IMG/VR virus record: IMGVR_UViG_3300031820_000002
Span: 3,561 to 35,560 of that record
Direction: 5' to 3' (one strand)
DNA from: a virus
DNA length: 32,000 bases
Shown: piece after piece, positions 1 through 32,000 of the stretch
Position numbering within the stretch: the first letter of the stretch is position 1
Layout: the number at the start of each line of letters is the position of its first letter
The notes under the pieces: generated by a model
The model's database searches: none
What the model saw: only the letters and a program-made list of their open reading frames with translations
What the model was told of the DNA's origin: nothing
Made by a program: the position numbers and the translations under genes

Positions 1-789
1 CATTCCTTGCAGATCGTTGGCGTACGGGTTGCTGAAGCTGTTCAGATACCCTTCGCCACAACCGCCAACGGCAACCGAGTTGATACCGTTGATGCGGGCA
101 ACTCCACCGTTAACTCCTGGGCTCGATCCTCCGACGACGCTGCCTACACTTGCTGTTGAAATCGTCGAATTGCTTGCACCCCATCCCACCACAGTCGGAG
201 AAAAACCGACGCCAGGCGTCAGAACGCCTACGGTGTTACAGAATTCCAGCCCCCATGAGAATGACATTGTGGTGGCTCGGTAGACAAAAACACGGAATAG
301 TTTCTTGTCTGTTGTGGCCATCGCATGCCAGACGCGATCGAGCGACGCTGTGGCGTTGATCAGCGACTGAGCTGAGGCCATCACCTGTTCATCAGTTGCA
401 GTCGGTTGCTGGTTTGATGTGCCAGCTGGCGTGAATAATCCGCCCGGAGAGAACGAGATGCGTGCGACGTCATCCGTGTTGCCCTGATAGGTCAACAGGA
501 GATCGCAGCCGTTGCCATCGGTCAGTACTGCGAAAGACTGAGCTGCGCCAGCGATCGATGCTCTGGTCGTGACATTGGAGAATGTTGTCCATCGATCTGT
601 ATGATCAGATCCGCTGGTTGGACCCGTCGTGCCGTTGCACGTGTACTTGACCGTGTACCCCATCGTCGCAACGAGGAAGTTCTTCACGCCGAATAGCAAA
701 CGCGCCATCGTGTCATTCAGCGACACAAATGAGATCCGATTGTTCGGACTGAACAACCACGAATGCGTGACAGGCGGTAGATGCTGCAT
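1..789 (-). CDS. Fibre/receptor-binding-like protein, paralog 1 (C-terminus runs off the left edge)
   Basis: ATG at 789-787. Hand translation MQHLPPVTHSWLFSPNNRISFVSLNDTMARLLFGVKNFLVATMGYTVKYTCNGTTGP matches the N-termini of the next two genes. The frame stays open to position 1. Confidence 0.6.
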   Translation of the reverse strand, partial: MQHLPPVTHSWLFSPNNRISFVSLNDTMARLLFGVKNFLVATMGYTVKYTCNGTTGPTSGSDHTDRWTTFSNVTTRASIAGAAQSFAVLTDGNGCDLLLTYQGNTDDVARISFSPGGLFTPAGTSNQQPTATDEQVMASAQSLINATASLDRVWHAMATTDKKLFRVFVYRATTMSFSWGLEFCNTVGVLTPGVGFSPTVVGWGASNSTISTASVGSVVGGSSPGVNGGVARINGINSVAVGGCGEGYLNSFSNPYANDLQGM

Positions 790-795
790 CTTGAT

Positions 796-2163
796 CTACG
801 AAAGGATAACAGGACCGCCATTCCACGGATGGATGGCCGTTGCAAGCAACACCCATTGAGAAGTGCCGAAAACGTTTCCTTGCCCGGCGCCGAATGCCCA
901 GGCGGCGTAGCAATCGATTCGATCTCCGATTTTGCCCTGAAAGTTGGTGGTGCTTGAATAGAGACCTAACTGGGTAATTGGTGTGGCAGCTTCTAGATCT
1001 AGATTGGCCTCAGCCCAGATACCAATGAGGTTGGTTGAGTTTCCGAAATTATATCCACCACCGTTGGCGGGGATGTTTGAGCCAGAGAGACGTATACATC
1101 CTCCGGCTCCGTTGCCGACGCCGCCACTAATGATCAACACATGGCCGTTGGTGCCGCTGCTCAGGGTGGAGTTATTCGTTGCCCAGCCATACACCTTGGA
1201 AAGCCAAGTAAATGCAGTAATCGAGGAGTTGCATGCCTCAAGACCACCCCATCCGATCATCGCGTTTTGACGGTAGACAAAGAACCGGAATCCTTGTTTG
1301 TCTGTCGTGGCCATGATGTGCCAGATACGATCGCCGCTAGTCGTGGCGTTGATGACGGTACCTGTATTGCCAAAGCCTGACGAAGCCACGAAAATATCCG
1401 TAGAGTCGGTAGCGGTTGGCTGGTTGGTTGGCGTTCCAGCAGGTACGTATTTGGCTCCGTCGGAGAACGCAAAATAACATTTGTCGTCTGTGGTTCCCTG
1501 GTATGCGAGCAGAATGTCGACGCCAGATCCGCCGGTCAGCGTTGCTGTAGCAAACGATGCGTTTGCAGCTGTCTCCGTTGTCGCGATCGTATTGCCGTTG
1601 GGGCCACCTGTAATCGCAGTAAGACTGAGCGTGCTGGCGCCAGACGTTGCCGTGACGAACGTATTCGCCGTGGTAGCTGCCGCGTAGACCGTTCCAGATC
1701 CAGCGCCGAGGATGATTGCGTTGGCGAGGTTCGCCAACGAGTTGGCAGCCGTAGCTCCGATGAGCACATTTCCATCGACGTTCGTGAGAACGGTTTGGAA
1801 CGTGTACGTCTTTGTTCCTGTGGTGACCGTTTCGCCGTTGCTAAAGTTCGCCGTGGTGGTCAGCGTGCCGGTCGCTTGAACTGCGGTGTTCGAATCTGTG
1901 AGCACTATAAAAGACTGTGGGTTACCTGCGGCTGCTCCACGTGTGGTGCAAGATGAGAAGCTCAACCAGCGATCTGTGTGATCGTTTGCTGACGTTGGAC
2001 CCGTTGTGCCGTCACAGGAATATTTCACCGTGTAGCCAACCGTGCCAACGAGGAAGTTTTTGATTCCGAAAAGCAACCTCGCCATCGTATCGTTCAACGA
2101 CACGAACGAGATCCGGTTGTTTGTCGAGAACAGCCATGACTTTTGGAGTGCTGGTAGGGTCAT
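796..2163 (-). CDS. Fibre/receptor-binding-like protein, paralog 2 (455 aa)
   Basis: Long ORF rich in G/T/S/N/A. Shares the N-terminal ~65 aa (NNRISFVSLNDTMARLLFGIKNFLV..GYTVKY.CDGTTGPTS..DHTDRW). The function call is by composition only. Confidence 0.55.
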   Translation of the reverse strand: MTLPALQKSWLFSTNNRISFVSLNDTMARLLFGIKNFLVGTVGYTVKYSCDGTTGPTSANDHTDRWLSFSSCTTRGAAAGNPQSFIVLTDSNTAVQATGTLTTTANFSNGETVTTGTKTYTFQTVLTNVDGNVLIGATAANSLANLANAIILGAGSGTVYAAATTANTFVTATSGASTLSLTAITGGPNGNTIATTETAANASFATATLTGGSGVDILLAYQGTTDDKCYFAFSDGAKYVPAGTPTNQPTATDSTDIFVASSGFGNTGTVINATTSGDRIWHIMATTDKQGFRFFVYRQNAMIGWGGLEACNSSITAFTWLSKVYGWATNNSTLSSGTNGHVLIISGGVGNGAGGCIRLSGSNIPANGGGYNFGNSTNLIGIWAEANLDLEAATPITQLGLYSSTTNFQGKIGDRIDCYAAWAFGAGQGNVFGTSQWVLLATAIHPWNGGPVILS

Positions 2164-2167
2164 ATGT

Positions 2168-3133
2168 TCACGCGATTACCGGTGTTGTGGTGCCGTCCCA
2201 CGGTAGAATGTAAGAGCCGAGCCAAGCGAACTGAAGCGATCCAAAGGTATCGCCCTGTCCAAAGTTGTTCCCAGCTGGACTGCCCCAACAGTCAATTCGA
2301 TCGCATACACGACCAAACAGATTGGCTGTGTTGTTGTTGAAATACCCAGTAGGCACAATCGGCGAAAATGCCTGAAGCTCAGGTTGAGCAACGCTGATGT
2401 TCCAGGTTCCCTCGCCGCATCCAGTCATTTCGACGTTAGTTGCCGAGATGCGGGCGAAGCCTCGCTGGTTGGAGGCTGAATTTCCGAGCGGGCCACCGTT
2501 AGAGGTAAAGGTAGTTCCGCTTGATGCCCAGCCAACTACAGTCGGAGACCACACGAAGCTCGCAAGCATGTTTGGCTCGCGCACAACTTGTTCCACGCCA
2601 AAGCCGTAAAGGAATGTGCTGCTGCGGAAGATTTGGGTTCGGAAGATCTTCTTGTCGGTCGACGCCTGGATGCTCCAAACACGGTCGAGCGTTGCTGTGG
2701 CGTTGATGATCGTGATCGCGCTCAGAATGATCGCTTCATCAGTGGCTGTTGGCTGTTGGTTCGATGTGCCGGCTGGCGTGAACAGACCGCCGTTCGAAAA
2801 CGAAATGCGTGCGATGTCATCAGAGGCGCCTTGGTACGTAAGCATGATGTCAACGCCGTTTCCGTCTGTGAGCACGGCGAATGACTGAGCAGTGGTTGCG
2901 TTGGCTCCTCGTGTGGTGGCGTTCGAGAAGGTTGACCAACGATCGGTATGGTCGGCGCCACTCGTAGGCCCGGTCGTACCATCGCACGTGTACTTGACCG
3001 TGTACCCCATCGTTGCGACCAAGAAGTTTTTGATGCCGAAGAGGTACCTCGCCATCGTGTCGTTCAGCGACACGAATGAAATCCGGTTGTTGTTGCTGAA
3101 GCTGTAGGTTTTGACAAGTGTCGGTAGAGGCAT
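2168..3133 (-). CDS. Fibre/receptor-binding-like protein, paralog 3 (321 aa)
   Basis: Same conserved N-terminus plus shared QQPTATDE and LDRVW..TDKK.FR blocks. Lies 4 nt upstream of paralog 2. Confidence 0.55.
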   Translation of the reverse strand: MPLPTLVKTYSFSNNNRISFVSLNDTMARYLFGIKNFLVATMGYTVKYTCDGTTGPTSGADHTDRWSTFSNATTRGANATTAQSFAVLTDGNGVDIMLTYQGASDDIARISFSNGGLFTPAGTSNQQPTATDEAIILSAITIINATATLDRVWSIQASTDKKIFRTQIFRSSTFLYGFGVEQVVREPNMLASFVWSPTVVGWASSGTTFTSNGGPLGNSASNQRGFARISATNVEMTGCGEGTWNISVAQPELQAFSPIVPTGYFNNNTANLFGRVCDRIDCWGSPAGNNFGQGDTFGSLQFAWLGSYILPWDGTTTPVIA

Positions 3134-3385
3134 CGTGCTCCCCAGATCTTCAGATCACGTAGGCAGATCTGGTTATGGCACGTAAGCCCTGAATTGATCA
3201 AGCGACCATAACCCCAGCTAGGGATGTGATCAGCCGATCAACGGCCTCCAGTGGAGAAGTTGTGGAAGGCTGTGAAAAAGCTGTGACTACGCGAAATCGT
3301 TTGACAAGGAGGTGGTCGGGCAGTTAAGTGGCGCCCTCGTTATCAAATTCGCACGGCTGACTCGGGTGGGTCGGCCAAAGGATGA

Positions 3386-3715
3386 ATGAAGATGCTTGCT
3401 ACGATGACTGAACCAGCCGAATTCACTGACCAGGCCCCAGCAGTTGTAGGCCTCCAAAGCAACAGTGCGCAAACGCTTGCGTCCAAGATTGCCGACCACT
3501 TCGGCGAGGCGCTGACGAGTCTCTTCGGCCACGACCCGGTGTGCGACTTCCTGATCAACTCGATCAGGGACCACATCGAGGAGTGTGGCGTCGACGTCGA
3601 CTACAACGCTGCTGAGCTTCGCGAGAAGCTCGCTGACGTCTCGAACCTCTGCATGAAGCTCCACAACGTCGCGGGCAACATCAACCCACGTCGGTCAAAT
3701 CAAAGCGTGGCTTGA
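3386..3715 (+). CDS. Hypothetical acidic protein
   Basis: GC-rich third codon positions and an AGGA box upstream of the ATG. Preferred over the overlapping minus ORF 3287-3664. Confidence 0.5.
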   Translation: MKMLATMTEPAEFTDQAPAVVGLQSNSAQTLASKIADHFGEALTSLFGHDPVCDFLINSIRDHIEECGVDVDYNAAELREKLADVSNLCMKLHNVAGNINPRRSNQSVA

Positions 3716-4229
3716 CGAAGAATTCGTCCTGGTCCTTCAGGGTCCAGCGCTCCATGCGGAAGTCGATTCCATCTTCGCTTCCAGTCTTGAGCACAGAGTC
3801 CAACTTGAATCTGTGTTCGTACGGTGGGAAAAATACATCGCAGGTGTAGACGCCACTGACCTTCGTGATGATCAATTCTGAGCACTGGGGATGCTCGACG
3901 GCCATTGCGTAGACTTCGCCACCACCGATGACGAACGCCTTGCCAGCAGGCCACTGCAGGGCTTCGTCAAGGTTTGCCGCTGGTGTTGTTCCAGAGAAAT
4001 TTACGCCGCTGCGGGATAGGACGATGTTGATCCTGTTCGGCAGCGGCCTGAACTTGGGCGGAATCGAGTCCCAGGTTTTTCTGCCCATGATGACGGTGTT
4101 CAGCTCTGAACCCTCCGTCGTCAGCTCGCGGAAGTGCTTCATGTCCTCTTTGAGGCGCCATGAAAGGCCGTTGGCCTTGCCGATGCCACGCGCCTCATCG
4201 TGTGCGACGACGATCGTGAACCGCTGCAT
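3681..4229 (-). CDS. folA: Dihydrofolate reductase
   Basis: VVAHDEARGIGKANGLSWRLKEDMKHFRELTT, VIMGRKTWDSIP and FRPLPNRINIVLSR are typical DHFR motifs, and the length (182 aa) fits. Confidence 0.85.
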   Translation of the reverse strand: MQRFTIVVAHDEARGIGKANGLSWRLKEDMKHFRELTTEGSELNTVIMGRKTWDSIPPKFRPLPNRINIVLSRSGVNFSGTTPAANLDEALQWPAGKAFVIGGGEVYAMAVEHPQCSELIITKVSGVYTCDVFFPPYEHRFKLDSVLKTGSEDGIDFRMERWTLKDQDEFFVKPRFDLTDVG

Positions 4230-4907
4230 GGGCGCATTGGGGACGAGTCAGACCGATTTGTCAACGGGCACACGGGTCAAATCTGCAGTAGTATCAGGGC
4301 CGTGTATCCGATCGAGCAAGACGGACAATACTTCGTGCGATACGGAGTGGAGTCGTGGCTTGGCGGTCCCGAAGATGACCCCCTGACCATTCAGATCGAG
4401 GGTGTGATCTTGCACGCCTCTGAGGGAAATGAAGACGGTGACATCTGCGGGCGCATCAGGGCCCACGTCATGCTTGCAGAAACCAGAATGGATTCCGATG
4501 AATTCGACCGGAGCGCCTGGTCGGATGATGACGAACTGGACGATATTGCTCGGGCTGTGTTCTCACCGTCTGGCGCTTGGTCAGATTCGCTCAAATCTCT
4601 TTGGAGTGACATCAACAACATGGATGTCTTCGTAATTGAAGAGATATTCCTGGAGCGGCAATACCGTGGCGGAGGCTTAGGTCTGGCCATCGCCGAGCGA
4701 ACGCTCTCGTTGTTCTCTAGGGGATGCGGGCTGGCGGTAGTAAGTCCATGGCCAACAGAGGTGAAGAATCCCGGTGACGAAGATGAGATGCGATCTGCTC
4801 ACCGCAAGATTGGCAAATACTCCGAACGACTAGGATTTCGCCATCTACCCAATACTGATCTGTGGGCTAGATCGCTTGAGCATTCGATGATGCGGGACAG
4901 CAACTGA
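4200..4907 (+). CDS. GNAT-family N-acetyltransferase (start uncertain)
   Basis: The C-terminal FVIEEIFLERQYRGGGLGLAIAERTL matches GNAT motif A (R/Q-x-x-G-x-G/A). The listed ATG overlaps the folA start, so the true start may be downstream. Confidence 0.5.
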   Translation: MCDDDREPLHGRIGDESDRFVNGHTGQICSSIRAVYPIEQDGQYFVRYGVESWLGGPEDDPLTIQIEGVILHASEGNEDGDICGRIRAHVMLAETRMDSDEFDRSAWSDDDELDDIARAVFSPSGAWSDSLKSLWSDINNMDVFVIEEIFLERQYRGGGLGLAIAERTLSLFSRGCGLAVVSPWPTEVKNPGDEDEMRSAHRKIGKYSERLGFRHLPNTDLWARSLEHSMMRDSN

Positions 4908-4938
4908 CTATCAACTCCCTGGAATTCGAAACGTTTCC

Positions 4939-5208
4939 ATGGAGAAGTCAGAACCATTGATGGAGGTCCAGATGAAAGAAGAGATTCTGGCGCAAATCAG
5001 GTCGTTCGTGTTCCCGGACGTCTGTAGCAAGGTCTCAGCGATGATTGATCAATATCAACGCGAAAGACATGCGCTTCTCAAAGATCAAATCGAGCACCTT
5101 ACGAAGGCGCTCTCAATGATCAAAGAGGTGCCTGCTTCTGTTGAAGGGGCTAAGATGGCTCGTGGACTTGCCGAGGAAGCAATCTCGGTAATTTCTGCTG
5201 AGCAATGA
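4939..5208 (+). CDS. Hypothetical protein
   Basis: ORF of 89 aa with a 4-nt overlap onto the next gene (ATGA). Confidence 0.45.
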   Translation: MEKSEPLMEVQMKEEILAQIRSFVFPDVCSKVSAMIDQYQRERHALLKDQIEHLTKALSMIKEVPASVEGAKMARGLAEEAISVISAEQ

Positions 5209-5393
5209 GCGATCCAGAGATCAAAGCGCTTCTGGGCGACATTCTTCTCCAGATGAACCGTTTAGCTACGGCCATCGAGAGACAAAACACCTTGGCGGAG
5301 AGAGCCAACAAGTGTCCCAACTGTTCCGGCGACGGCAAAGGGTACGACGGTCTTCGTTGTATTCGATGTGGCGGGACCGGCGTTCGAAAATAG
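5205..5393 (+). CDS. Small DnaJ-type zinc-finger protein
   Basis: CPNCSGDGKG...RCIRCGGTG gives two CxxCxGxG repeats. Confidence 0.5.
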   Translation: MSDPEIKALLGDILLQMNRLATAIERQNTLAERANKCPNCSGDGKGYDGLRCIRCGGTGVRK

Positions 5394-5411
5394 ACGCAAG
5401 ATGTAGCGATC

Positions 5412-5699
5412 ATGGGTATCTGCGTGGGATACATCGGCTGGAGAACACCGAGGATTATGATGGACCTTCCAGCTGATGCCCAAAGCGATGAACAGGTCAT
5501 TTGGCCAAAGCCAAGTACAAAGCAGAGACTGATCTGCACTGGCTCGCGCACCGATCAGGACCCGGCGTTCATCACGTGTCACGGGTCATGCGGGAAACCG
5601 ACCATCCGCTGGACGATGCATCACGGGATTGGCTCGTCGATGTACAAGTGCGCCGATTGTGGGAACACCAGGCGTTGGGGATTCAAATTTTCGTTCTGA
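5412..5699 (+). CDS. Hypothetical Cys-rich protein
   Basis: ORF with CHGSCGK...CADCGN. The start may be the internal MMDLP. Confidence 0.35.
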   Translation: MGICVGYIGWRTPRIMMDLPADAQSDEQVIWPKPSTKQRLICTGSRTDQDPAFITCHGSCGKPTIRWTMHHGIGSSMYKCADCGNTRRWGFKFSF

Positions 5700-5712
5700 T
5701 ACGATCTCGTCC

Positions 5713-6036
5713 ATGGACGAAGTCAGAACGCCGCCGAGGAAGCTGACCGATCTGCATCCAATTTGGATGGGTGTTCACGGAAGCGATCGAAAGGGTGTAG
5801 CCCTTGCCTTCCAGTGTCCGTGCCTGGACCCTCAGTGCGCATGGGGCGGCCAAATCGTCGTCGACCTTGAGAACCCACTCGATGGCGGCGAACGAATGAG
5901 CTGGCGTGGTGTCGAGGCCAAGACCTACTGGCAGCGAACCGGAGAAACGTTCGAAACGTTGACCCTATCGCCATCCATCCATGCGGTTGGCCATTGGCAT
6001 GGTTGGGTTCGGGACGGTCAGGTCATCTCCGTGTGA
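5713..6036 (+). CDS. Hypothetical protein (DUF6527-like by recollection)
   Basis: Start trimmed to MDEVRT. Contains FQCPCLDPQC...TLSPSIHAVGHWHGWVRDGQV. Confidence 0.45.
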   Translation: MDEVRTPPRKLTDLHPIWMGVHGSDRKGVALAFQCPCLDPQCAWGGQIVVDLENPLDGGERMSWRGVEAKTYWQRTGETFETLTLSPSIHAVGHWHGWVRDGQVISV

Positions 6037-6040
6037 ACGT

Positions 6041-6048
6041 TTGACAAT
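6041..6048 (+). promoter_or_regulatory. -35-like TTGACAAT box
   Basis: TTGACAAT lies 28 nt upstream of the 6076 ATG, followed by an AT-rich TATAT stretch. Confidence 0.5.
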
Positions 6049-6075
6049 TTACTAATCCCCGTATATCGCAACAGA

Positions 6076-6390
6076 ATGGTTGATGTCCCGGATGATGAGG
6101 AGCTGCGCGGGGAATCTGAGATCTTCGACCTCTGGTTAGACCTCGAAAAACGCGTCGTTGAATTGGTCGACAGCATGGAACTGACCGACGAAGAGCTGCA
6201 CCGCATCGAGGTTAGGTGGCTCAGGATTGGCCGAGAACAGCATTCGGAAGGCCACGCAATGCACGCGCTCGTCAAACACGCGCTGGTCATCCGCAACCTT
6301 CGCAAAATGACCAGCATGATGAGACCAGGGGAAGAGATGGTCCCGCTGGTTGAATTGGCCGCGAGAATGCGCGGTAAGGGCGACGCCTAA
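6076..6390 (+). CDS. Hypothetical protein
   Basis: ORF of 104 aa directly downstream of a TTGACAAT box. Confidence 0.5.
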   Translation: MVDVPDDEELRGESEIFDLWLDLEKRVVELVDSMELTDEELHRIEVRWLRIGREQHSEGHAMHALVKHALVIRNLRKMTSMMRPGEEMVPLVELAARMRGKGDA

Positions 6391-6494
6391 GCCCTTGTGA
6401 CCTTATCGGATTTTCTGATAAGCGACCTATATCCGATTTCCTGATATTGCGGTAAGTTCATGCAGTCGGCTGGGCTTTTTATAAAAACCCAGTC

Positions 6495-6502
6495 TTGACA
6501 AT
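6495..6502 (+). promoter_or_regulatory. -35-like TTGACAAT box
   Basis: TTGACAAT upstream of the 6558 start. Confidence 0.5.
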
Positions 6503-6557
6503 CCGGTCCACTGATTGTTTGATGGGCCCTGGCGCCGTGACTACGGCCAGAGGCTCC

Positions 6558-6968
6558 ATGGCAGACAAGACGGAAAAGAAAGAATGCAAGGGCTGTCATC
6601 AGCCCAAGCCCCTTAAGGACTTTGTTAAGTCGAAGGTCGCGAAGAGCGGACGCCTCGGGTACTGCTACGAGTGCTGGTCGGGAATGGTCTCGCACAAGAA
6701 GGGCGGCCCGAAGAAGCACAAGCCCAAAATCAAGGGCAAGCACCGTGCGACGAAGAACAGCAAGCTCGTCGACATCGCCAACGATGCTCTAGCGGCTGCG
6801 AACAAGGGCAAGGAGCAGTTTCTGGTTCGAGCTGACGACCAAGAGGTGATCGTCTTCAAGAACGAACAGAAGGCGCTTCGTCAGGCCATGGAGTGGAAGA
6901 TGAAAGGCCACGCCGTCAGTGTTTGGCGGCAGTGCGAATTCGAGATGGTTCTCAGGATCATCGGGTAA
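6558..6968 (+). CDS. Hypothetical basic protein
   Basis: Start trimmed to MADKTEKK, with a GAGG box 5 nt upstream. Contains CKGCH...YCYECW cysteines. Confidence 0.5.
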   Translation: MADKTEKKECKGCHQPKPLKDFVKSKVAKSGRLGYCYECWSGMVSHKKGGPKKHKPKIKGKHRATKNSKLVDIANDALAAANKGKEQFLVRADDQEVIVFKNEQKALRQAMEWKMKGHAVSVWRQCEFEMVLRIIG

Positions 6969-6974
6969 GGAAAA

Positions 6975-7391
6975 ATGCGCGAAATCAGGCTCAAGGCATT
7001 TGCTCACGTGAACTTCAACAAGTCGGAGAAGACTCACTTCGCCGAGTTCATCAAGACGAAGTACGGGTCGACCATCCAGAAGGGCGAGGGCGTCCTCTTC
7101 ATCAGCCTCGGTGAGACCATGTATCAGTTCGTCGAGCCCCCGGAGGAGTGGGACTCGCGCAACGGCAACAACAAGAAGGTCCGAGTCAAGGTCATCGCCT
7201 CGCAGCGGTTCCGAATCGAGGGCACCAAGTGGAGCGTGCAGACGTTGCAGTACTGGGCGGAAAGAGCTGGCTATCGCATCATCGGGATCAAGCGCTTCGA
7301 GTGGTACCTCAAGGAGCGCATCCTCGAAGCCGCCAAGGAAGTGAAAAAGGAGTCCAGGGAAACCCGGCGCGATGTGAAAAAGGCTGCGTAA
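6975..7391 (+). CDS. Hypothetical protein
   Basis: ORF of 138 aa with coding-like composition. Confidence 0.5.
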   Translation: MREIRLKAFAHVNFNKSEKTHFAEFIKTKYGSTIQKGEGVLFISLGETMYQFVEPPEEWDSRNGNNKKVRVKVIASQRFRIEGTKWSVQTLQYWAERAGYRIIGIKRFEWYLKERILEAAKEVKKESRETRRDVKKAA

Positions 7392-7413
7392 GCGCTTGCG
7401 TGGATCCTGACCG

Positions 7414-7421
7414 TTGACAAT
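7414..7421 (+). promoter_or_regulatory. -35-like TTGACAAT box
   Basis: TTGACAAT with TGAGTAT about 17 nt downstream (extended -10-like). Confidence 0.5.
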
Positions 7422-7482
7422 CAGCGCTTGAGAGATGAGTATTTCCGGGCTATTCCACCGAAGATGGAAGCGATGGTGATGA

Positions 7483-7998
7483 ATGCCAGGTGCTGACTTT
7501 GATCCATTTCAGGGTCTAGACGAAGAAGAGAAGGCCTATCTCAACGGCCAAAAACAGGCTTTTGCGAAGCAGAAGGCTGTCCACGACGCTCACAACGCCG
7601 CAACCATGGGCGACGACGACCGACGCAGGGCAGCCGAAGAGCACATGCGCGCGACTCAGATTGCGGCTGGGATGACCCCAACCGACCCGGCCAAGCTGCC
7701 GCCTACCCCAAGAGCGGCTGCGACACCTGGAAACATCTCAATCTTGATTGCCAGGCCGGATTCGGCGCCAAACAGTCTGCCGTCAACGACTGAGAAGTTT
7801 GCGCCTGACTGGGCGGCAATGAAGGAAATCATCGCCAAATACGACGGGACCTGGGTCGTCGCCCAACACGAATTCCTTGGCAACGTTTCGAACATTCTCG
7901 GCTTCTTTGGAAAGGAAGGCTGGGAGAAGCCGGCCGAATCCGAGAAACAGAAGTTCGAGGTCATCGTCAAGAATGGTCGGGTCTTTAGAACCGACTAG
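7483..7998 (+). CDS. Hypothetical protein
   Basis: ORF of 171 aa. Confidence 0.5.
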   Translation: MPGADFDPFQGLDEEEKAYLNGQKQAFAKQKAVHDAHNAATMGDDDRRRAAEEHMRATQIAAGMTPTDPAKLPPTPRAAATPGNISILIARPDSAPNSLPSTTEKFAPDWAAMKEIIAKYDGTWVVAQHEFLGNVSNILGFFGKEGWEKPAESEKQKFEVIVKNGRVFRTD

Positions 7999-8051
7999 GC
8001 TGAGTCGTACATCTGTAGACTCTGTGGTCAGTTCAGCTATAAGATCTGCCA

Positions 8052-8399
8052 TTGATGAGACCAAGCGATGCGTTGAGAAAAGTTGCCGAGACGATCTCAA
8101 GGAAAAAGAACGCCGCTGCGGTTGTTGTTCCCAGAAAGATCGCTGTCGTTCTTGCTGATGAGATGTACCAGCCGATGTACGACGGATTCGATAACGTCAT
8201 CGACCGAGCCCGAGCAAAGTACATGCAGCTCGTAGAGCAAGGCGGTTACATAGGCACCATCATGCAGATGCCGATGGTGGTCGCCGATGACGTCGTCATC
8301 TGCTCGTTGACTGAGCAGGAGCTACGGGAATCTGCCTCAAGGCTCGGAGTCGACATGGCCGAGCTACAACGTGATCTCATGCGAGTTGGAGCTGCCTGA
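8052..8399 (+). CDS. Hypothetical protein
   Basis: ORF of 115 aa. Its stop overlaps the next start (TGATG). Confidence 0.5.
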   Translation: MMRPSDALRKVAETISRKKNAAAVVVPRKIAVVLADEMYQPMYDGFDNVIDRARAKYMQLVEQGGYIGTIMQMPMVVADDVVICSLTEQELRESASRLGVDMAELQRDLMRVGAA

Positions 8400-8872
8400 T
8401 GTGGTCTAGGCCTGGTTGCATCAAAGATCCCATCCAGCCGACCGAACGCCTCCTGCCGACACGCGGCAGCGACCATCACGCGTTTGTGGACATGCTGTTC
8501 CTATGGGGGGATCCCAACCAGGACGACCAGAACTTCCGGGCCGTGGTTCTCCCACACGGGTTCTCGCTGACCAAGGTGTCGGATGGTCAATGGGATGTCA
8601 GGGACGTTTCCGATTTTACTAGAGCATCGGTCAGCGTTCCTGGTGGAAAATTGATTCCATCGATCGTGCCACTCAAGCGATTTTCGTATAATTCTCACGC
8701 CGTAGACCGATTTTTCATCGGAACAGTGACCGATTGGTCTGCGATCGTCTACCGGACGCAAAGGCTGTCTACGCAGACGGAAGCAATAGCAGCTGCAAAG
8801 AAATGGCTTGATGACCACAAGCCAAAATGGGATAGCTACATATCTGCAGTCAATTTCGAGAGACGCCCTTAG
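8399..8872 (+). CDS. Hypothetical protein
   Basis: ORF of 157 aa, translationally coupled to the previous gene. Confidence 0.5.
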   Translation: MWSRPGCIKDPIQPTERLLPTRGSDHHAFVDMLFLWGDPNQDDQNFRAVVLPHGFSLTKVSDGQWDVRDVSDFTRASVSVPGGKLIPSIVPLKRFSYNSHAVDRFFIGTVTDWSAIVYRTQRLSTQTEAIAAAKKWLDDHKPKWDSYISAVNFERRP

Positions 8873-8903
8873 ATCTTAGACAGGCGACTCTCTTTTCTTC
8901 CAA

Positions 8904-9269
8904 ATGAGAGTTGCTATTGTAGGCTCAAGAGGTTACTCAGACCTGGACGCTGTGGTCGATTACGTTAATTCCTTGCCCGAAGACACCGTGGTGATCTCGG
9001 GCGGCGCAAAAGGAGTAGACCAAGCCGCAGAGACTGCGGCCAGGCGTCGAGGTCTTGAGATGGTCGTCCATTTGGCCGACTGGGAGGCTTTTGGCAAAGC
9101 GGCAGGCCAAATTCGCAACCAAAAGGTCGTTGATGACTGTGAGAAATTGGTGGCCTTTTGGGATGGCGTAAGTCCTGGCACAAAAGGAGCAATTTCGATG
9201 GCTTCTAAGGCTGGGAAGCTGGAAAAGGTCTTCAGAGAGAAGAACCCAAACCAAGGGTCGCTCTTTTAG
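8904..9269 (+). CDS. SLOG/DUF2493-like Rossmann-fold protein
   Basis: MRVAIVGSRGY...VVISGGAKGVDQAAE...LVAFWDGVSPGTKG fits the pattern of phage SLOG (DprA/LOG-like) proteins. Confidence 0.55.
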   Translation: MRVAIVGSRGYSDLDAVVDYVNSLPEDTVVISGGAKGVDQAAETAARRRGLEMVVHLADWEAFGKAAGQIRNQKVVDDCEKLVAFWDGVSPGTKGAISMASKAGKLEKVFREKNPNQGSLF

Positions 9270-9273
9270 AGTA

Positions 9274-9281
9274 TTGACAAT
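9274..9281 (+). promoter_or_regulatory. -35-like TTGACAAT box
   Basis: TTGACAAT followed by AAATAAT about 17 nt downstream. Confidence 0.5.
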
Positions 9282-9308
9282 TCTTTTGTTAAGAAAAATA
9301 ATCCAACT

Positions 9309-9527
9309 GTGAGCTACTCTCAGAGAGACATGAAATGGATGGCGCTAGGCGAAATCGGCGCCTTCGTTGTAGGTCTCGCAGTTGCCATCTTCGCCGTGAT
9401 GTTCTTCAGCGATCTAATCACGCCCATGAAGATTGCGGTTTTTCTGGCTGCCTGGTTTCAGGCGACCAAGCTTGGCCTCTGGTTCATTCACCTCGGCTAT
9501 GACCCGAAGGCGAACCAGACCTCATGA
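9309..9527 (+). CDS. Small membrane protein
   Basis: GTG start with two hydrophobic segments (IGAFVVGLAVAIFAVMFF, IAVFLAAWFQATKLGLWFI). Confidence 0.45.
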   Translation: MSYSQRDMKWMALGEIGAFVVGLAVAIFAVMFFSDLITPMKIAVFLAAWFQATKLGLWFIHLGYDPKANQTS

Positions 9528-9595
9528 TTTGAGTTACCGTTGGCAACTTTGACCAACGGATGATTACGTGGTAACGCAACAGAGGAGACAGAGCT

Positions 9596-10060
9596 ATGAA
9601 GAAGAAAGACGAAGTCGAGGTTATTCTGGACGGGCTGCGCCCGGCAATCACGCTTCAGCTGGAGAAGATCCGGCATGACGCAGCTGTCAAGGCGCACAGC
9701 AATGTGGTTTCTCAGCTGCAGAAGGCTGGCGTCAACCTGACCGGCAAGGCAACCGCAGCAGCTCCGGTCAAGCGTGGCCCTGGTCGGCCCCGCAAGAACC
9801 CGCAGCCCGAGGCCGTCGCAGCTCCGGTCAAGCGGAAGCCTGGTCGCCCCCGCAAGAACCCGCTCCCAGAGACGGTGGCTGCGTCTGCCGACAAGCCCAA
9901 GAAGAAGGCCAAGGCGAAGCGTGTTCTCTCCGAGGACGCGCGCAAGAAGCTGGCTGCGAATCTGGCCAAGGCTCGTGAGGCCAAGGCTGCCAAGGCGAAG
10001 CCGGCGAAGCGGAAGACCAAGGAGTCGTCCGAGGCTGCCGCAGCTCCTGCCCAGGCTTAA
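9596..10060 (+). CDS. AT-hook / histone H1-like DNA-binding protein
   Basis: Two PVKR(G/K)PGRPRKNP AT-hook repeats and a K/A-rich tail. The antisense ORF 9497-10387 is discounted. Confidence 0.6.
   Translation: MKKKDEVEVILDGLRPAITLQLEKIRHDAAVKAHSNVVSQLQKAGVNLTGKATAAAPVKRGPGRPRKNPQPEAVAAPVKRKPGRPRKNPLPETVAASADKPKKKAKAKRVLSEDARKKLAANLAKAREAKAAKAKPAKRKTKESSEAAAAPAQA
9758..9877 (+). repeat. Tandem 60-bp direct repeat encoding the two AT-hooks
   Basis: GCAGCTCCGGTCAAGCG...CCCCGCAAGAACCCGC occurs at 9758 and again at 9818. Confidence 0.7.
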
Positions 10061-10063
10061 CGC

Positions 10064-10249
10064 ATGGGACGCAGGCCAGCGGCAGACGTCGAGGAGAACC
10101 TGACGTATCGCCAGGTGGAGGAGTTCGTCTCCGGTATCGGAAAACGAATTCCAGGACTCAAGACCCTTAAGGTCGACGTCTCCGAGGACGGTTCTGTCTC
10201 CTTCGAATTCGAAGTCATTCGAGTCATCGGCGGCAAGGGCAAGGTCTAG
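10064..10249 (+). CDS. Hypothetical protein
   Basis: ORF of 61 aa immediately after the AT-hook gene. Confidence 0.4.
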   Translation: MGRRPAADVEENLTYRQVEEFVSGIGKRIPGLKTLKVDVSEDGSVSFEFEVIRVIGGKGKV

Positions 10250-10270
10250 CCACCAAGTTGGCCGAAAACG

Positions 10271-10300
10271 AAAAGGCCCTAGCGATTTGCTAGGGCCTTT
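10271..10300. terminator. Bidirectional hairpin terminator between convergent genes
   Basis: AAAAGGCCCTAGC-GATTT-GCTAGGGCCTTT is a perfect stem flanked by A and T runs. Confidence 0.6.
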
Positions 10301-11084
10301 AGTCGTTGCCGGCGTTGTTGCGTGCCCACGGGTAGTACTCGCGCTTGGCTTGGACCTGCGCAAACGTTGGCGCAGATCGATCGACAAGAACGAGCGCCGT
10401 CAAACGGCCACCGAACACGCATCCCGTGTCGATTCCATAACAGCCGTAGCCGTCATGGAGGTCGACGCGGGGATCTTCTCGGCTGTGAACAGCATGGCCG
10501 TAGATGACATTCTCTGGACCGCTCCAGCGCGTTCCCCACGGCACGGCGCCGGGCACCGACTCCAGGGGGTTCTTGTGGTTCGAGGCCATCTTCCCGGTGA
10601 CCGGATCGACATCACGAACACGACAGACCGTATCTTTGGCTTGGCCGTCTGGCCGAGTGCCATCGCATTCGAATCCAGCGTGAACGACGAGCCACGTCGG
10701 ACTGTCGTGCCCCAAACCGATGGTCTTGGGCATTGCTCGAAGGAAGTTGATGTCTTCGTCCGAGAGGGCCATGTGCTCTTGCATGCGCTGCTCATCGAAC
10801 CGCCGCATGGGGTTCTTCTTTGCCTCGCCTGACTTGATACGGTCCTCCCAGTTGCGCCAGCGGATGTGCTTCTCCTCGTGGTTGCCCATGACGCAGGAAG
10901 CTCCCAGCTCGCGCGCACGACGAACGCAGCCGACAGGGTCGGGGCCCCGATCGACAAGGTCTCCTGCGAAGACGAGGCAATCCTTCATGCCGTCCTCGCG
11001 GTATTCTACGACCTTGAGCAGCTCGTTCAGCTCCTCAAGGCATCCGTGGACGTCTCCAACTACTATGTACCTTTCGTAATTCAC
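10299..11084 (-). CDS. Calcineurin-type metallophosphoesterase (ApaH/PrpA/lambda-phosphatase-like)
   Basis: GDVHG, GDLVDRGP and GNHE motifs occur in the canonical order. Confidence 0.8.
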   Translation of the reverse strand: MNYERYIVVGDVHGCLEELNELLKVVEYREDGMKDCLVFAGDLVDRGPDPVGCVRRARELGASCVMGNHEEKHIRWRNWEDRIKSGEAKKNPMRRFDEQRMQEHMALSDEDINFLRAMPKTIGLGHDSPTWLVVHAGFECDGTRPDGQAKDTVCRVRDVDPVTGKMASNHKNPLESVPGAVPWGTRWSGPENVIYGHAVHSREDPRVDLHDGYGCYGIDTGCVFGGRLTALVLVDRSAPTFAQVQAKREYYPWARNNAGND

Positions 11085-11218
11085 TTTCGTTCTCTTCTCT
11101 AGCTACAGCTAGTTCGTTGAAAAATTTCATTTTGCTCCCGAAAAAACTGAAGCCGCCAGGTGTTACCCTGACGGCCCCGGAACGCTCTTCTACCCTTGGT
11201 AGATGCGCAGGTCTTGTT

Positions 11219-11572
11219 CTAACCGATGAAGCGGTAGATAGCAACGGTCACGTTGGATGGAACGATTGGGGCGCCGTCCGGGTTGACGATCATCAGCTCG
11301 TTATTGCTGTCGAGATAGTCGACCGCTACTTCGTCGTTCCGGTGAAGCATCAGGAGCGCGTCCTTCACGACCTGGGATGCCGGGTAGTAGTTGCCGGAAT
11401 CCTTACCGGGCTCGCCGTGATCGGTCACCAGGCGAGTCCTGGTTGCGCTGTGGAGGCGAGTGAAAACCTGGATCGCAGTGACCCAAGCAGGCGTCTTGCG
11501 CTTGCCGTGGAATGCCTGGCTGATGACGGTACGAACTTCGTCGAGAATTGCTTCGGCGGTGATCTTTGACAT
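11219..11572 (-). CDS. Hypothetical protein
   Basis: GGGAGA box upstream of the ATG. Preferred over the plus-strand ORF 11117-11569. Confidence 0.45.
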   Translation of the reverse strand: MSKITAEAILDEVRTVISQAFHGKRKTPAWVTAIQVFTRLHSATRTRLVTDHGEPGKDSGNYYPASQVVKDALLMLHRNDEVAVDYLDSNNELMIVNPDGAPIVPSNVTVAIYRFIG

Positions 11573-11584
11573 TGGTCTCCCTTG

Positions 11585-11818
11585 TTAGTCGCTCAGGTCA
11601 ATTCCAAGAGGATTTTCTCTGAGGCTGAACCCGAGGCTGGCGATTTCGCCGCCCTTGATGCCGTGAAGTGCAATGTAGTGACGCGGAACGTTGTAGGTTT
11701 TGTTGCCGACGGTCACGGCGATGAATTCGCCGAGCTTTTTGATCATGCGCTCGACTTGCTCTTGAGCCGCCGGATCACTGTAGTGGAGCGGTTTCCCGCA
11801 GTGGCACATCTTGGTCAT
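11585..11818 (-). CDS. Hypothetical protein
   Basis: ORF of 77 aa whose start overlaps the stop of the upstream gene by 4 nt. Confidence 0.45.
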   Translation of the reverse strand: MTKMCHCGKPLHYSDPAAQEQVERMIKKLGEFIAVTVGNKTYNVPRHYIALHGIKGGEIASLGFSLRENPLGIDLSD

Positions 11819-12927
11819 GCAGCGCGCAGCTGAGTCATGTTGGCGATGCGCAGGAAGTCCTGTTCGTTCGCTTCCAGAAGGAGCTTCTGTGCCAGCATCT
11901 GGTCCTCGTACGGCAGCCGGCTGTCGGCGTGGATGCAGTAGCGGCGGACCGGCTGGCCGTCAGCTCCGAGGAGCTTCACGTTGCCGGCGTAGCCGTGCTC
12001 GATGCGGTACGTCTTCTGCGAACCATCCTGGCTGTGGACAGTCAGGTCGAAGTAATTCTTCTCGTCGAGCTGCTTCTGCTGCATCGGGTTCAGCATCGAG
12101 AACAGGAGACGACGGGCCCTGCTCTTGGCGGTGTCCGTGAAGACCTTCCGCTCTGCGGCCTCACGCTCGCGCTGCTGACGAGCCAGCTCTTCCCTGGCCC
12201 TGCGCTCGACCAACTGCTCTGGCGTCTCCTTAGCGACCACAGAGGGCGTCCAGCGGACCTTGTGGTGGTTGCATTGCTGCCAGCCCGAGGTCCGCCACAC
12301 AGCGTTTGCCGCCGCTGTGCATTGGTCGGCAATCCAACCGTAGGTGTTGGTCGTCGACGAATTCGTCACCGCCCAGCTGTCGCTTGGGATGGTTAGGACA
12401 TTCGTCGTGCCTGACGTCCCGGTTGTTACCCAGGTTCGGAAGACGCGATCTTGCATGATCTTCATTGCGACCTGCTGCGCCCAGTGCTGAACCTCGGCGT
12501 TCATGGTCGTTCCTGTTGTTGAAGTGGTTGTGACTCGAACGTTCTGAACGAGACCGTAGTAGTCGTCTTCTTCGATCTCGTATTCGACCGATTCGACGCC
12601 GGCAGGTGCTGGCGGAATTGACGACACGGGCCCGCGATCTAGTCCATCGTAGATGGGTGCCGCGATGTTCTCGATGAAGGTTCCAGGTTGGAGGAGCTGG
12701 GATCGTTCCAGGCTCGCACGTTGAGCATCGAGGTTTGCTTCGCCTGCAGCAAGTCGTTGTAGCTCGACGTCAGGAGAAACTGGCTCTACTTGTGGAAGCT
12801 GGTCTGTAACGGTGACAGACCTAAGGTTTCTGACCGGACCTCCGTCAGAGACATCGTTGTCCACGAATTCTAGATCGACGGCCGGCAGCGGCTGTGGCTG
12901 CGCCCGAGCTAGACCGAAGGTTGGCAT
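11815..12927 (-). CDS. Hypothetical protein (370 aa)
   Basis: Long ORF with no motif I can name. Confidence 0.55.
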   Translation of the reverse strand: MPTFGLARAQPQPLPAVDLEFVDNDVSDGGPVRNLRSVTVTDQLPQVEPVSPDVELQRLAAGEANLDAQRASLERSQLLQPGTFIENIAAPIYDGLDRGPVSSIPPAPAGVESVEYEIEEDDYYGLVQNVRVTTTSTTGTTMNAEVQHWAQQVAMKIMQDRVFRTWVTTGTSGTTNVLTIPSDSWAVTNSSTTNTYGWIADQCTAAANAVWRTSGWQQCNHHKVRWTPSVVAKETPEQLVERRAREELARQQREREAAERKVFTDTAKSRARRLLFSMLNPMQQKQLDEKNYFDLTVHSQDGSQKTYRIEHGYAGNVKLLGADGQPVRRYCIHADSRLPYEDQMLAQKLLLEANEQDFLRIANMTQLRAA

Positions 12928-12928
12928 C

Positions 12929-13228
12929 TCAGCCTCCGGCGACCGGCGGCACGAGAATCATCTTCCCGGCTTCCGGGTTGAATTCCCGAATCTGCTCGCC
13001 CTTGTCACCAGAGTCGGTGACTTTGAATGCCAGATACTTCTTCTTCTTGACCAGGTCGTCGAAGGAACGACGCGCGTCCTCCACCTCGTCCCTGTTTGCG
13101 GCGTTCCACACCTTCTTGATGTCGCCGTAGCCACTGAGGACCGAAATCATGATTTGACCAGGCTCAGGCTGGTCAGGGAGGTCAGGTGACCAGCCGTCCT
13201 TGGTCAGGTCAGTACCGAGCGTTTCCAT
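12929..13228 (-). CDS. Hypothetical protein
   Basis: ORF of 99 aa downstream of the TTGACAAT box at 13301. Confidence 0.5.
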   Translation of the reverse strand: METLGTDLTKDGWSPDLPDQPEPGQIMISVLSGYGDIKKVWNAANRDEVEDARRSFDDLVKKKKYLAFKVTDSGDKGEQIREFNPEAGKMILVPPVAGG

Positions 13229-13300
13229 CTTGTCTCCATCGTTGGGCGGTCAGCGCGCCCGCATCAAGGTTGAGGTGCCACTCCGCCAGAGTGGCCAGCG

Positions 13301-13308
13301 ATTGTCAA
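13301..13308 (-). promoter_or_regulatory. -35-like TTGACAAT box
   Basis: Plus-strand ATTGTCAA. It overlaps the stop of the upstream small gene. Confidence 0.45.
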
Positions 13309-13475
13309 GGTTCTTTGAGGCGCTTGACGTACTCATCTTCTTCGTCGCACCACTTCGTGAGCATCTCGTAGACTTCCTTGTCGATGCCCTTCTTCGTCGA
13401 AGAGAGGCCTCGCCGGATGACGTAGATGACGTCTTCTAGGTGTTCCTCAGGAATCGCGAGAATCTCTTTGGCCAT
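13305..13475 (-). CDS. Small hypothetical protein (56 aa, below the ORF-track cutoff)
   Basis: Hand translation MAKEILAIPEEHLEDVIYVIRRGLSSTKKGIDKEVYEMLTKWCDEEDEYVKRLKEP. There is a TAATG overlap with the upstream gene. Confidence 0.5.
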   Translation of the reverse strand: MAKEILAIPEEHLEDVIYVIRRGLSSTKKGIDKEVYEMLTKWCDEEDEYVKRLKEP

Positions 13476-13654
13476 TAGCTTTGAGCTGGTGGTTCGGGCG
13501 CCTGGTACTTGTGGACGAATTCATGAGCATGATCGTCACAGAGGGTCGTCTTGCCGGTACCCAGCGCCTGATCGGCGACATAGATGAAACCGGCCTTGCA
13601 CCAATGACAAGGCCGGTTCTCGGACACCTTTTCGATTTTCACTTCCAATTGCAT
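13475..13654 (-). CDS. Small Cys/His-containing protein
   Basis: Start trimmed to MQLEVK so that it does not overlap tRNA-Arg. Confidence 0.45.
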   Translation of the reverse strand: MQLEVKIEKVSENRPCHWCKAGFIYVADQALGTGKTTLCDDHAHEFVHKYQAPEPPAQS

Positions 13655-13657
13655 TCG

Positions 13658-13731
13658 TGATTCCGGCAGGATTCGAACCTGCAAATTTTCTCTTTAGGAA
13701 AGAGGCGCCTTATCCATTGGGCTACGGAACC
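13658..13731 (-). tRNA. tRNA-Arg(CCT)
   Basis: Acceptor GGTTCCG/CGGAATC, anticodon loop TTCCTAA, T arm GCAGG-TTCGAAT-CCTGC. Confidence 0.85.
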
Positions 13732-13733
13732 AT

Positions 13734-13810
13734 TGGTACATCCGGCAGGATTTGAACCTGCGACCTTGGAGGTAGAAGCTCCCTGCTCTGGTCCACTGAG
13801 CTACGGATGC
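13734..13810 (-). tRNA. tRNA-Arg(TCT)
   Basis: Acceptor GCATCCG/CGGATGT, loop CTTCTAC, T-loop TTCAAAT, CCA encoded. Confidence 0.85.
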
Positions 13811-13842
13811 GCAGAGCATCCGCCGGAACAAGCTACGGATGC

Positions 13843-15681
13843 CTAAGCGACCTTGTCGTCCTCGGTCTGAGTCTCGACGGTTGCCTGGTCATGGGAACGG
13901 AAGACATTCTCCTCTGGAACGTCGTCATTGTCAAAGGCCAAGACGCCCTTGGTGGCACGACGAGTCGATGGGATGTACTGCGCGTTCTCGGGACCCTTGA
14001 CGTAGTCCTTCTTCCAGAACCTCTTAATCGCAAGCCATTCGCCAGGCTGAGGCAGCGCCATGTCACGCTCGCGCAGTTCGTTGCGAACCCACTCATCGAC
14101 AGGGCGGTCCTTGTAGATGCTGTACTTCTTATTGTCGAGATCAAGTTCCAGTTCGACATCCATCGGCGTGTAGCCACGATAGATTTTGCAGCACCAGTGG
14201 CCGCGCACATCAAATCGATGAGACAGCTTCGCGCGCAGCTTGCCGCCTGAGTATCCCTTGCTGATCTCCCTGATCACTTTGTCGCGCAGGTAGACCGTGT
14301 AGAACATCGGAGGGACGGCTTGCTTGATGCCGAGGTCGCCAAGCTTGTTCTTGAACTTGCTGATCGTGTGCAGGCTGGGCTTGCGCTGAGCGATGACGGT
14401 TGAGTGGTGATCGTTGATGCAGTCGACGAGCCCGTGCAGGACGAACGGCGCCAAACACAGCTTGTGGTTCCACATCACGAATTCCTGGACGTGGTGCGTA
14501 GAGATATGGAGGTTCATCTCCCAGGTCTCGCCGTGATCGATGTAGCCCTTGCTGATCAAAATCTCGTGATGCTCGCCGCTGGCCTCGGCGATGATGCCGA
14601 CGAGCATGTATTCACCTGGGTCAAGACCACGCGTCTCAGCCTGGAGCTGGGAAAGCGCAATTCCGCCTGTGAGCGCAAACCAGCAAGTGTCGAACGGAAG
14701 CTTGTCCGGGAACGGAAGGCGCTGCAGGGCTTCGGCCTGACGCTTGTGGAGAAGGATCCCCTCTTCCTCGGGAACGTCCACATGTCCCTCACGAGGGTCG
14801 TAGAACTTGAGATGGGCGATATCCTCGGTGACGTGACGGTCGACCGAAATATGCAGCTCGTTGTACGACTCCGGCGTGATCTCGAAGATGCGCGCTTTGC
14901 GAAGGTAGTTGTACATAGCCCCGCACTCGGTACGGAACTTCTCTTTGACCTTCTTGTTCCCCCAGTTCTGCTTGAGGGCGCGGAGAACCATCAGGTAGTT
15001 CTCGACGACGTACTCGTGGGCCTTGTTGTCGGGCTTGCCCCACCACGGCATCTCCTTTGGCTTCCACGGCAGCGGTCCGCCACCGATTTCTTCTAGAAGT
15101 GTAGGGATGCGCAGGATGCGCTCCATCTGAAGCTTGAGCCGGCTGGTCTCAGGAAGCCACTGCGGCGCCTTCGCGCGCAACGTTTTCAGCGTGTCTTCCC
15201 ATGCCCGCTGGATGCTGGAACGAAGCTCGTCGGCGGTGAACCTCTCGGCCTGCTCCAAGATCATGTTGATGATGCCACCGGGAAAATGGCCGCCATCATT
15301 GAAGTACAGCCAGTAGACGTCTTTCTCTTCGTCTTGGCGACGCGCACGCAAGAACCACATCCCCCACTTTTTGCGGAGGCTCTCGAACAGCAGCCGGTCG
15401 TTTTCCGAGACTCGGTAGCCGACCCATTGCTCACCGCTATCCAGCATGAGGCCGATGTATTTAGGGTTCGGCGACTTTGATGGCTTGTCAGCGTCGAGCT
15501 TGTCCTGCCACCGGATGGTGATGTTGCCCTCGGGGATTACCTGCTGTTCTGTCACAGGCCAGATGAGCTGAACGACGGGGTAGAGATAATGCGTCGCCCC
15601 CCTTGGACAAGGGACCGCATCCGCTCCGACACGGACGATGTTCTGTCCTTCGACGATGGGGGTGTCCGGGGTGACCTTCAT
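13843..15681 (-). CDS. Large hypothetical protein (612 aa)
   Basis: Longest ORF in the window, with varied composition and no motif I can name. The antisense ORFs are discounted. Confidence 0.6.
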   Translation of the reverse strand: MKVTPDTPIVEGQNIVRVGADAVPCPRGATHYLYPVVQLIWPVTEQQVIPEGNITIRWQDKLDADKPSKSPNPKYIGLMLDSGEQWVGYRVSENDRLLFESLRKKWGMWFLRARRQDEEKDVYWLYFNDGGHFPGGIINMILEQAERFTADELRSSIQRAWEDTLKTLRAKAPQWLPETSRLKLQMERILRIPTLLEEIGGGPLPWKPKEMPWWGKPDNKAHEYVVENYLMVLRALKQNWGNKKVKEKFRTECGAMYNYLRKARIFEITPESYNELHISVDRHVTEDIAHLKFYDPREGHVDVPEEEGILLHKRQAEALQRLPFPDKLPFDTCWFALTGGIALSQLQAETRGLDPGEYMLVGIIAEASGEHHEILISKGYIDHGETWEMNLHISTHHVQEFVMWNHKLCLAPFVLHGLVDCINDHHSTVIAQRKPSLHTISKFKNKLGDLGIKQAVPPMFYTVYLRDKVIREISKGYSGGKLRAKLSHRFDVRGHWCCKIYRGYTPMDVELELDLDNKKYSIYKDRPVDEWVRNELRERDMALPQPGEWLAIKRFWKKDYVKGPENAQYIPSTRRATKGVLAFDNDDVPEENVFRSHDQATVETQTEDDKVA

Positions 15682-15934
15682 GCGGACCTAGCTACAAGGC
15701 ATTTGGTCCGCGCTTTCATGAATCTGCGAAAACGCTTGCGCCGACCGTAGTTGTCACTTTTTTACGATTGGCTGTCAGATGCGACGCCCTGTGACCGTCA
15801 TGAGGGTGGAAGGCGCAGGTCTCATATCAGATAGACCTCGGCCGTTATGGATACAGAAAGGAGATAGGACGGCCGATTTTCTGTCCGATTGGTGTCACAC
15901 GGCGCGTCCAGAGAACGACAGGCAAACAGAACAT

Positions 15935-16126
15935 GCTCTCGCTGGAGAGATTCGACCGTCCGGGGTTATCGCGGAAGAAACCGGCTCTAGGCCGCACACC
16001 CATGCCTTCGGTACCTGCCGTTGGGATGGTAGCGGCAACCTGCGCAGGTCTGAGCTGGGGACCTGAGGCGTCTACAGGAAACCGGGAAATGCGGTCGTTG
16101 CGTGGGTTCGAATCCCACGGAGAGCA
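15935..16126 (+). ncRNA. Compact tmRNA-like RNA (tRNA-like domain plus internal region)
   Basis: The 5' end GCTCTCG..GGAGAGATTCGACCG contains the tmRNA GAUUCGAC motif. CGACCG pairs with CGGTCG at the 3' side (P2a-like). T arm GTGGG-TTCGAAT-CCCAC, then GGAGAGC pairing back to the 5' end. Confidence 0.55.
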
Positions 16127-16129
16127 CGA

Positions 16130-16411
16130 ATGGCAAAGAGGACTAAAAAAGAACAGCGCCAGCTGGAGGCCCAGTGGCGCGACGAGGAGGAGTACCTCAA
16201 GGAGGAGATAGAGCGCGACCTTGAGGAGAACGTGCGTCGTCTGTGGAAAACGACGCGGTGGTACCTCGGTCACGAGGAGTGGACCTTCTACCAGGGTTTC
16301 GAAGAGGACACCTGGTGCGGTTGCGACTGCAACAGGTGGAACCGCTTTGAGCTGCAGAAGGCGATCGATCGTCTACGAGCTTGGCGTGCCCGCAGGGAAT
16401 ACTGGATCTAG
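16130..16411 (+). CDS. Hypothetical protein
   Basis: ORF of 93 aa, charged at the N-terminus, with a W/C-containing C-terminus. Confidence 0.45.
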   Translation: MAKRTKKEQRQLEAQWRDEEEYLKEEIERDLEENVRRLWKTTRWYLGHEEWTFYQGFEEDTWCGCDCNRWNRFELQKAIDRLRAWRARREYWI

Positions 16412-16502
16412 CGGAAGACGGCGGAGTCGAACCGCAAGCGAGTTCATCACCCGCTCCATCCCGCTTCCAACGGGCTCAGGCTCCACAGCCTGTTCATCTT
16501 CC
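16412..16502 (-). tRNA. tRNA-Ser(GGA), class II
   Basis: Acceptor GGAAGAT/GTCTTCC, loop TTGGAAG, long variable arm, T arm TGCGG-TTCGACT-CCGCC, G73. Confidence 0.75.
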
Positions 16503-16506
16503 AGTG

Positions 16507-16716
16507 CTACCGACGTCTAGCACGTTTTTCCGGTAGCTGTATGACCTGATTGCTATTGCGGCTCGTTTTCACTGGGAGCTTCCTGATCTCGGCGAGGCGA
16601 CGGGGATGAGCCCGTTTGGCCTCTGTCGTCGTCCCGCACTGTTGGCAGTACGTGACGTAAGCATTTTCCGTGTCGTGAACGTCGAGGTGATCGTAGCCGC
16701 AATTGAAACACTTCAA
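16507..16716 (-). CDS. Zinc-ribbon protein
   Basis: CFNCG...CQQCG motifs. Last gene of the ligase/PrfH operon. Confidence 0.5.
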   Translation of the reverse strand: MKCFNCGYDHLDVHDTENAYVTYCQQCGTTTEAKRAHPRRLAEIRKLPVKTSRNSNQVIQLPEKRARRR

Positions 16717-16722
16717 GGTGTT

Positions 16723-17352
16723 TTAATCCCAGTCCCCTCTCAGGTACCTCTTGAGCTGCCACTGCTTGTTCAGCACGTGATCAGTGACAACGCCGTCCTG
16801 AGAACGGATCGTTCTGCGTTTGTCTCCCCGCATCCCCGAACCGACCTGTTCACGCCGCGAAGATGACGTTTGCGCAGAATGTTGGTTGTGTGCCGCATCC
16901 CAGAGTCTTGCTCGAAGAACCTCAAGCGCAGTTTCTTTGTTGCTGTGCTGAGATCTTTCAGACTCACATCTAACCGTGATCCCGCTCGGTATGTGCGTGA
17001 GCACGACGGCGCTATCCGTCACGTTTCGGTGCTGGCCGCCGGCCCCAGATCCACGACAGAATTTCCAATCCAGGTCGCCATCGTTGACGATGACCTGAGT
17101 CGGAGAGCGCTCGGGCAGAACGGCAACCGTGATGGTGCTGGTCTGCATCCGTCCACGCTTCTCGGTGGGCGGCACCCTCTGCCATCTGTGCCCACCTGAT
17201 TCGTTGGCAAACGCTACATCGGAGCCCTTGCCAGAGGCCTTGAAGACAAGAAGGCCTGGTCTCTCGCTCACGATTTCGAGGTCAAAGACCCCTCCGAGCC
17301 CCCATCTTTGCGTAGATCGCAAACTGGTCGCGAACGAGTAATTTGGCATCAT
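16723..17352 (-). CDS. prfH: PrfH-like (class I release-factor GGQ domain) protein
   Basis: GSGAGGQHRNVTDSAVVLTHIPSGITVRCESERSQHSNKETA is the RF GGQ/peptidyl-hydrolase domain. Trimmed to MMPNYSF (GAGGG box upstream), giving about 209 aa, a PrfH-like size. Confidence 0.7.
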   Translation of the reverse strand: MMPNYSFATSLRSTQRWGLGGVFDLEIVSERPGLLVFKASGKGSDVAFANESGGHRWQRVPPTEKRGRMQTSTITVAVLPERSPTQVIVNDGDLDWKFCRGSGAGGQHRNVTDSAVVLTHIPSGITVRCESERSQHSNKETALEVLRARLWDAAHNQHSAQTSSSRREQVGSGMRGDKRRTIRSQDGVVTDHVLNKQWQLKRYLRGDWD

Positions 17353-17410
17353 CGCCGCCCTCGGCGGCCCTAATTTCGACAAAAACCGACATCCACCGAC
17401 CATAGCCGAT

Positions 17411-17578
17411 TCAGATGTCTATGACAATAATCGTCGACTTAGGCTCTTCTTGTCGAGGGCGTTCCTCTGGTTCCCAGGGGTGATGCTCGATTTGCAGCGG
17501 GGCATGGATGTCCTGCTTTGGGCAATGCGGACAGTAATGCCAGGCTGGCCTCGCATGAGGGCATAGCGGTATGTCCAT
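17411..17578 (-). CDS. Small Cys/His protein (55 aa, hand-called)
   Basis: MDIPLCPHARPAWHYCPHCPKQD.... Fills the gap between the ligase and the prfH-like gene. Confidence 0.35.
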   Translation of the reverse strand: MDIPLCPHARPAWHYCPHCPKQDIHAPLQIEHHPWEPEERPRQEEPKSTIIVIDI

Positions 17579-17596
17579 ACTCAAAGTATAGCCCGT

Positions 17597-18214
17597 TCAG
17601 CTGTCGACGATCTTGCGACCTTCAACCTCGCCATATTTCGTCATGACGCGGTCGATCCATTTCTGGGTCTTGGCCTTCGACATGACGAGCTTATGTCCTT
17701 CTCCGCCTTTACCGACGACACCTTCTTCGGTGATGTCGGATATCTCTCCCTGTCGGACTTGGTCGACGAAGCCACGCGTCCATCGACGAGTGCCGAGAAA
17801 TCTGGGAATGTTGAGATGCTCGAACAGCTTGAGAAATTGTTTCGGGCCGAGAATTCCCTTCTTGTACGGATTCACATCGAACAGGGTTAGCTGTTTTTCG
17901 TCTTCAGGTTCATGGAGCCCAGCGAACGAGCGAGGTCCCCAGAATTCAGTGAAAACGATCATCCGTTCCCATCGCTCATCGCGTGCGACCTTGATCAGTG
18001 GTTCAGCGAGAGTTCTTTCAAACACGGCGATGGCGCCGCCGAACACCTCGTCGGTTTCGTCAAACAAACGAGTGCGAGTGCCGTGCTTGTACCAGCCGCT
18101 CTTCCTGGCCCACTCCCAACGCAGGTTGGAACCGTCGAGCTTGTCGAAGACGTAGGCATCGAATTCTCGAAAGTCCTGCCCAGTGCTTCGCGGGATGGAT
18201 GGATAGTCCTTCAT
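17597..18214 (-). CDS. ATP-dependent RNA ligase (Rnl2/PF09414-like nucleotidyltransferase domain)
   Basis: Motif I DKLDGSN (KxDGxN), motif III VFTEFWG, motif IV EGVVGK, motif V KAKTQKW, in the canonical order over 205 aa. Confidence 0.7.
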   Translation of the reverse strand: MKDYPSIPRSTGQDFREFDAYVFDKLDGSNLRWEWARKSGWYKHGTRTRLFDETDEVFGGAIAVFERTLAEPLIKVARDERWERMIVFTEFWGPRSFAGLHEPEDEKQLTLFDVNPYKKGILGPKQFLKLFEHLNIPRFLGTRRWTRGFVDQVRQGEISDITEEGVVGKGGEGHKLVMSKAKTQKWIDRVMTKYGEVEGRKIVDS

Positions 18215-18483
18215 TGAACGAGATCATCATCATGCAGCCGGCAGTAGCCGAGAGGCTCTCCGCCACCGCCGCAGGTGCAGTCAGCCTCTTCAAGGCAGCC
18301 TTCAGGAAGACAGACCGCCGAAAAAGGATAATCCGCCCGAGGGAGCACCTTATCCATCTCGACGATGTATAGATGACCGACGGACGGGAACGACGCGGCA
18401 ACCCCTCTGACTCGCCCACGACCCTTCAGGTCTGGTGTGTCGACGAAGACAAGCTGGTCTTGCCTGTACGTGTACTCGGCCAT
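18211..18483 (-). CDS. Hypothetical protein
   Basis: First ORF after the promoter box at 18511. Overlaps the ligase start by 4 nt. Confidence 0.45.
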   Translation of the reverse strand: MAEYTYRQDQLVFVDTPDLKGRGRVRGVAASFPSVGHLYIVEMDKVLPRADYPFSAVCLPEGCLEEADCTCGGGGEPLGYCRLHDDDLVQ

Positions 18484-18510
18484 TTACCCGGGGTATCAGG
18501 TGATGGTCGG

Positions 18511-18518
18511 ATTGTCAA
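18511..18518 (-). promoter_or_regulatory. -35-like TTGACAAT box
   Basis: Plus-strand ATTGTCAA, between tRNA-Ser(TGA) and the ligase operon. Confidence 0.5.
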
Positions 18519-18520
18519 GA

Positions 18521-18613
18521 TGGAGGAGAGCTGAGGAATCGGACCCCAACCGAGTTACTCACCCGGTCCCTTCCGCTTCAAACGGACGCCCGTCCCAGAC
18601 GGGTTAACTCTCC
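18521..18613 (-). tRNA. tRNA-Ser(TGA), class II
   Basis: Acceptor GGAGAGT/GCTCTCC, loop TTTGAAG, long variable arm, CCA encoded. The T-loop is an atypical TCCGATT. Confidence 0.75.
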
Positions 18614-18638
18614 AAATGCGGCCGAAGCCGCTACAGGC

Positions 18639-19193
18639 TCACTCGTCCTGCTGCTCGGTCAAATCCGAGGTCCAGTACAGGTACGACGCCCAGGCGTCAG
18701 GAGCTGACGTCTGGCTGACCTGGATGGTCATCACCGGTACCCAGTTCGGCTGCGCCGGCTTCGAAAGCAGACGCATTCCAGCCTGAGCCGGCGTGCGGTC
18801 TTTCTTGTCGCGGTTGCAGTCGTAGCAACAGGTGACGATGTTGCTCCACTCGGTCTTTCCGCCCTGCGCGCGGGGAGTGACGTGGTCGTACGTCAGATCC
18901 GCCATCTTGCCCTTCATGCCACAGTACTGGCAGGTGTACTTGTCGCGGGCGAAGATGTTGACACGAGAGAACTTGACCTTCTGCTTGTGGCGCCGGAACG
19001 CATTCAGCAGACGGACAACAGCGGGGATCTTGATGACGAGGCTGACCGACCGGACATCGTGGTCGTACTCCTCGATGACCTCAACCTTTCCCATCGTCAG
19101 TAGAGTGATAGCCCTCTGCCAGGAGATGGCCTTGATCGGCTCATATCCCTGAGAGAGCACAAGAGTTCGCAAATTCGTAGTAGCAGTCGACAC
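18639..19193 (-). CDS. HNH endonuclease
   Basis: CQYCG...DHVTPRAQGG...NIVTCCYDCNRDK. Confidence 0.85.
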   Translation of the reverse strand: MSTATTNLRTLVLSQGYEPIKAISWQRAITLLTMGKVEVIEEYDHDVRSVSLVIKIPAVVRLLNAFRRHKQKVKFSRVNIFARDKYTCQYCGMKGKMADLTYDHVTPRAQGGKTEWSNIVTCCYDCNRDKKDRTPAQAGMRLLSKPAQPNWVPVMTIQVSQTSAPDAWASYLYWTSDLTEQQDE

Positions 19194-19253
19194 GAGGGCA
19201 CCTCCTTTCGTTTGGTTCTATATCTACAATCGTAACAGATTTCGTTTTCAGGG

Positions 19254-19336
19254 TGCCCCGGGCGGGAGTCGAACCCGCACGCTTTTTACGGCGCTCGTTT
19301 TTGAAACGAGTGTGTCTACCACTCCACCACCAGGGC
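19254..19336 (-). tRNA. tRNA-Leu(CAA), class II
   Basis: Acceptor GCCCTGG/CCGGGGC, loop TTCAAAA, long variable arm, T arm GCGGG-TTCGACT-CCCGC. Confidence 0.8.
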
Positions 19337-19409
19337 GCACGCGACCGGAATCGAACCGGCAACCTTCCCGTTGCTTAGGCGGGATGTTCTACCTTTGAAC
19401 TACGCGAGC
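19337..19409 (-). tRNA. Atypical tRNA with a 9-nt anticodon loop CCUAAGCAA
   Basis: Good D arm (GTTC/GAAC) and T arm. The TCCCG/CGGGA stem encloses 9 nt. There is one acceptor mismatch, and the gene abuts tRNA-Leu with no spacer. Confidence 0.5.
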
Positions 19410-19452
19410 ATGAGCCGATTAAATCGTCTCTCTATTCGAATGTCAAAAGAGA

Positions 19453-19534
19453 TGGTGCCGGAATCGGGACTCGAACCACAATTTCTCTCGGCGCCTCACG
19501 GCGGCGAGCACATTATCGATATATGCTATCCGGC
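19453..19534 (-). tRNA. tRNA-like: either a D-armless Ser(CGA)-like tRNA or one whose anticodon arm is replaced by a GUGA-capped 9-bp hairpin
   Basis: Acceptor GCCGGA./.TCCGGC plus ACCA. Only two internal arms: CATAT-ATCGATA-ATGTG and CTCGCCGCC-GTGA-GGCGCCGAG. The T stem is weak. Confidence 0.4.
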
Positions 19535-19539
19535 ATTCG

Positions 19540-19653
19540 TGCGGATGGATGGACTCGAACCACCGACTCCCAAGTTATAAACCTGGTACTCTTCCTGGCG
19601 TCCTTGTTCACGTCGATTGCTCTTCGTGGGATCGCTCTCTGAGTTACATCCGC
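19540..19653 (-). tRNA. tRNA-Ile(TAT) interrupted by a 49-nt D-loop insertion
   Basis: Acceptor GCGGATG/CATCCGC. The D stem ACTC/GAGT is separated by 49 nt. Anticodon arm CCAGG-TTTATAA-CTTGG, T arm GGTGG-TTCGAGT-CCATC. Confidence 0.6.
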
Positions 19654-19658
19654 AGATG

Positions 19659-19734
19659 CGGATCGGGCGGGATTTGAACCACACAGTTCCCAGGGCTATT
19701 AACCCCGGGTGTTCTACCGTTGAACTACCGATCC
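19659..19734 (-). tRNA. Atypical tRNA (loop UUAAUAG, apparent anticodon AAT; weak T stem)
   Basis: Acceptor GGATCGG/CCGATCC, D arm GTTC/GAAC, 7-bp stem CCCGGGG/CCCTGGG. The T stem has only 2-4 pairs. Confidence 0.45.
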
Positions 19735-19740
19735 ATTTGG

Positions 19741-20094
19741 TTATTTGATCAGAGGGAAGTTTGACACCTCCTTCTTCACAAGGGATCGGTGGCACGGCAC
19801 GATGCCGATAGCCATAAGTTGACCATTCCAGGGAGCATCGGGCTCTCGGATGGCAACATGAGGAATGTTCTTCTTCTTGAGCTTCTGTTCGAGTCGAAGA
19901 AGCTCAAGCTCGCTGCGCGCACCAAGGGCAACCGCTCGTGTATCAGACGGAAGGTTGCCAGGGCTGCTCTCGCCTGCGGCGTGAATCAGCTGGGCGCAGA
20001 GGTCACCGATGGGAGCATCGAGGCGACCAATGCAGTAGTGGTAGAGGCAATTCTCGACGGAAACGACCGGAGAATCGTCTGGACTTGCAGGCAA
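19741..20094 (-). CDS. Pth2-family peptidyl-tRNA hydrolase-like protein
   Basis: At 117 aa, the spacing of AQLIHAAG...VALGARSELELLRLEQKL...HVAIREPD...LMAIGIVP resembles PTH2. Confidence 0.5.
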   Translation of the reverse strand: MPASPDDSPVVSVENCLYHYCIGRLDAPIGDLCAQLIHAAGESSPGNLPSDTRAVALGARSELELLRLEQKLKKKNIPHVAIREPDAPWNGQLMAIGIVPCHRSLVKKEVSNFPLIK

Positions 20095-20173
20095 CCACGC
20101 CGCCTGCGGGGCACTCGAAGCGTCAAGCTCGGGAAGACATCGTGGAAATGACGATAGGGCCGACCAGGAGACC

Positions 20174-20179
20174 TGTCAA
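20174..20179 (-). promoter_or_regulatory. TTGACA -35 box with TATCGT 17 nt downstream
   Basis: Plus-strand TGTCAA at 20174 and ACGATA at 20151-20156, upstream of the Pth2-like gene. Confidence 0.4.
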
Positions 20180-20181
20180 CC

Positions 20182-20493
20182 CTACTTCTCGACTTTCACG
20201 CAACGGCCGAAAATCGCAGAGGGAGCAACCCAGCCGTTGATGAATCCCTTGTTGTTGGCGATTTGGAATCGCTTATCGGCGCCGATGGCCCTGATGAGAT
20301 GGAAGAGCACCTTGCCGTTTACCTTGACGAGTACAACGTCACCAACGTTGAGTGAGCCGGCATCTGTCACCGGCTCCACGGTGCAGAGGTTCCCGTCATC
20401 CACCTTGCCCGTCATTGAATTGCCGCGAGGCCGGAACTGAACGGTTTCTCCAGCCTTCAGCTTCGCGATATGTCCTGTTGCCCATCCATCCAT
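20182..20493 (-). CDS. S24 (LexA/UmuD-like) peptidase-fold protein
   Basis: RGNSMTGKVDDGNL..V resembles the GxSM Ser motif, with a downstream Lys region (ANNKG). Confidence 0.5.
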   Translation of the reverse strand: MDGWATGHIAKLKAGETVQFRPRGNSMTGKVDDGNLCTVEPVTDAGSLNVGDVVLVKVNGKVLFHLIRAIGADKRFQIANNKGFINGWVAPSAIFGRCVKVEK

Positions 20494-20510
20494 TGCTTGT
20501 ACCTACAAAT

Positions 20511-20690
20511 CTAGAAGCAGCAGCTATCACGGTAGTGACACTTTGGGCACTTCATATGCGCGTGTTCGGGCACTAACGGGATATTGCAGGTTGGACAGGA
20601 GATATCCGGGTCACATGTAGCGCCTAGAAGACGCTCAAGTTCCGCTACATCCACGAATCTAGGTTCCGCCTTCTTTTTCTCGTCTGTCAT
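20511..20690 (-). CDS. Zinc-ribbon protein
   Basis: Start trimmed to MTDEKKK to clear tRNA-Leu. Contains CPTC...CPKC. Confidence 0.5.
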   Translation of the reverse strand: MTDEKKKAEPRFVDVAELERLLGATCDPDISCPTCNIPLVPEHAHMKCPKCHYRDSCCF

Positions 20691-20693
20691 TTG

Positions 20694-20776
20694 TGTCACC
20701 GACTGGATTCGAACCAGCACGCCTTGCGGCACCAGCACCTCAAGCTGGCGAGTCTACCAAGCTCCTCCACGGTGAC
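20694..20776 (-). tRNA. tRNA-Leu(GAG), class II
   Basis: Acceptor GTCACCG/CGGTGAC, arm CCAGC-TTGAGGT-GCTGG, long variable arm, T-loop TTCGAAT. Confidence 0.85.
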
Positions 20777-20780
20777 GTAA

Positions 20781-21998
20781 CTACTTCTTGTACTTGCCGA
20801 TGCCGAAATGGTCAGCAAGTGTCTTCTTCACGTCTTCGAAGATCTCGTTCACGGAGCGGTTCATGTCGAGCGTAACGACGTTCGACATGTCGCCGAACAG
20901 CTTCTTGTACTCGACGTCGCAGGCATGCGCGTATTTGACGGCACTTTCCTCTGCGCTCTGTGAGTATCCGATGTCCATGCCGGCGGCGTAGTAATTGGGA
21001 ACGCCCTTGTCTTTCATGATGCGCTCGAACGCCAGCCGAACTGGTGCGATGCAGTGGAAGATCAGATCGGGCTTCCGCATGCCACTGTAGACGTAGTTCA
21101 GAAGCTGCGTGTCTACGCCGCGAACCTTGTCTCGTACGTACGAGGTGTAGATATAGCGATCTGTGACGACGATGTTGTTCTCCTGCAGAGCAGGAATCAC
21201 ATCGTTTTCGTAGCGAGTGATCATGTCAGCCGCGTGCAGGATGCTGAACATGACCGGCGTCAGAAGTTTTTTCTTCTTGGCCTTCTTGATCGTCTTGCCG
21301 AGCAGCTTTGACGAATTCCACTTGGTGGTGGCGACGTCGTATCCGTGATCATCTAGCCAGTCGACGAGATGCTCCGTTTGAGTCGTCTTGCCCACGCCAT
21401 CCACGCCCTCAAATACGATGAAGAGTCCTTTGTCGGTTTTCGTCTTGGCGTTGAGGATGTCGTTGACCTGGTCGTCGATGATATCTTCGACGAGGGCGCC
21501 TGGTGCCCGCATGATTGCTTCAACCGTCTTGTGGTGGGCGAAAGCGAAGCTCGCAGCATGGTGAATGCGGGCGTTGTCCTGGAAGGCCATGTGCGGCAAC
21601 TTGCCAATGGAGCACCACTTCGCCTCGGCGGCGTCAGATCCGGCCTTTGCTTCCGCGTTCGGCTTAACCTTGGCCCAGAACGTCACCCCTGATTTGTTGT
21701 GTCCGAATTCCGGGTATCCTGGATTCCACGGGGCAAGAAGGTGCAGCTCCTTTAGGTGAAGGCCGGTTTCTTCTTTGGCTTCCCTGCGAGCGCCATCTTC
21801 AACGGTCTCGTATTGCTCGACATGACCGCCGGGTAGAGCCCACCAGCCCTTGAACGGGGCGCCGCCACGTTTGGTGATCAATACTTCGATGCCGTTCTGA
21901 GGGTCTTCGCGGAAGATGGCCACGCAAGCAAGGACGCCAGTATCATTGGACGTCATCTCGCGAAGCTCGTCGCAAACCCGTCTCAACGACGTAAGCAT
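20781..21998 (-). CDS. tmk: Nudix hydrolase - thymidylate kinase fusion protein
   Basis: N-terminal Nudix box GGHVEQYETVEDGARREAKEETGL. C-terminal FIVFEGVDGVGKTT P-loop plus TDRYIYTSY (DRY motif) of dTMP kinase. Confidence 0.8.
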   Translation of the reverse strand: MLTSLRRVCDELREMTSNDTGVLACVAIFREDPQNGIEVLITKRGGAPFKGWWALPGGHVEQYETVEDGARREAKEETGLHLKELHLLAPWNPGYPEFGHNKSGVTFWAKVKPNAEAKAGSDAAEAKWCSIGKLPHMAFQDNARIHHAASFAFAHHKTVEAIMRAPGALVEDIIDDQVNDILNAKTKTDKGLFIVFEGVDGVGKTTQTEHLVDWLDDHGYDVATTKWNSSKLLGKTIKKAKKKKLLTPVMFSILHAADMITRYENDVIPALQENNIVVTDRYIYTSYVRDKVRGVDTQLLNYVYSGMRKPDLIFHCIAPVRLAFERIMKDKGVPNYYAAGMDIGYSQSAEESAVKYAHACDVEYKKLFGDMSNVVTLDMNRSVNEIFEDVKKTLADHFGIGKYKK

Positions 21999-22000
21999 GA

Positions 22001-22210
22001 TCAGTCCGAGTAGCCCTTAACGCCACGGCGCGGGATGTTCACATCGTCAGGGGCTTTGGTCTTCAGCTGCTTCTTGCCTTGCTGACGGAGGTAGCGGGTA
22101 GCTCCGCGTTTGGCTTCCTTGCTGGCACCGGGGCTGCGCTGAAACGCAGCACGCAAGGAGCCGCGCATCAAAGCCTCGGTGCGAATGTCTTCGATCAGCT
22201 GCTTGAACAT
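22001..22210 (-). CDS. Hypothetical basic protein
   Basis: ORF of 69 aa, coupled to its neighbours. Confidence 0.4.
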   Translation of the reverse strand: MFKQLIEDIRTEALMRGSLRAAFQRSPGASKEAKRGATRYLRQQGKKQLKTKAPDDVNIPRRGVKGYSD

Positions 22211-22464
22211 TAGCGTCGACCTCTCTCATACCAGTCGCTGCACATTTCATCGAGCGGCCAGCTGGGAAGTTTATGGCTGCCGCCATTCCAGCGAGCGTAG
22301 TGAGGAGACCCGCAGGAATGCTCCTTTACGTTCACGAAACGGCAGTTGGCGCAGGAAGATCCACCTTTTGGAACCCTCAGCAACGCCTTATGGTCGGACG
22401 GGAATGTCTCCGCGTTAGTCTCGCTAAGCACGCGACGAGATTCGTGGATGATCCATCCGAACAC
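22210..22464 (-). CDS. Hypothetical Cys-rich protein
   Basis: ORF of 84 aa containing CANCRF...HSCGSPHY...MCSDWY. Confidence 0.45.
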   Translation of the reverse strand: MFGWIIHESRRVLSETNAETFPSDHKALLRVPKGGSSCANCRFVNVKEHSCGSPHYARWNGGSHKLPSWPLDEMCSDWYERGRR

Positions 22465-22520
22465 CTCGCTACACTATTCCAACAGATCCGTGCTGTCAAA
22501 CCTCAGCAAACACACGGTTT

Positions 22521-22598
22521 TGGTACCGACGAGGGGATTCGAACCCCTACTGCTCAGATCCTAAGTCTGACGCCTCCTACCAGTTGGGCTACGTCGGC
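22521..22598 (-). tRNA. tRNA with anticodon TAG (Leu by anticodon) but a short variable loop
   Basis: Acceptor GCCGACG/CGTCGGT, arm TCAGA-CTTAGGA-TCTGA, 5-nt variable loop, T arm AGGGG-TTCGAAT-CCCCT, CCA encoded. Confidence 0.7.
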
Positions 22599-22606
22599 AA
22601 AATCTT

Positions 22607-22683
22607 TGGTACCCCCGGCCGGAGTCGAACCGGCACTGGACCAGGCTTAAACTGGATGTCTCCTACCGTTGGACTACGAGGGC
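22607..22683 (-). tRNA. tRNA with anticodon TAA (Leu by anticodon) but a short variable loop
   Basis: Acceptor GCCCTCG/CGGGGGT, loop TTTAAGC, T arm GCCGG-TTCGACT-CCGGC, CCA encoded. Confidence 0.7.
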
Positions 22684-22868
22684 AAACACAACTCTAGCGG
22701 GACCTTTTGCACGATAATGGTGTTGCCGCACCGAAAGAAGTAGGTTCTTCCATCGTGGGAATCGGCGTCTGCAAGCGCTTGCGCGGCTGCCGAAGATGGC
22801 CCCAGGATTCTGGCCGTTGCCTCTAACACGTCCCTTGAGACCTTCGTCAGCTTCTTGCGTACTGCCAT
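22674..22868 (-). CDS. Hypothetical protein
   Basis: ORF of 64 aa. Its 3' end overlaps the tRNA by 10 nt. Confidence 0.4.
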   Translation of the reverse strand: MAVRKKLTKVSRDVLEATARILGPSSAAAQALADADSHDGRTYFFRCGNTIIVQKVPLELCLPS

Positions 22869-23138
22869 TTAGTTCACCGGAGCTGTGTTGAACCCCATCT
22901 GGATGAGCGCGTTGCGCAGGTTGCGGAAGTTGGGGTTCGCACTGTTGACGGTTGATGCCGCCAACTCGATGTATCCAACCAGGGATTCATTGTCGAGTTC
23001 GTCGATGCGGGCTCCGGTGAAGAGAACGGCATCATGGAGCAGGCTGTAGCAATGACGCTTTTGGTCGTCACGCTTGCACTGACGCTGAAGGTCAGCCATC
23101 TGAGCCTGCATCCGCTTGACCTTATCTTGAATCGACAT
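22869..23138 (-). CDS. Hypothetical protein
   Basis: ORF of 89 aa starting 3 nt downstream of tRNA-Val. Confidence 0.45.
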   Translation of the reverse strand: MSIQDKVKRMQAQMADLQRQCKRDDQKRHCYSLLHDAVLFTGARIDELDNESLVGYIELAASTVNSANPNFRNLRNALIQMGFNTAPVN

Positions 23139-23140
23139 CT

Positions 23141-23216
23141 TGGTACCCCCGGCAGGGATTGAACCTGCGACATCCGGCTTGTAAAACCAGCGCTACTTCC
23201 ACTGAGCTACAGGGGC
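23141..23216 (-). tRNA. tRNA-Val(TAC)
   Basis: Acceptor GCCCCTG/CGGGGGT, loop TTTACAA, T arm GCAGG-TTCAATC-CCTGC, CCA encoded. Confidence 0.85.
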
Positions 23217-23249
23217 AAGGTCCGTCATTTTCATCAAGTGACCAACTTT

Positions 23250-24089
23250 TTAGATGGGCGCCCGCAGCACATCGCGGACATCGTAGCTGAGGCTGTTCCA
23301 CCACTCCAGCTCCGCCTTGGTGAGCTTCTTGTAGTACCGCCACACACCGAAGACACGATGCTCGGTGGAGTAGGTGCGCCACCAACCATTGTCTCCGAGG
23401 GAGCGGAATCCCGGCGAGCTGTACTTCTCGACGAGAGCAGCCGGCGTGGTCTCGACACGGCGGTGGAGGTCGTGGGAGATGTGGCAGCGACCACGGATGG
23501 CCTTGCAGGTATCCCAACGATCGACGTCATCGTGGAGCGCCCAGGCGTGGGGCTTCCAGCCGCTGTCGATCACCTTCCGGTCACGAGCAAAGGCGAGAGC
23601 CTGCGCCAGGGACGGACCGCTGTATCCGCTCTGCCATACACGACGGTAGCGCTTGCCACGGTCCTGCAGCAGTCCCTCATCGTCGATGAAGAAGCGCTGG
23701 CTGCGGTAGTGCGCCAGAGCATCGCTCGTCGTGCCAGCACCCTCCACCTCGGTCAGCATGTGCTGATTGACGATGTGCCAGGCGCTGAGCTTGCGAGTAT
23801 CGAACGTCCCCGCGAGCTTGCTGCGGACATCATCCCAGCGCTCGCCGCAGTGGCTAGCAAGCCAGCCGTAGCAGGGACCGAGATTGTCCGTGAAGCCCTT
23901 GTGGACCTTGTTGCGAGGCTCCGGGTCGGAATCCTCGGCGGCGTCGATGTCGAAACGCACGTTATCGAGCCAGACCTTGGTCCGGCTGCGCTCGTGACGG
24001 TGCGACTCGTTGCGCTCGTCTTTGTTGTGCTTATAGCGTCCGCCCTCGACGGCGGACCTCGAAATATCCTTGGTTGCCATGTACGTCAC
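23250..24089 (-). CDS. Hypothetical protein (279 aa)
   Basis: W/R/K/D-rich varied composition. The antisense ORF 23238-24128 (V/A/L/G/P-rich) is discounted. Confidence 0.55.
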   Translation of the reverse strand: MTYMATKDISRSAVEGGRYKHNKDERNESHRHERSRTKVWLDNVRFDIDAAEDSDPEPRNKVHKGFTDNLGPCYGWLASHCGERWDDVRSKLAGTFDTRKLSAWHIVNQHMLTEVEGAGTTSDALAHYRSQRFFIDDEGLLQDRGKRYRRVWQSGYSGPSLAQALAFARDRKVIDSGWKPHAWALHDDVDRWDTCKAIRGRCHISHDLHRRVETTPAALVEKYSSPGFRSLGDNGWWRTYSTEHRVFGVWRYYKKLTKAELEWWNSLSYDVRDVLRAPI

Positions 24090-24261
24090 TCCTGGAAATG
24101 CACTGCAAGTTCGCTAACTTACATGTGATTTCAGTAGTGCCGCGCATTGGTGTTTCCTTGGACTTTCGGTTGGTTTCTACGAGAGAGGCTTGCTTACCGT
24201 TGCTCCCTTCCGGGCCTGGCGGGGTTCACAAGTTGAATGCACCCTAATGGACGAGCGGCGC

Positions 24262-24269
24262 ATTGTCAA
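24262..24269 (-). promoter_or_regulatory. -35-like TTGACAAT box
   Basis: Plus-strand ATTGTCAA. Leaves a leader of about 140 nt before the 24089 start. Confidence 0.45.
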
Positions 24270-24276
24270 GAATTAG

Positions 24277-24405
24277 TCTGGCAGTGAAGAGTCGAACTTC
24301 TGTTTGATAACCGTTTCCGGTCGGTTCGCGAACGAACAAAGAAGTGGTCACGGAGCGCTACAGGCTTGCGCCTGCACCCTAGGGCCCTCCTAGGGAAGCT
24401 GCCAG
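24277..24405 (-). tRNA. tRNA-like RNA: acceptor and T arm, with the core replaced by three hairpins including module copy 1
   Basis: Perfect 7-bp acceptor CTGGCAG/CTGCCAG and T-loop TTCGACT. Internal hairpins are CCCTAGG-AGGGC-CCTAGGG, CAGGC-GCAA-GCCTG and the GTTCG-TTCG-CGAAC module. Confidence 0.5.
24307..24348 (-). repeat. Structured RNA module copy 1 (closed-P1 form)
   Basis: Sense ACCACTTC-TTT-GTTCG-TTCG-CGAAC-CG-ACCG-GAAACGG-TTATC. Confidence 0.6.
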
Positions 24406-24407
24406 AT

Positions 24408-24540
24408 TGGTCGACAGGGTCGGGAATTGAACCCAACTACCACCAGTCCCTTGGTAACCATAAATCTACGGTTCACCGAAGCGAACAAAGAGCGATCCAC
24501 GGCGTTTTTTACTGGTGCTCTACCGTTGAGCTACCTGTCG
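24408..24540 (-). tRNA. Interrupted tRNA (63 nt between the anticodon-stem strands, containing module copy 2)
   Basis: Acceptor CGACAGG/CCTGTCG plus ACCA, D arm GCTC-AACGGTA-GAGC. The CCAGT...ACTGG stem is split by the insert. T-loop TTCAATT. Confidence 0.55.
24453..24502 (-). repeat. Structured RNA module copy 2 (closed-P1 form)
   Basis: Sense CCGTGGATCGCTC-TTT-GTTCGC-TTCG-GTGAAC-CG-TAGATTTAT-GGTTACC. P1 has a G.U pair valid only on this strand. Confidence 0.6.
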
Positions 24541-24541
24541 G

Positions 24542-24612
24542 TCCCCCACGGAAGAGTCGAACTTCCGTCCTTCGCTTATCAAGCAACCGCTCTGCCATTG
24601 AGCTAGTGGGGG
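24542..24612 (-). tRNA. tRNA-Ile(GAT)
   Basis: Acceptor CCCCCAC/GTGGGGG, D arm GCTC/GAGC, loop TTGATAA, T arm GGAAG-TTCGACT-CTTCC. Confidence 0.8.
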
Positions 24613-24668
24613 TTGTTACAGATCTTTGTGCGTTTGTTCCAGATCCAGATCGGGGATAGCCTTTGATC

Positions 24669-24827
24669 ATGCTGATCGCAATCTGGCCACTCGTCATCGC
24701 CGTCATTGGCGCCCTTGTGTACGCGCTTGCGAGTAACTCGAAAGCGGCTGAACTTGGCCGCCTCGTGTTCTTCTGCGGGTTCTTCTGGCTGGTGTACAGC
24801 CTCGTTGGACACACGCTGAAGATGTGA
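24669..24827 (+). CDS. Small two-helix membrane protein (52 aa, hand-called)
   Basis: MLIAIWPLVIAVIGALVYALASNSKAAELGRLVFFCGFFWLVYSLVGHTLKM. Plus-strand gene nested in the minus-strand tRNA array. Overlapping minus ORFs run into tRNAs. Confidence 0.5.
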   Translation: MLIAIWPLVIAVIGALVYALASNSKAAELGRLVFFCGFFWLVYSLVGHTLKM

Positions 24828-24830
24828 TCG

Positions 24831-24903
24831 TAGGACTGGCTGGATTTGAACCAGCTACCCCGCGCTTATCAAGCACGTGCTCTACCAAGTGAGCTACAGT
24901 CCC
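24831..24903 (-). tRNA. tRNA-Ile(GAT), second copy
   Basis: Acceptor GGGACTG/CAGTCCT, arm CGTGC-TTGATAA-GCGCG, T arm GCTGG-TTCAAAT-CCAGC. Confidence 0.85.
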
Positions 24904-24913
24904 AAACTGAAAG

Positions 24914-24997
24914 TGCCGGTGACAGGGGTCGAACCTGCCTGGCCTTGCGGCCACTGCGCCCTGAACGCAGCGTGTCTACCAAATCCACCACACCGGC
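24914..24997 (-). tRNA. tRNA-Leu(CAG), class II
   Basis: Acceptor GCCGGTG/CACCGGC, arm CTGCG-TTCAGGG-CGCAG, variable arm TGGCCGCAAGGCCAG. Confidence 0.85.
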
Positions 24998-25098
24998 AAA
25001 AGGGAAGTCCGTGAGTGTGCTGCTACGCCAAATGCTCTAAGGGCTGTTTCGGCCGTCGGGGCTCTCGCACTTCTGCGTTCGCACTGCTTCCCCTCAGA

Positions 25099-25125
25099 CC
25101 CGCATTTCCTCTCGTACTGCGCGGG
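25099..25125 (-). other. Sarcin-ricin-loop-like hairpin
   Basis: Sense CCCGC-GCAGUACGAGAGGAAAU-GCGGG. The 12 nt AGUACGAGAGGA (complement of 25107-25118) equal 23S 2654-2665. Confidence 0.75.
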
Positions 25126-30178: not shown

Positions 30179-30186
30179 ATTGTCAA
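30179..30186 (-). promoter_or_regulatory. -35-like TTGACAAT box inside the tRNA array
   Basis: Plus-strand ATTGTCAA. Confidence 0.5.
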
Positions 30187-30191
30187 AAGGA

Positions 30192-30255
30192 AGCTCGCTA
30201 CAATCGACGGACTTGAACCGTCGTAGTCGACGTACCAACCCAGGTTGCAGCAAGC
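30192..30255 (-). tRNA. Short tRNA-like element (acceptor and extended T arm, no clear anticodon arm)
   Basis: GCTTGCT/AGCGAGC pairing and GACGG-TTCAAGT-CCGTC T arm. Only 64 nt. Confidence 0.3.
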
Positions 30256-30257
30256 CG

Positions 30258-30329
30258 CGTACTCCATGGGGATCGAACCCATCTCTGACGGTTTAACAGA
30301 CCGGCGCATCACCAGATCGCTAGGAGTAC
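30258..30329 (-). tRNA. tRNA-Asn(GTT)
   Basis: Acceptor GTACTCC/GGAGTAC, G73, loop CTGTTAA, T arm ATGGG-TTCGATC-CCCAT. Confidence 0.8.
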
Positions 30330-30472
30330 AATTTCGCCATGTGGACCTGACGTCTCGGGTCCTCTGCTCACGAGGGAAACCGTCCTGACGAGGATCGTGC
30401 TAGCTGTCCTTGTCTTCCAGACGACTTCAATGTGAAGCCTTGCTGCATGCCGCATGGCGACGGCTTGCCTAG
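30330..30472 (-). ncRNA. Structured 143-nt inter-tRNA spacer RNA (unknown)
   Basis: No credible ORF. Several hairpins (AAGCC/GGCTT, GTCT-GGA-AGAC, CCTC...GAGG). Confidence 0.3.
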
Positions 30473-30555
30473 CTCCAGGGGTTGGATTCGAACCAACGAT
30501 TGGGTTTCCCACGCACGGTTAACAGCCGTGTGCCTTACCGCTAGGCTACCCTGGA
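30473..30555 (-). tRNA. tRNA with anticodon GTT (Asn) and a long variable arm
   Basis: Acceptor TCCAGGG/CCCTGGA, arm CACGG-CTGTTAA-CCGTG, extra arm GTGGG-AAA-CCCA, T arm GTTGG-TTCGAAT-CCAAC. Confidence 0.7.
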
Positions 30556-30635
30556 ATAGGGCGAACCGGATCACTAACGGACCTTGCGGTCCTTACGCAA
30601 TCGCTCCCGGGGATATTCCACCCTAGTAGTTCGCT
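30556..30635 (-). ncRNA. 80-nt spacer RNA closed by a GCGAAC/GTTCGC stem
   Basis: The ends pair (GCGAAC...GTTCGC). Internal GGACC-GCAA-GGTCC hairpin (GNRA on the minus sense). Lacks the GGTTAYC box. Confidence 0.35.
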
Positions 30636-30710
30636 TGGAGCTGACGCCCGGACTTGAACCGGGAACCTCGTCTTTACGAAAGACTTGCACCGCCATTGTG
30701 CTACGCCAGC
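30636..30710 (-). tRNA. tRNA-Thr(CGT)
   Basis: Acceptor GCTGGCG/CGTCAGC, loop TTCGTAA, T arm CCCGG-TTCAAGT-CCGGG, CCA encoded. Confidence 0.85.
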
Positions 30711-30719
30711 TAATATTCG

Positions 30720-30791
30720 TTCGGGCGGAAGGAGTCGAACCCTCAACATTAGGCTCCAAAGGCCCACGTTCTGCCATTGAACTACGCCCGA
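30720..30791 (-). tRNA. tRNA-Gln(TTG)
   Basis: Acceptor TCGGGCG/CGCCCGA (U1-A72), arm TGGGC-CTTTGGA-GCCTA, T arm GAGGG-TTCGACT-CCTTC. Confidence 0.85.
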
Positions 30792-30815
30792 TCAGTTTCT
30801 GTGTATACTCAGCCT

Positions 30816-30992
30816 ATGCACGACAAAAGAAAGCAGAGCCTCTATTTTCCCGAGGGAATGCTCGAAGAAGTCGTCGCAGAAGCGACGAGACTCGATCGAT
30901 CATTGTCCTGGGTTGTTCAAAAGGCCTGGGAGCTGTCGAAGGAAAAGCTTAAGGAGCTTCCTGCGGCACCTGGAGCTGGCGACGGGATTTGA
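30816..30992 (+). CDS. Ribbon-helix-helix (CopG/Arc-like) DNA-binding protein
   Basis: MHDKRKQSLYFPEGMLEEVVAEATRLDRSLSWVVQKAWE has an RHH beta-strand plus two helices. TGTGTATACT (extended -10) ends 6 nt before the ATG, so the mRNA may be leaderless. Confidence 0.6.
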   Translation: MHDKRKQSLYFPEGMLEEVVAEATRLDRSLSWVVQKAWELSKEKLKELPAAPGAGDGI

Positions 30993-31045
30993 ACTCGTAA
31001 CCTTCTGCTTACAAGGCAGCTGCACTACCGTTGTGCTACGCCAGC
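30971..31045 (-). tRNA. tRNA-Thr(TGT)
   Basis: Acceptor GCTGGCG/CGCCAGC, arm GCTGC-CTTGTAA-GCAGA, T-loop TTCAAAT, CCA encoded. Confidence 0.85.
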
Positions 31046-31050
31046 ATTCG

Positions 31051-31123
31051 AGCGGACAGCGGGAATCGAACCCAGCCTGAAGATGCTTGGAAGGCACCTG
31101 CCTCACCAGTCGGCCTTGTCCGC
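31051..31123 (-). tRNA. tRNA-Gly(TCC)
   Basis: Acceptor GCGGACA/TGTCCGC, U73, arm GGTGC-CTTCCAA-GCATC. Confidence 0.85.
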
Positions 31124-31125
31124 GT

Positions 31126-31201
31126 TGGGGTGTCTAGAGGGAATTGAACCCTACTCTTCAAGAGCCACAATCTTGCGTGCGACCACTACACTATAGACAC
31201 C
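31126..31201 (-). tRNA. tRNA-His(GTG) with encoded G-1
   Basis: G-1:C73 pair, acceptor GTGTCTA/TAGACAC, arm CAAGA-TTGTGGC-TCTTG, CCA encoded. Confidence 0.9.
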
Positions 31202-31207
31202 ATATCG

Positions 31208-31280
31208 AGCGGACGGCGGGATTCGAACCCAGCCTGATCTTCCTTGGCAAGGAAGTGCCGCACCTAGCGGCTTCGTCCGC
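31208..31280 (-). tRNA. tRNA-Gly(GCC)
   Basis: Acceptor GCGGACG/CGTCCGC, U73, arm CTTCC-TTGCCAA-GGAAG. Confidence 0.9.
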
Positions 31281-31288
31281 AAAATCAG

Positions 31289-31363
31289 TCGGGGTAGCCG
31301 GATTTGAACCGGCAATCTCATGGTCCCGAACCACGCGCTCTAACCAGATTGAGCCATACCCCG
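31289..31363 (-). tRNA. tRNA-Pro(CGG)
   Basis: Acceptor CGGGGTA/TACCCCG, arm CGTGG-TTCGGGA-CCATG, T arm GCCGG-TTCAAAT-CCGGC. Confidence 0.9.
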
Positions 31364-31420
31364 GAAAGGGCGCTAGGCGTACTGCCTAGCTTTCATCTCC
31401 CACGGATGGGAGCACCCCGG

Positions 31421-31492
31421 TCGAGCTAGCGGGAATCGAACCCGCGATCCCTTGTCCCCCAGACAAGTGCGATGCCGCTTCGCTATAGCTCG
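31421..31492 (-). tRNA. tRNA-Pro(GGG)
   Basis: Acceptor CGAGCTA/TAGCTCG, arm CTTGT-CTGGGGG-ACAAG, T arm GCGGG-TTCGATT-CCCGC. Confidence 0.9.
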
Positions 31493-31578
31493 GAAAATGG
31501 GCTTCGTTGATCAGTAAAGATCTGCAGGGCCTTTAACCCCAAACCAGGGCACGCAGCTCACACCCTGGACTTGAATCG

Positions 31579-31668
31579 TGCCGCTCTGGGAGTCGAACCC
31601 GCATCCTACGCCAGGAACAGAGGCATTTCCTCCTCCAGCTGGCTTAGGTTCCCGCCAGGAGGAACGGC
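31579..31668 (-). tRNA. Atypical 90-nt tRNA-like RNA (no recognisable 7-nt anticodon loop)
   Basis: Perfect acceptor GCCGTTC/GAGCGGC and a GGG-TTCGACT-CCC T-loop region. Internal arms are CTGGC-GGGAACCTAA-GCCAG and GAGG-AAATG-CCTC. Confidence 0.35.
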
Positions 31669-31681
31669 GCAAATGCTTTCG

Positions 31682-31769
31682 CGGAAGATGAGAGACTCGA
31701 ACTCTCGGAGCAGTTATTAGCCGCTCTACGGTTTAGCAAACCGCTGCCTTACCACTCGGCCAATCTTCC
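31682..31769 (-). tRNA. tRNA-Ser(GCT), class II
   Basis: Acceptor GGAAGAT/ATCTTCC, G73, arm GCGGT-TTGCTAA-ACCGT, long variable arm. Confidence 0.9.
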
Positions 31770-31774
31770 AGTCG

Positions 31775-31845
31775 TGGAGCCAAGGAGAATCGAACTCCTA
31801 TATCTCGGGTGCAAGCCGAGCGCACTCCCTTTGTGCTATGGCCCC
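31775..31845 (-). tRNA. tRNA-Ala(TGC) with G3:U70
   Basis: Acceptor GGGGCCA/TGGCTCC (G3.U70), A73, arm CTCGG-CTTGCAC-CCGAG, T arm AGGAG-TTCGATT-CTCCT. Confidence 0.9.
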
Positions 31846-31847
31846 GT

Positions 31848-31974
31848 TGGGATCGAGGACGGGATTCTCACCCGCAACCTGCCGGGTACCTAACCCGGAA
31901 CTCTTGTAGCACTTGTTCGTGACCAAGTAAATGCGCACTCCTTGATCCGTAACAGAGCCTTGAGCTACCTCGAT
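31848..31974 (-). tRNA. Interrupted tRNA (about 57-nt D-loop insertion; loop UUAGGUA)
   Basis: Acceptor ATCGAGG/CCTCGAT, C73, CCA encoded. D stem GCTC...GAGT is split by the insert. Arm CCGGG-TTAGGTA-CCCGG, T-loop TGAGAAT. Confidence 0.5.
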
Positions 31975-31976
31975 CG

Positions 31977-32000
31977 TGGACCCACGGGGAATCGAACCCC
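31977..32000 (-). tRNA. 3' part of a further tRNA (truncated by the window edge)
   Basis: Plus-strand TGG A CCCACGGGGAATCGAACCCC corresponds to CCA, an acceptor strand and a GGGG-TTCGATT-CCCC T arm. Confidence 0.5.

Follow-up and report, generated by a model that had tools for sequence, protein, structure and literature searches.

A tRNA gene array with a frameshift-bearing mini release factor gene and variable RNA-repair genes in a large uncultivated phage

Introduction

Jumbo phages have been described as answering attacks on translation with genes of their own. The gene list drawn up by Iyer, Burroughs and Aravind comprises phage tRNAs, RNA ligases, cRec and calcineurin-type phosphoesterases, nucleotide kinase, Nudix and PTH2 proteins (PMC7824862, section 3.4.9; PMC9503650, section 3.7.3), and the role of phage tRNAs as a counter-measure to tRNA-cleaving defences has been shown experimentally in the literature. 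Two release factor systems are also relevant: prfB, in which a 6-nt spacing at the frameshift site is the rule (PMC10732093), and the pairing of PrfH with RtcB2 (PMC6514570).

In this study, we analysed a stretch of 32,000 nucleotides (the window) from a phage whose sequence extends over at least 137 kb and whose relatives reach ∼200 kb. A sequence-only reading had described the region as one coordinated counter-defence system. Our analysis shows it to be the part of a large uncultivated phage genome that bears the tRNA genes, together with genes for translation support and RNA repair of a type already known. All of the features upheld below lie on the (-) strand of the window, and comparisons were made with 24 related phage loci, taking flanks of up to 10 kb per side.

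Results

The tRNA gene array, detected with ARAGORN and Rfam, occupies positions 13657-32000 and runs ∼2.7 kb further beyond the window end. ARAGORN identified 39 canonical tRNA genes in the window (39-40 with an interrupted one added by Rfam), and these represent 14 amino acids rather than the 16 proposed from the sequence alone. On the parent contig L001, ten further tRNAs follow outside the window, namely Tyr, Lys (two), Gln, Phe, Asp (two), Ala (two) and an initiator-type tRNA(CAU). The whole array thus holds ∼50 tRNA genes for 19 amino acids plus the initiator, a near-complete set, and ∼7 non-canonical tRNA-like genes occur besides the canonical ones. Both programs agreed with the earlier description of a dense array on a single strand, and several isoacceptors each were recovered for Arg, Leu, Ser, Pro, Thr, Val, Ile, Gly and Glu. 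The earlier figure of about 53 tRNAs is reached only by including the ∼7 non-canonical or interrupted genes or the 10 beyond the window. Even codons rare in the phage have their tRNA in the set: tRNA-Leu(UAA) for TTA and tRNA-Ile(UAU) for ATA. An array of this size, including tRNAs for the rarest codons, could keep phage mRNAs readable where the host's own tRNAs run short, are depleted or have been cleaved.

The release factor gene (16723-17392) was delimited by an alignment of 25 loci and by frame analysis, and encodes a mini release factor of RF1 type with domains 2-3-4 and no domain 1. Its 222-aa product is read in the 0 frame over 17392-17285 (36 codons) and, following a +1 shift, over 17283-16723; the RF-1/PCRF domain call had fallen on an ORF at 16723-17403. 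Direct reading of the sequence revealed the programmed +1 frameshift site GGAGG GGUCUU UGA (17282-17295), in which exactly 6 nt separate an SD-like GGAGG (17295-17291) from the UGA stop in frame (17284-17282). CUU (17287-17285) is the codon in the P site, and a C follows the UGA (CUU UGA C). The layout and the 6-nt spacing are shared with prfB, and as read from the sequence the factor could be made only through a prfB-style +1 frameshift (GGAGG-N6-UGA). An equal layout was observed in 19 of the 24 related phage loci and in the bacterial genome Minicystis rosea CP016211, and the unshifted homologues, which serve as a control, have a degraded or lost SD-like motif. The protein junction ARRGL/DLEIV agrees with these unshifted homologues, for example ...AARRGLDVELV... 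in P0015. Since synthesis would need the shift at CUU UGA C, slow termination at this internal stop codon should raise the output of the release factor. Simple autoregulation does not fit this arrangement, because the UGA at the shift site should not be read by an RF1-type factor; the stop codon at the site also varies (UGA, UAG, UAA) among homologues with the same PPT motif.

The corrected protein aligned to positions 105-331 of 347 of the RF1 profile with 223 bits, and end to end (2-198 of 200) to the PrfH profile with 91 bits against a cut-off of 167. The corresponding matches were 6.5e-41 for RF1 versus 4.8e-14 for PrfH, the latter over the GGQ domain only. GGQ and PPT are present, the RF1 decoding elements are kept (EGGDD, Q-R-V-P-P-T and the T after GRxQ/H), and most homologues carry PPT or PPN in the decoding loop. 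The factor had previously been called PrfH-like; a release factor is indeed present, but the ORF first drawn covers only what is read in the +1 frame of a gene with a frameshift, and with its decoding motifs intact the protein is by sequence RF1-type and not PrfH. Stop codons in a phage sample (n=35) were TAG 13, TGA 11 and TAA 11, which places UAA and UAG together at 24/35, and the 222-aa factor may supply termination at these two codons.

Three further genes are candidates for RNA repair. The first, a minimal ATP-dependent RNA ligase (17597-18214), is a 205-aa protein with the nucleotidyltransferase domain only and motif I K25-L-D-G-S-N, of which K25, D27, G28 and N30 are invariant. It matched PHROG 548 (E = 1.9e-10); no Pfam match was obtained for the window ligase itself, and PF09414 is annotated on close homologues. 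The best Foldseek matches of its AlphaFold model (pLDDT 91.7) were all ATP-dependent RNA ligases (Rnl3, Rnl5, Rnl2, REL1 and Rnl1). A cyclic-phosphate-processing receiver domain protein, cREC (25489-25863), was identified by PF20274 (cREC_REC; E = 1.6e-12, 48.4 bits against a cut-off of 27) and PHROG 1479. The calcineurin-type metallophosphoesterase (10299-11084; PF00149, Metallophos) is syntenic in L004 and L007 and resembles both ApaH (NF001204, 4.4e-24) and the phosphatase domain of bacterial Pnkp (TIGR04075 positions 184-419, 1.4e-22), below cut-off in both cases and with ApaH scoring equally well. Together, cREC (predicted to open 2',3'-cyclic phosphates), the phosphoesterase (removing 3'-phosphates) and the ligase could repair broken tRNAs by healing and sealing. 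A polynucleotide 5'-kinase was not found, and the kinase domain that is present scores as a genuine dTMP kinase; the heal-and-seal pathway is therefore incomplete on paper.

That kinase domain belongs to a Nudix hydrolase-dTMP kinase fusion (20781-21998; PF00293 and PF02223; TIGR00041, 98 bits against a cut-off of 83), which would more likely act in nucleotide metabolism or ADPr processing. A Pth2-type peptidyl-tRNA hydrolase (19741-20094; PF01981, 26.4 bits against a cut-off of 23), with homologues in L004, L005 and L007, may recycle peptidyl-tRNA dropped off the ribosome. The HNH endonuclease (18639-19193; PF14279, PF01844 and PHROG 16726) is probably a homing or mobile element. These searches upheld the earlier assignments of the ligase, cREC, phosphoesterase, Pth2, Nudix-Tmk and HNH proteins. 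At the promoter-distal end of the array, a 612-aa protein (13843-15681) has homologues in L004-L006 and no match in Pfam, PHROGs, NCBIfam or phage records. A 279-aa protein, p279 (23250-24089), occurs among the fetched loci only in phages that also carry the interrupted tRNA family described below (L004 and L005), and its AlphaFold model (pLDDT 79) had no fold match in the PDB.

Bacterial tRNA group I introns are usually ∼200 nt or longer. In the array, inserts of 45-134 nt were found in six or seven tRNA genes, and they match no Rfam ribozyme or intron family. ARAGORN in intron mode and family alignment, with covariation, defined a four-copy interrupted family, with one copy at 24408-24540 and three in tandem at 25872-26006, 26016-26146 and 26157-26284. 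The conserved insert of ∼55 nt lies in the anticodon arm and has invariant motifs; further copies occur in L004, L005 and L038, and RNAalifold on 10 copies gave compensatory changes in 16 of 22 pairs. Another tRNA gene (28334-28542; Rfam tRNA 47.8 bits, ARAGORN i(35,134)) has an insert of ∼134 nt in the anticodon loop. In the Rfam match at 28336-28541, 6 nucleotides of the loop are replaced by 140 nt, and over 214 nt the gene shares 80% identity with L005. Sequence reading and a T-arm scan suggested two putative non-canonical genes at 19453-19653, a pair with 84% identity to L004 over 209 nt. The putative gene at 19540-19653 is tRNA-Ile(UAU)-like with a D-loop insert of ∼50 nt, and in that at 19453-19534 a GNRA-capped hairpin appears to replace the anticodon arm, with CCA encoded.

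The tmRNA and rRNA mimic described earlier fared less well. No tmRNA was found by ARAGORN or Rfam. A weak Rfam tmRNA match (31974-32000) corresponds to the 3' end of tRNA-Ala(CGC), and a lookalike of the tmRNA tRNA-like domain at 15935-16126 (+) has no G3:U70, no Rfam support and no conservation. The rRNA mimic comes down to a single unconserved sarcin-ricin-like hairpin (25099-25125) with the 12-nt core AGUACGAGAGGA between CCCGC and GCGGG. It is absent from every related locus, its folding energy is no better than that of shuffles, and a search for a 16S 3'-end mimic found none. The tmRNA rescue and rRNA decoy functions proposed for the island thus have underlying features that are absent or unverifiable. 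A hairpin resembling domain IV of SRP (4.5S) RNA (24189-24232; Rfam RF00169, 40.7 bits against a gathering score of 40) is present in the MFE fold, and its core is conserved in L004.

The only stable linkage across the related loci was that of the release factor with the tRNA array: the factor lies inside a same-strand array of at least four tRNAs in 16 of the 24. Within the flanks, window-type homologues of the ligase were found in 3 loci, of cREC in 2, of Pth2 in 3 and of HNH in 7, and weak Nudix-kinase homologues in 2, these two loci being near-duplicates. The ligase adjoins the release factor in 4 of 25 loci (the window, L004, L012 and L014), and three ligase homologues on other phage contigs do not have the factor as a neighbour. 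Gene order is syntenic with the closest relative, L004, and even the four closest relatives differ from one another in the modules they carry. The neighbours of the release factor in other phages recurrently carry RNA-repair or NAD-ADPr domains (NADAR, YAcAr SLOG, Pol-beta NTase, HAD_SAK_2, Macro and cREC).

Discussion

Because only the release factor-tRNA array linkage is stable and the other genes come and go, the sequence evidence points to a modular accessory arsenal rather than a single coordinated system. We consider that the region is probably a portable decoding and RNA-maintenance kit with loosely linked modules. The single counter-defence system put forward in the sequence-only reading, which would combine tRNA substitution, rRNA and tRNA decoys, tmRNA- and PrfH-type rescue and repair, is improbable. 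All its genes share one orientation and stand close together on a single strand, their order is kept in L004, the ligase adjoins the factor in the four loci named above, and the sarcin-ricin-like hairpin, the SRP-like hairpin and the non-canonical tRNA-like RNAs do exist. Against this, the tmRNA was not found, the sarcin-ricin-like hairpin is unique to this phage and by folding indistinguishable from chance, more ordinary explanations are available for the Nudix-Tmk and HNH proteins, the factor is RF1-type with intact decoding motifs, unlike PrfH, and there is no RtcB. The linkage among homologous phages, which that reading itself had named as a check, goes largely against it, as most relatives do not have it. 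The release factor could instead be a functional analogue of PrfH, acting with the adjacent ligase to give stop-independent release on ribosomes jammed by cleaved tRNA or rRNA. The domain-1-less architecture collinear with the PrfH profile, the ligase adjacency, the loss of the PxT loop in some homologues (L005, L006 and P0010) and the PrfH-RtcB2 precedent would suit this analogy. We nevertheless regard it as improbable: the window protein and most homologues keep the RF1 decoding elements, the PrfH score is far under its cut-off, and the ligase is ATP-dependent, of a different class from RtcB2, and usually not adjacent.

A pure translation-capacity supplement, with the tRNAs and release factor fitting the codon and stop usage of the phage to a host of different composition or sustaining translation after host shut-off, no link to defence and the repair enzymes as passengers, is a possible but rather unlikely explanation. 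It accords with a near-complete tRNA set and a stop-codon decoder within one array, with TAG as the commonest stop in the phage sample, which would load RF1, and with accessory genes that have no stable linkage. Codon compensation does not require the tRNAs for the rarest phage codons, however, phage tRNAs have elsewhere been shown to act in counter-defence, and RNA-repair and NAD-ADPr domains recur beside the factor in distant phages. From the phage sequence, codon compensation and counter-defence are not separable. The ligase, cREC and phosphoesterase might also form a tRNA-splicing apparatus modelled on the yeast Trl1 pathway, in which an endonuclease cuts the interrupted tRNAs and the phage's own heal-and-seal enzymes rejoin them. 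The inserts are too short for the usual group I introns and lie outside the Rfam families, the insert family shows conservation, including invariant motifs, and interrupted tRNAs, ligase and cREC occur together in the window and in L004. This is quite improbable, since L005 has interrupted tRNAs with no ligase or cREC within 10 kb upstream or ∼6 kb downstream, no endonuclease candidate was found (p279 having no fold match), exon boundaries are ambiguous, and the stem restored by insert removal may be chance given the search freedom.

Conclusion

The gene content of the decoding and RNA-maintenance kit agrees with the jumbo-phage list of Iyer, Burroughs and Aravind (PMC7824862, PMC9503650) and can be understood, as the sequence-only reading had proposed, as a set of translation counter-measures. 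The general idea, with tRNAs, ligase, cREC, Nudix, kinase, calcineurin phosphoesterase and PTH2 in jumbo phages, is already published. The likeness of the mini release factor to PrfH is limited to its domain-1-less architecture, its RF1 decoding motifs setting it apart. What seems to be new here is the frameshifted mini release factor, together with the tRNA genes that are interrupted by inserts.

Putative Frameshift Site of the Release Factor Gene

The mini release factor gene of the window (16723-17392, minus strand) was compared with homologous ORFs from 24 IMG/VR loci. Translation of the sequence upstream of these ORFs showed a "protein" similarity that continued across stop codons, and the nucleotide alignment explained it by a short 0-frame ORF followed by the remainder of the gene in the +1 frame. 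The 0-frame ORF corresponds to the start of release factor domain 2 (M-x-x-(I/V)-(I/V)-E-I-R-A-A-E-G-G-D-D-A-K-L-L-V...A-R-R-G-L) and ends at CUU UGA C. As read from the window, the ORF starts at 17392 and is followed by an SD-like GGAGG (17295-17291), a slippery CUU (17287-17285) and an in-frame UGA (17284-17282), with a C directly after the stop codon completing CUU UGA C (17287-17281), all on the minus strand. Within the whole shift site (17282-17295, GGAGG-N6-UGA), the 3' end of GGAGG lies exactly 6 nt upstream of UGA, which matches the published prfB spacing (PMC10732093).

CUU (UUU in one case) followed by a stop codon was found in 19 of the 24 related loci and also in Minicystis rosea, and the stop codon differed among homologues (UGA, UAG or UAA). 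Of the 19 related frameshifted loci, 11 had GGAGG at the 6-nt spacing and several others had a weaker motif of the GGAG type; at the corresponding codons of unshifted homologues GGAGG had decayed to CGAAGAGG, CGGCACGG or CGAAGGGA. The single-ORF homologues P0010, P0012, P0015, P0024 and P0035 run uninterrupted through the junction (...AARRGLDVELV...), and the +1 product is collinear with the unshifted homologues. A sequencing error was excluded as the source of the frameshift, because the layout is conserved and is present in three independent assemblies of the same phage. To judge from its sequence, the gene needs a +1 ribosomal frameshift of the prfB type for synthesis of its product. Gene callers yield just the +1 ORF, occasionally with a spurious out-of-frame N-terminus, and the top 120 homologue clusters comprised 58 full-length and 62 ORF2-only or truncated ones. 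Frameshifted release factor genes thus carry a systematic annotation error, being recorded as "RF1" ORFs with a truncated N-terminus.

The same frameshifted mini release factor, with a 37-codon ORF1 and CUU UGA C, was observed in Minicystis rosea CP016211 (L028 9898-10567, 5.2 Mb region), a myxobacterium with a finished chromosome; no tRNA array or phage genes were found within 10 kb of it. Five further homologues (L017, L018, L021, L026 and L027, around position 10000) showed no frameshift and carried one or two in-frame TGA codons each. The in-frame TGA of L017 falls exactly at the shift position of the others, a position occupied by Trp in E. coli RF1. These homologues suggest that TGA may be recoded or read through. 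An ORF-coverage comparison for recoding in the five loci gave no discrimination, because deleting any stop codon increases coverage. Among the cultured phages searched, no isolate with the mini release factor was found; the matches were short GGQ-domain proteins of the Otagovirus type or, otherwise, probable bacterial contamination. The closest GenBank phage matches were the huge-phage genomes of Al-Shayeb.

Assignment of the Factor to the RF1 Type

The 222-aa product retains domains 2-4 and lacks domain 1, and its alignment with RF1 begins where domain 2 does and runs to the C-terminus. The frameshift-corrected protein scored 91.1 bits against the PrfH model TIGR03072, below its cut-off of 166.65, and 218-223 bits against the RF1 models (TIGR00019 / NF001859), below their cut-offs of 400-423. 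The alignments covered positions 105-331 of 347 in the RF1 profile and 2-198 of 200 in the PrfH profile. In the PDB comparison, RF1 was matched at 6.5e-41, and PrfH at 4.8e-14 over the GGQ domain only. The decoding elements were retained, namely the RF1-type Q-R-V-P-P-T-E motif and the EGGDD alpha-5 region. SGAGGQH and VPPTE aligned with E. coli and T. maritima RF1, placing the GGQ motif and the PxT tripeptide in register, and PPT or PPN was found in most of the 120 homologue clusters. A divergent decoding region of the PrfH type, which does not recognize the ordinary stop codons, was not seen, the RF1-type motifs being intact. The sequence-only reading had proposed a PrfH-like factor; the factor shares the domain-1-less architecture of PrfH, and by score and decoding motifs it is of the RF1 type. 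RtcB was found neither in the window nor among the annotated neighbors, the adjoining ligase being of the ATP-dependent Rnl type.

tRNA Array and Codon Usage

ARAGORN identified 39 tRNA genes in the window, all on the minus strand (13657-31845). Rfam supported 32 of these at the gathering threshold and recovered the remainder in E-value mode, which also added a 206-nt tRNA at 28336-28541. The window derives from L001, a 137-kb metagenomic contig (window = 35864 - L001 coordinate), on which the array extends ~2.7 kb past the window end. The tRNAs located there were those for Tyr, Lys (two), Gln, Phe, Asp (two) and Ala (two), together with a tRNA(CAU) bearing the initiator features of a C1xA72 mismatch and a GGG/CCC anticodon stem. 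Because the array runs on past the window, its total is ~50 canonical genes, serving 19 amino acids in addition to the initiator, as compared with 39-40 genes for 14 amino acids in the window alone. A T-arm scan and the ARAGORN intron mode revealed ~7 more non-canonical tRNA-like genes. The dense array proposed from the sequence was therefore recovered, and its numbers (~53 tRNA or tRNA-like genes, 16 amino acids) were not; the ~7 non-canonical genes probably explain the higher count.

An A at the wobble position was observed in Ile-AAU, Leu-AAG and Ser-AGA (19658-19734, 19333-19410 and 29664-29737, minus strand) besides Arg-ACG, and the Ser-AGA gene is without a long variable arm. Wobble A beyond tRNA-Arg(ACG) is unusual in bacterial-type tRNA sets.

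TAG was the commonest stop codon at the 35 gene ends of the window (TAG 13, TGA 11, TAA 11). In bacteria TAG is usually the least used of the three, and this TAG-rich usage fits a need for extra RF1-type activity. The rarest phage codons, TTA (4 uses) and ATA (12 uses), still have matching tRNAs, and no signs of suppressor tRNAs or recoding were found in this phage. A promoter and terminator scan of 13000-32000 gave counts equal to those of shuffled sequence and is therefore uninformative on operon structure. When the island was searched by megablast in 50,697 phage records, only a 55-nt tRNA matched and no near-identical phage was found, and a tblastn of the 612-aa protein against phage records returned no match.

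Interrupted tRNA Genes

A paralogous family of interrupted tRNA genes, each of ~130 nt, was identified on the minus strand at 24408-24540, 25872-26006, 26016-26146 and 26157-26284. Further copies were located in L004, the nearest relative (2002-2278, 3056-3189), in L005 (3341-3610, 4289-4423) and in L038 (9486-9808). The family carries a conserved insert of 45-60 nt in the anticodon arm, which begins A-rich and contains an invariant AUGGUUA and a hairpin capped by a GNRA loop; the family gave no Rfam match. The RNAalifold consensus of ten copies from three phages contained the acceptor, D and T stems as well as the insert hairpin, with compensatory changes in 16 of the 22 consensus pairs. A pattern search detected the insert element on eight IMG/VR contigs, and clear copies by the family profile were limited to the L004 and L005 contigs and to the 359-kb contig L038, where they lie in a 22-tRNA array.

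Removal of the insert from one L038 copy gives a textbook anticodon arm of tRNA-Asn(GUU). Restoring a 5-bp stem by insert removal was solvable in all 12 copies, with ambiguous exon boundaries; this route to the boundaries was set aside, as the large search space makes such solutions no evidence by themselves.

Other tRNA genes on the minus strand were also interrupted. One at 28334-28542, with 80% identity in L005, has an insert of ~134 nt in the anticodon loop, shorter than group I tRNA introns usually are. A tRNA-Ile(UAU)-like gene with a D-loop insert of ~50 nt lies at 19540-19653. The stretch 19453-19653, 84% identical to L004, holds two odd tRNA-like genes; in the second, which encodes its CCA end, a GNRA-capped hairpin replaces the anticodon arm. 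The inserts matched no Rfam intron or ribozyme family, and no description of short inserts in phage tRNA genes was found in the literature searched.

Candidate tmRNA, rRNA-Mimic and SRP-Like RNAs

Neither of the special RNAs proposed from the sequence alone was confirmed by the searches. No tmRNA-like RNA was detected by ARAGORN or the Rfam tmRNA models; the sole Rfam match, at the window end (15.8 bits), was rejected as the 3' end of tRNA-Ala(CGC). A plus-strand element of ~190 nt (15935-16126), with a perfect T-arm, a 6-bp acceptor stem and a GAUUCGAC-like motif, resembles a tRNA or the tRNA-like domain of tmRNA. It has U3-A70 where tmRNA has G3:U70, and no recognizable tag ending in hydrophobic residues was found in it. 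As a tmRNA it was rejected, with no Rfam match even under lax filters, a fold z-score of -0.43 and no conservation in relatives. The element ends 3 nt upstream of the ATG of a highly charged 93-aa ORF (16130-16411, plus strand).

The only candidate for the rRNA mimic was one hairpin (25099-25125, minus strand), which could not be separated from chance. It contains the exact 12-nt sarcin-ricin core AGUACGAGAGGA, comprising the bulged-G motif and the GAGA tetraloop, between CCCGC and GCGGG. Its fold z-score was 0.18, a 16-mer with 3 mismatches was matched in 30 of 100 shuffles, and the hairpin was absent from all 24 related loci, being confined to this phage. No mimic of the 16S 3' end was found. 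A 44-nt hairpin (24189-24232, minus strand) matched domain IV of SRP (4.5S) RNA barely above the Rfam gathering score, with a GGAA tetraloop and flanking loops, and its core is kept in the nearest relative. This hairpin could bind host Ffh. A promoter-like TTGACA-N17-TAGGGT motif was observed just upstream of it.

Protein Genes and RNA Repair

The HNH (18639-19193), PTH2 (19741-20094), Nudix-dTMP kinase (20781-21998), cREC (25489-25863) and calcineurin-type phosphoesterase (10299-11084) genes, all on the minus strand, were supported by Pfam, PHROGs and NCBIfam, with cREC (PF20274) scoring 48.4 against a gathering threshold of 27 and PTH2 (PF01981) 26.4 against 23.

The RNA ligase call (17597-18214, minus strand) was borne out through its family, its structure model and its structural matches. 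The 205-aa protein itself gave no Pfam match, and it belongs to a large, well-conserved family in which many members carry PF09414. Motif I (KxDGxN) was invariant at K25, D27, G28 and N30 in 24 homologues. The AlphaFold model was confident, and the top Foldseek matches were all ATP-dependent RNA ligases, with a probability of 1.00 for Rnl3, Rnl5, Rnl2, REL1 and Rnl1. The protein spans only ~35-45% of the matched ligases (target-normalized TM-scores 0.30-0.55) and is without the N- or C-terminal accessory domain of Rnl1, Rnl2, Rnl3 or Rnl5. The ligase is a bare nucleotidyltransferase domain.

Domain searches of the window detected no polynucleotide 5'-kinase (no Pnk, AAA_33 or similar domain), since the sole kinase domain exceeds the dTMP-kinase equivalog cut-off and scores as a true dTMP kinase. 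Sirtuin, KptA, 2H, RlaP and polynucleotide kinase were likewise not found in the window. cREC is a predicted cyclic phosphodiesterase, and the phosphoesterase bears similarity to ApaH as well as to the phosphatase domain of Pnkp, scoring below cut-off for each. A dihydrofolate reductase gene (3681-4229, minus strand) forms, with the dTMP kinase-Nudix gene, a thymidylate-synthesis theme, which may account for the kinase better than RNA repair does.

Several smaller genes were also observed. Between the ligase and the release factor lies an unannotated 55-aa ORF (17411-17578, minus strand) with a zinc-ribbon-like CPH...CPHC motif, in a stretch with 70% DNA identity in L004. The stop codon of a 90-aa ORF (18211-18483, minus strand) overlaps the ligase start codon (ATGA), and this overlap suggests translational coupling of the two; in the fetched loci, the 90-aa ORF had no homologue beyond this phage. 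A Lys- and Ala-rich protein of 154 aa (9596-10060, plus strand), encoded where the plus-strand gene block gives way to the minus-strand block, has two GRPRKNP repeats of the AT-hook type and is probably a DNA-binding, histone-like protein. The 279-aa protein p279 (23250-24089, minus strand) matched no family and no PDB sequence, and its AlphaFold model (pLDDT 79, pTM 0.43) had no Foldseek match with E < 1.

Linkage Among Related Phages

The release factor gene lay within a same-strand array of at least four tRNAs in 16 of the 24 related loci, a strong linkage. The other genes followed no such rule. L004 has the ligase, HNH, Pth2, cREC and phosphoesterase without the Nudix-kinase, L007 has HNH, Pth2, cREC and phosphoesterase without the ligase, L005 has HNH and Pth2 without the ligase or cREC, and L006 has none of the six. 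In more distant phages, the release factor neighbors were NADAR, YAcAr-SLOG, a DUSP-like phosphatase, a Pol-beta nucleotidyltransferase, HAD_SAK_2, Macro and a TROVE-like vWA protein; the theme of RNA repair and NAD-ADPr is unchanged and the genes differ. The unshifted homologues L029, L031 and L032 were located outside tRNA arrays.

An obligate pair of ligase and release factor in the RtcB-PrfH style was ruled out by three ligase homologues located on other large contigs, all of them without a neighboring release factor and only one lying near tRNAs. The pattern is that of modules accumulating within and near the tRNA region, not of a unit inherited together. The sequence-only reading had envisaged, as a possibility, one coordinated counter-defense system whose genes would co-occur in related phages. 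Co-occurrence holds for the release factor and the tRNA array and is unstable for the ligase, HNH, Pth2, cREC, phosphoesterase and Nudix-kinase, and with these parts not stably linked a single system is not upheld. The underlying observation is thus partly confirmed and its interpretation partly supported.

Proposed Mechanism and Significance

In the proposed mechanism, the phage would supply a near-complete decoding set, down to tRNAs for its rarest codons, and an RF1-type factor that would serve the 24 of 35 sampled genes ending in TAG or TAA. Through the frameshift, more of the factor would be made when termination at the internal stop is slow, and Pth2, the ligase, cREC and the phosphoesterase would plausibly recycle and reseal tRNAs. 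Strict autoregulation via the shift site is doubtful, because the site is UGA here, while the window factor has the RF1-type motif, and varies (UGA, UAG or UAA) among homologues sharing PPT. With the stop codon variable among homologues, the site may report general termination capacity, not the factor's own activity; an indicator of termination capacity, in general or in the host, or simply a leaky constitutive site, would fit better than strict autoregulation.

A joint reading, which we consider improbable, would combine two translational devices, a frameshift-sensing mini-RF1 family and phage tRNAs interrupted in the anticodon arm that are either spliced or act as decoys. The first would consist of widespread domain-1-less RF1-type factors in phage tRNA arrays and some bacteria, whose frameshift would sense the state of termination and translation in the cell and turn on the factor upon failure of host termination, as after a defense-triggered translation shut-down. 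In the second, tRNAs with a conserved insert of ~55 nt would be matured by protein-dependent splicing through the co-encoded minimal ligase, cREC and phosphoesterase; alternatively, the interrupted tRNAs would stay unspliced as decoys for anticodon nucleases.

The classical prfB signal, with identical spacing, recurs here in a different and mostly phage-carried release factor lineage, and provides recoding research with an independent natural test of how CUU-stop with an upstream SD senses termination capacity. The paralogous insert-bearing tRNAs raise the question of whether bacteriophages have protein-dependent tRNA splicing or non-decoding tRNA look-alikes. Together, the frameshifted factor and the interrupted tRNAs would alter how phage tRNA complements are counted and interpreted.

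Comparison with Known Systems

Jumbo-phage tRNAs are described as accompanied by RtcB or ATP-dependent ligases, cRec, 2H, HAD or calcineurin phosphoesterases and kinases, as well as Nudix, often fused or linked to cRec, and PTH2 for ribosome rescue (PMC7824862, PMC9503650). The sections on these sets read them as an answer to tRNA- and ribosome-targeting effectors (PMC7824862 section 3.4.9; PMC9503650 section 3.7.3). The window shares with them the tRNAs, ATP-dependent RNA ligase, cREC, calcineurin-like phosphoesterase, nucleotide kinase, Nudix and PTH2; unlike the sets as described there, its ligase is a 205-aa stand-alone nucleotidyltransferase domain and its array includes a release factor. 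Since Iyer et al. (2021, 2022) describe, in these sections, the same gene sets, the system-level inference restates a published framework. The placing of tRNA arrays amid RNA-repair and ribosome-rescue genes is an established jumbo-phage reading, and the island is a variation on this translation-support and RNA-repair region, to which the release factor frameshift and the interrupted tRNAs, both missed from the sequence alone, are additions. Phage tRNAs have been shown experimentally to counter PrrC, retron and PARIS-type nucleases. The combination of a tRNA cluster with heal-and-seal repair logic is shared with T4 (Pnkp/Rnl1), in whose tRNA cluster the homing endonuclease segB resides (PMC13096335); unlike T4, the window has no Pnkp, its ligase is not of the Rnl1 family, and its tRNA set is ~6x larger.

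PrfH-RtcB2 is a ribosome rescue and repair module that answers ribosome damage by ribotoxins such as colicin E3 (PMC9304027, PMC1586002, PMC6514570). The window resembles it in having a domain-1-less class I release factor homologue beside an RNA ligase, and differs in that the factor is RF1-like with its stop-codon recognition elements intact and that its partner is an ATP-dependent ligase, not RtcB, with an inconsistent pairing (4 of 25 loci). Phage RF1 or RF2 homologues with large tRNA complements are also known from huge and stop-codon-recoded phages (PMC7162821; preprint 10.1101/2021.08.26.457843), the recoded ones differing from the window phage, which is without suppressor tRNAs or recoding signs. 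Huge-phage surveys treat RF1 and RF2 in general terms only, and the literature searched gave no description of either the truncation or the frameshift of a phage release factor.

The gene resembles bacterial prfB (RF2) in its CUU UGA C shift site, in the SD-like element 6 nt before the stop codon, in the short 0-frame ORF with the main body in the +1 frame, and in a product that is itself a class I release factor. A virus-encoded release factor gene whose own expression requires translational recoding is also known in the eRF1 of Mimivirus and Megavirus, a eukaryotic-virus factor with an unrelated fold and a different recoding signal. Unlike prfB, the window gene is of the RF1 type (PPT) and without domain 1, its shift site lies in domain 2 at codon 37 instead of domain 1 at codon 26, its stop codon varies among homologues (UGA, UAG, UAA), and the frameshift site occurs in phages and in at least one bacterium.

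Follow-up and report, generated by a model that had tools for sequence, protein, structure and literature searches.

Is the 192-nt element at positions 15935–16126 on the plus strand of the window (the whole stretch of phage DNA analyzed, 32,000 nt) a tmRNA, or is it another kind of tRNA-like RNA? The preliminary description read it as a divergent phage tmRNA, or as a mimic or decoy. When the sequence was read again, all the elements described between 15935 and 16126 were located in their places. The 5′ end reads GCUCUCG-CUGGAGAGAUUCGACCGUCCGG, CGACCG (15953–15958) pairs with CGGUCG (16092–16097), UCCGG (15959–15963) and CCGGG (16082–16086) extend this helix, and the T arm cGUGGG-UUCGAAU-CCCACg lies at 16101–16119. 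The length of 192 nt and the lack of an encoded CCA were also confirmed, the trailer in the window being CGA. The closing helix stood in the form of GAGAGC (16120–16125) paired with GCUCUC (15935–15940) and followed by A16126, but the stacking is better given as a 6-bp acceptor stem on a 6-bp T stem. The features of the RNA are as follows.

15935–15940, plus strand: acceptor stem 5′ strand GCUCUC, paired with 16120–16125; 100% paired in 12 sequences, with pairs 3:70, 5:68 and 6:67 changing on both sides.
15941–15952, plus strand: connector G-CUGGAGAGAUU, unpaired; a remnant of the D region without a D stem.
15953–15958, plus strand: P2a 5′ strand CGACCG, paired with 16092–16097; 100% paired, with 4 of 6 pairs changing on both sides.
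15959–15963, plus strand: P2b 5′ strand UCCGG, paired with 16082–16086.
15964–16081, plus strand: variable arm, containing a CGC/GCG helix, the purine-rich internal loop GGAAGAA / GGACCUGAG, the helix CCGGCUC/GAGCUGG and a hairpin at 15991–16036.
15991–16032, plus strand: tag frame of the preliminary description, AAHPCLRYLPLGW plus stop; unsupported, and wholly within the hairpin 15991–16036.
16082–16086, plus strand: P2b 3′ strand CCGGG, paired with 15959–15963.
16087–16091, plus strand: bulge AAAUG on the 3′ strand between P2b and P2a; conserved, 4–7 nt, mostly A-rich.
16092–16097, plus strand: P2a 3′ strand CGGUCG, paired with 15953–15958.
16098–16100, plus strand: linker UUG (3 nt), at the position of the variable loop.
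16101–16119, plus strand: T arm, with a 6-bp stem and the 7-nt loop UUCGAAU; 100% paired, with 4 of 6 pairs changing on both sides.
16120–16125, plus strand: acceptor stem 3′ strand GAGAGC, paired with GCUCUC at 15935–15940.
16126–16129, plus strand: discriminator A, then trailer CGA.

The RNA was judged to be real because the comparison across homologues was decisive, the thermodynamics of the window RNA as a single sequence being weak (MFE z = −1.93). The family consists of the window and 11 other distinct versions from metagenome contigs, with lengths of 158–192 nt. The acceptor stem, the 6-bp T stem and P2a/P2b were 97% paired across the 12 sequences, compared with 34–50% in the controls with slid partners. 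Pairs changed on both sides numbered 11 of 22, and none of 500 shuffles matched the observed covariation values. The locus is a genuine, conserved and structured RNA, and not a product of chance. A minus-strand ORF (15845–16273) and the plus-strand ORFs over the RNA were rejected, as they had no homologues in the related jumbo-phage loci L001–L024 and the frames across the RNA were broken by the 158–192 nt length variation among the homologues.

In the acceptor stem, the pairs G1-C72, C2-G71 and C4-G69 were invariant, and so were the two loop-proximal G-C pairs of the T arm (G52-C62 and G53-C61), whose T loop is canonical. G7 was unpaired in all members, and the connector nucleotides G7, C8, U9, G10, G11, G13 and A16 were invariant in the first nine members and kept in the three later additions. 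The C-G pairs of P2b did not vary, its U-G pair became U-A in some members, and L064 carried CCGA/UCGG. A bulge between P2b and P2a was present in every member (AAAUG, AUAUG, ACAUG, AAUA, AUACG, GAAUG, AAAAA and others). The discriminator was A in 11 of the 12 members and G in L064; the trailer was CGA in nine members, CCA in L064 and L066, and CGC in L144. The same N73-CGA trailer follows the phage's own tRNA-Arg, Val, Gln, Gly, Ser and Ala genes.

The interior was less conserved, with an identity between types of 36% compared with 73% for the frame. One hairpin showed a compensatory change, from GCCGC/GCGGC to GCCAU/GUGGC in L065 and L102. Under nested folding only, RNAalifold predicted one nested rod with 14 covarying pairs for the interior of types IV and V, and in type I the nested rod was the MFE fold. 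Single-sequence MFE folds gave inconsistent interiors and were not relied on. The interior is modeled as one long irregular arm, and it evolves fast. By eye, short stretches of it resembled 16S helix 45 (AACCUGCG) and the 23S sarcin–ricin loop (GGACC.GAG); this likeness was compatible with chance and was dropped. An amber-suppressor-like loop in type I, CUCUAGG, was also rejected, its stem being lost in L102 and L107 and the loop absent from the other types.

Searches of GenBank phages with the locus (blastn) and with the neighboring 612-aa protein (tblastn) gave no match, the DNA patterns of the family found zero members in IMG/VR or in the one-genome-per-species set, and 68 of 72 matches of the metagenome pattern search were due to chance. 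An exact 15-mer (GGAGAGATTCGACCG) had 39 matches in IMG/VR, all of them chance occurrences within coding sequence without a neighboring tmRNA, and was discarded. Among the related jumbo-phage loci L001–L024, zero further members were found, and the weaker matches of the family covariance model, R1, were ordinary tRNAs.

Huge phages have been known to encode tmRNAs (PMC7162821). A miniature tmRNA was considered, which would be charged with an amino acid other than alanine, enter stalled ribosomes and offer a short internal frame as the tag for trans-translation. The layout resembles the tRNA-like domain and P2 of tmRNA in all 12 sequences: an acceptor stem is stacked on a canonical T arm with a tRNA-type 3′ end, the D region is shrunk to an unpaired loop with GG (the connector, unpaired in all members), and the anticodon arm is replaced by a long helix running from the D-like loop to just before the T arm. 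The ribosome-rescue flavor of the neighborhood also stood, as the genes described as PrfH-like and Pth2-like correspond to a truncated RF1-like (PrfH-like) factor and Pth2. The sequence GAUUCGAC, which had been called a tmRNA hallmark, is present in the window and in types I–III but is not a property of the family: three members have CUACAUCAC or CUAAAUCAC in its place, and two others have GAUUCCUC or GAUUCCUU.

The remaining evidence was against a miniature tmRNA. ARAGORN made no tmRNA call in the window or in L064–L069, and the Rfam tmRNA covariance models had no match there at the gathering threshold or at E ≤ 10, even on a 211-nt sequence, whereas the positive control, E. coli ssrA, was called by ARAGORN (363 nt, tag ANDENYALAA). 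When E. coli tmRNA was compared with R1, the T arm alone matched, with 10.2 bits. The lack of G3:U70 was confirmed for the window (U3-A70) and for the whole family, in which pair 3:70 was U-A in 10 members and C-G in 2, and a G-U pair was found in 0 of 12, though the phage's own tRNA-Ala does keep G3:U70. The phage RNA is also much shorter than tmRNA (158–192 nt compared with roughly 350 nt), and its body is predicted by nested folding to be a rod, whereas that of tmRNA is a ring; the RNAalifold nested fold of types IV and V shows neither room nor need for PK1. No SmpB domain was found among the 34 window ORFs scanned with Pfam.

The tag fared no better. The proposed frame of 13 codons (15991–16032) exists in the window, but it lies inside the hairpin with the compensatory change, and no related peptide was found in the other types. 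A GCN codon does occur 4–12 nt after P2b in each type, and GC(G/C)-GAA-GAA is common to types I, IV and V. However, in the three-frame translation of all members there was no frame in common, types II/III sharing none with types I/IV, and no conserved stop codon. With GCN-GAA-GAA, the only shared start, L144 had no stop, L102 started with GUG, and the peptides had 5 to 31 residues or were unterminated. The RNA carries no tag template and does not act as a tagging tmRNA. It is not a tmRNA, having none of the message-and-tag features, and we consider a miniature tmRNA very improbable. What stood of the preliminary description is the tRNA-like head on a P2-type helix; membership in the tmRNA family, the tag and the message did not.

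The head of the RNA is closer to tRNA. ARAGORN called no tRNA at the locus, where the D arm and anticodon arm are absent, and the Rfam tRNA model (RF00005) matched the T arm only, with 14.6 bits compared with a threshold of 29; the acceptor/T-arm minihelix, the discriminator and the tRNA-type trailer, which are features of RF00005, are all present. When R1 was run, tRNA-Leu made up nine of the 13 best non-family matches (p = 1.2e-5, hypergeometric; Leu 55 of 357 in the tRNA set). Neither tRNA-Ser nor tRNA-Tyr was among the top 33 matches, so the Leu signal is not a general class II effect. The parts shared with tRNA-Leu were the acceptor stem, CUGG.GA.AU, the T arm and A73, and the acceptor 5′ strand of L144 and L147, GCCCUGG, was identical to that of the window's tRNA-Leu(CAA). 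In the model alignments, the connector aligned to N7-U8-G9-G10..G12 of class II tRNA-Leu.

Judging from these gene sequences, we believe that a class II tRNA-Leu is the most probable ancestor of the RNA, which has in common with it G1-C72, C2-G71, the U-G-G run after the acceptor stem, the T arm, A73 and the trailer. In contrast to class II tRNA-Leu, it has no D stem, anticodon arm or Leu anticodon, carries a structured arm of 100–135 nt instead, and has a 6+6 bp acceptor/T stack with G7 unpaired instead of 7+5 bp. The grounds for the Leu assignment are A73, in place of which one member has G73, and the resemblance to tRNA-Leu genes. LeuRS uses the D stem and the tertiary core of its tRNA, and the phage RNA has neither.

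A head of this kind could also belong to an interrupted tRNA gene that is spliced into a decoding tRNA. Such a gene would be a tRNA-Leu containing a large intron, or a relative of the tandem modules at 25.9–26.3 kb; the preliminary description itself had named a long-insert tRNA-like gene as the alternative. The head is indeed like tRNA-Leu, the window does contain tRNA-like modules with inserts, and GGTTATCGC, with 3 occurrences in the window where 0.22 would be expected, is common to two of them. These modules (25868–26283, minus strand) consist of an acceptor stem, a D arm, a GNRA-hairpin spacer, a second D-like arm, an anticodon arm and a T arm. The candidate RNA, in contrast, has no D or anticodon arm, the flanks of its insert yield no D stem or anticodon stem-loop in any member, and R1 gives no match on the modules. 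Compared with a group I intron, the insert is too short and dissimilar, and the Rfam search revealed neither an intron nor a ribozyme. The box GGUUAUCGC of the recurrent module is present in the window, as had been noticed, but within the family only L107 has it too, so the shared 9-mer is not conserved. We regard an interrupted tRNA gene as scarcely credible.

The RNA is followed by a small protein gene, p93, and preceded by two sequence motifs.

15770–15780, plus strand: upstream motif GGCTGTCAGAT, possible phage promoter element.
15901–15909, plus strand: upstream motif GGCGCGTCC, 26 nt before the 5′ end of the RNA.
16130–16411, plus strand: p93 gene (93 aa), directly after the RNA; 18 homologue clusters.

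A p93-type protein of 86–94 aa was encoded after the RNA in 12 of 12 members, at a distance of 2–41 nt. Conversely, L069, L143, L146 and L149 carry a p93 homologue without the RNA upstream, which indicates that p93 does not strictly depend on an adjacent RNA, and in the relatives L002 and L003 both are absent at the same syntenic site. AlphaFold modeled p93 as a helical hairpin that carries a Cys knuckle (pLDDT 77). The protein had no match in Pfam, PHROGs, NCBIfam or PDB, and its peptide patterns had none in IMG/VR. SmpB, ArfA and known RNA-binding folds were considered for p93 and rejected, since there was no sequence or structure match, including no similarity to SmpB.

Eight of the 12 members, the window among them, carry CTGTCAG(A/G/T) upstream of the RNA; it occurs once in the window and was not seen in the upstream sequence examined for L065, L068, L102 and L107. 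No sigma-70-type promoter was found, and GGCTGTCAGAT is possibly a phage promoter element. In most members a second motif, GG(C/T)GCGTC(C/T), precedes the mature 5′ end by 14–26 nt, with the variant GGTGCGAGC in L068 and a position farther upstream in L066; GGCGCGTCC does not recur in the window.

In the window, the acceptor 3′ strand doubles as the Shine–Dalgarno sequence of p93: GGAGAG (G16119 plus the acceptor 3′ strand) reads as Shine–Dalgarno-like, 5 nt before the ATG. This observation also fits a purely cis-regulatory role.

Such a role would make the RNA a cis-acting leader of p93 without a function in trans, whose fold recruits RNase P or the 3′-end machinery, or hides the Shine–Dalgarno sequence, and thereby sets the 5′ end and the translation of p93, much as mascRNA-type elements fix the ends of transcripts. 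The RNA always lies directly upstream of p93, the start codon is 2–9 nt after the discriminator in 10 of 12 members, and GGAGAG precedes the ATG by 5 nt in the window, L107, L067 and L145. However, between the RNA and p93, L066 and L068 carry a hairpin and a Shine–Dalgarno sequence separate from the RNA, and L144 and L147 carry CAGGGC instead of GGAGAG, so the Shine–Dalgarno overlap is not general. The 5′ strand can alternatively pair with GGAGAG at positions 10–15, which could be a switch, but covariation backs the acceptor stem, and the alternative 5′ hairpin is tolerated only through wobbles or a register shift. As a switch, this hairpin (CUCUC/GAGAG) was rejected, being tolerated in every member without compensatory support. 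In addition, a 100-nt arm with conserved loops, the invariant pairs G1-C72, C2-G71 and C4-G69, and the conserved connector nucleotides would be superfluous for a processing signal, and the four loci noted above have p93 without the RNA. We consider a leader acting only in cis unlikely.

With slightly better than even confidence, we believe that this is a stable tRNA-like small RNA of one uncultured jumbo-phage clade, which would be derived from tRNA-Leu, processed like a tRNA and act together with p93. Its two ends come together in a 12-bp acceptor/T-arm stack, which has a canonical T loop and a tRNA-type trailer, and the D stem and anticodon arm are gone; in the arm that replaces them, P2a, the A-rich bulge, P2b, a short GC helix, the purine-rich internal loop and a variable tip follow in this order. 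We propose that the RNA and p93 are cotranscribed from their own conserved upstream element, and that the RNA would be released by RNase P and the tRNA 3′-end machinery and then completed to CCA. The same 3′ cut would leave the p93 message with a leader of only 2–9 nt in most members. The mature RNA may act as a tRNA mimic through its acceptor end and might be aminoacylated by an anticodon-independent synthetase, with LeuRS as the best guess. The RNA and p93 would probably form a ribonucleoprotein in the phage program of tRNA, translation and RNA repair. In the window, the surroundings comprise at least 39 tRNA genes, the truncated RF1-like factor, Pth2, an RNA-ligase-like gene and a cREC_REC gene, and in L147 a gene for a CCA-adding enzyme adjoins the RNA–p93 cassette.

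The same surroundings would suit a decoy or sponge, in which a charged or uncharged mimic of the acceptor arm soaks up a tRNA-processing enzyme, or a host defense factor that attacks the acceptor end or the T arm of tRNAs, and thus protects the large tRNA set of the phage. Investment in tRNA repair and in countermeasures is known from jumbo phages (PMC7824862), the RNA lies within a tRNA array beside RNA-repair genes (ligase-like, cREC_REC and metallophosphoesterase), and its tRNA-like head is conserved on a body that varies freely. However, a decoy would leave the strict linkage to p93 and the conserved internal loops of the arm unexplained. We consider this rather improbable. To one further possibility we give only a slim chance: the RNA may be a tag-less, leucine-accepting analogue of the tmRNA head on a rigid arm, p93 replacing SmpB for entry into stalled or damaged ribosomes, where the RNA would take over the nascent chain and Pth2 or the RF1-like factor would resolve the peptidyl-RNA. 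If this were true, the phage would have a rescue pathway independent of alanine charging and tagging.

Phage tRNA arrays are commonly read as a codon supply or as a replacement for tRNAs destroyed by the host. The tRNA-like RNA that we favor retains only the end of the tRNA that enzymes and factors recognize; it has discarded the decoding part and gained a dedicated protein neighbor. This suggests that giant phages use the tRNA shape for something other than decoding, beside genes for a release-factor-like protein, Pth2 and RNA repair. If the RNA is aminoacylated, it would be, beside tmRNA, a natural non-tRNA that is charged independently of the anticodon. Since Rfam has no family for it and ARAGORN does not detect it, similar RNAs are probably missed in phage annotation. 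With 12 sequences, a covariance model and a protein partner at hand, charging, processing and binding are directly testable.

Some known RNAs have a comparable design. Y RNA-like RNAs, the partners of Ro/Rsr, occur in phages and have a link to RNA repair (PMC7824862). YrlA (RF02553) resembles the phage RNA in that it joins a tRNA-like module to a long stem that binds protein and has conserved bulges. RF02553 had no match on the phage RNA, and no Ro/TROVE protein was found among the 34 window ORFs scanned with Pfam. The topology is also permuted: YrlA ends at the far end of the long stem and its acceptor-like stem is closed by a loop, whereas the phage RNA ends at the acceptor stem. The mascRNA/menRNA family (RF01684) and tRNA–mRNA co-transcripts are similar in that a tRNA-shaped element abuts a transcript, the end of which would be set by end processing. 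Those are small eukaryotic cloverleaf-like RNAs, in contrast to the phage RNA, which has a large conserved arm, lies upstream of a protein gene and gave no Rfam match to RF01684. Two further cases serve as leads: species 1 and 2 of phage T4 (rnaC and rnaD) are small stable RNAs of unknown function among phage tRNA genes, and the tag-less tmRNAs of jakobid mitochondria are derived from tmRNA and have kept the tRNA-like part alone.

The RNA gene at 15935-16126 (plus strand, 192 nt) has the sequence GCUCUCG-CUGGAGAGAUUCGACCGUCCGG ... CCGGGAAAUGCGGUCGUUGCGUGGGUUCGAAUCCCACGGAGAGC-A, after which come CGA and ATG. Every pairing listed in the preliminary description was found in this sequence, and the U3-A70 pair in place of G3:U70 and the absence of an encoded CCA were both seen. 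The 9-mer of the recurrent module, GGTTATCGC, is also present in the RNA and occurs 3 times in the window, where 0.22 copies would be expected. All 39 tRNAs that ARAGORN called in the window are on the other strand. The thermodynamic stability of the RNA by itself is unremarkable (z = -1.93). The neighbouring features are as follows:

13843-15681, minus strand, 612-aa ORF on one side of the RNA
16130-16411, plus strand, p93, a 93-aa protein gene beginning 3 nt past the RNA
16411-16502, minus strand, tRNA-Ser(GGA) on the other side

Homologues of p93 were found in metagenomes. Their contigs, together with one pattern scan of metagenome contigs, yielded 11 more distinct copies of the RNA (contigs L107, L065, L102, L064, L066, L068, L067, L071, L145, L144 and L147), identical copies being counted once (L102 = L113; L147 = L148). 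The family of 12 sequences, all of one phage clade, is not in Rfam; searches of IMG/VR and of one genome per prokaryotic species gave no member, and blastn of the window's locus gave no match in GenBank phages.

In the 12-sequence alignment, the four defined helices were 97% paired, compared with 34-50% when the 3' partners were slid. Both sides changed in 11 of the 22 pairs, and the observed values were reached by none of 500 column shuffles; the covariation analysis was run on an earlier nine-sequence alignment as well. For example, the window has CGACCG/CGGUCG as P2a, a helix of the long arm, where L066 has CGUCCG/CGGACG, L067 has CACCG/CGGUG and L144 has CCUCC/GGAGG. The T stem varies among GUGGG/CCCAC, GAUGG/CCAUC, AGGGG/CCCCU and UCAGG/CCUGG, and the acceptor stem among GCUCUC/GAGAGC, GCUCUU/AAGAGC, GCUCCU/AGGAGC and GCCCUG/CAGGGC. 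The locus is a conserved RNA gene and not a product of chance. Between sequence types, the structural frame (first 29 and last 46 alignment columns) was 73% identical on average and the interior 36%, and p93 homologues ranged from 47 to 81% identity; the interior evolves fast, but the frame does not. GAUUCGAC becomes CUACAUCAC or CUAAAUCAC in L067, L071 and L145 and GAUUCCUC or GAUUCCUU in L144 and L147, and GGUUAUCGC is confined to the window and L107; neither GAUUCGAC nor GGUUAUCGC is family-defining.

The acceptor stem has 6 bp, and G7 has no partner in any of the 12 members. It is followed by an unpaired connector of 12 nt, in which G7, C8, U9, G10, G11, G13 and A16 were invariant in the first nine members and kept in the three later ones. 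P2a (6 bp) and P2b (4-5 bp) are interrupted on the 3' strand only, by a bulge of 4-7 nt that is usually A-rich, and the variable interior is approximately 85-118 nt long. A 3-nt linker precedes the 6-bp T stem, and the 7-nt T loop is UUCGAAU, UUCGAUU, UUCGAGU or UUCAAGU. The acceptor and T helices total 12 bp, as in the acceptor/T stack of tRNA. Eleven members have A as the discriminator (N73), and L064 has G. CCA forms the 3' trailer of L064 and L066, CGC that of L144, and CGA that of the remaining nine; N73-CGA also lies 3' of many bona fide tRNAs of the window's phage, which argues that the RNA may be matured in the same way as those tRNAs. Across 13657-31845 of the window, CGA rather than CCA follows N73 in many tRNA genes, such as Arg(CCU), Val(GAC), Gln, Gly, Ser(GCU) and Ala, and other tRNA genes of the phage encode CCA. 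Several tRNAs in the window carry A34 anticodons (AAU, AAG, ACG, AGA).

RNAalifold folded the entire interior of sequence types IV and V into one nested irregular arm, in the order P2a, P2b, (U/C)GC/GCG, GC/GC, an internal loop (CGAAGAA / GACCAGAA), a helix of 6-8 bp and a variable tip hairpin. Type I appears to have the same loop as GGAAGAA / GGACCUGAG, plus the next helix, CCGGCUC/GAGCUGG. With nested-fold prediction, pseudoknots did not appear to be needed to explain the modelled interior. That this arm is the insert of an interrupted tRNA, removed by splicing, is extremely unlikely.

A tRNA-like domain with P2 makes tmRNA the nearest architecture, and the RNA had been proposed to be a small tmRNA, or a tmRNA mimic or decoy, with one possible 13-codon tag frame. 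This frame exists as sequence at 15991-16032, where it spans one hairpin from first to last base pair. The closing helix of this hairpin changes from GCCGC/GCGGC to GCCAU/GUGGC in L065 and L102; what is conserved at this site is structure. No reading frame is common to all five sequence types. GC(G/C)-GAA-GAA, found in types I, IV and V, is the only shared frame start; the stop comes after 5, 12 or 31 codons and is missing altogether in L144, and in L102 the first codon is GUG. ARAGORN, which called E. coli ssrA with its tag ANDENYALAA as a control, called tmRNA neither in the window nor in the homologous loci. Rfam gave no tmRNA-family match at the gathering threshold or at E <= 10, even on 211 nt alone, the sole plus-strand match on the RNA being its T arm with the tRNA model (14.6 bits). 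G3:U70 is missing in all 12 members and retained by the phage's own tRNA-Ala. A scan of 34 ORFs of the window gave no SmpB domain. On the silence of ARAGORN and Rfam, the missing G3:U70, the lack of a shared frame and the structural 'tag' region, tmRNA identity was rejected, and a true tagging mini-tmRNA is considered very unlikely.

In sequence, the RNA is nearest to class II tRNA-Leu. R1, the covariance model of the family, was searched against the window and 24 related jumbo-phage loci; known members scored 122-180 bits and everything else at most 26 bits. Nine of the 13 best non-family matches were tRNA-Leu (hypergeometric p = 1.2e-5, given 55 tRNA-Leu among the set's 357 tRNAs), and neither tRNA-Ser nor tRNA-Tyr was among the top 33. 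E. coli tmRNA matched in the T arm only (10.2 bits, filters off). In the model alignments, class II tRNA-Leu and the family have the acceptor stem, T arm and A73 in common, and the post-acceptor run C-U-G-G-N-G-A-N-A-U aligns with U8-G9-G10. L144, L147 and the window's tRNA-Leu(CAA) all have GCCCUGG as the 5' strand of the acceptor stem. LeuRS, like AlaRS and SerRS, is not known to read the anticodon and depends strongly on A73; therefore, should the RNA be charged, leucine would be its most plausible identity.

The p93 gene lies downstream of the RNA in all 12 members. The discriminator is 2-4 nt from the start codon in seven and 7-9 nt in three; in L066 and L068 a hairpin comes in between, as does a separate Shine-Dalgarno sequence. 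The p93 ATG of the window comes 5 nt after a GGAGAG that belongs to the acceptor stem's 3' strand. A purely cis-acting leader of p93 is a possible reading of this arrangement, albeit an unlikely one. Four p93 homologues have no upstream RNA (L069, L143, L146 and L149). In the close relatives L002 and L003, the RF gene and the 612-aa gene have an unrelated minus-strand gene between them and neither the RNA nor p93, so the RNA and p93 behave as a single cassette. The predicted p93 structure, at pLDDT 77, is a helical hairpin bearing a knuckle that contains Cys, and p93 gave no match in PDB (fold and sequence), Pfam, PHROGs or NCBIfam. Six members have an upstream element, CTGTCAG(A/G/T)-N11-13-GG(C/T)GCGTC(C/T), 14-26 nt 5' of G1; both motifs are farther from the RNA in L066, and approximately 120 nt separate them in the window. 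No sigma-70-type promoter was found. A terminator-like hairpin with a T run at 16504-16533 (plus strand), just past the antisense side of tRNA-Ser(GGA), could terminate the plus-strand RNA-p93 transcript. In L147, a PolyA_pol-family gene (CCA-adding enzyme type; 376-1080, minus strand) directly adjoins the cassette.

The tRNA-shaped end of the RNA is conserved, as are its P2 helix and bulge, whereas the arm is variable; the flanks are of tRNA type, the gene is linked to p93, and the RNA fails defining features of tmRNA, tRNA and YrlA alike. We rate it as a putative tRNA-derived mimic RNA; the leucine assignment and every functional step are inferred. With most confidence, we propose that RNase P and 3'-end maturation would free a stable RNA ending in N73-CCA; next, that the same cut would give a nearly leaderless p93 message in most members; third, that the RNA would work with p93 as an acceptor-arm mimic; and, with least confidence, that it may be leucylated. 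A decoy for tRNA-targeting defence is another reading, which we believe is improbable.

PrfH-like and Pth2-like genes had been reported nearby. Pth2 was found, and the release factor resembles the RF1 C-terminal part more than it resembles PrfH. These genes, all on the minus strand, are:

10299-11084, metallophosphoesterase
16723-17403, truncated RF1-like factor of 226 aa without N-terminal domains
17597-18214, RNA-ligase-like ORF of 205 aa
18639-19193, HNH endonuclease
19741-20094, Pth2
within cluster 16723-21998, S24-like peptidase and NUDIX-thymidylate kinase fusion
25489-25863, cREC_REC

The cluster at 16723-21998, together with 10299-11084 and 25489-25863, has the look of a gene set for translation rescue and RNA repair.

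Three tandem tRNA-like modules of approximately 135 nt each (25868-26283, minus strand), with related motif copies at 29527-29621, were not called by ARAGORN. Each comprises an acceptor stem, D arm, spacer of approximately 30 nt with a GNRA hairpin, second D-like arm, anticodon arm and T arm. The anticodon loops are CUAUUAA and CUAGAAC, the hairpin GUUCGG-GCAA-CCGAAC covaries to GUUCAC/GUGAAC, one of the three encodes CCA, and the Rfam tRNA model aligned with the 3' two-thirds only (19.7 bits). These modules could be tRNAs with a novel insert type at position 26/27. A tRNA-like gene at 26287-26359 (minus strand; anticodon loop CUCAUAA (CAU), aberrant D arm) was missed by ARAGORN and scored 25.6 bits in Rfam against a threshold of 29. 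Inside the tRNA array, 24189-24232 (minus strand) partially matches bacterial small SRP RNA (RF00169) over model positions 24-66, with 40.7 bits where the gathering score is 40, and may be a phage-encoded 4.5S-like hairpin. At 388-3133, paralogous repeats of 227-300 nt, 70-74% identical, lie within and upstream of 455-aa and 321-aa ORFs; they suggest a small duplicated-gene family, and these genes had no Pfam match. In the related huge-phage loci L020 (17568-17639) and L024 (3664-3727), CUA-anticodon tRNAs labelled 'Pyl' by ARAGORN are amber-suppressor-like.

Follow-up and report, generated by a model that had tools for sequence, protein, structure and literature searches.

A short RF1-type release factor gene with a putative +1 frameshift cassette, and an Rnl-type RNA ligase gene, in the tRNA array of a huge phage

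Introduction

In a huge phage, a gene for a GGQ-motif protein and a gene for an RNA ligase lie close together on the minus strand of the window, a 32,000-nt stretch of the viral record IMGVR_UViG_3300031820_000002. The question raised by this locus is whether the two genes form a rescue-and-repair pair analogous to PrfH–RtcB2, as was proposed in the original prediction. In that model, a release factor lacking domain 1 would free ribosomes jammed by cut rRNA or tRNA, and the ligase would reseal the RNA after end healing. A prfH gene invariably follows an rtcB-family gene to which it is translationally coupled, and PrfH releases peptides only on ribosomes whose 16S rRNA is cut at A1493. The analysis reported here favours another reading, to which we assign a rough probability of 0.6: the locus is part of a translation-maintenance island of a huge phage, holding a separate RNA ligase and a frameshifted short RF1-type factor.

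Layout of the locus

Every ORF and motif of the original prediction, and its tRNA gene, were found at the given positions on the minus strand (Table 1), including the motif-headed unit with its 90-aa ORF, ligase and Cys/His-rich ORF. The heading motif TTGACAAT occurs in 10 exact copies in the window, as against 0.8 expected, and none of 100 shuffles reaches 10. All 10 copies have the orientation of the local genes. A clear −10 consensus was not seen at these sites, so we infer the promoter function.

The stop codon of the 90-aa ORF and the start codon of the ligase gene overlap by 4 nt (ATGA), and by its sequence the ORF appears to be translationally coupled to the ligase. It has no match in Pfam, NCBIfam or PHROG and did not turn up next to the ligase in the loci of relatives. 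The Cys/His-rich ORF (57 aa from TTG, 55 aa from ATG) gave no family match in profile searches. In L085–L088, which are close relatives, it is likewise conserved ahead of the release-factor gene. Stop codons separate it from ORF0, the first reading frame of the release factor, and thus it is not fused to it. The zinc-ribbon ORF starts 6 nt past the release-factor stop, matches Zn_Ribbon_TF weakly (2.4e-4, below the Pfam cutoff) and keeps its synteny with the release factor only among close relatives. As predicted, it runs into tRNA-Ser(GGA), which was not reported by Rfam at the gathering score.

The gaps between the cassette genes are 4–18 nt. No minus-strand terminator-like site was found between these genes; the sole minus-strand match (18334–18347) is weak and lies inside the 90-aa ORF. 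The tight packing fits, rather than proves, one transcription unit, and co-transcription is presumed.

Table 1. Positions of the cassette features and of related genes in the window.
Feature	Position	Strand	Basis or remark
Metallophosphoesterase	10299–11084		confirmed as real gene
tRNA-Ser(GGA)	16411–16502	−	ARAGORN; 4 nt after zinc-ribbon gene
Zinc-ribbon ORF (CxxC...CxxC), 69 aa	16507–16716	−	weak Pfam matches
+1-frame part of the release factor, 186 aa and the TAA stop	16723–17283	−	sequence
GGQ ORF as listed, 226 aa, SGAGGQHRN	16723–17403	−	ORF list
Putative frameshift cassette	17281–17296	−	sequence and conservation
Release-factor ORF0, 36 codons	17285–17392	−	zero-frame read
Cys/His-rich ORF (CPH...CPHC), between ligase and release factor	17411–17584	−	ORF list
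Ligase, 205 aa, stand-alone Rnl-type	17597–18214	−	motifs, phrog_548, fold search
90-aa ORF, function not assigned	18211–18483	−	ORF list
TTGACAAT motif, heads the unit	18511–18518	−	−35-like candidate for a promoter element; further copies across the window
tRNA-Ser(TGA)	18521–18613	−	ARAGORN; immediately upstream of TTGACAAT motif
Pth2-like peptidyl-tRNA hydrolase	19741–20094	−	PF01981 8.7e-06, 26.4 bits (cutoff 23)
cREC (cyclic-phosphate-processing receiver) protein	25489–25863	−	PF20274 1.6e-12, above cutoff

Family of the release factor

The GGQ protein had been taken for PrfH-like, and an HMM search had been suggested as the check. According to NCBIfam, the prfA models score highest (218–223 bits), followed by prfB (128 bits) and PrfH (91.1 bits). 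The PrfH score is below the equivalog cutoff of TIGR03072 (166.65). The prfA models are matched at positions 105–340 only, and the scores are below their equivalog cutoffs of 400 and 423.25. Against PDB sequences, RF1 scores 166–169 bits and PrfH 56 bits, and the protein is 35–41% identical to RF1 chains of known structure from bacteria and mitochondria. The TM-scores of the model are 0.87 for RF1, 0.77–0.83 for RF2 and 0.66 for PrfH. The model of P0167, a naturally in-frame homolog, superposes on ribosome-bound RF1 with a TMq of 0.87. By all three comparisons the protein groups with RF1 and not with PrfH, which speaks against the PrfH reading by the standard that the original prediction had set for its own refutation.

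The PCRF (PF03462) and RF-1 (PF00472) domains were detected above the cutoffs, and the SGAGGQH and RVPPTE motifs are present. The sequence RAAEGGDDA (RAGTGGDEA in RF1), which carries the GG-x-D/E-A tip of helix α5, is conserved in the family together with the Gln, the PPT of the PxT-type loop, the Thr, the GGQ and the switch-loop region; RF1 shares these features. Domain 1 is absent. The 222-aa product described below aligns to residues 111–334 of E. coli RF1 only, and there is no room for domain 1 upstream of ORF0. Compared with RF1, domain 1 (~105 aa) and some 25 residues at the C-terminal end are missing. Myxococcota and huge phages carry the short factor as an additional gene. Domain 1 is the RF3- and L11-contacting domain of RF1. 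Neither codon recognition nor hydrolysis depends on it (PMC1586002). Sequence and model thus describe the GGQ protein as an RF1-derived class-I release factor without domain 1.

PrfH is likewise a class-I homolog of ~200–220 aa with a GGQ motif and without domain 1, and an RNA ligase gene is nearby here. To this extent the likeness stood. The family, the decoding domain and the rtcB partner did not agree: the HMM score is below the cutoff, the fold match is weaker than that to RF1, the RF1 decoding residues are kept, and a translationally coupled upstream rtcB is not present. The recognition domain of PrfH is diverged and makes no mRNA contact (PMC9304027). The PrfH identity was rejected on the scores, the retained decoding elements and the TM-scores.

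Association of the ligase and the release factor

The neighbourhoods of both genes were surveyed. Among 80 phage loci of the release factor, a ligase gene within 10 kb was seen in 8 only; conversely, the release factor lies this close in about 17 of 82 ligase loci. No conserved neighbour of the release factor was detected in 80 bacterial loci (mostly Myxococcota) or in 80 phage loci, and neither a ligase nor an RtcB partner was found at the bacterial ones. None of the window ORFs that are at least 300 aa long matched RtcB. The 8 of 80 loci, the solitary bacterial copies and the lack of RtcB make a dedicated rescue-and-repair pair unlikely; the pairing did not hold up as a conserved two-gene module in this survey.

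The ligase family is mainly associated with tRNA arrays. Same-strand tRNA genes are located within 10 kb of the ligase in 65 of 82 phage loci, and the neighbours in the 82 loci include 2H-SAK (19), His_Phos_1 (17), an Rnl1-type ligase (14) and PTH2 (11). The frequent proximity to 2H, His-phosphatase, Rnl1 and PTH2 genes points to tRNA repair. In the window, the cREC and metallophosphoesterase genes named earlier as end-healing candidates proved to be real genes. The cREC protein, encoded in the same tRNA array, is by its sequence a candidate 2',3'-cyclic-phosphate end-healing enzyme. No polynucleotide kinase (Pnkp-type) was recognised in the window by profile searches. The T4 Pnkp–Rnl1 pathway differs in having this kinase, and shares the phage-encoded ligase and the genomic tie to tRNAs and end-healing enzymes. 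Operonic links between cRec genes and RNA ligases have been published, as has a jumbo-phage picture of tRNAs with Rnl1/Rnl2, cRec/2H and PTH2 (PMC7824862). The proposal of phage-borne damage repair survives in part: the RNA-damage-repair setting is plausible from the tRNA array, the cREC gene and the Pth2-like gene of the window and from the 2H, His-phosphatase and Rnl1 genes close to relatives of the ligase, whereas the PrfH-type pair is not borne out.

Several observations speak for a pair nevertheless. The factor lacks domain 1 like PrfH, and the window holds cREC, Pth2-like and metallophosphoesterase genes. Here the two genes are separated by 12 nt and one small gene (57 aa), and in L003/L085 they are direct neighbours. 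They also lie next to each other, at distances of 3–867 nt and in both orders, in a second, divergent clade (L121, L123/124, L133, L137). This adjacency exceeds the random expectation for a 300-kb genome and could point to a functional link. There are precedents for a release factor that is coupled to RNA repair (PMC6514570, PMC9304027). Against the pair stand the family scores and fold given above, the rarity of the association in phages, its absence in bacteria, and the stronger tie of the ligase to tRNA arrays. In addition, as the RF1 decoding residues are retained, the factor probably requires a stop codon in the A-site, and it would be ill-suited to rescue at sense codons or at damaged decoding centres. 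We regard the pair as improbable. The preferred reading is that the ligase and the release factor are separate members of the tRNA island, with no obligate pairing of the PrfH/RtcB kind.

The +1 frameshift cassette

The release factor had been described as a GGQ protein of about 209 aa. The SGAGGQHRN motif was confirmed, but the protein is not encoded by a plain single ORF. In the 226-aa ORF, residues 1–40 come from reading the helix α5 coding region out of frame. The N-terminus MSVFVEIRAAEGGDDAKLLVRDQFAIYAKMGARRGL is located in another frame (17392–17285), which ends in CTT TGA C. This ORF0 encodes strand β1 and helix α5 of domain 2. A +1 shift is required to join ORF0 to 17283–16726, resulting in a product of 222 aa. 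The +1-frame part encodes the remaining domain 2 with the PPT, domain 3 with the GGQ, and domain 4. When ORF0 is added, the RF1 match rises from 143 bits to the 166–169 bits given above. The 222-aa product is aligned with the naturally in-frame homolog P0167 without gaps at 66% identity.

The cassette has the sequence CGGAGGGGT CTT TGA C. GGAGG (17295–17291) is followed by a 3-nt spacer, GGT, and then by the slippery CTT of CTT TGA C (17287–17281). The same +1 shift is needed in 75 of 97 loci of the phage set and in 70 of 80 bacterial loci; some lineages are in frame and have lost the shift. Cassette statistics were taken from 137 unique homologs of huge phages and Myxococcota with protein identities of 43–100%. 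CTT occupies the P site in 136 of the 137, though leucine has six codons. The stop codon is constant in position and is TGA in 105 genes (77%), TAG in 29 (21%) and TAA in 3 (2%), and the next base is C in 107 of 137. A CGGAGG-like motif is located at −12 to −7, and 102 of 137 homologs carry a motif of the GGAG type. As judged from these sequences, the cassette is conserved beyond the needs of coding. That the break stems from misassembly or from pseudogene decay, for which a single window alone would leave room in the form of an indel, is effectively refuted by conservation, since the same CTT-T(GA/AG/AA) break occurs in the 137 unique sequences, which stem both from finished genomes such as Minicystis rosea, Archangium gephyra and Nannocystis and from independent metagenomes, both frames are conserved at the protein level, and an identical protein was obtained from two independent samples.

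The arrangement resembles that of prfB (RF2). In both cases GGAGG lies about 3 nt before CUU, an in-frame stop (mostly UGA) is followed by C, the main ORF is in the +1 frame, the gene encodes a class-I release factor, and some lineages are in frame without the shift. The present gene, however, is RF1-like, not RF2. The prfB site is at codon 25/26 in domain 1, whereas the present site is in domain 2, at about RF1 residue 146 (about position 150 of the RF2 model). As the cassette lies in domain 2, and not at codon 26 in the domain 1 that is absent here, an independent origin is likely. TAG is the stop in 21% of the present genes, whereas in a survey of 12,753 genomes prfB never uses TAG, and prfA is without programmed frameshift (PMC12421855). 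No description of this RF1-type frameshift cassette was found in the searchable literature. Shine-Dalgarno sequences precede few genes of the window, a point of caution for the predicted use of the cassette GGAGG by the host ribosome. ORF0 with CTT TGA C is best regarded as a prfB-type +1 programmed frameshift cassette, with frameshifting itself deduced from the arrangement. A release factor that can be made only via a +1 frameshift is not a repair partner of the PrfH type.

Codon reading by the short factor

The codon-reading elements of RF1 are kept in the short factor, namely the tip of helix α5, the PxT motif as PPT, the Gln and the Thr. In roughly one-fifth of the family the PxT motif is PPN or PPS. 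The factor is predicted to share the UAA and UAG reading of RF1, and its peptide release should not need RF3. TAG ends 9 of 20 curated genes of the window and 19 of 52 greedy ORFs. Stops of this kind are unusually frequent in the phage, and would make an additional RF1-type activity useful.

Most cassettes carry UGA, a stop that an RF1-type factor should not read. In prfB, the stop is specific to the encoded factor and autoregulation results. Thus the classic prfB-style autoregulation does not follow for the UGA genes here. Either host RF2 would set the level of the product, or the specificity of the short factor would be broader.

If the specificity has been changed or broadened, to UGA or to all three stops, the short factor would be a third, self-regulated termination factor, and the UGA, UAG and UAA cassettes would be true autoregulatory sites as in prfB. 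The recognition loop PP[T/N]EKRGRV[H/Q]TS is constant whatever the cassette stop (77% TGA, 21% TAG, 2% TAA), conservation of the second Pro in PPT is far stronger than that of the x in the RF1 PxT, and many members have Asn or Ser in place of the motif's Thr. However, the similarity is clearly to RF1 and not to RF2 in NCBIfam, PDB and TM-scores, the SPF motif is absent, and UGA-C may have been chosen just as the weakest stop context. A change of specificity is, in our estimate, unlikely, and reading of UAA and UAG is the preferred prediction.

The RNA ligase

The four motifs listed in the original prediction are all present in the 205-aa protein: motif I (K25-L-D-G-S-N), FTEFWG at 88–93 with E90 of motif III, motif IV (EGVVGK, 164–169) and motif V (K180-A-K182). 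K25, D27, G28, N30, E90, E164, G165, K169, K180 and K182 are invariant among 21 diverse family members. The protein matches the PHROG RNA ligase phrog_548 (1.9e-10). It has no Pfam match at E-values up to 0.1; PF09414 is precomputed for some homologs of 60–80% identity. A homolog in XacN1 is annotated as hypothetical only. In the fold search with the AF2 model (pLDDT 91.8), RNA ligases fill the top 29 places among the PDB matches (E 1e-7 to 3e-5), with Rnl3, REL1, Rnl2, Rnl5 and Rnl1 as the best folds (TMq 0.6–0.67). DNA ligases rank lower (E 3e-5 or larger, TMq 0.39–0.45). The motifs and the fold are shared with Rnl2/REL1 and Rnl3 (PF09414-type). Sequence and model agree with the original assignment: the protein is an RNA-ligase-like, ATP-dependent nucleotidyltransferase of the Rnl type, as opposed to RtcB.

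The protein consists of the nucleotidyltransferase domain alone, without an OB domain or an accessory domain. It differs from Rnl1–Rnl5 in lacking their defining N- or C-terminal modules, and forms its own length-constant family (766 representatives, nearly all of 195–220 aa). Each of Rnl1–Rnl5 carries a family-specific accessory domain used for substrate binding, and T4 Rnl2 without its C-domain is not known to adenylylate a nick. The present protein may need a partner, or its activity may be different.

The protein could also serve something other than tRNA repair, as a DNA ligase, a capping-type nucleotidyltransferase, an enzyme of phage-transcript processing, or an inactive or adaptor domain. 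The missing accessory substrate-binding domain and Pfam match would agree with this, as would the lack of a universal end-healing partner (the commonest neighbour family is found in 19 of 82 loci) and of a recognised polynucleotide kinase in the window. We consider it very unlikely, however, because the catalytic motifs are invariant family-wide, RNA ligases outrank DNA ligases by fold, the OB domain is absent, and the family is strongly co-located on the same strand with tRNA genes and RNA-repair enzymes.

Proposed explanation

In the explanation that we favour, the ligase would use K25 and would most likely reseal 3'-OH/5'-P breaks made in tRNAs by anticodon nucleases of the host or of rivals. 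End healing would be supplied by other enzymes of the island, cREC here or 2H and His-phosphatase in related phages. Translation of the release factor would begin at the ATG at 17392 and proceed over 36 codons to CUU-UGA-C. The GGAGG would pair with the anti-Shine-Dalgarno sequence, the peptidyl-tRNA-Leu would slip from CUU to UUU, and the ribosome would proceed in the +1 frame to yield the 222-aa product. Because the yield would depend on slow termination at the in-frame stop, the frameshift would sense how much termination capacity is available. The ligase and the release factor would be neighbours through their common membership of the tRNA island.

A wider reading, which is tentative and on balance unlikely, is that the short factor is a third, widespread class-I factor of Myxococcota, some Betaproteobacteria and many huge phages, derived from RF1 by loss of domain 1 and gated by a convergent prfB-like shift at CUU-UGA/UAG/UAA. 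In its boldest version, if true, the factor would read beyond UAA and UAG, and the cassette would be truly autoregulatory. In phages the factor would, together with the neighbouring ligase, PTH2 and cREC, sustain translation during the attack of host nucleases on tRNAs.

Reading frame of the release factor

The 226-aa ORF with the GGQ motif aligns to RF1 from its residue ~52 only (E. coli RF1 162–334, 143 bits). Strand β1 and helix α5 of domain 2 are apparently absent from this ORF, and they were found one frame over, in a 36-codon zero-frame ORF (ORF0). ORF0 opens with ATG at 17392 and encodes MSVFVEIRAAEGGDDAKLLVRDQFAIYAKMGARRGL, for which the RF1 counterpart is FLEVRAGTGGDEA.... Its 3' end reads ...CGG AGG GGT CTT TGA C.... 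The cassette of the RF2 gene (prfB) has the same elements: the Shine–Dalgarno-like GGAGG, a three-base spacer, the slippery CUU, an in-frame UGA and a 3' C. When the T of TGA is skipped, Leu36 is joined to Asp-Leu-Glu-Ile-Val... of the long ORF. The predicted trans-frame product of 222 aa shows an uninterrupted alignment to E. coli RF1 111–334 (166–169 bits), and it matches P0167, an unbroken natural homolog of the same length, without gaps and at 66% identity. The S/T-rich "N-termini" of many database homologs (P0132, P0147, P0123 and others) correspond to the ORF0 region translated in the wrong frame.

Features of the window discussed in the text (aa, length of the product)
Feature	Position	Strand	Remarks
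Dihydrofolate reductase	3681–4229	minus	island gene
TTGACAAT copies	6041, 6495, 7414, 9274	plus
YAcAr/SLOG-family protein	8904–9269	plus	island gene
Metallophosphoesterase	10299–11084
TTGACAAT copies	13308, 13934, 18518, 24269, 26595, 30186	minus
tRNA genes (39)	13657–31845	minus	ARAGORN; small protein genes between
tRNA-Ser(GGA)	16411–16502	minus	ARAGORN
CxxC...CxxC ORF	16507–16716	minus	69 aa
GGQ ORF	16723–17403	minus	226 aa
ORF0	17392–17285	minus	36 codons
Cys/His-rich ORF (p57)	17411–17584	minus	57 aa (55 aa from ATG)
RNA ligase	17597–18214	minus	205 aa; KLDGSN, FTEFWG, EGVVGK, KAK
90-aa ORF (p90)	18211–18483	minus
Terminator-like match	18334–18347	minus	weak
TTGACAAT heading the unit	18511–18518	minus
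HNH endonuclease	18639–19193	minus	PF14279/PF01844
Pth2-like gene	19741–20094
Small S24-peptidase-like protein	20182–20493	minus	island gene
NUDIX hydrolase–thymidylate kinase fusion	20781–21998	minus	405 aa
Hairpin CCAGGCCCGGAAGGGAGCAAC	24189–24232	minus	44 nt
TTGACAAT upstream of the hairpin	24262–24269	minus
cREC gene	25489–25863

Conservation and origin of the frameshift cassette

For the frame test, 80 viral and 80 bacterial genome loci were fetched (relatives at 40–82% identity), and the α5 motif was searched for in each frame. Of the 80 bacterial loci, 70 need a +1 shift at the equivalent codon. In the phage set, which includes the window's own contig and one Minicystis rosea locus, it is required in 75 of 97 loci; this is an undercount, because L086 and L087, "unresolved" by the α5 regular expression, also carry the shift. 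The bacterial members are mostly Myxococcota, and finished genomes include those of Minicystis rosea, Archangium gephyra and Nannocystis. This conservation indicates that the frameshift is programmed.

Other explanations were considered. Transcriptional slippage at the shift site is unlikely, as the longest homopolymer run there is T3. Readthrough of a stop codon would fuse p57 to ORF0, with a zinc finger replacing domain 1; relatives with two stops and with varying spacing between the ORFs argue against this. Reading of TGA as a sense codon was rejected, since the 39 tRNAs include no suppressor and the zero frame past TGA does not resemble a release factor, whereas the +1 frame does. Assembly error and pseudogenisation are excluded by the same break in finished genomes and across relatives.

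The cassette is nearly uniform in sequence. Of the six leucine codons, CTT stands directly ahead of the stop in 136 of 137 unique genes. TGA serves as the stop in 105 of these genes, TAG in 29 and TAA in 3; a C follows in 107, and most have CGGAGG at positions –12 to –7. Six loci have no cassette and the gene in frame, and they parallel the prfB lineages in which the shift has been lost. In five betaproteobacterial loci (a Hydrogenophilales MAG, Novimethylophilus, Achromobacter anxifer, Thiobacillus denitrificans and a proteobacterial MAG; L233–L237), the CTT TGA C cassette is located ~10 codons further downstream, and ORF0 ends with ...RGHL. Either the shift site has moved in these loci or it has arisen twice.

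The prfB shift lies at codon 26, in domain 1, whereas the shift described here lies in domain 2 of a factor in which domain 1 is absent. Thus, the two positions are not homologous. In addition, the Arg-Arg codons giving CGGAGG encode residues that are themselves conserved in RF1 (..ARRW..). From these two features we infer, as the simplest reading, that the cassette would have originated convergently with that of prfB.

Type of the release factor

The original prediction regarded the GGQ protein as PrfH-like. According to the NCBIfam profiles, the frame-corrected protein scores 218–223 bits against prfA (cutoff 400 / 423), 128 bits against prfB (cutoff 370), 91 bits against PrfH (cutoff 166.65) and 41 bits against ArfB (cutoff 100). 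Comparison with the sequences of solved structures gave 166–169 bits for RF1, about 92 for RF2 and 56 for PrfH. In the fold test, the AlphaFold model of the in-frame homolog P0167 (pLDDT 80) gave query-normalised TM-scores (TMq) of 0.87 with ribosome-bound RF1, 0.77–0.83 with RF2 and 0.66 with PrfH. RF1 is ahead in all three comparisons, and the protein groups with another release factor and not with PrfH, an outcome that had been named beforehand as contrary to the PrfH reading.

The short-factor family keeps the RF1 decoding elements: the helix α5 tip, Gln, the PxT loop, Thr, GGQ and the switch-loop region. The PxT loop is PPT, with a minority of PPN or PPS. The recognition domain of PrfH is diverged and makes no mRNA contact, and PrfH is active only on ribosomes cut at A1493 (PMC9304027). 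It is always found with a coupled rtcB upstream (PMC1586002). The absence of domain 1 is an architecture that PrfH and the short factor have in common. Neither codon recognition nor hydrolysis needs domain 1, whose role is in the interaction with RF3 (PMC1586002). By sequence and predicted fold, the GGQ protein is an RF1-derived factor without domain 1, and not a PrfH.

Stop-codon use and regulation

A factor that reads UAA and UAG could not be autoregulated through UGA, the stop in 77% of the cassettes. The host RF2 level may gate the synthesis of the short factor, UGA-C may simply be the leakiest stop, or the specificity of the short factor may be broader than that of RF1. The recognition loop does not differ between the TGA-type and TAG-type genes. 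A Shine–Dalgarno sequence is not recognisable upstream of most window genes, while the cassette has GGAGG.

TAG stops are unusually common in the window (9 of 20 curated genes and 19 of 52 greedy non-overlapping ORFs, a small sample). Thus, extra RF1-type activity would be useful to this phage. In some related huge-phage loci (L004, L009, L041/L042, L052, L066, L068, L090 and L134), suppressor-type tRNAs with the anticodons CTA, TCA and TTA are located near the ligase or the short factor. They hint at possible stop-codon recoding in those phages; ARAGORN predicted none in the window.

The tRNA island and the gene unit

The 39 tRNA genes predicted by ARAGORN span most amino acids. Rfam at the gathering score supports 32 of them; the seven missed by RF00005 include both flanking tRNA-Ser genes. 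The G+C content of the window is 54–59%. Megablast of 8 kb against INPHARED (GenBank phages) gave zero matches, so there is no close sequenced relative in that set. Close relatives of the window proteins are encoded on IMG/VR viral contigs of 190–675 kb, and an identical GGQ ORF is present in two independent sequencing runs. Together with the tRNA array, these results indicate a tRNA island of a large, uncultivated phage.

The originally described unit is present with all its elements on the minus strand (16507–18518). Neighbouring genes either share 4 nt or lie 4–18 nt apart, and no terminator-like site was detected between them on this strand, where the sole match is the weak one within the 90-aa ORF. 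Co-transcription of the unit is therefore plausible from its layout. Neither p90 nor p57 has a Pfam or NCBIfam match. The two small Cys-rich proteins whose genes flank the release-factor gene are probably zinc-binding; both genes are syntenic with the release factor in the closest relatives (L085–L088), and both lie upstream of it in L088.

The RNA ligase and its neighbourhood

The 205-aa ligase has no Pfam or NCBIfam match, and its sequence gave no match in the PDB up to E = 10; among solved structures it was placed by fold search only. It matches PHROG 548 "RNA ligase" (1.9e-10), and some homologs at 60–80% identity carry PF09414. An alignment of diverse members shows no variation in the residues of motifs I, III, IV and V. 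Using the ligase model (pLDDT 91.8), the top fold matches were Rnl3, REL1, T4 Rnl2, Naegleria Rnl5 and T4 Rnl1 (E 1e-7 to 3e-5, TMq 0.5–0.67), and the DNA ligases rank behind the RNA ligases. A profile search of 1.84 billion representatives gave 766 members, almost all of 195–220 aa, including ORF354 of Xanthomonas phage XacN1 (annotated hypothetical). Judged from these sequences, the family is a distinct, stand-alone, nucleotidyltransferase-only one. With no accessory domain, the ligase may not work alone.

tRNA genes lie within 10 kb of the ligase in 65 of 82 viral loci, and the strand is nearly always shared. The recurrent neighbours, checked with Pfam where named, are a 2H-SAK phosphoesterase (19 of the 82 loci), a His_Phos_1 phosphatase (17), an Rnl1-type ligase (14) and PTH2 (11); NADAR, HNH endonucleases, EF-Ts and GroES also recur. 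No partner is universal, the commonest family being that found in 19 loci. This neighbourhood agrees with the RNA-repair systems of jumbo phages, which combine tRNAs, Rnl1/Rnl2, cRec/2H and PTH2 (PMC7824862). The window carries cREC, Pth2-like and metallophosphoesterase genes. No homologs of the 2H, His-phosphatase and Rnl1 neighbours were detected in it by tblastn, no RtcB was found among its ORFs of 300 aa or more, and no polynucleotide kinase was recognised there. Repair of tRNA breaks is the best-supported role for the ligase.

An HNH endonuclease gene is located just upstream of the ligase unit, and its best NCBIfam similarity is to the HNH of IscB/Cas9d. HNH genes upstream of the ligase in relatives form three neighbour families (18, 14 and 10 loci), echoing the published HNH–Rnl2 fusions. 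The NUDIX–thymidylate kinase fusion inside the tRNA array was considered as a hidden polynucleotide kinase and rejected; it matches dTMP kinase strongly (1.7e-23), which suggests a part in nucleotide metabolism instead.

Relation between the ligase and the release factor

The ligase is located within 10 kb of the release factor in 8 of 80 viral release-factor loci. Conversely, the release factor is within 10 kb in ~17 of 82 ligase loci, and the two are adjacent in the closest relative only. All eight co-occurrences are in tRNA-bearing loci; the ligase is missing from each of the 38 release-factor loci without tRNAs. Shared residence in tRNA islands would explain most of this proximity. A second, divergent clade has the ligase and release-factor genes side by side or almost so, with either one first, at distances of 3–7 nt (L121, L133), 321 nt (L137) and 867 nt (L123/124). 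The contig of the release-factor homolog P0186, at 47,475 bp equal in length to the one listed for the ligase homolog P0011, ends at the release factor and is uninformative. Apart from a NADAR gene in 12 loci, the 80 phage release-factor loci have no conserved neighbour, and the 80 bacterial loci have none. In several other phages (L045, L047, L065, L140, L143 and L144), an S24-like gene lies directly upstream of the short factor.

A functional link between ligase and release factor is unlikely in our estimation. With eight of 80 loci paired, no conserved bacterial neighbour and a factor of the RF1 type, the proposed rescue-and-repair pair of PrfH and an Rnl-type ligase is largely unsupported.

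Repeated motif and SRP-like hairpin

The motif TTGACAAT occurs in ten copies in the window, against 0.8 expected, always in the orientation of the local genes. The preceding base is usually T or C, and no –10 box or consensus was obvious 3' of the copies. The copy at 13934 falls within a 612-aa ORF. The motif is a genuine repeated signal and a plausible promoter or regulatory element of the phage. One copy is located ~30 nt upstream of the hairpin CCAGGCCCGGAAGGGAGCAAC, which matches domain IV of the bacterial SRP (4.5S) RNA (Rfam RF00169, 40.7 bits against a gathering score of 40). The phage may encode a mini SRP RNA here, within its tRNA array.

Implications

The kinds of element at this locus (a class-I release factor, a prfB-type frameshift and an Rnl ligase) are known, and we rate the locus as a variation on them. 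A 2025 survey of 12,753 genomes and reviews place programmed frameshifting in RF2 genes and not in RF1 genes, and TAG is never the shift-site stop in prfB (PMC12421855, PMC5009743, PMC1586002), whereas TAG is used in a fifth of the short-factor cassettes. Release factors 1 and 2 were reported from huge phages without remark on architecture or recoding (PMC7162821). The searchable full-text literature, which most subscription journals lie outside, does not describe an RF1-like family with a frameshift or without domain 1.

The family is systematically mis-annotated: hundreds of phage and bacterial records hold a "release factor 1" of 180–226 aa with a false N-terminus. The annotations of Minicystis rosea (CP016211.1) and other Myxococcota genomes give this gene as a "peptide chain release factor 1" of 188 aa, with a separate 37-aa gene overlapping its start.

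The tempting analogy to PrfH–RtcB is removed as unsupported, and the frameshifted short RF1 is the more interesting outcome. A minimal RNA-ligase family of constant length, tied to tRNA arrays, is defined; should it prove active on its own, the ligase would rank with the smallest known. The cassette, in an RF1-type gene and at a non-homologous position, seems to be a convergently evolved version of one of the best-known recoding signals, and it is a natural case in which to ask whether that signal depends on factor-specific autoregulation. Huge phages carry, beside their tRNAs, a streamlined termination factor that is presumably independent of RF3.
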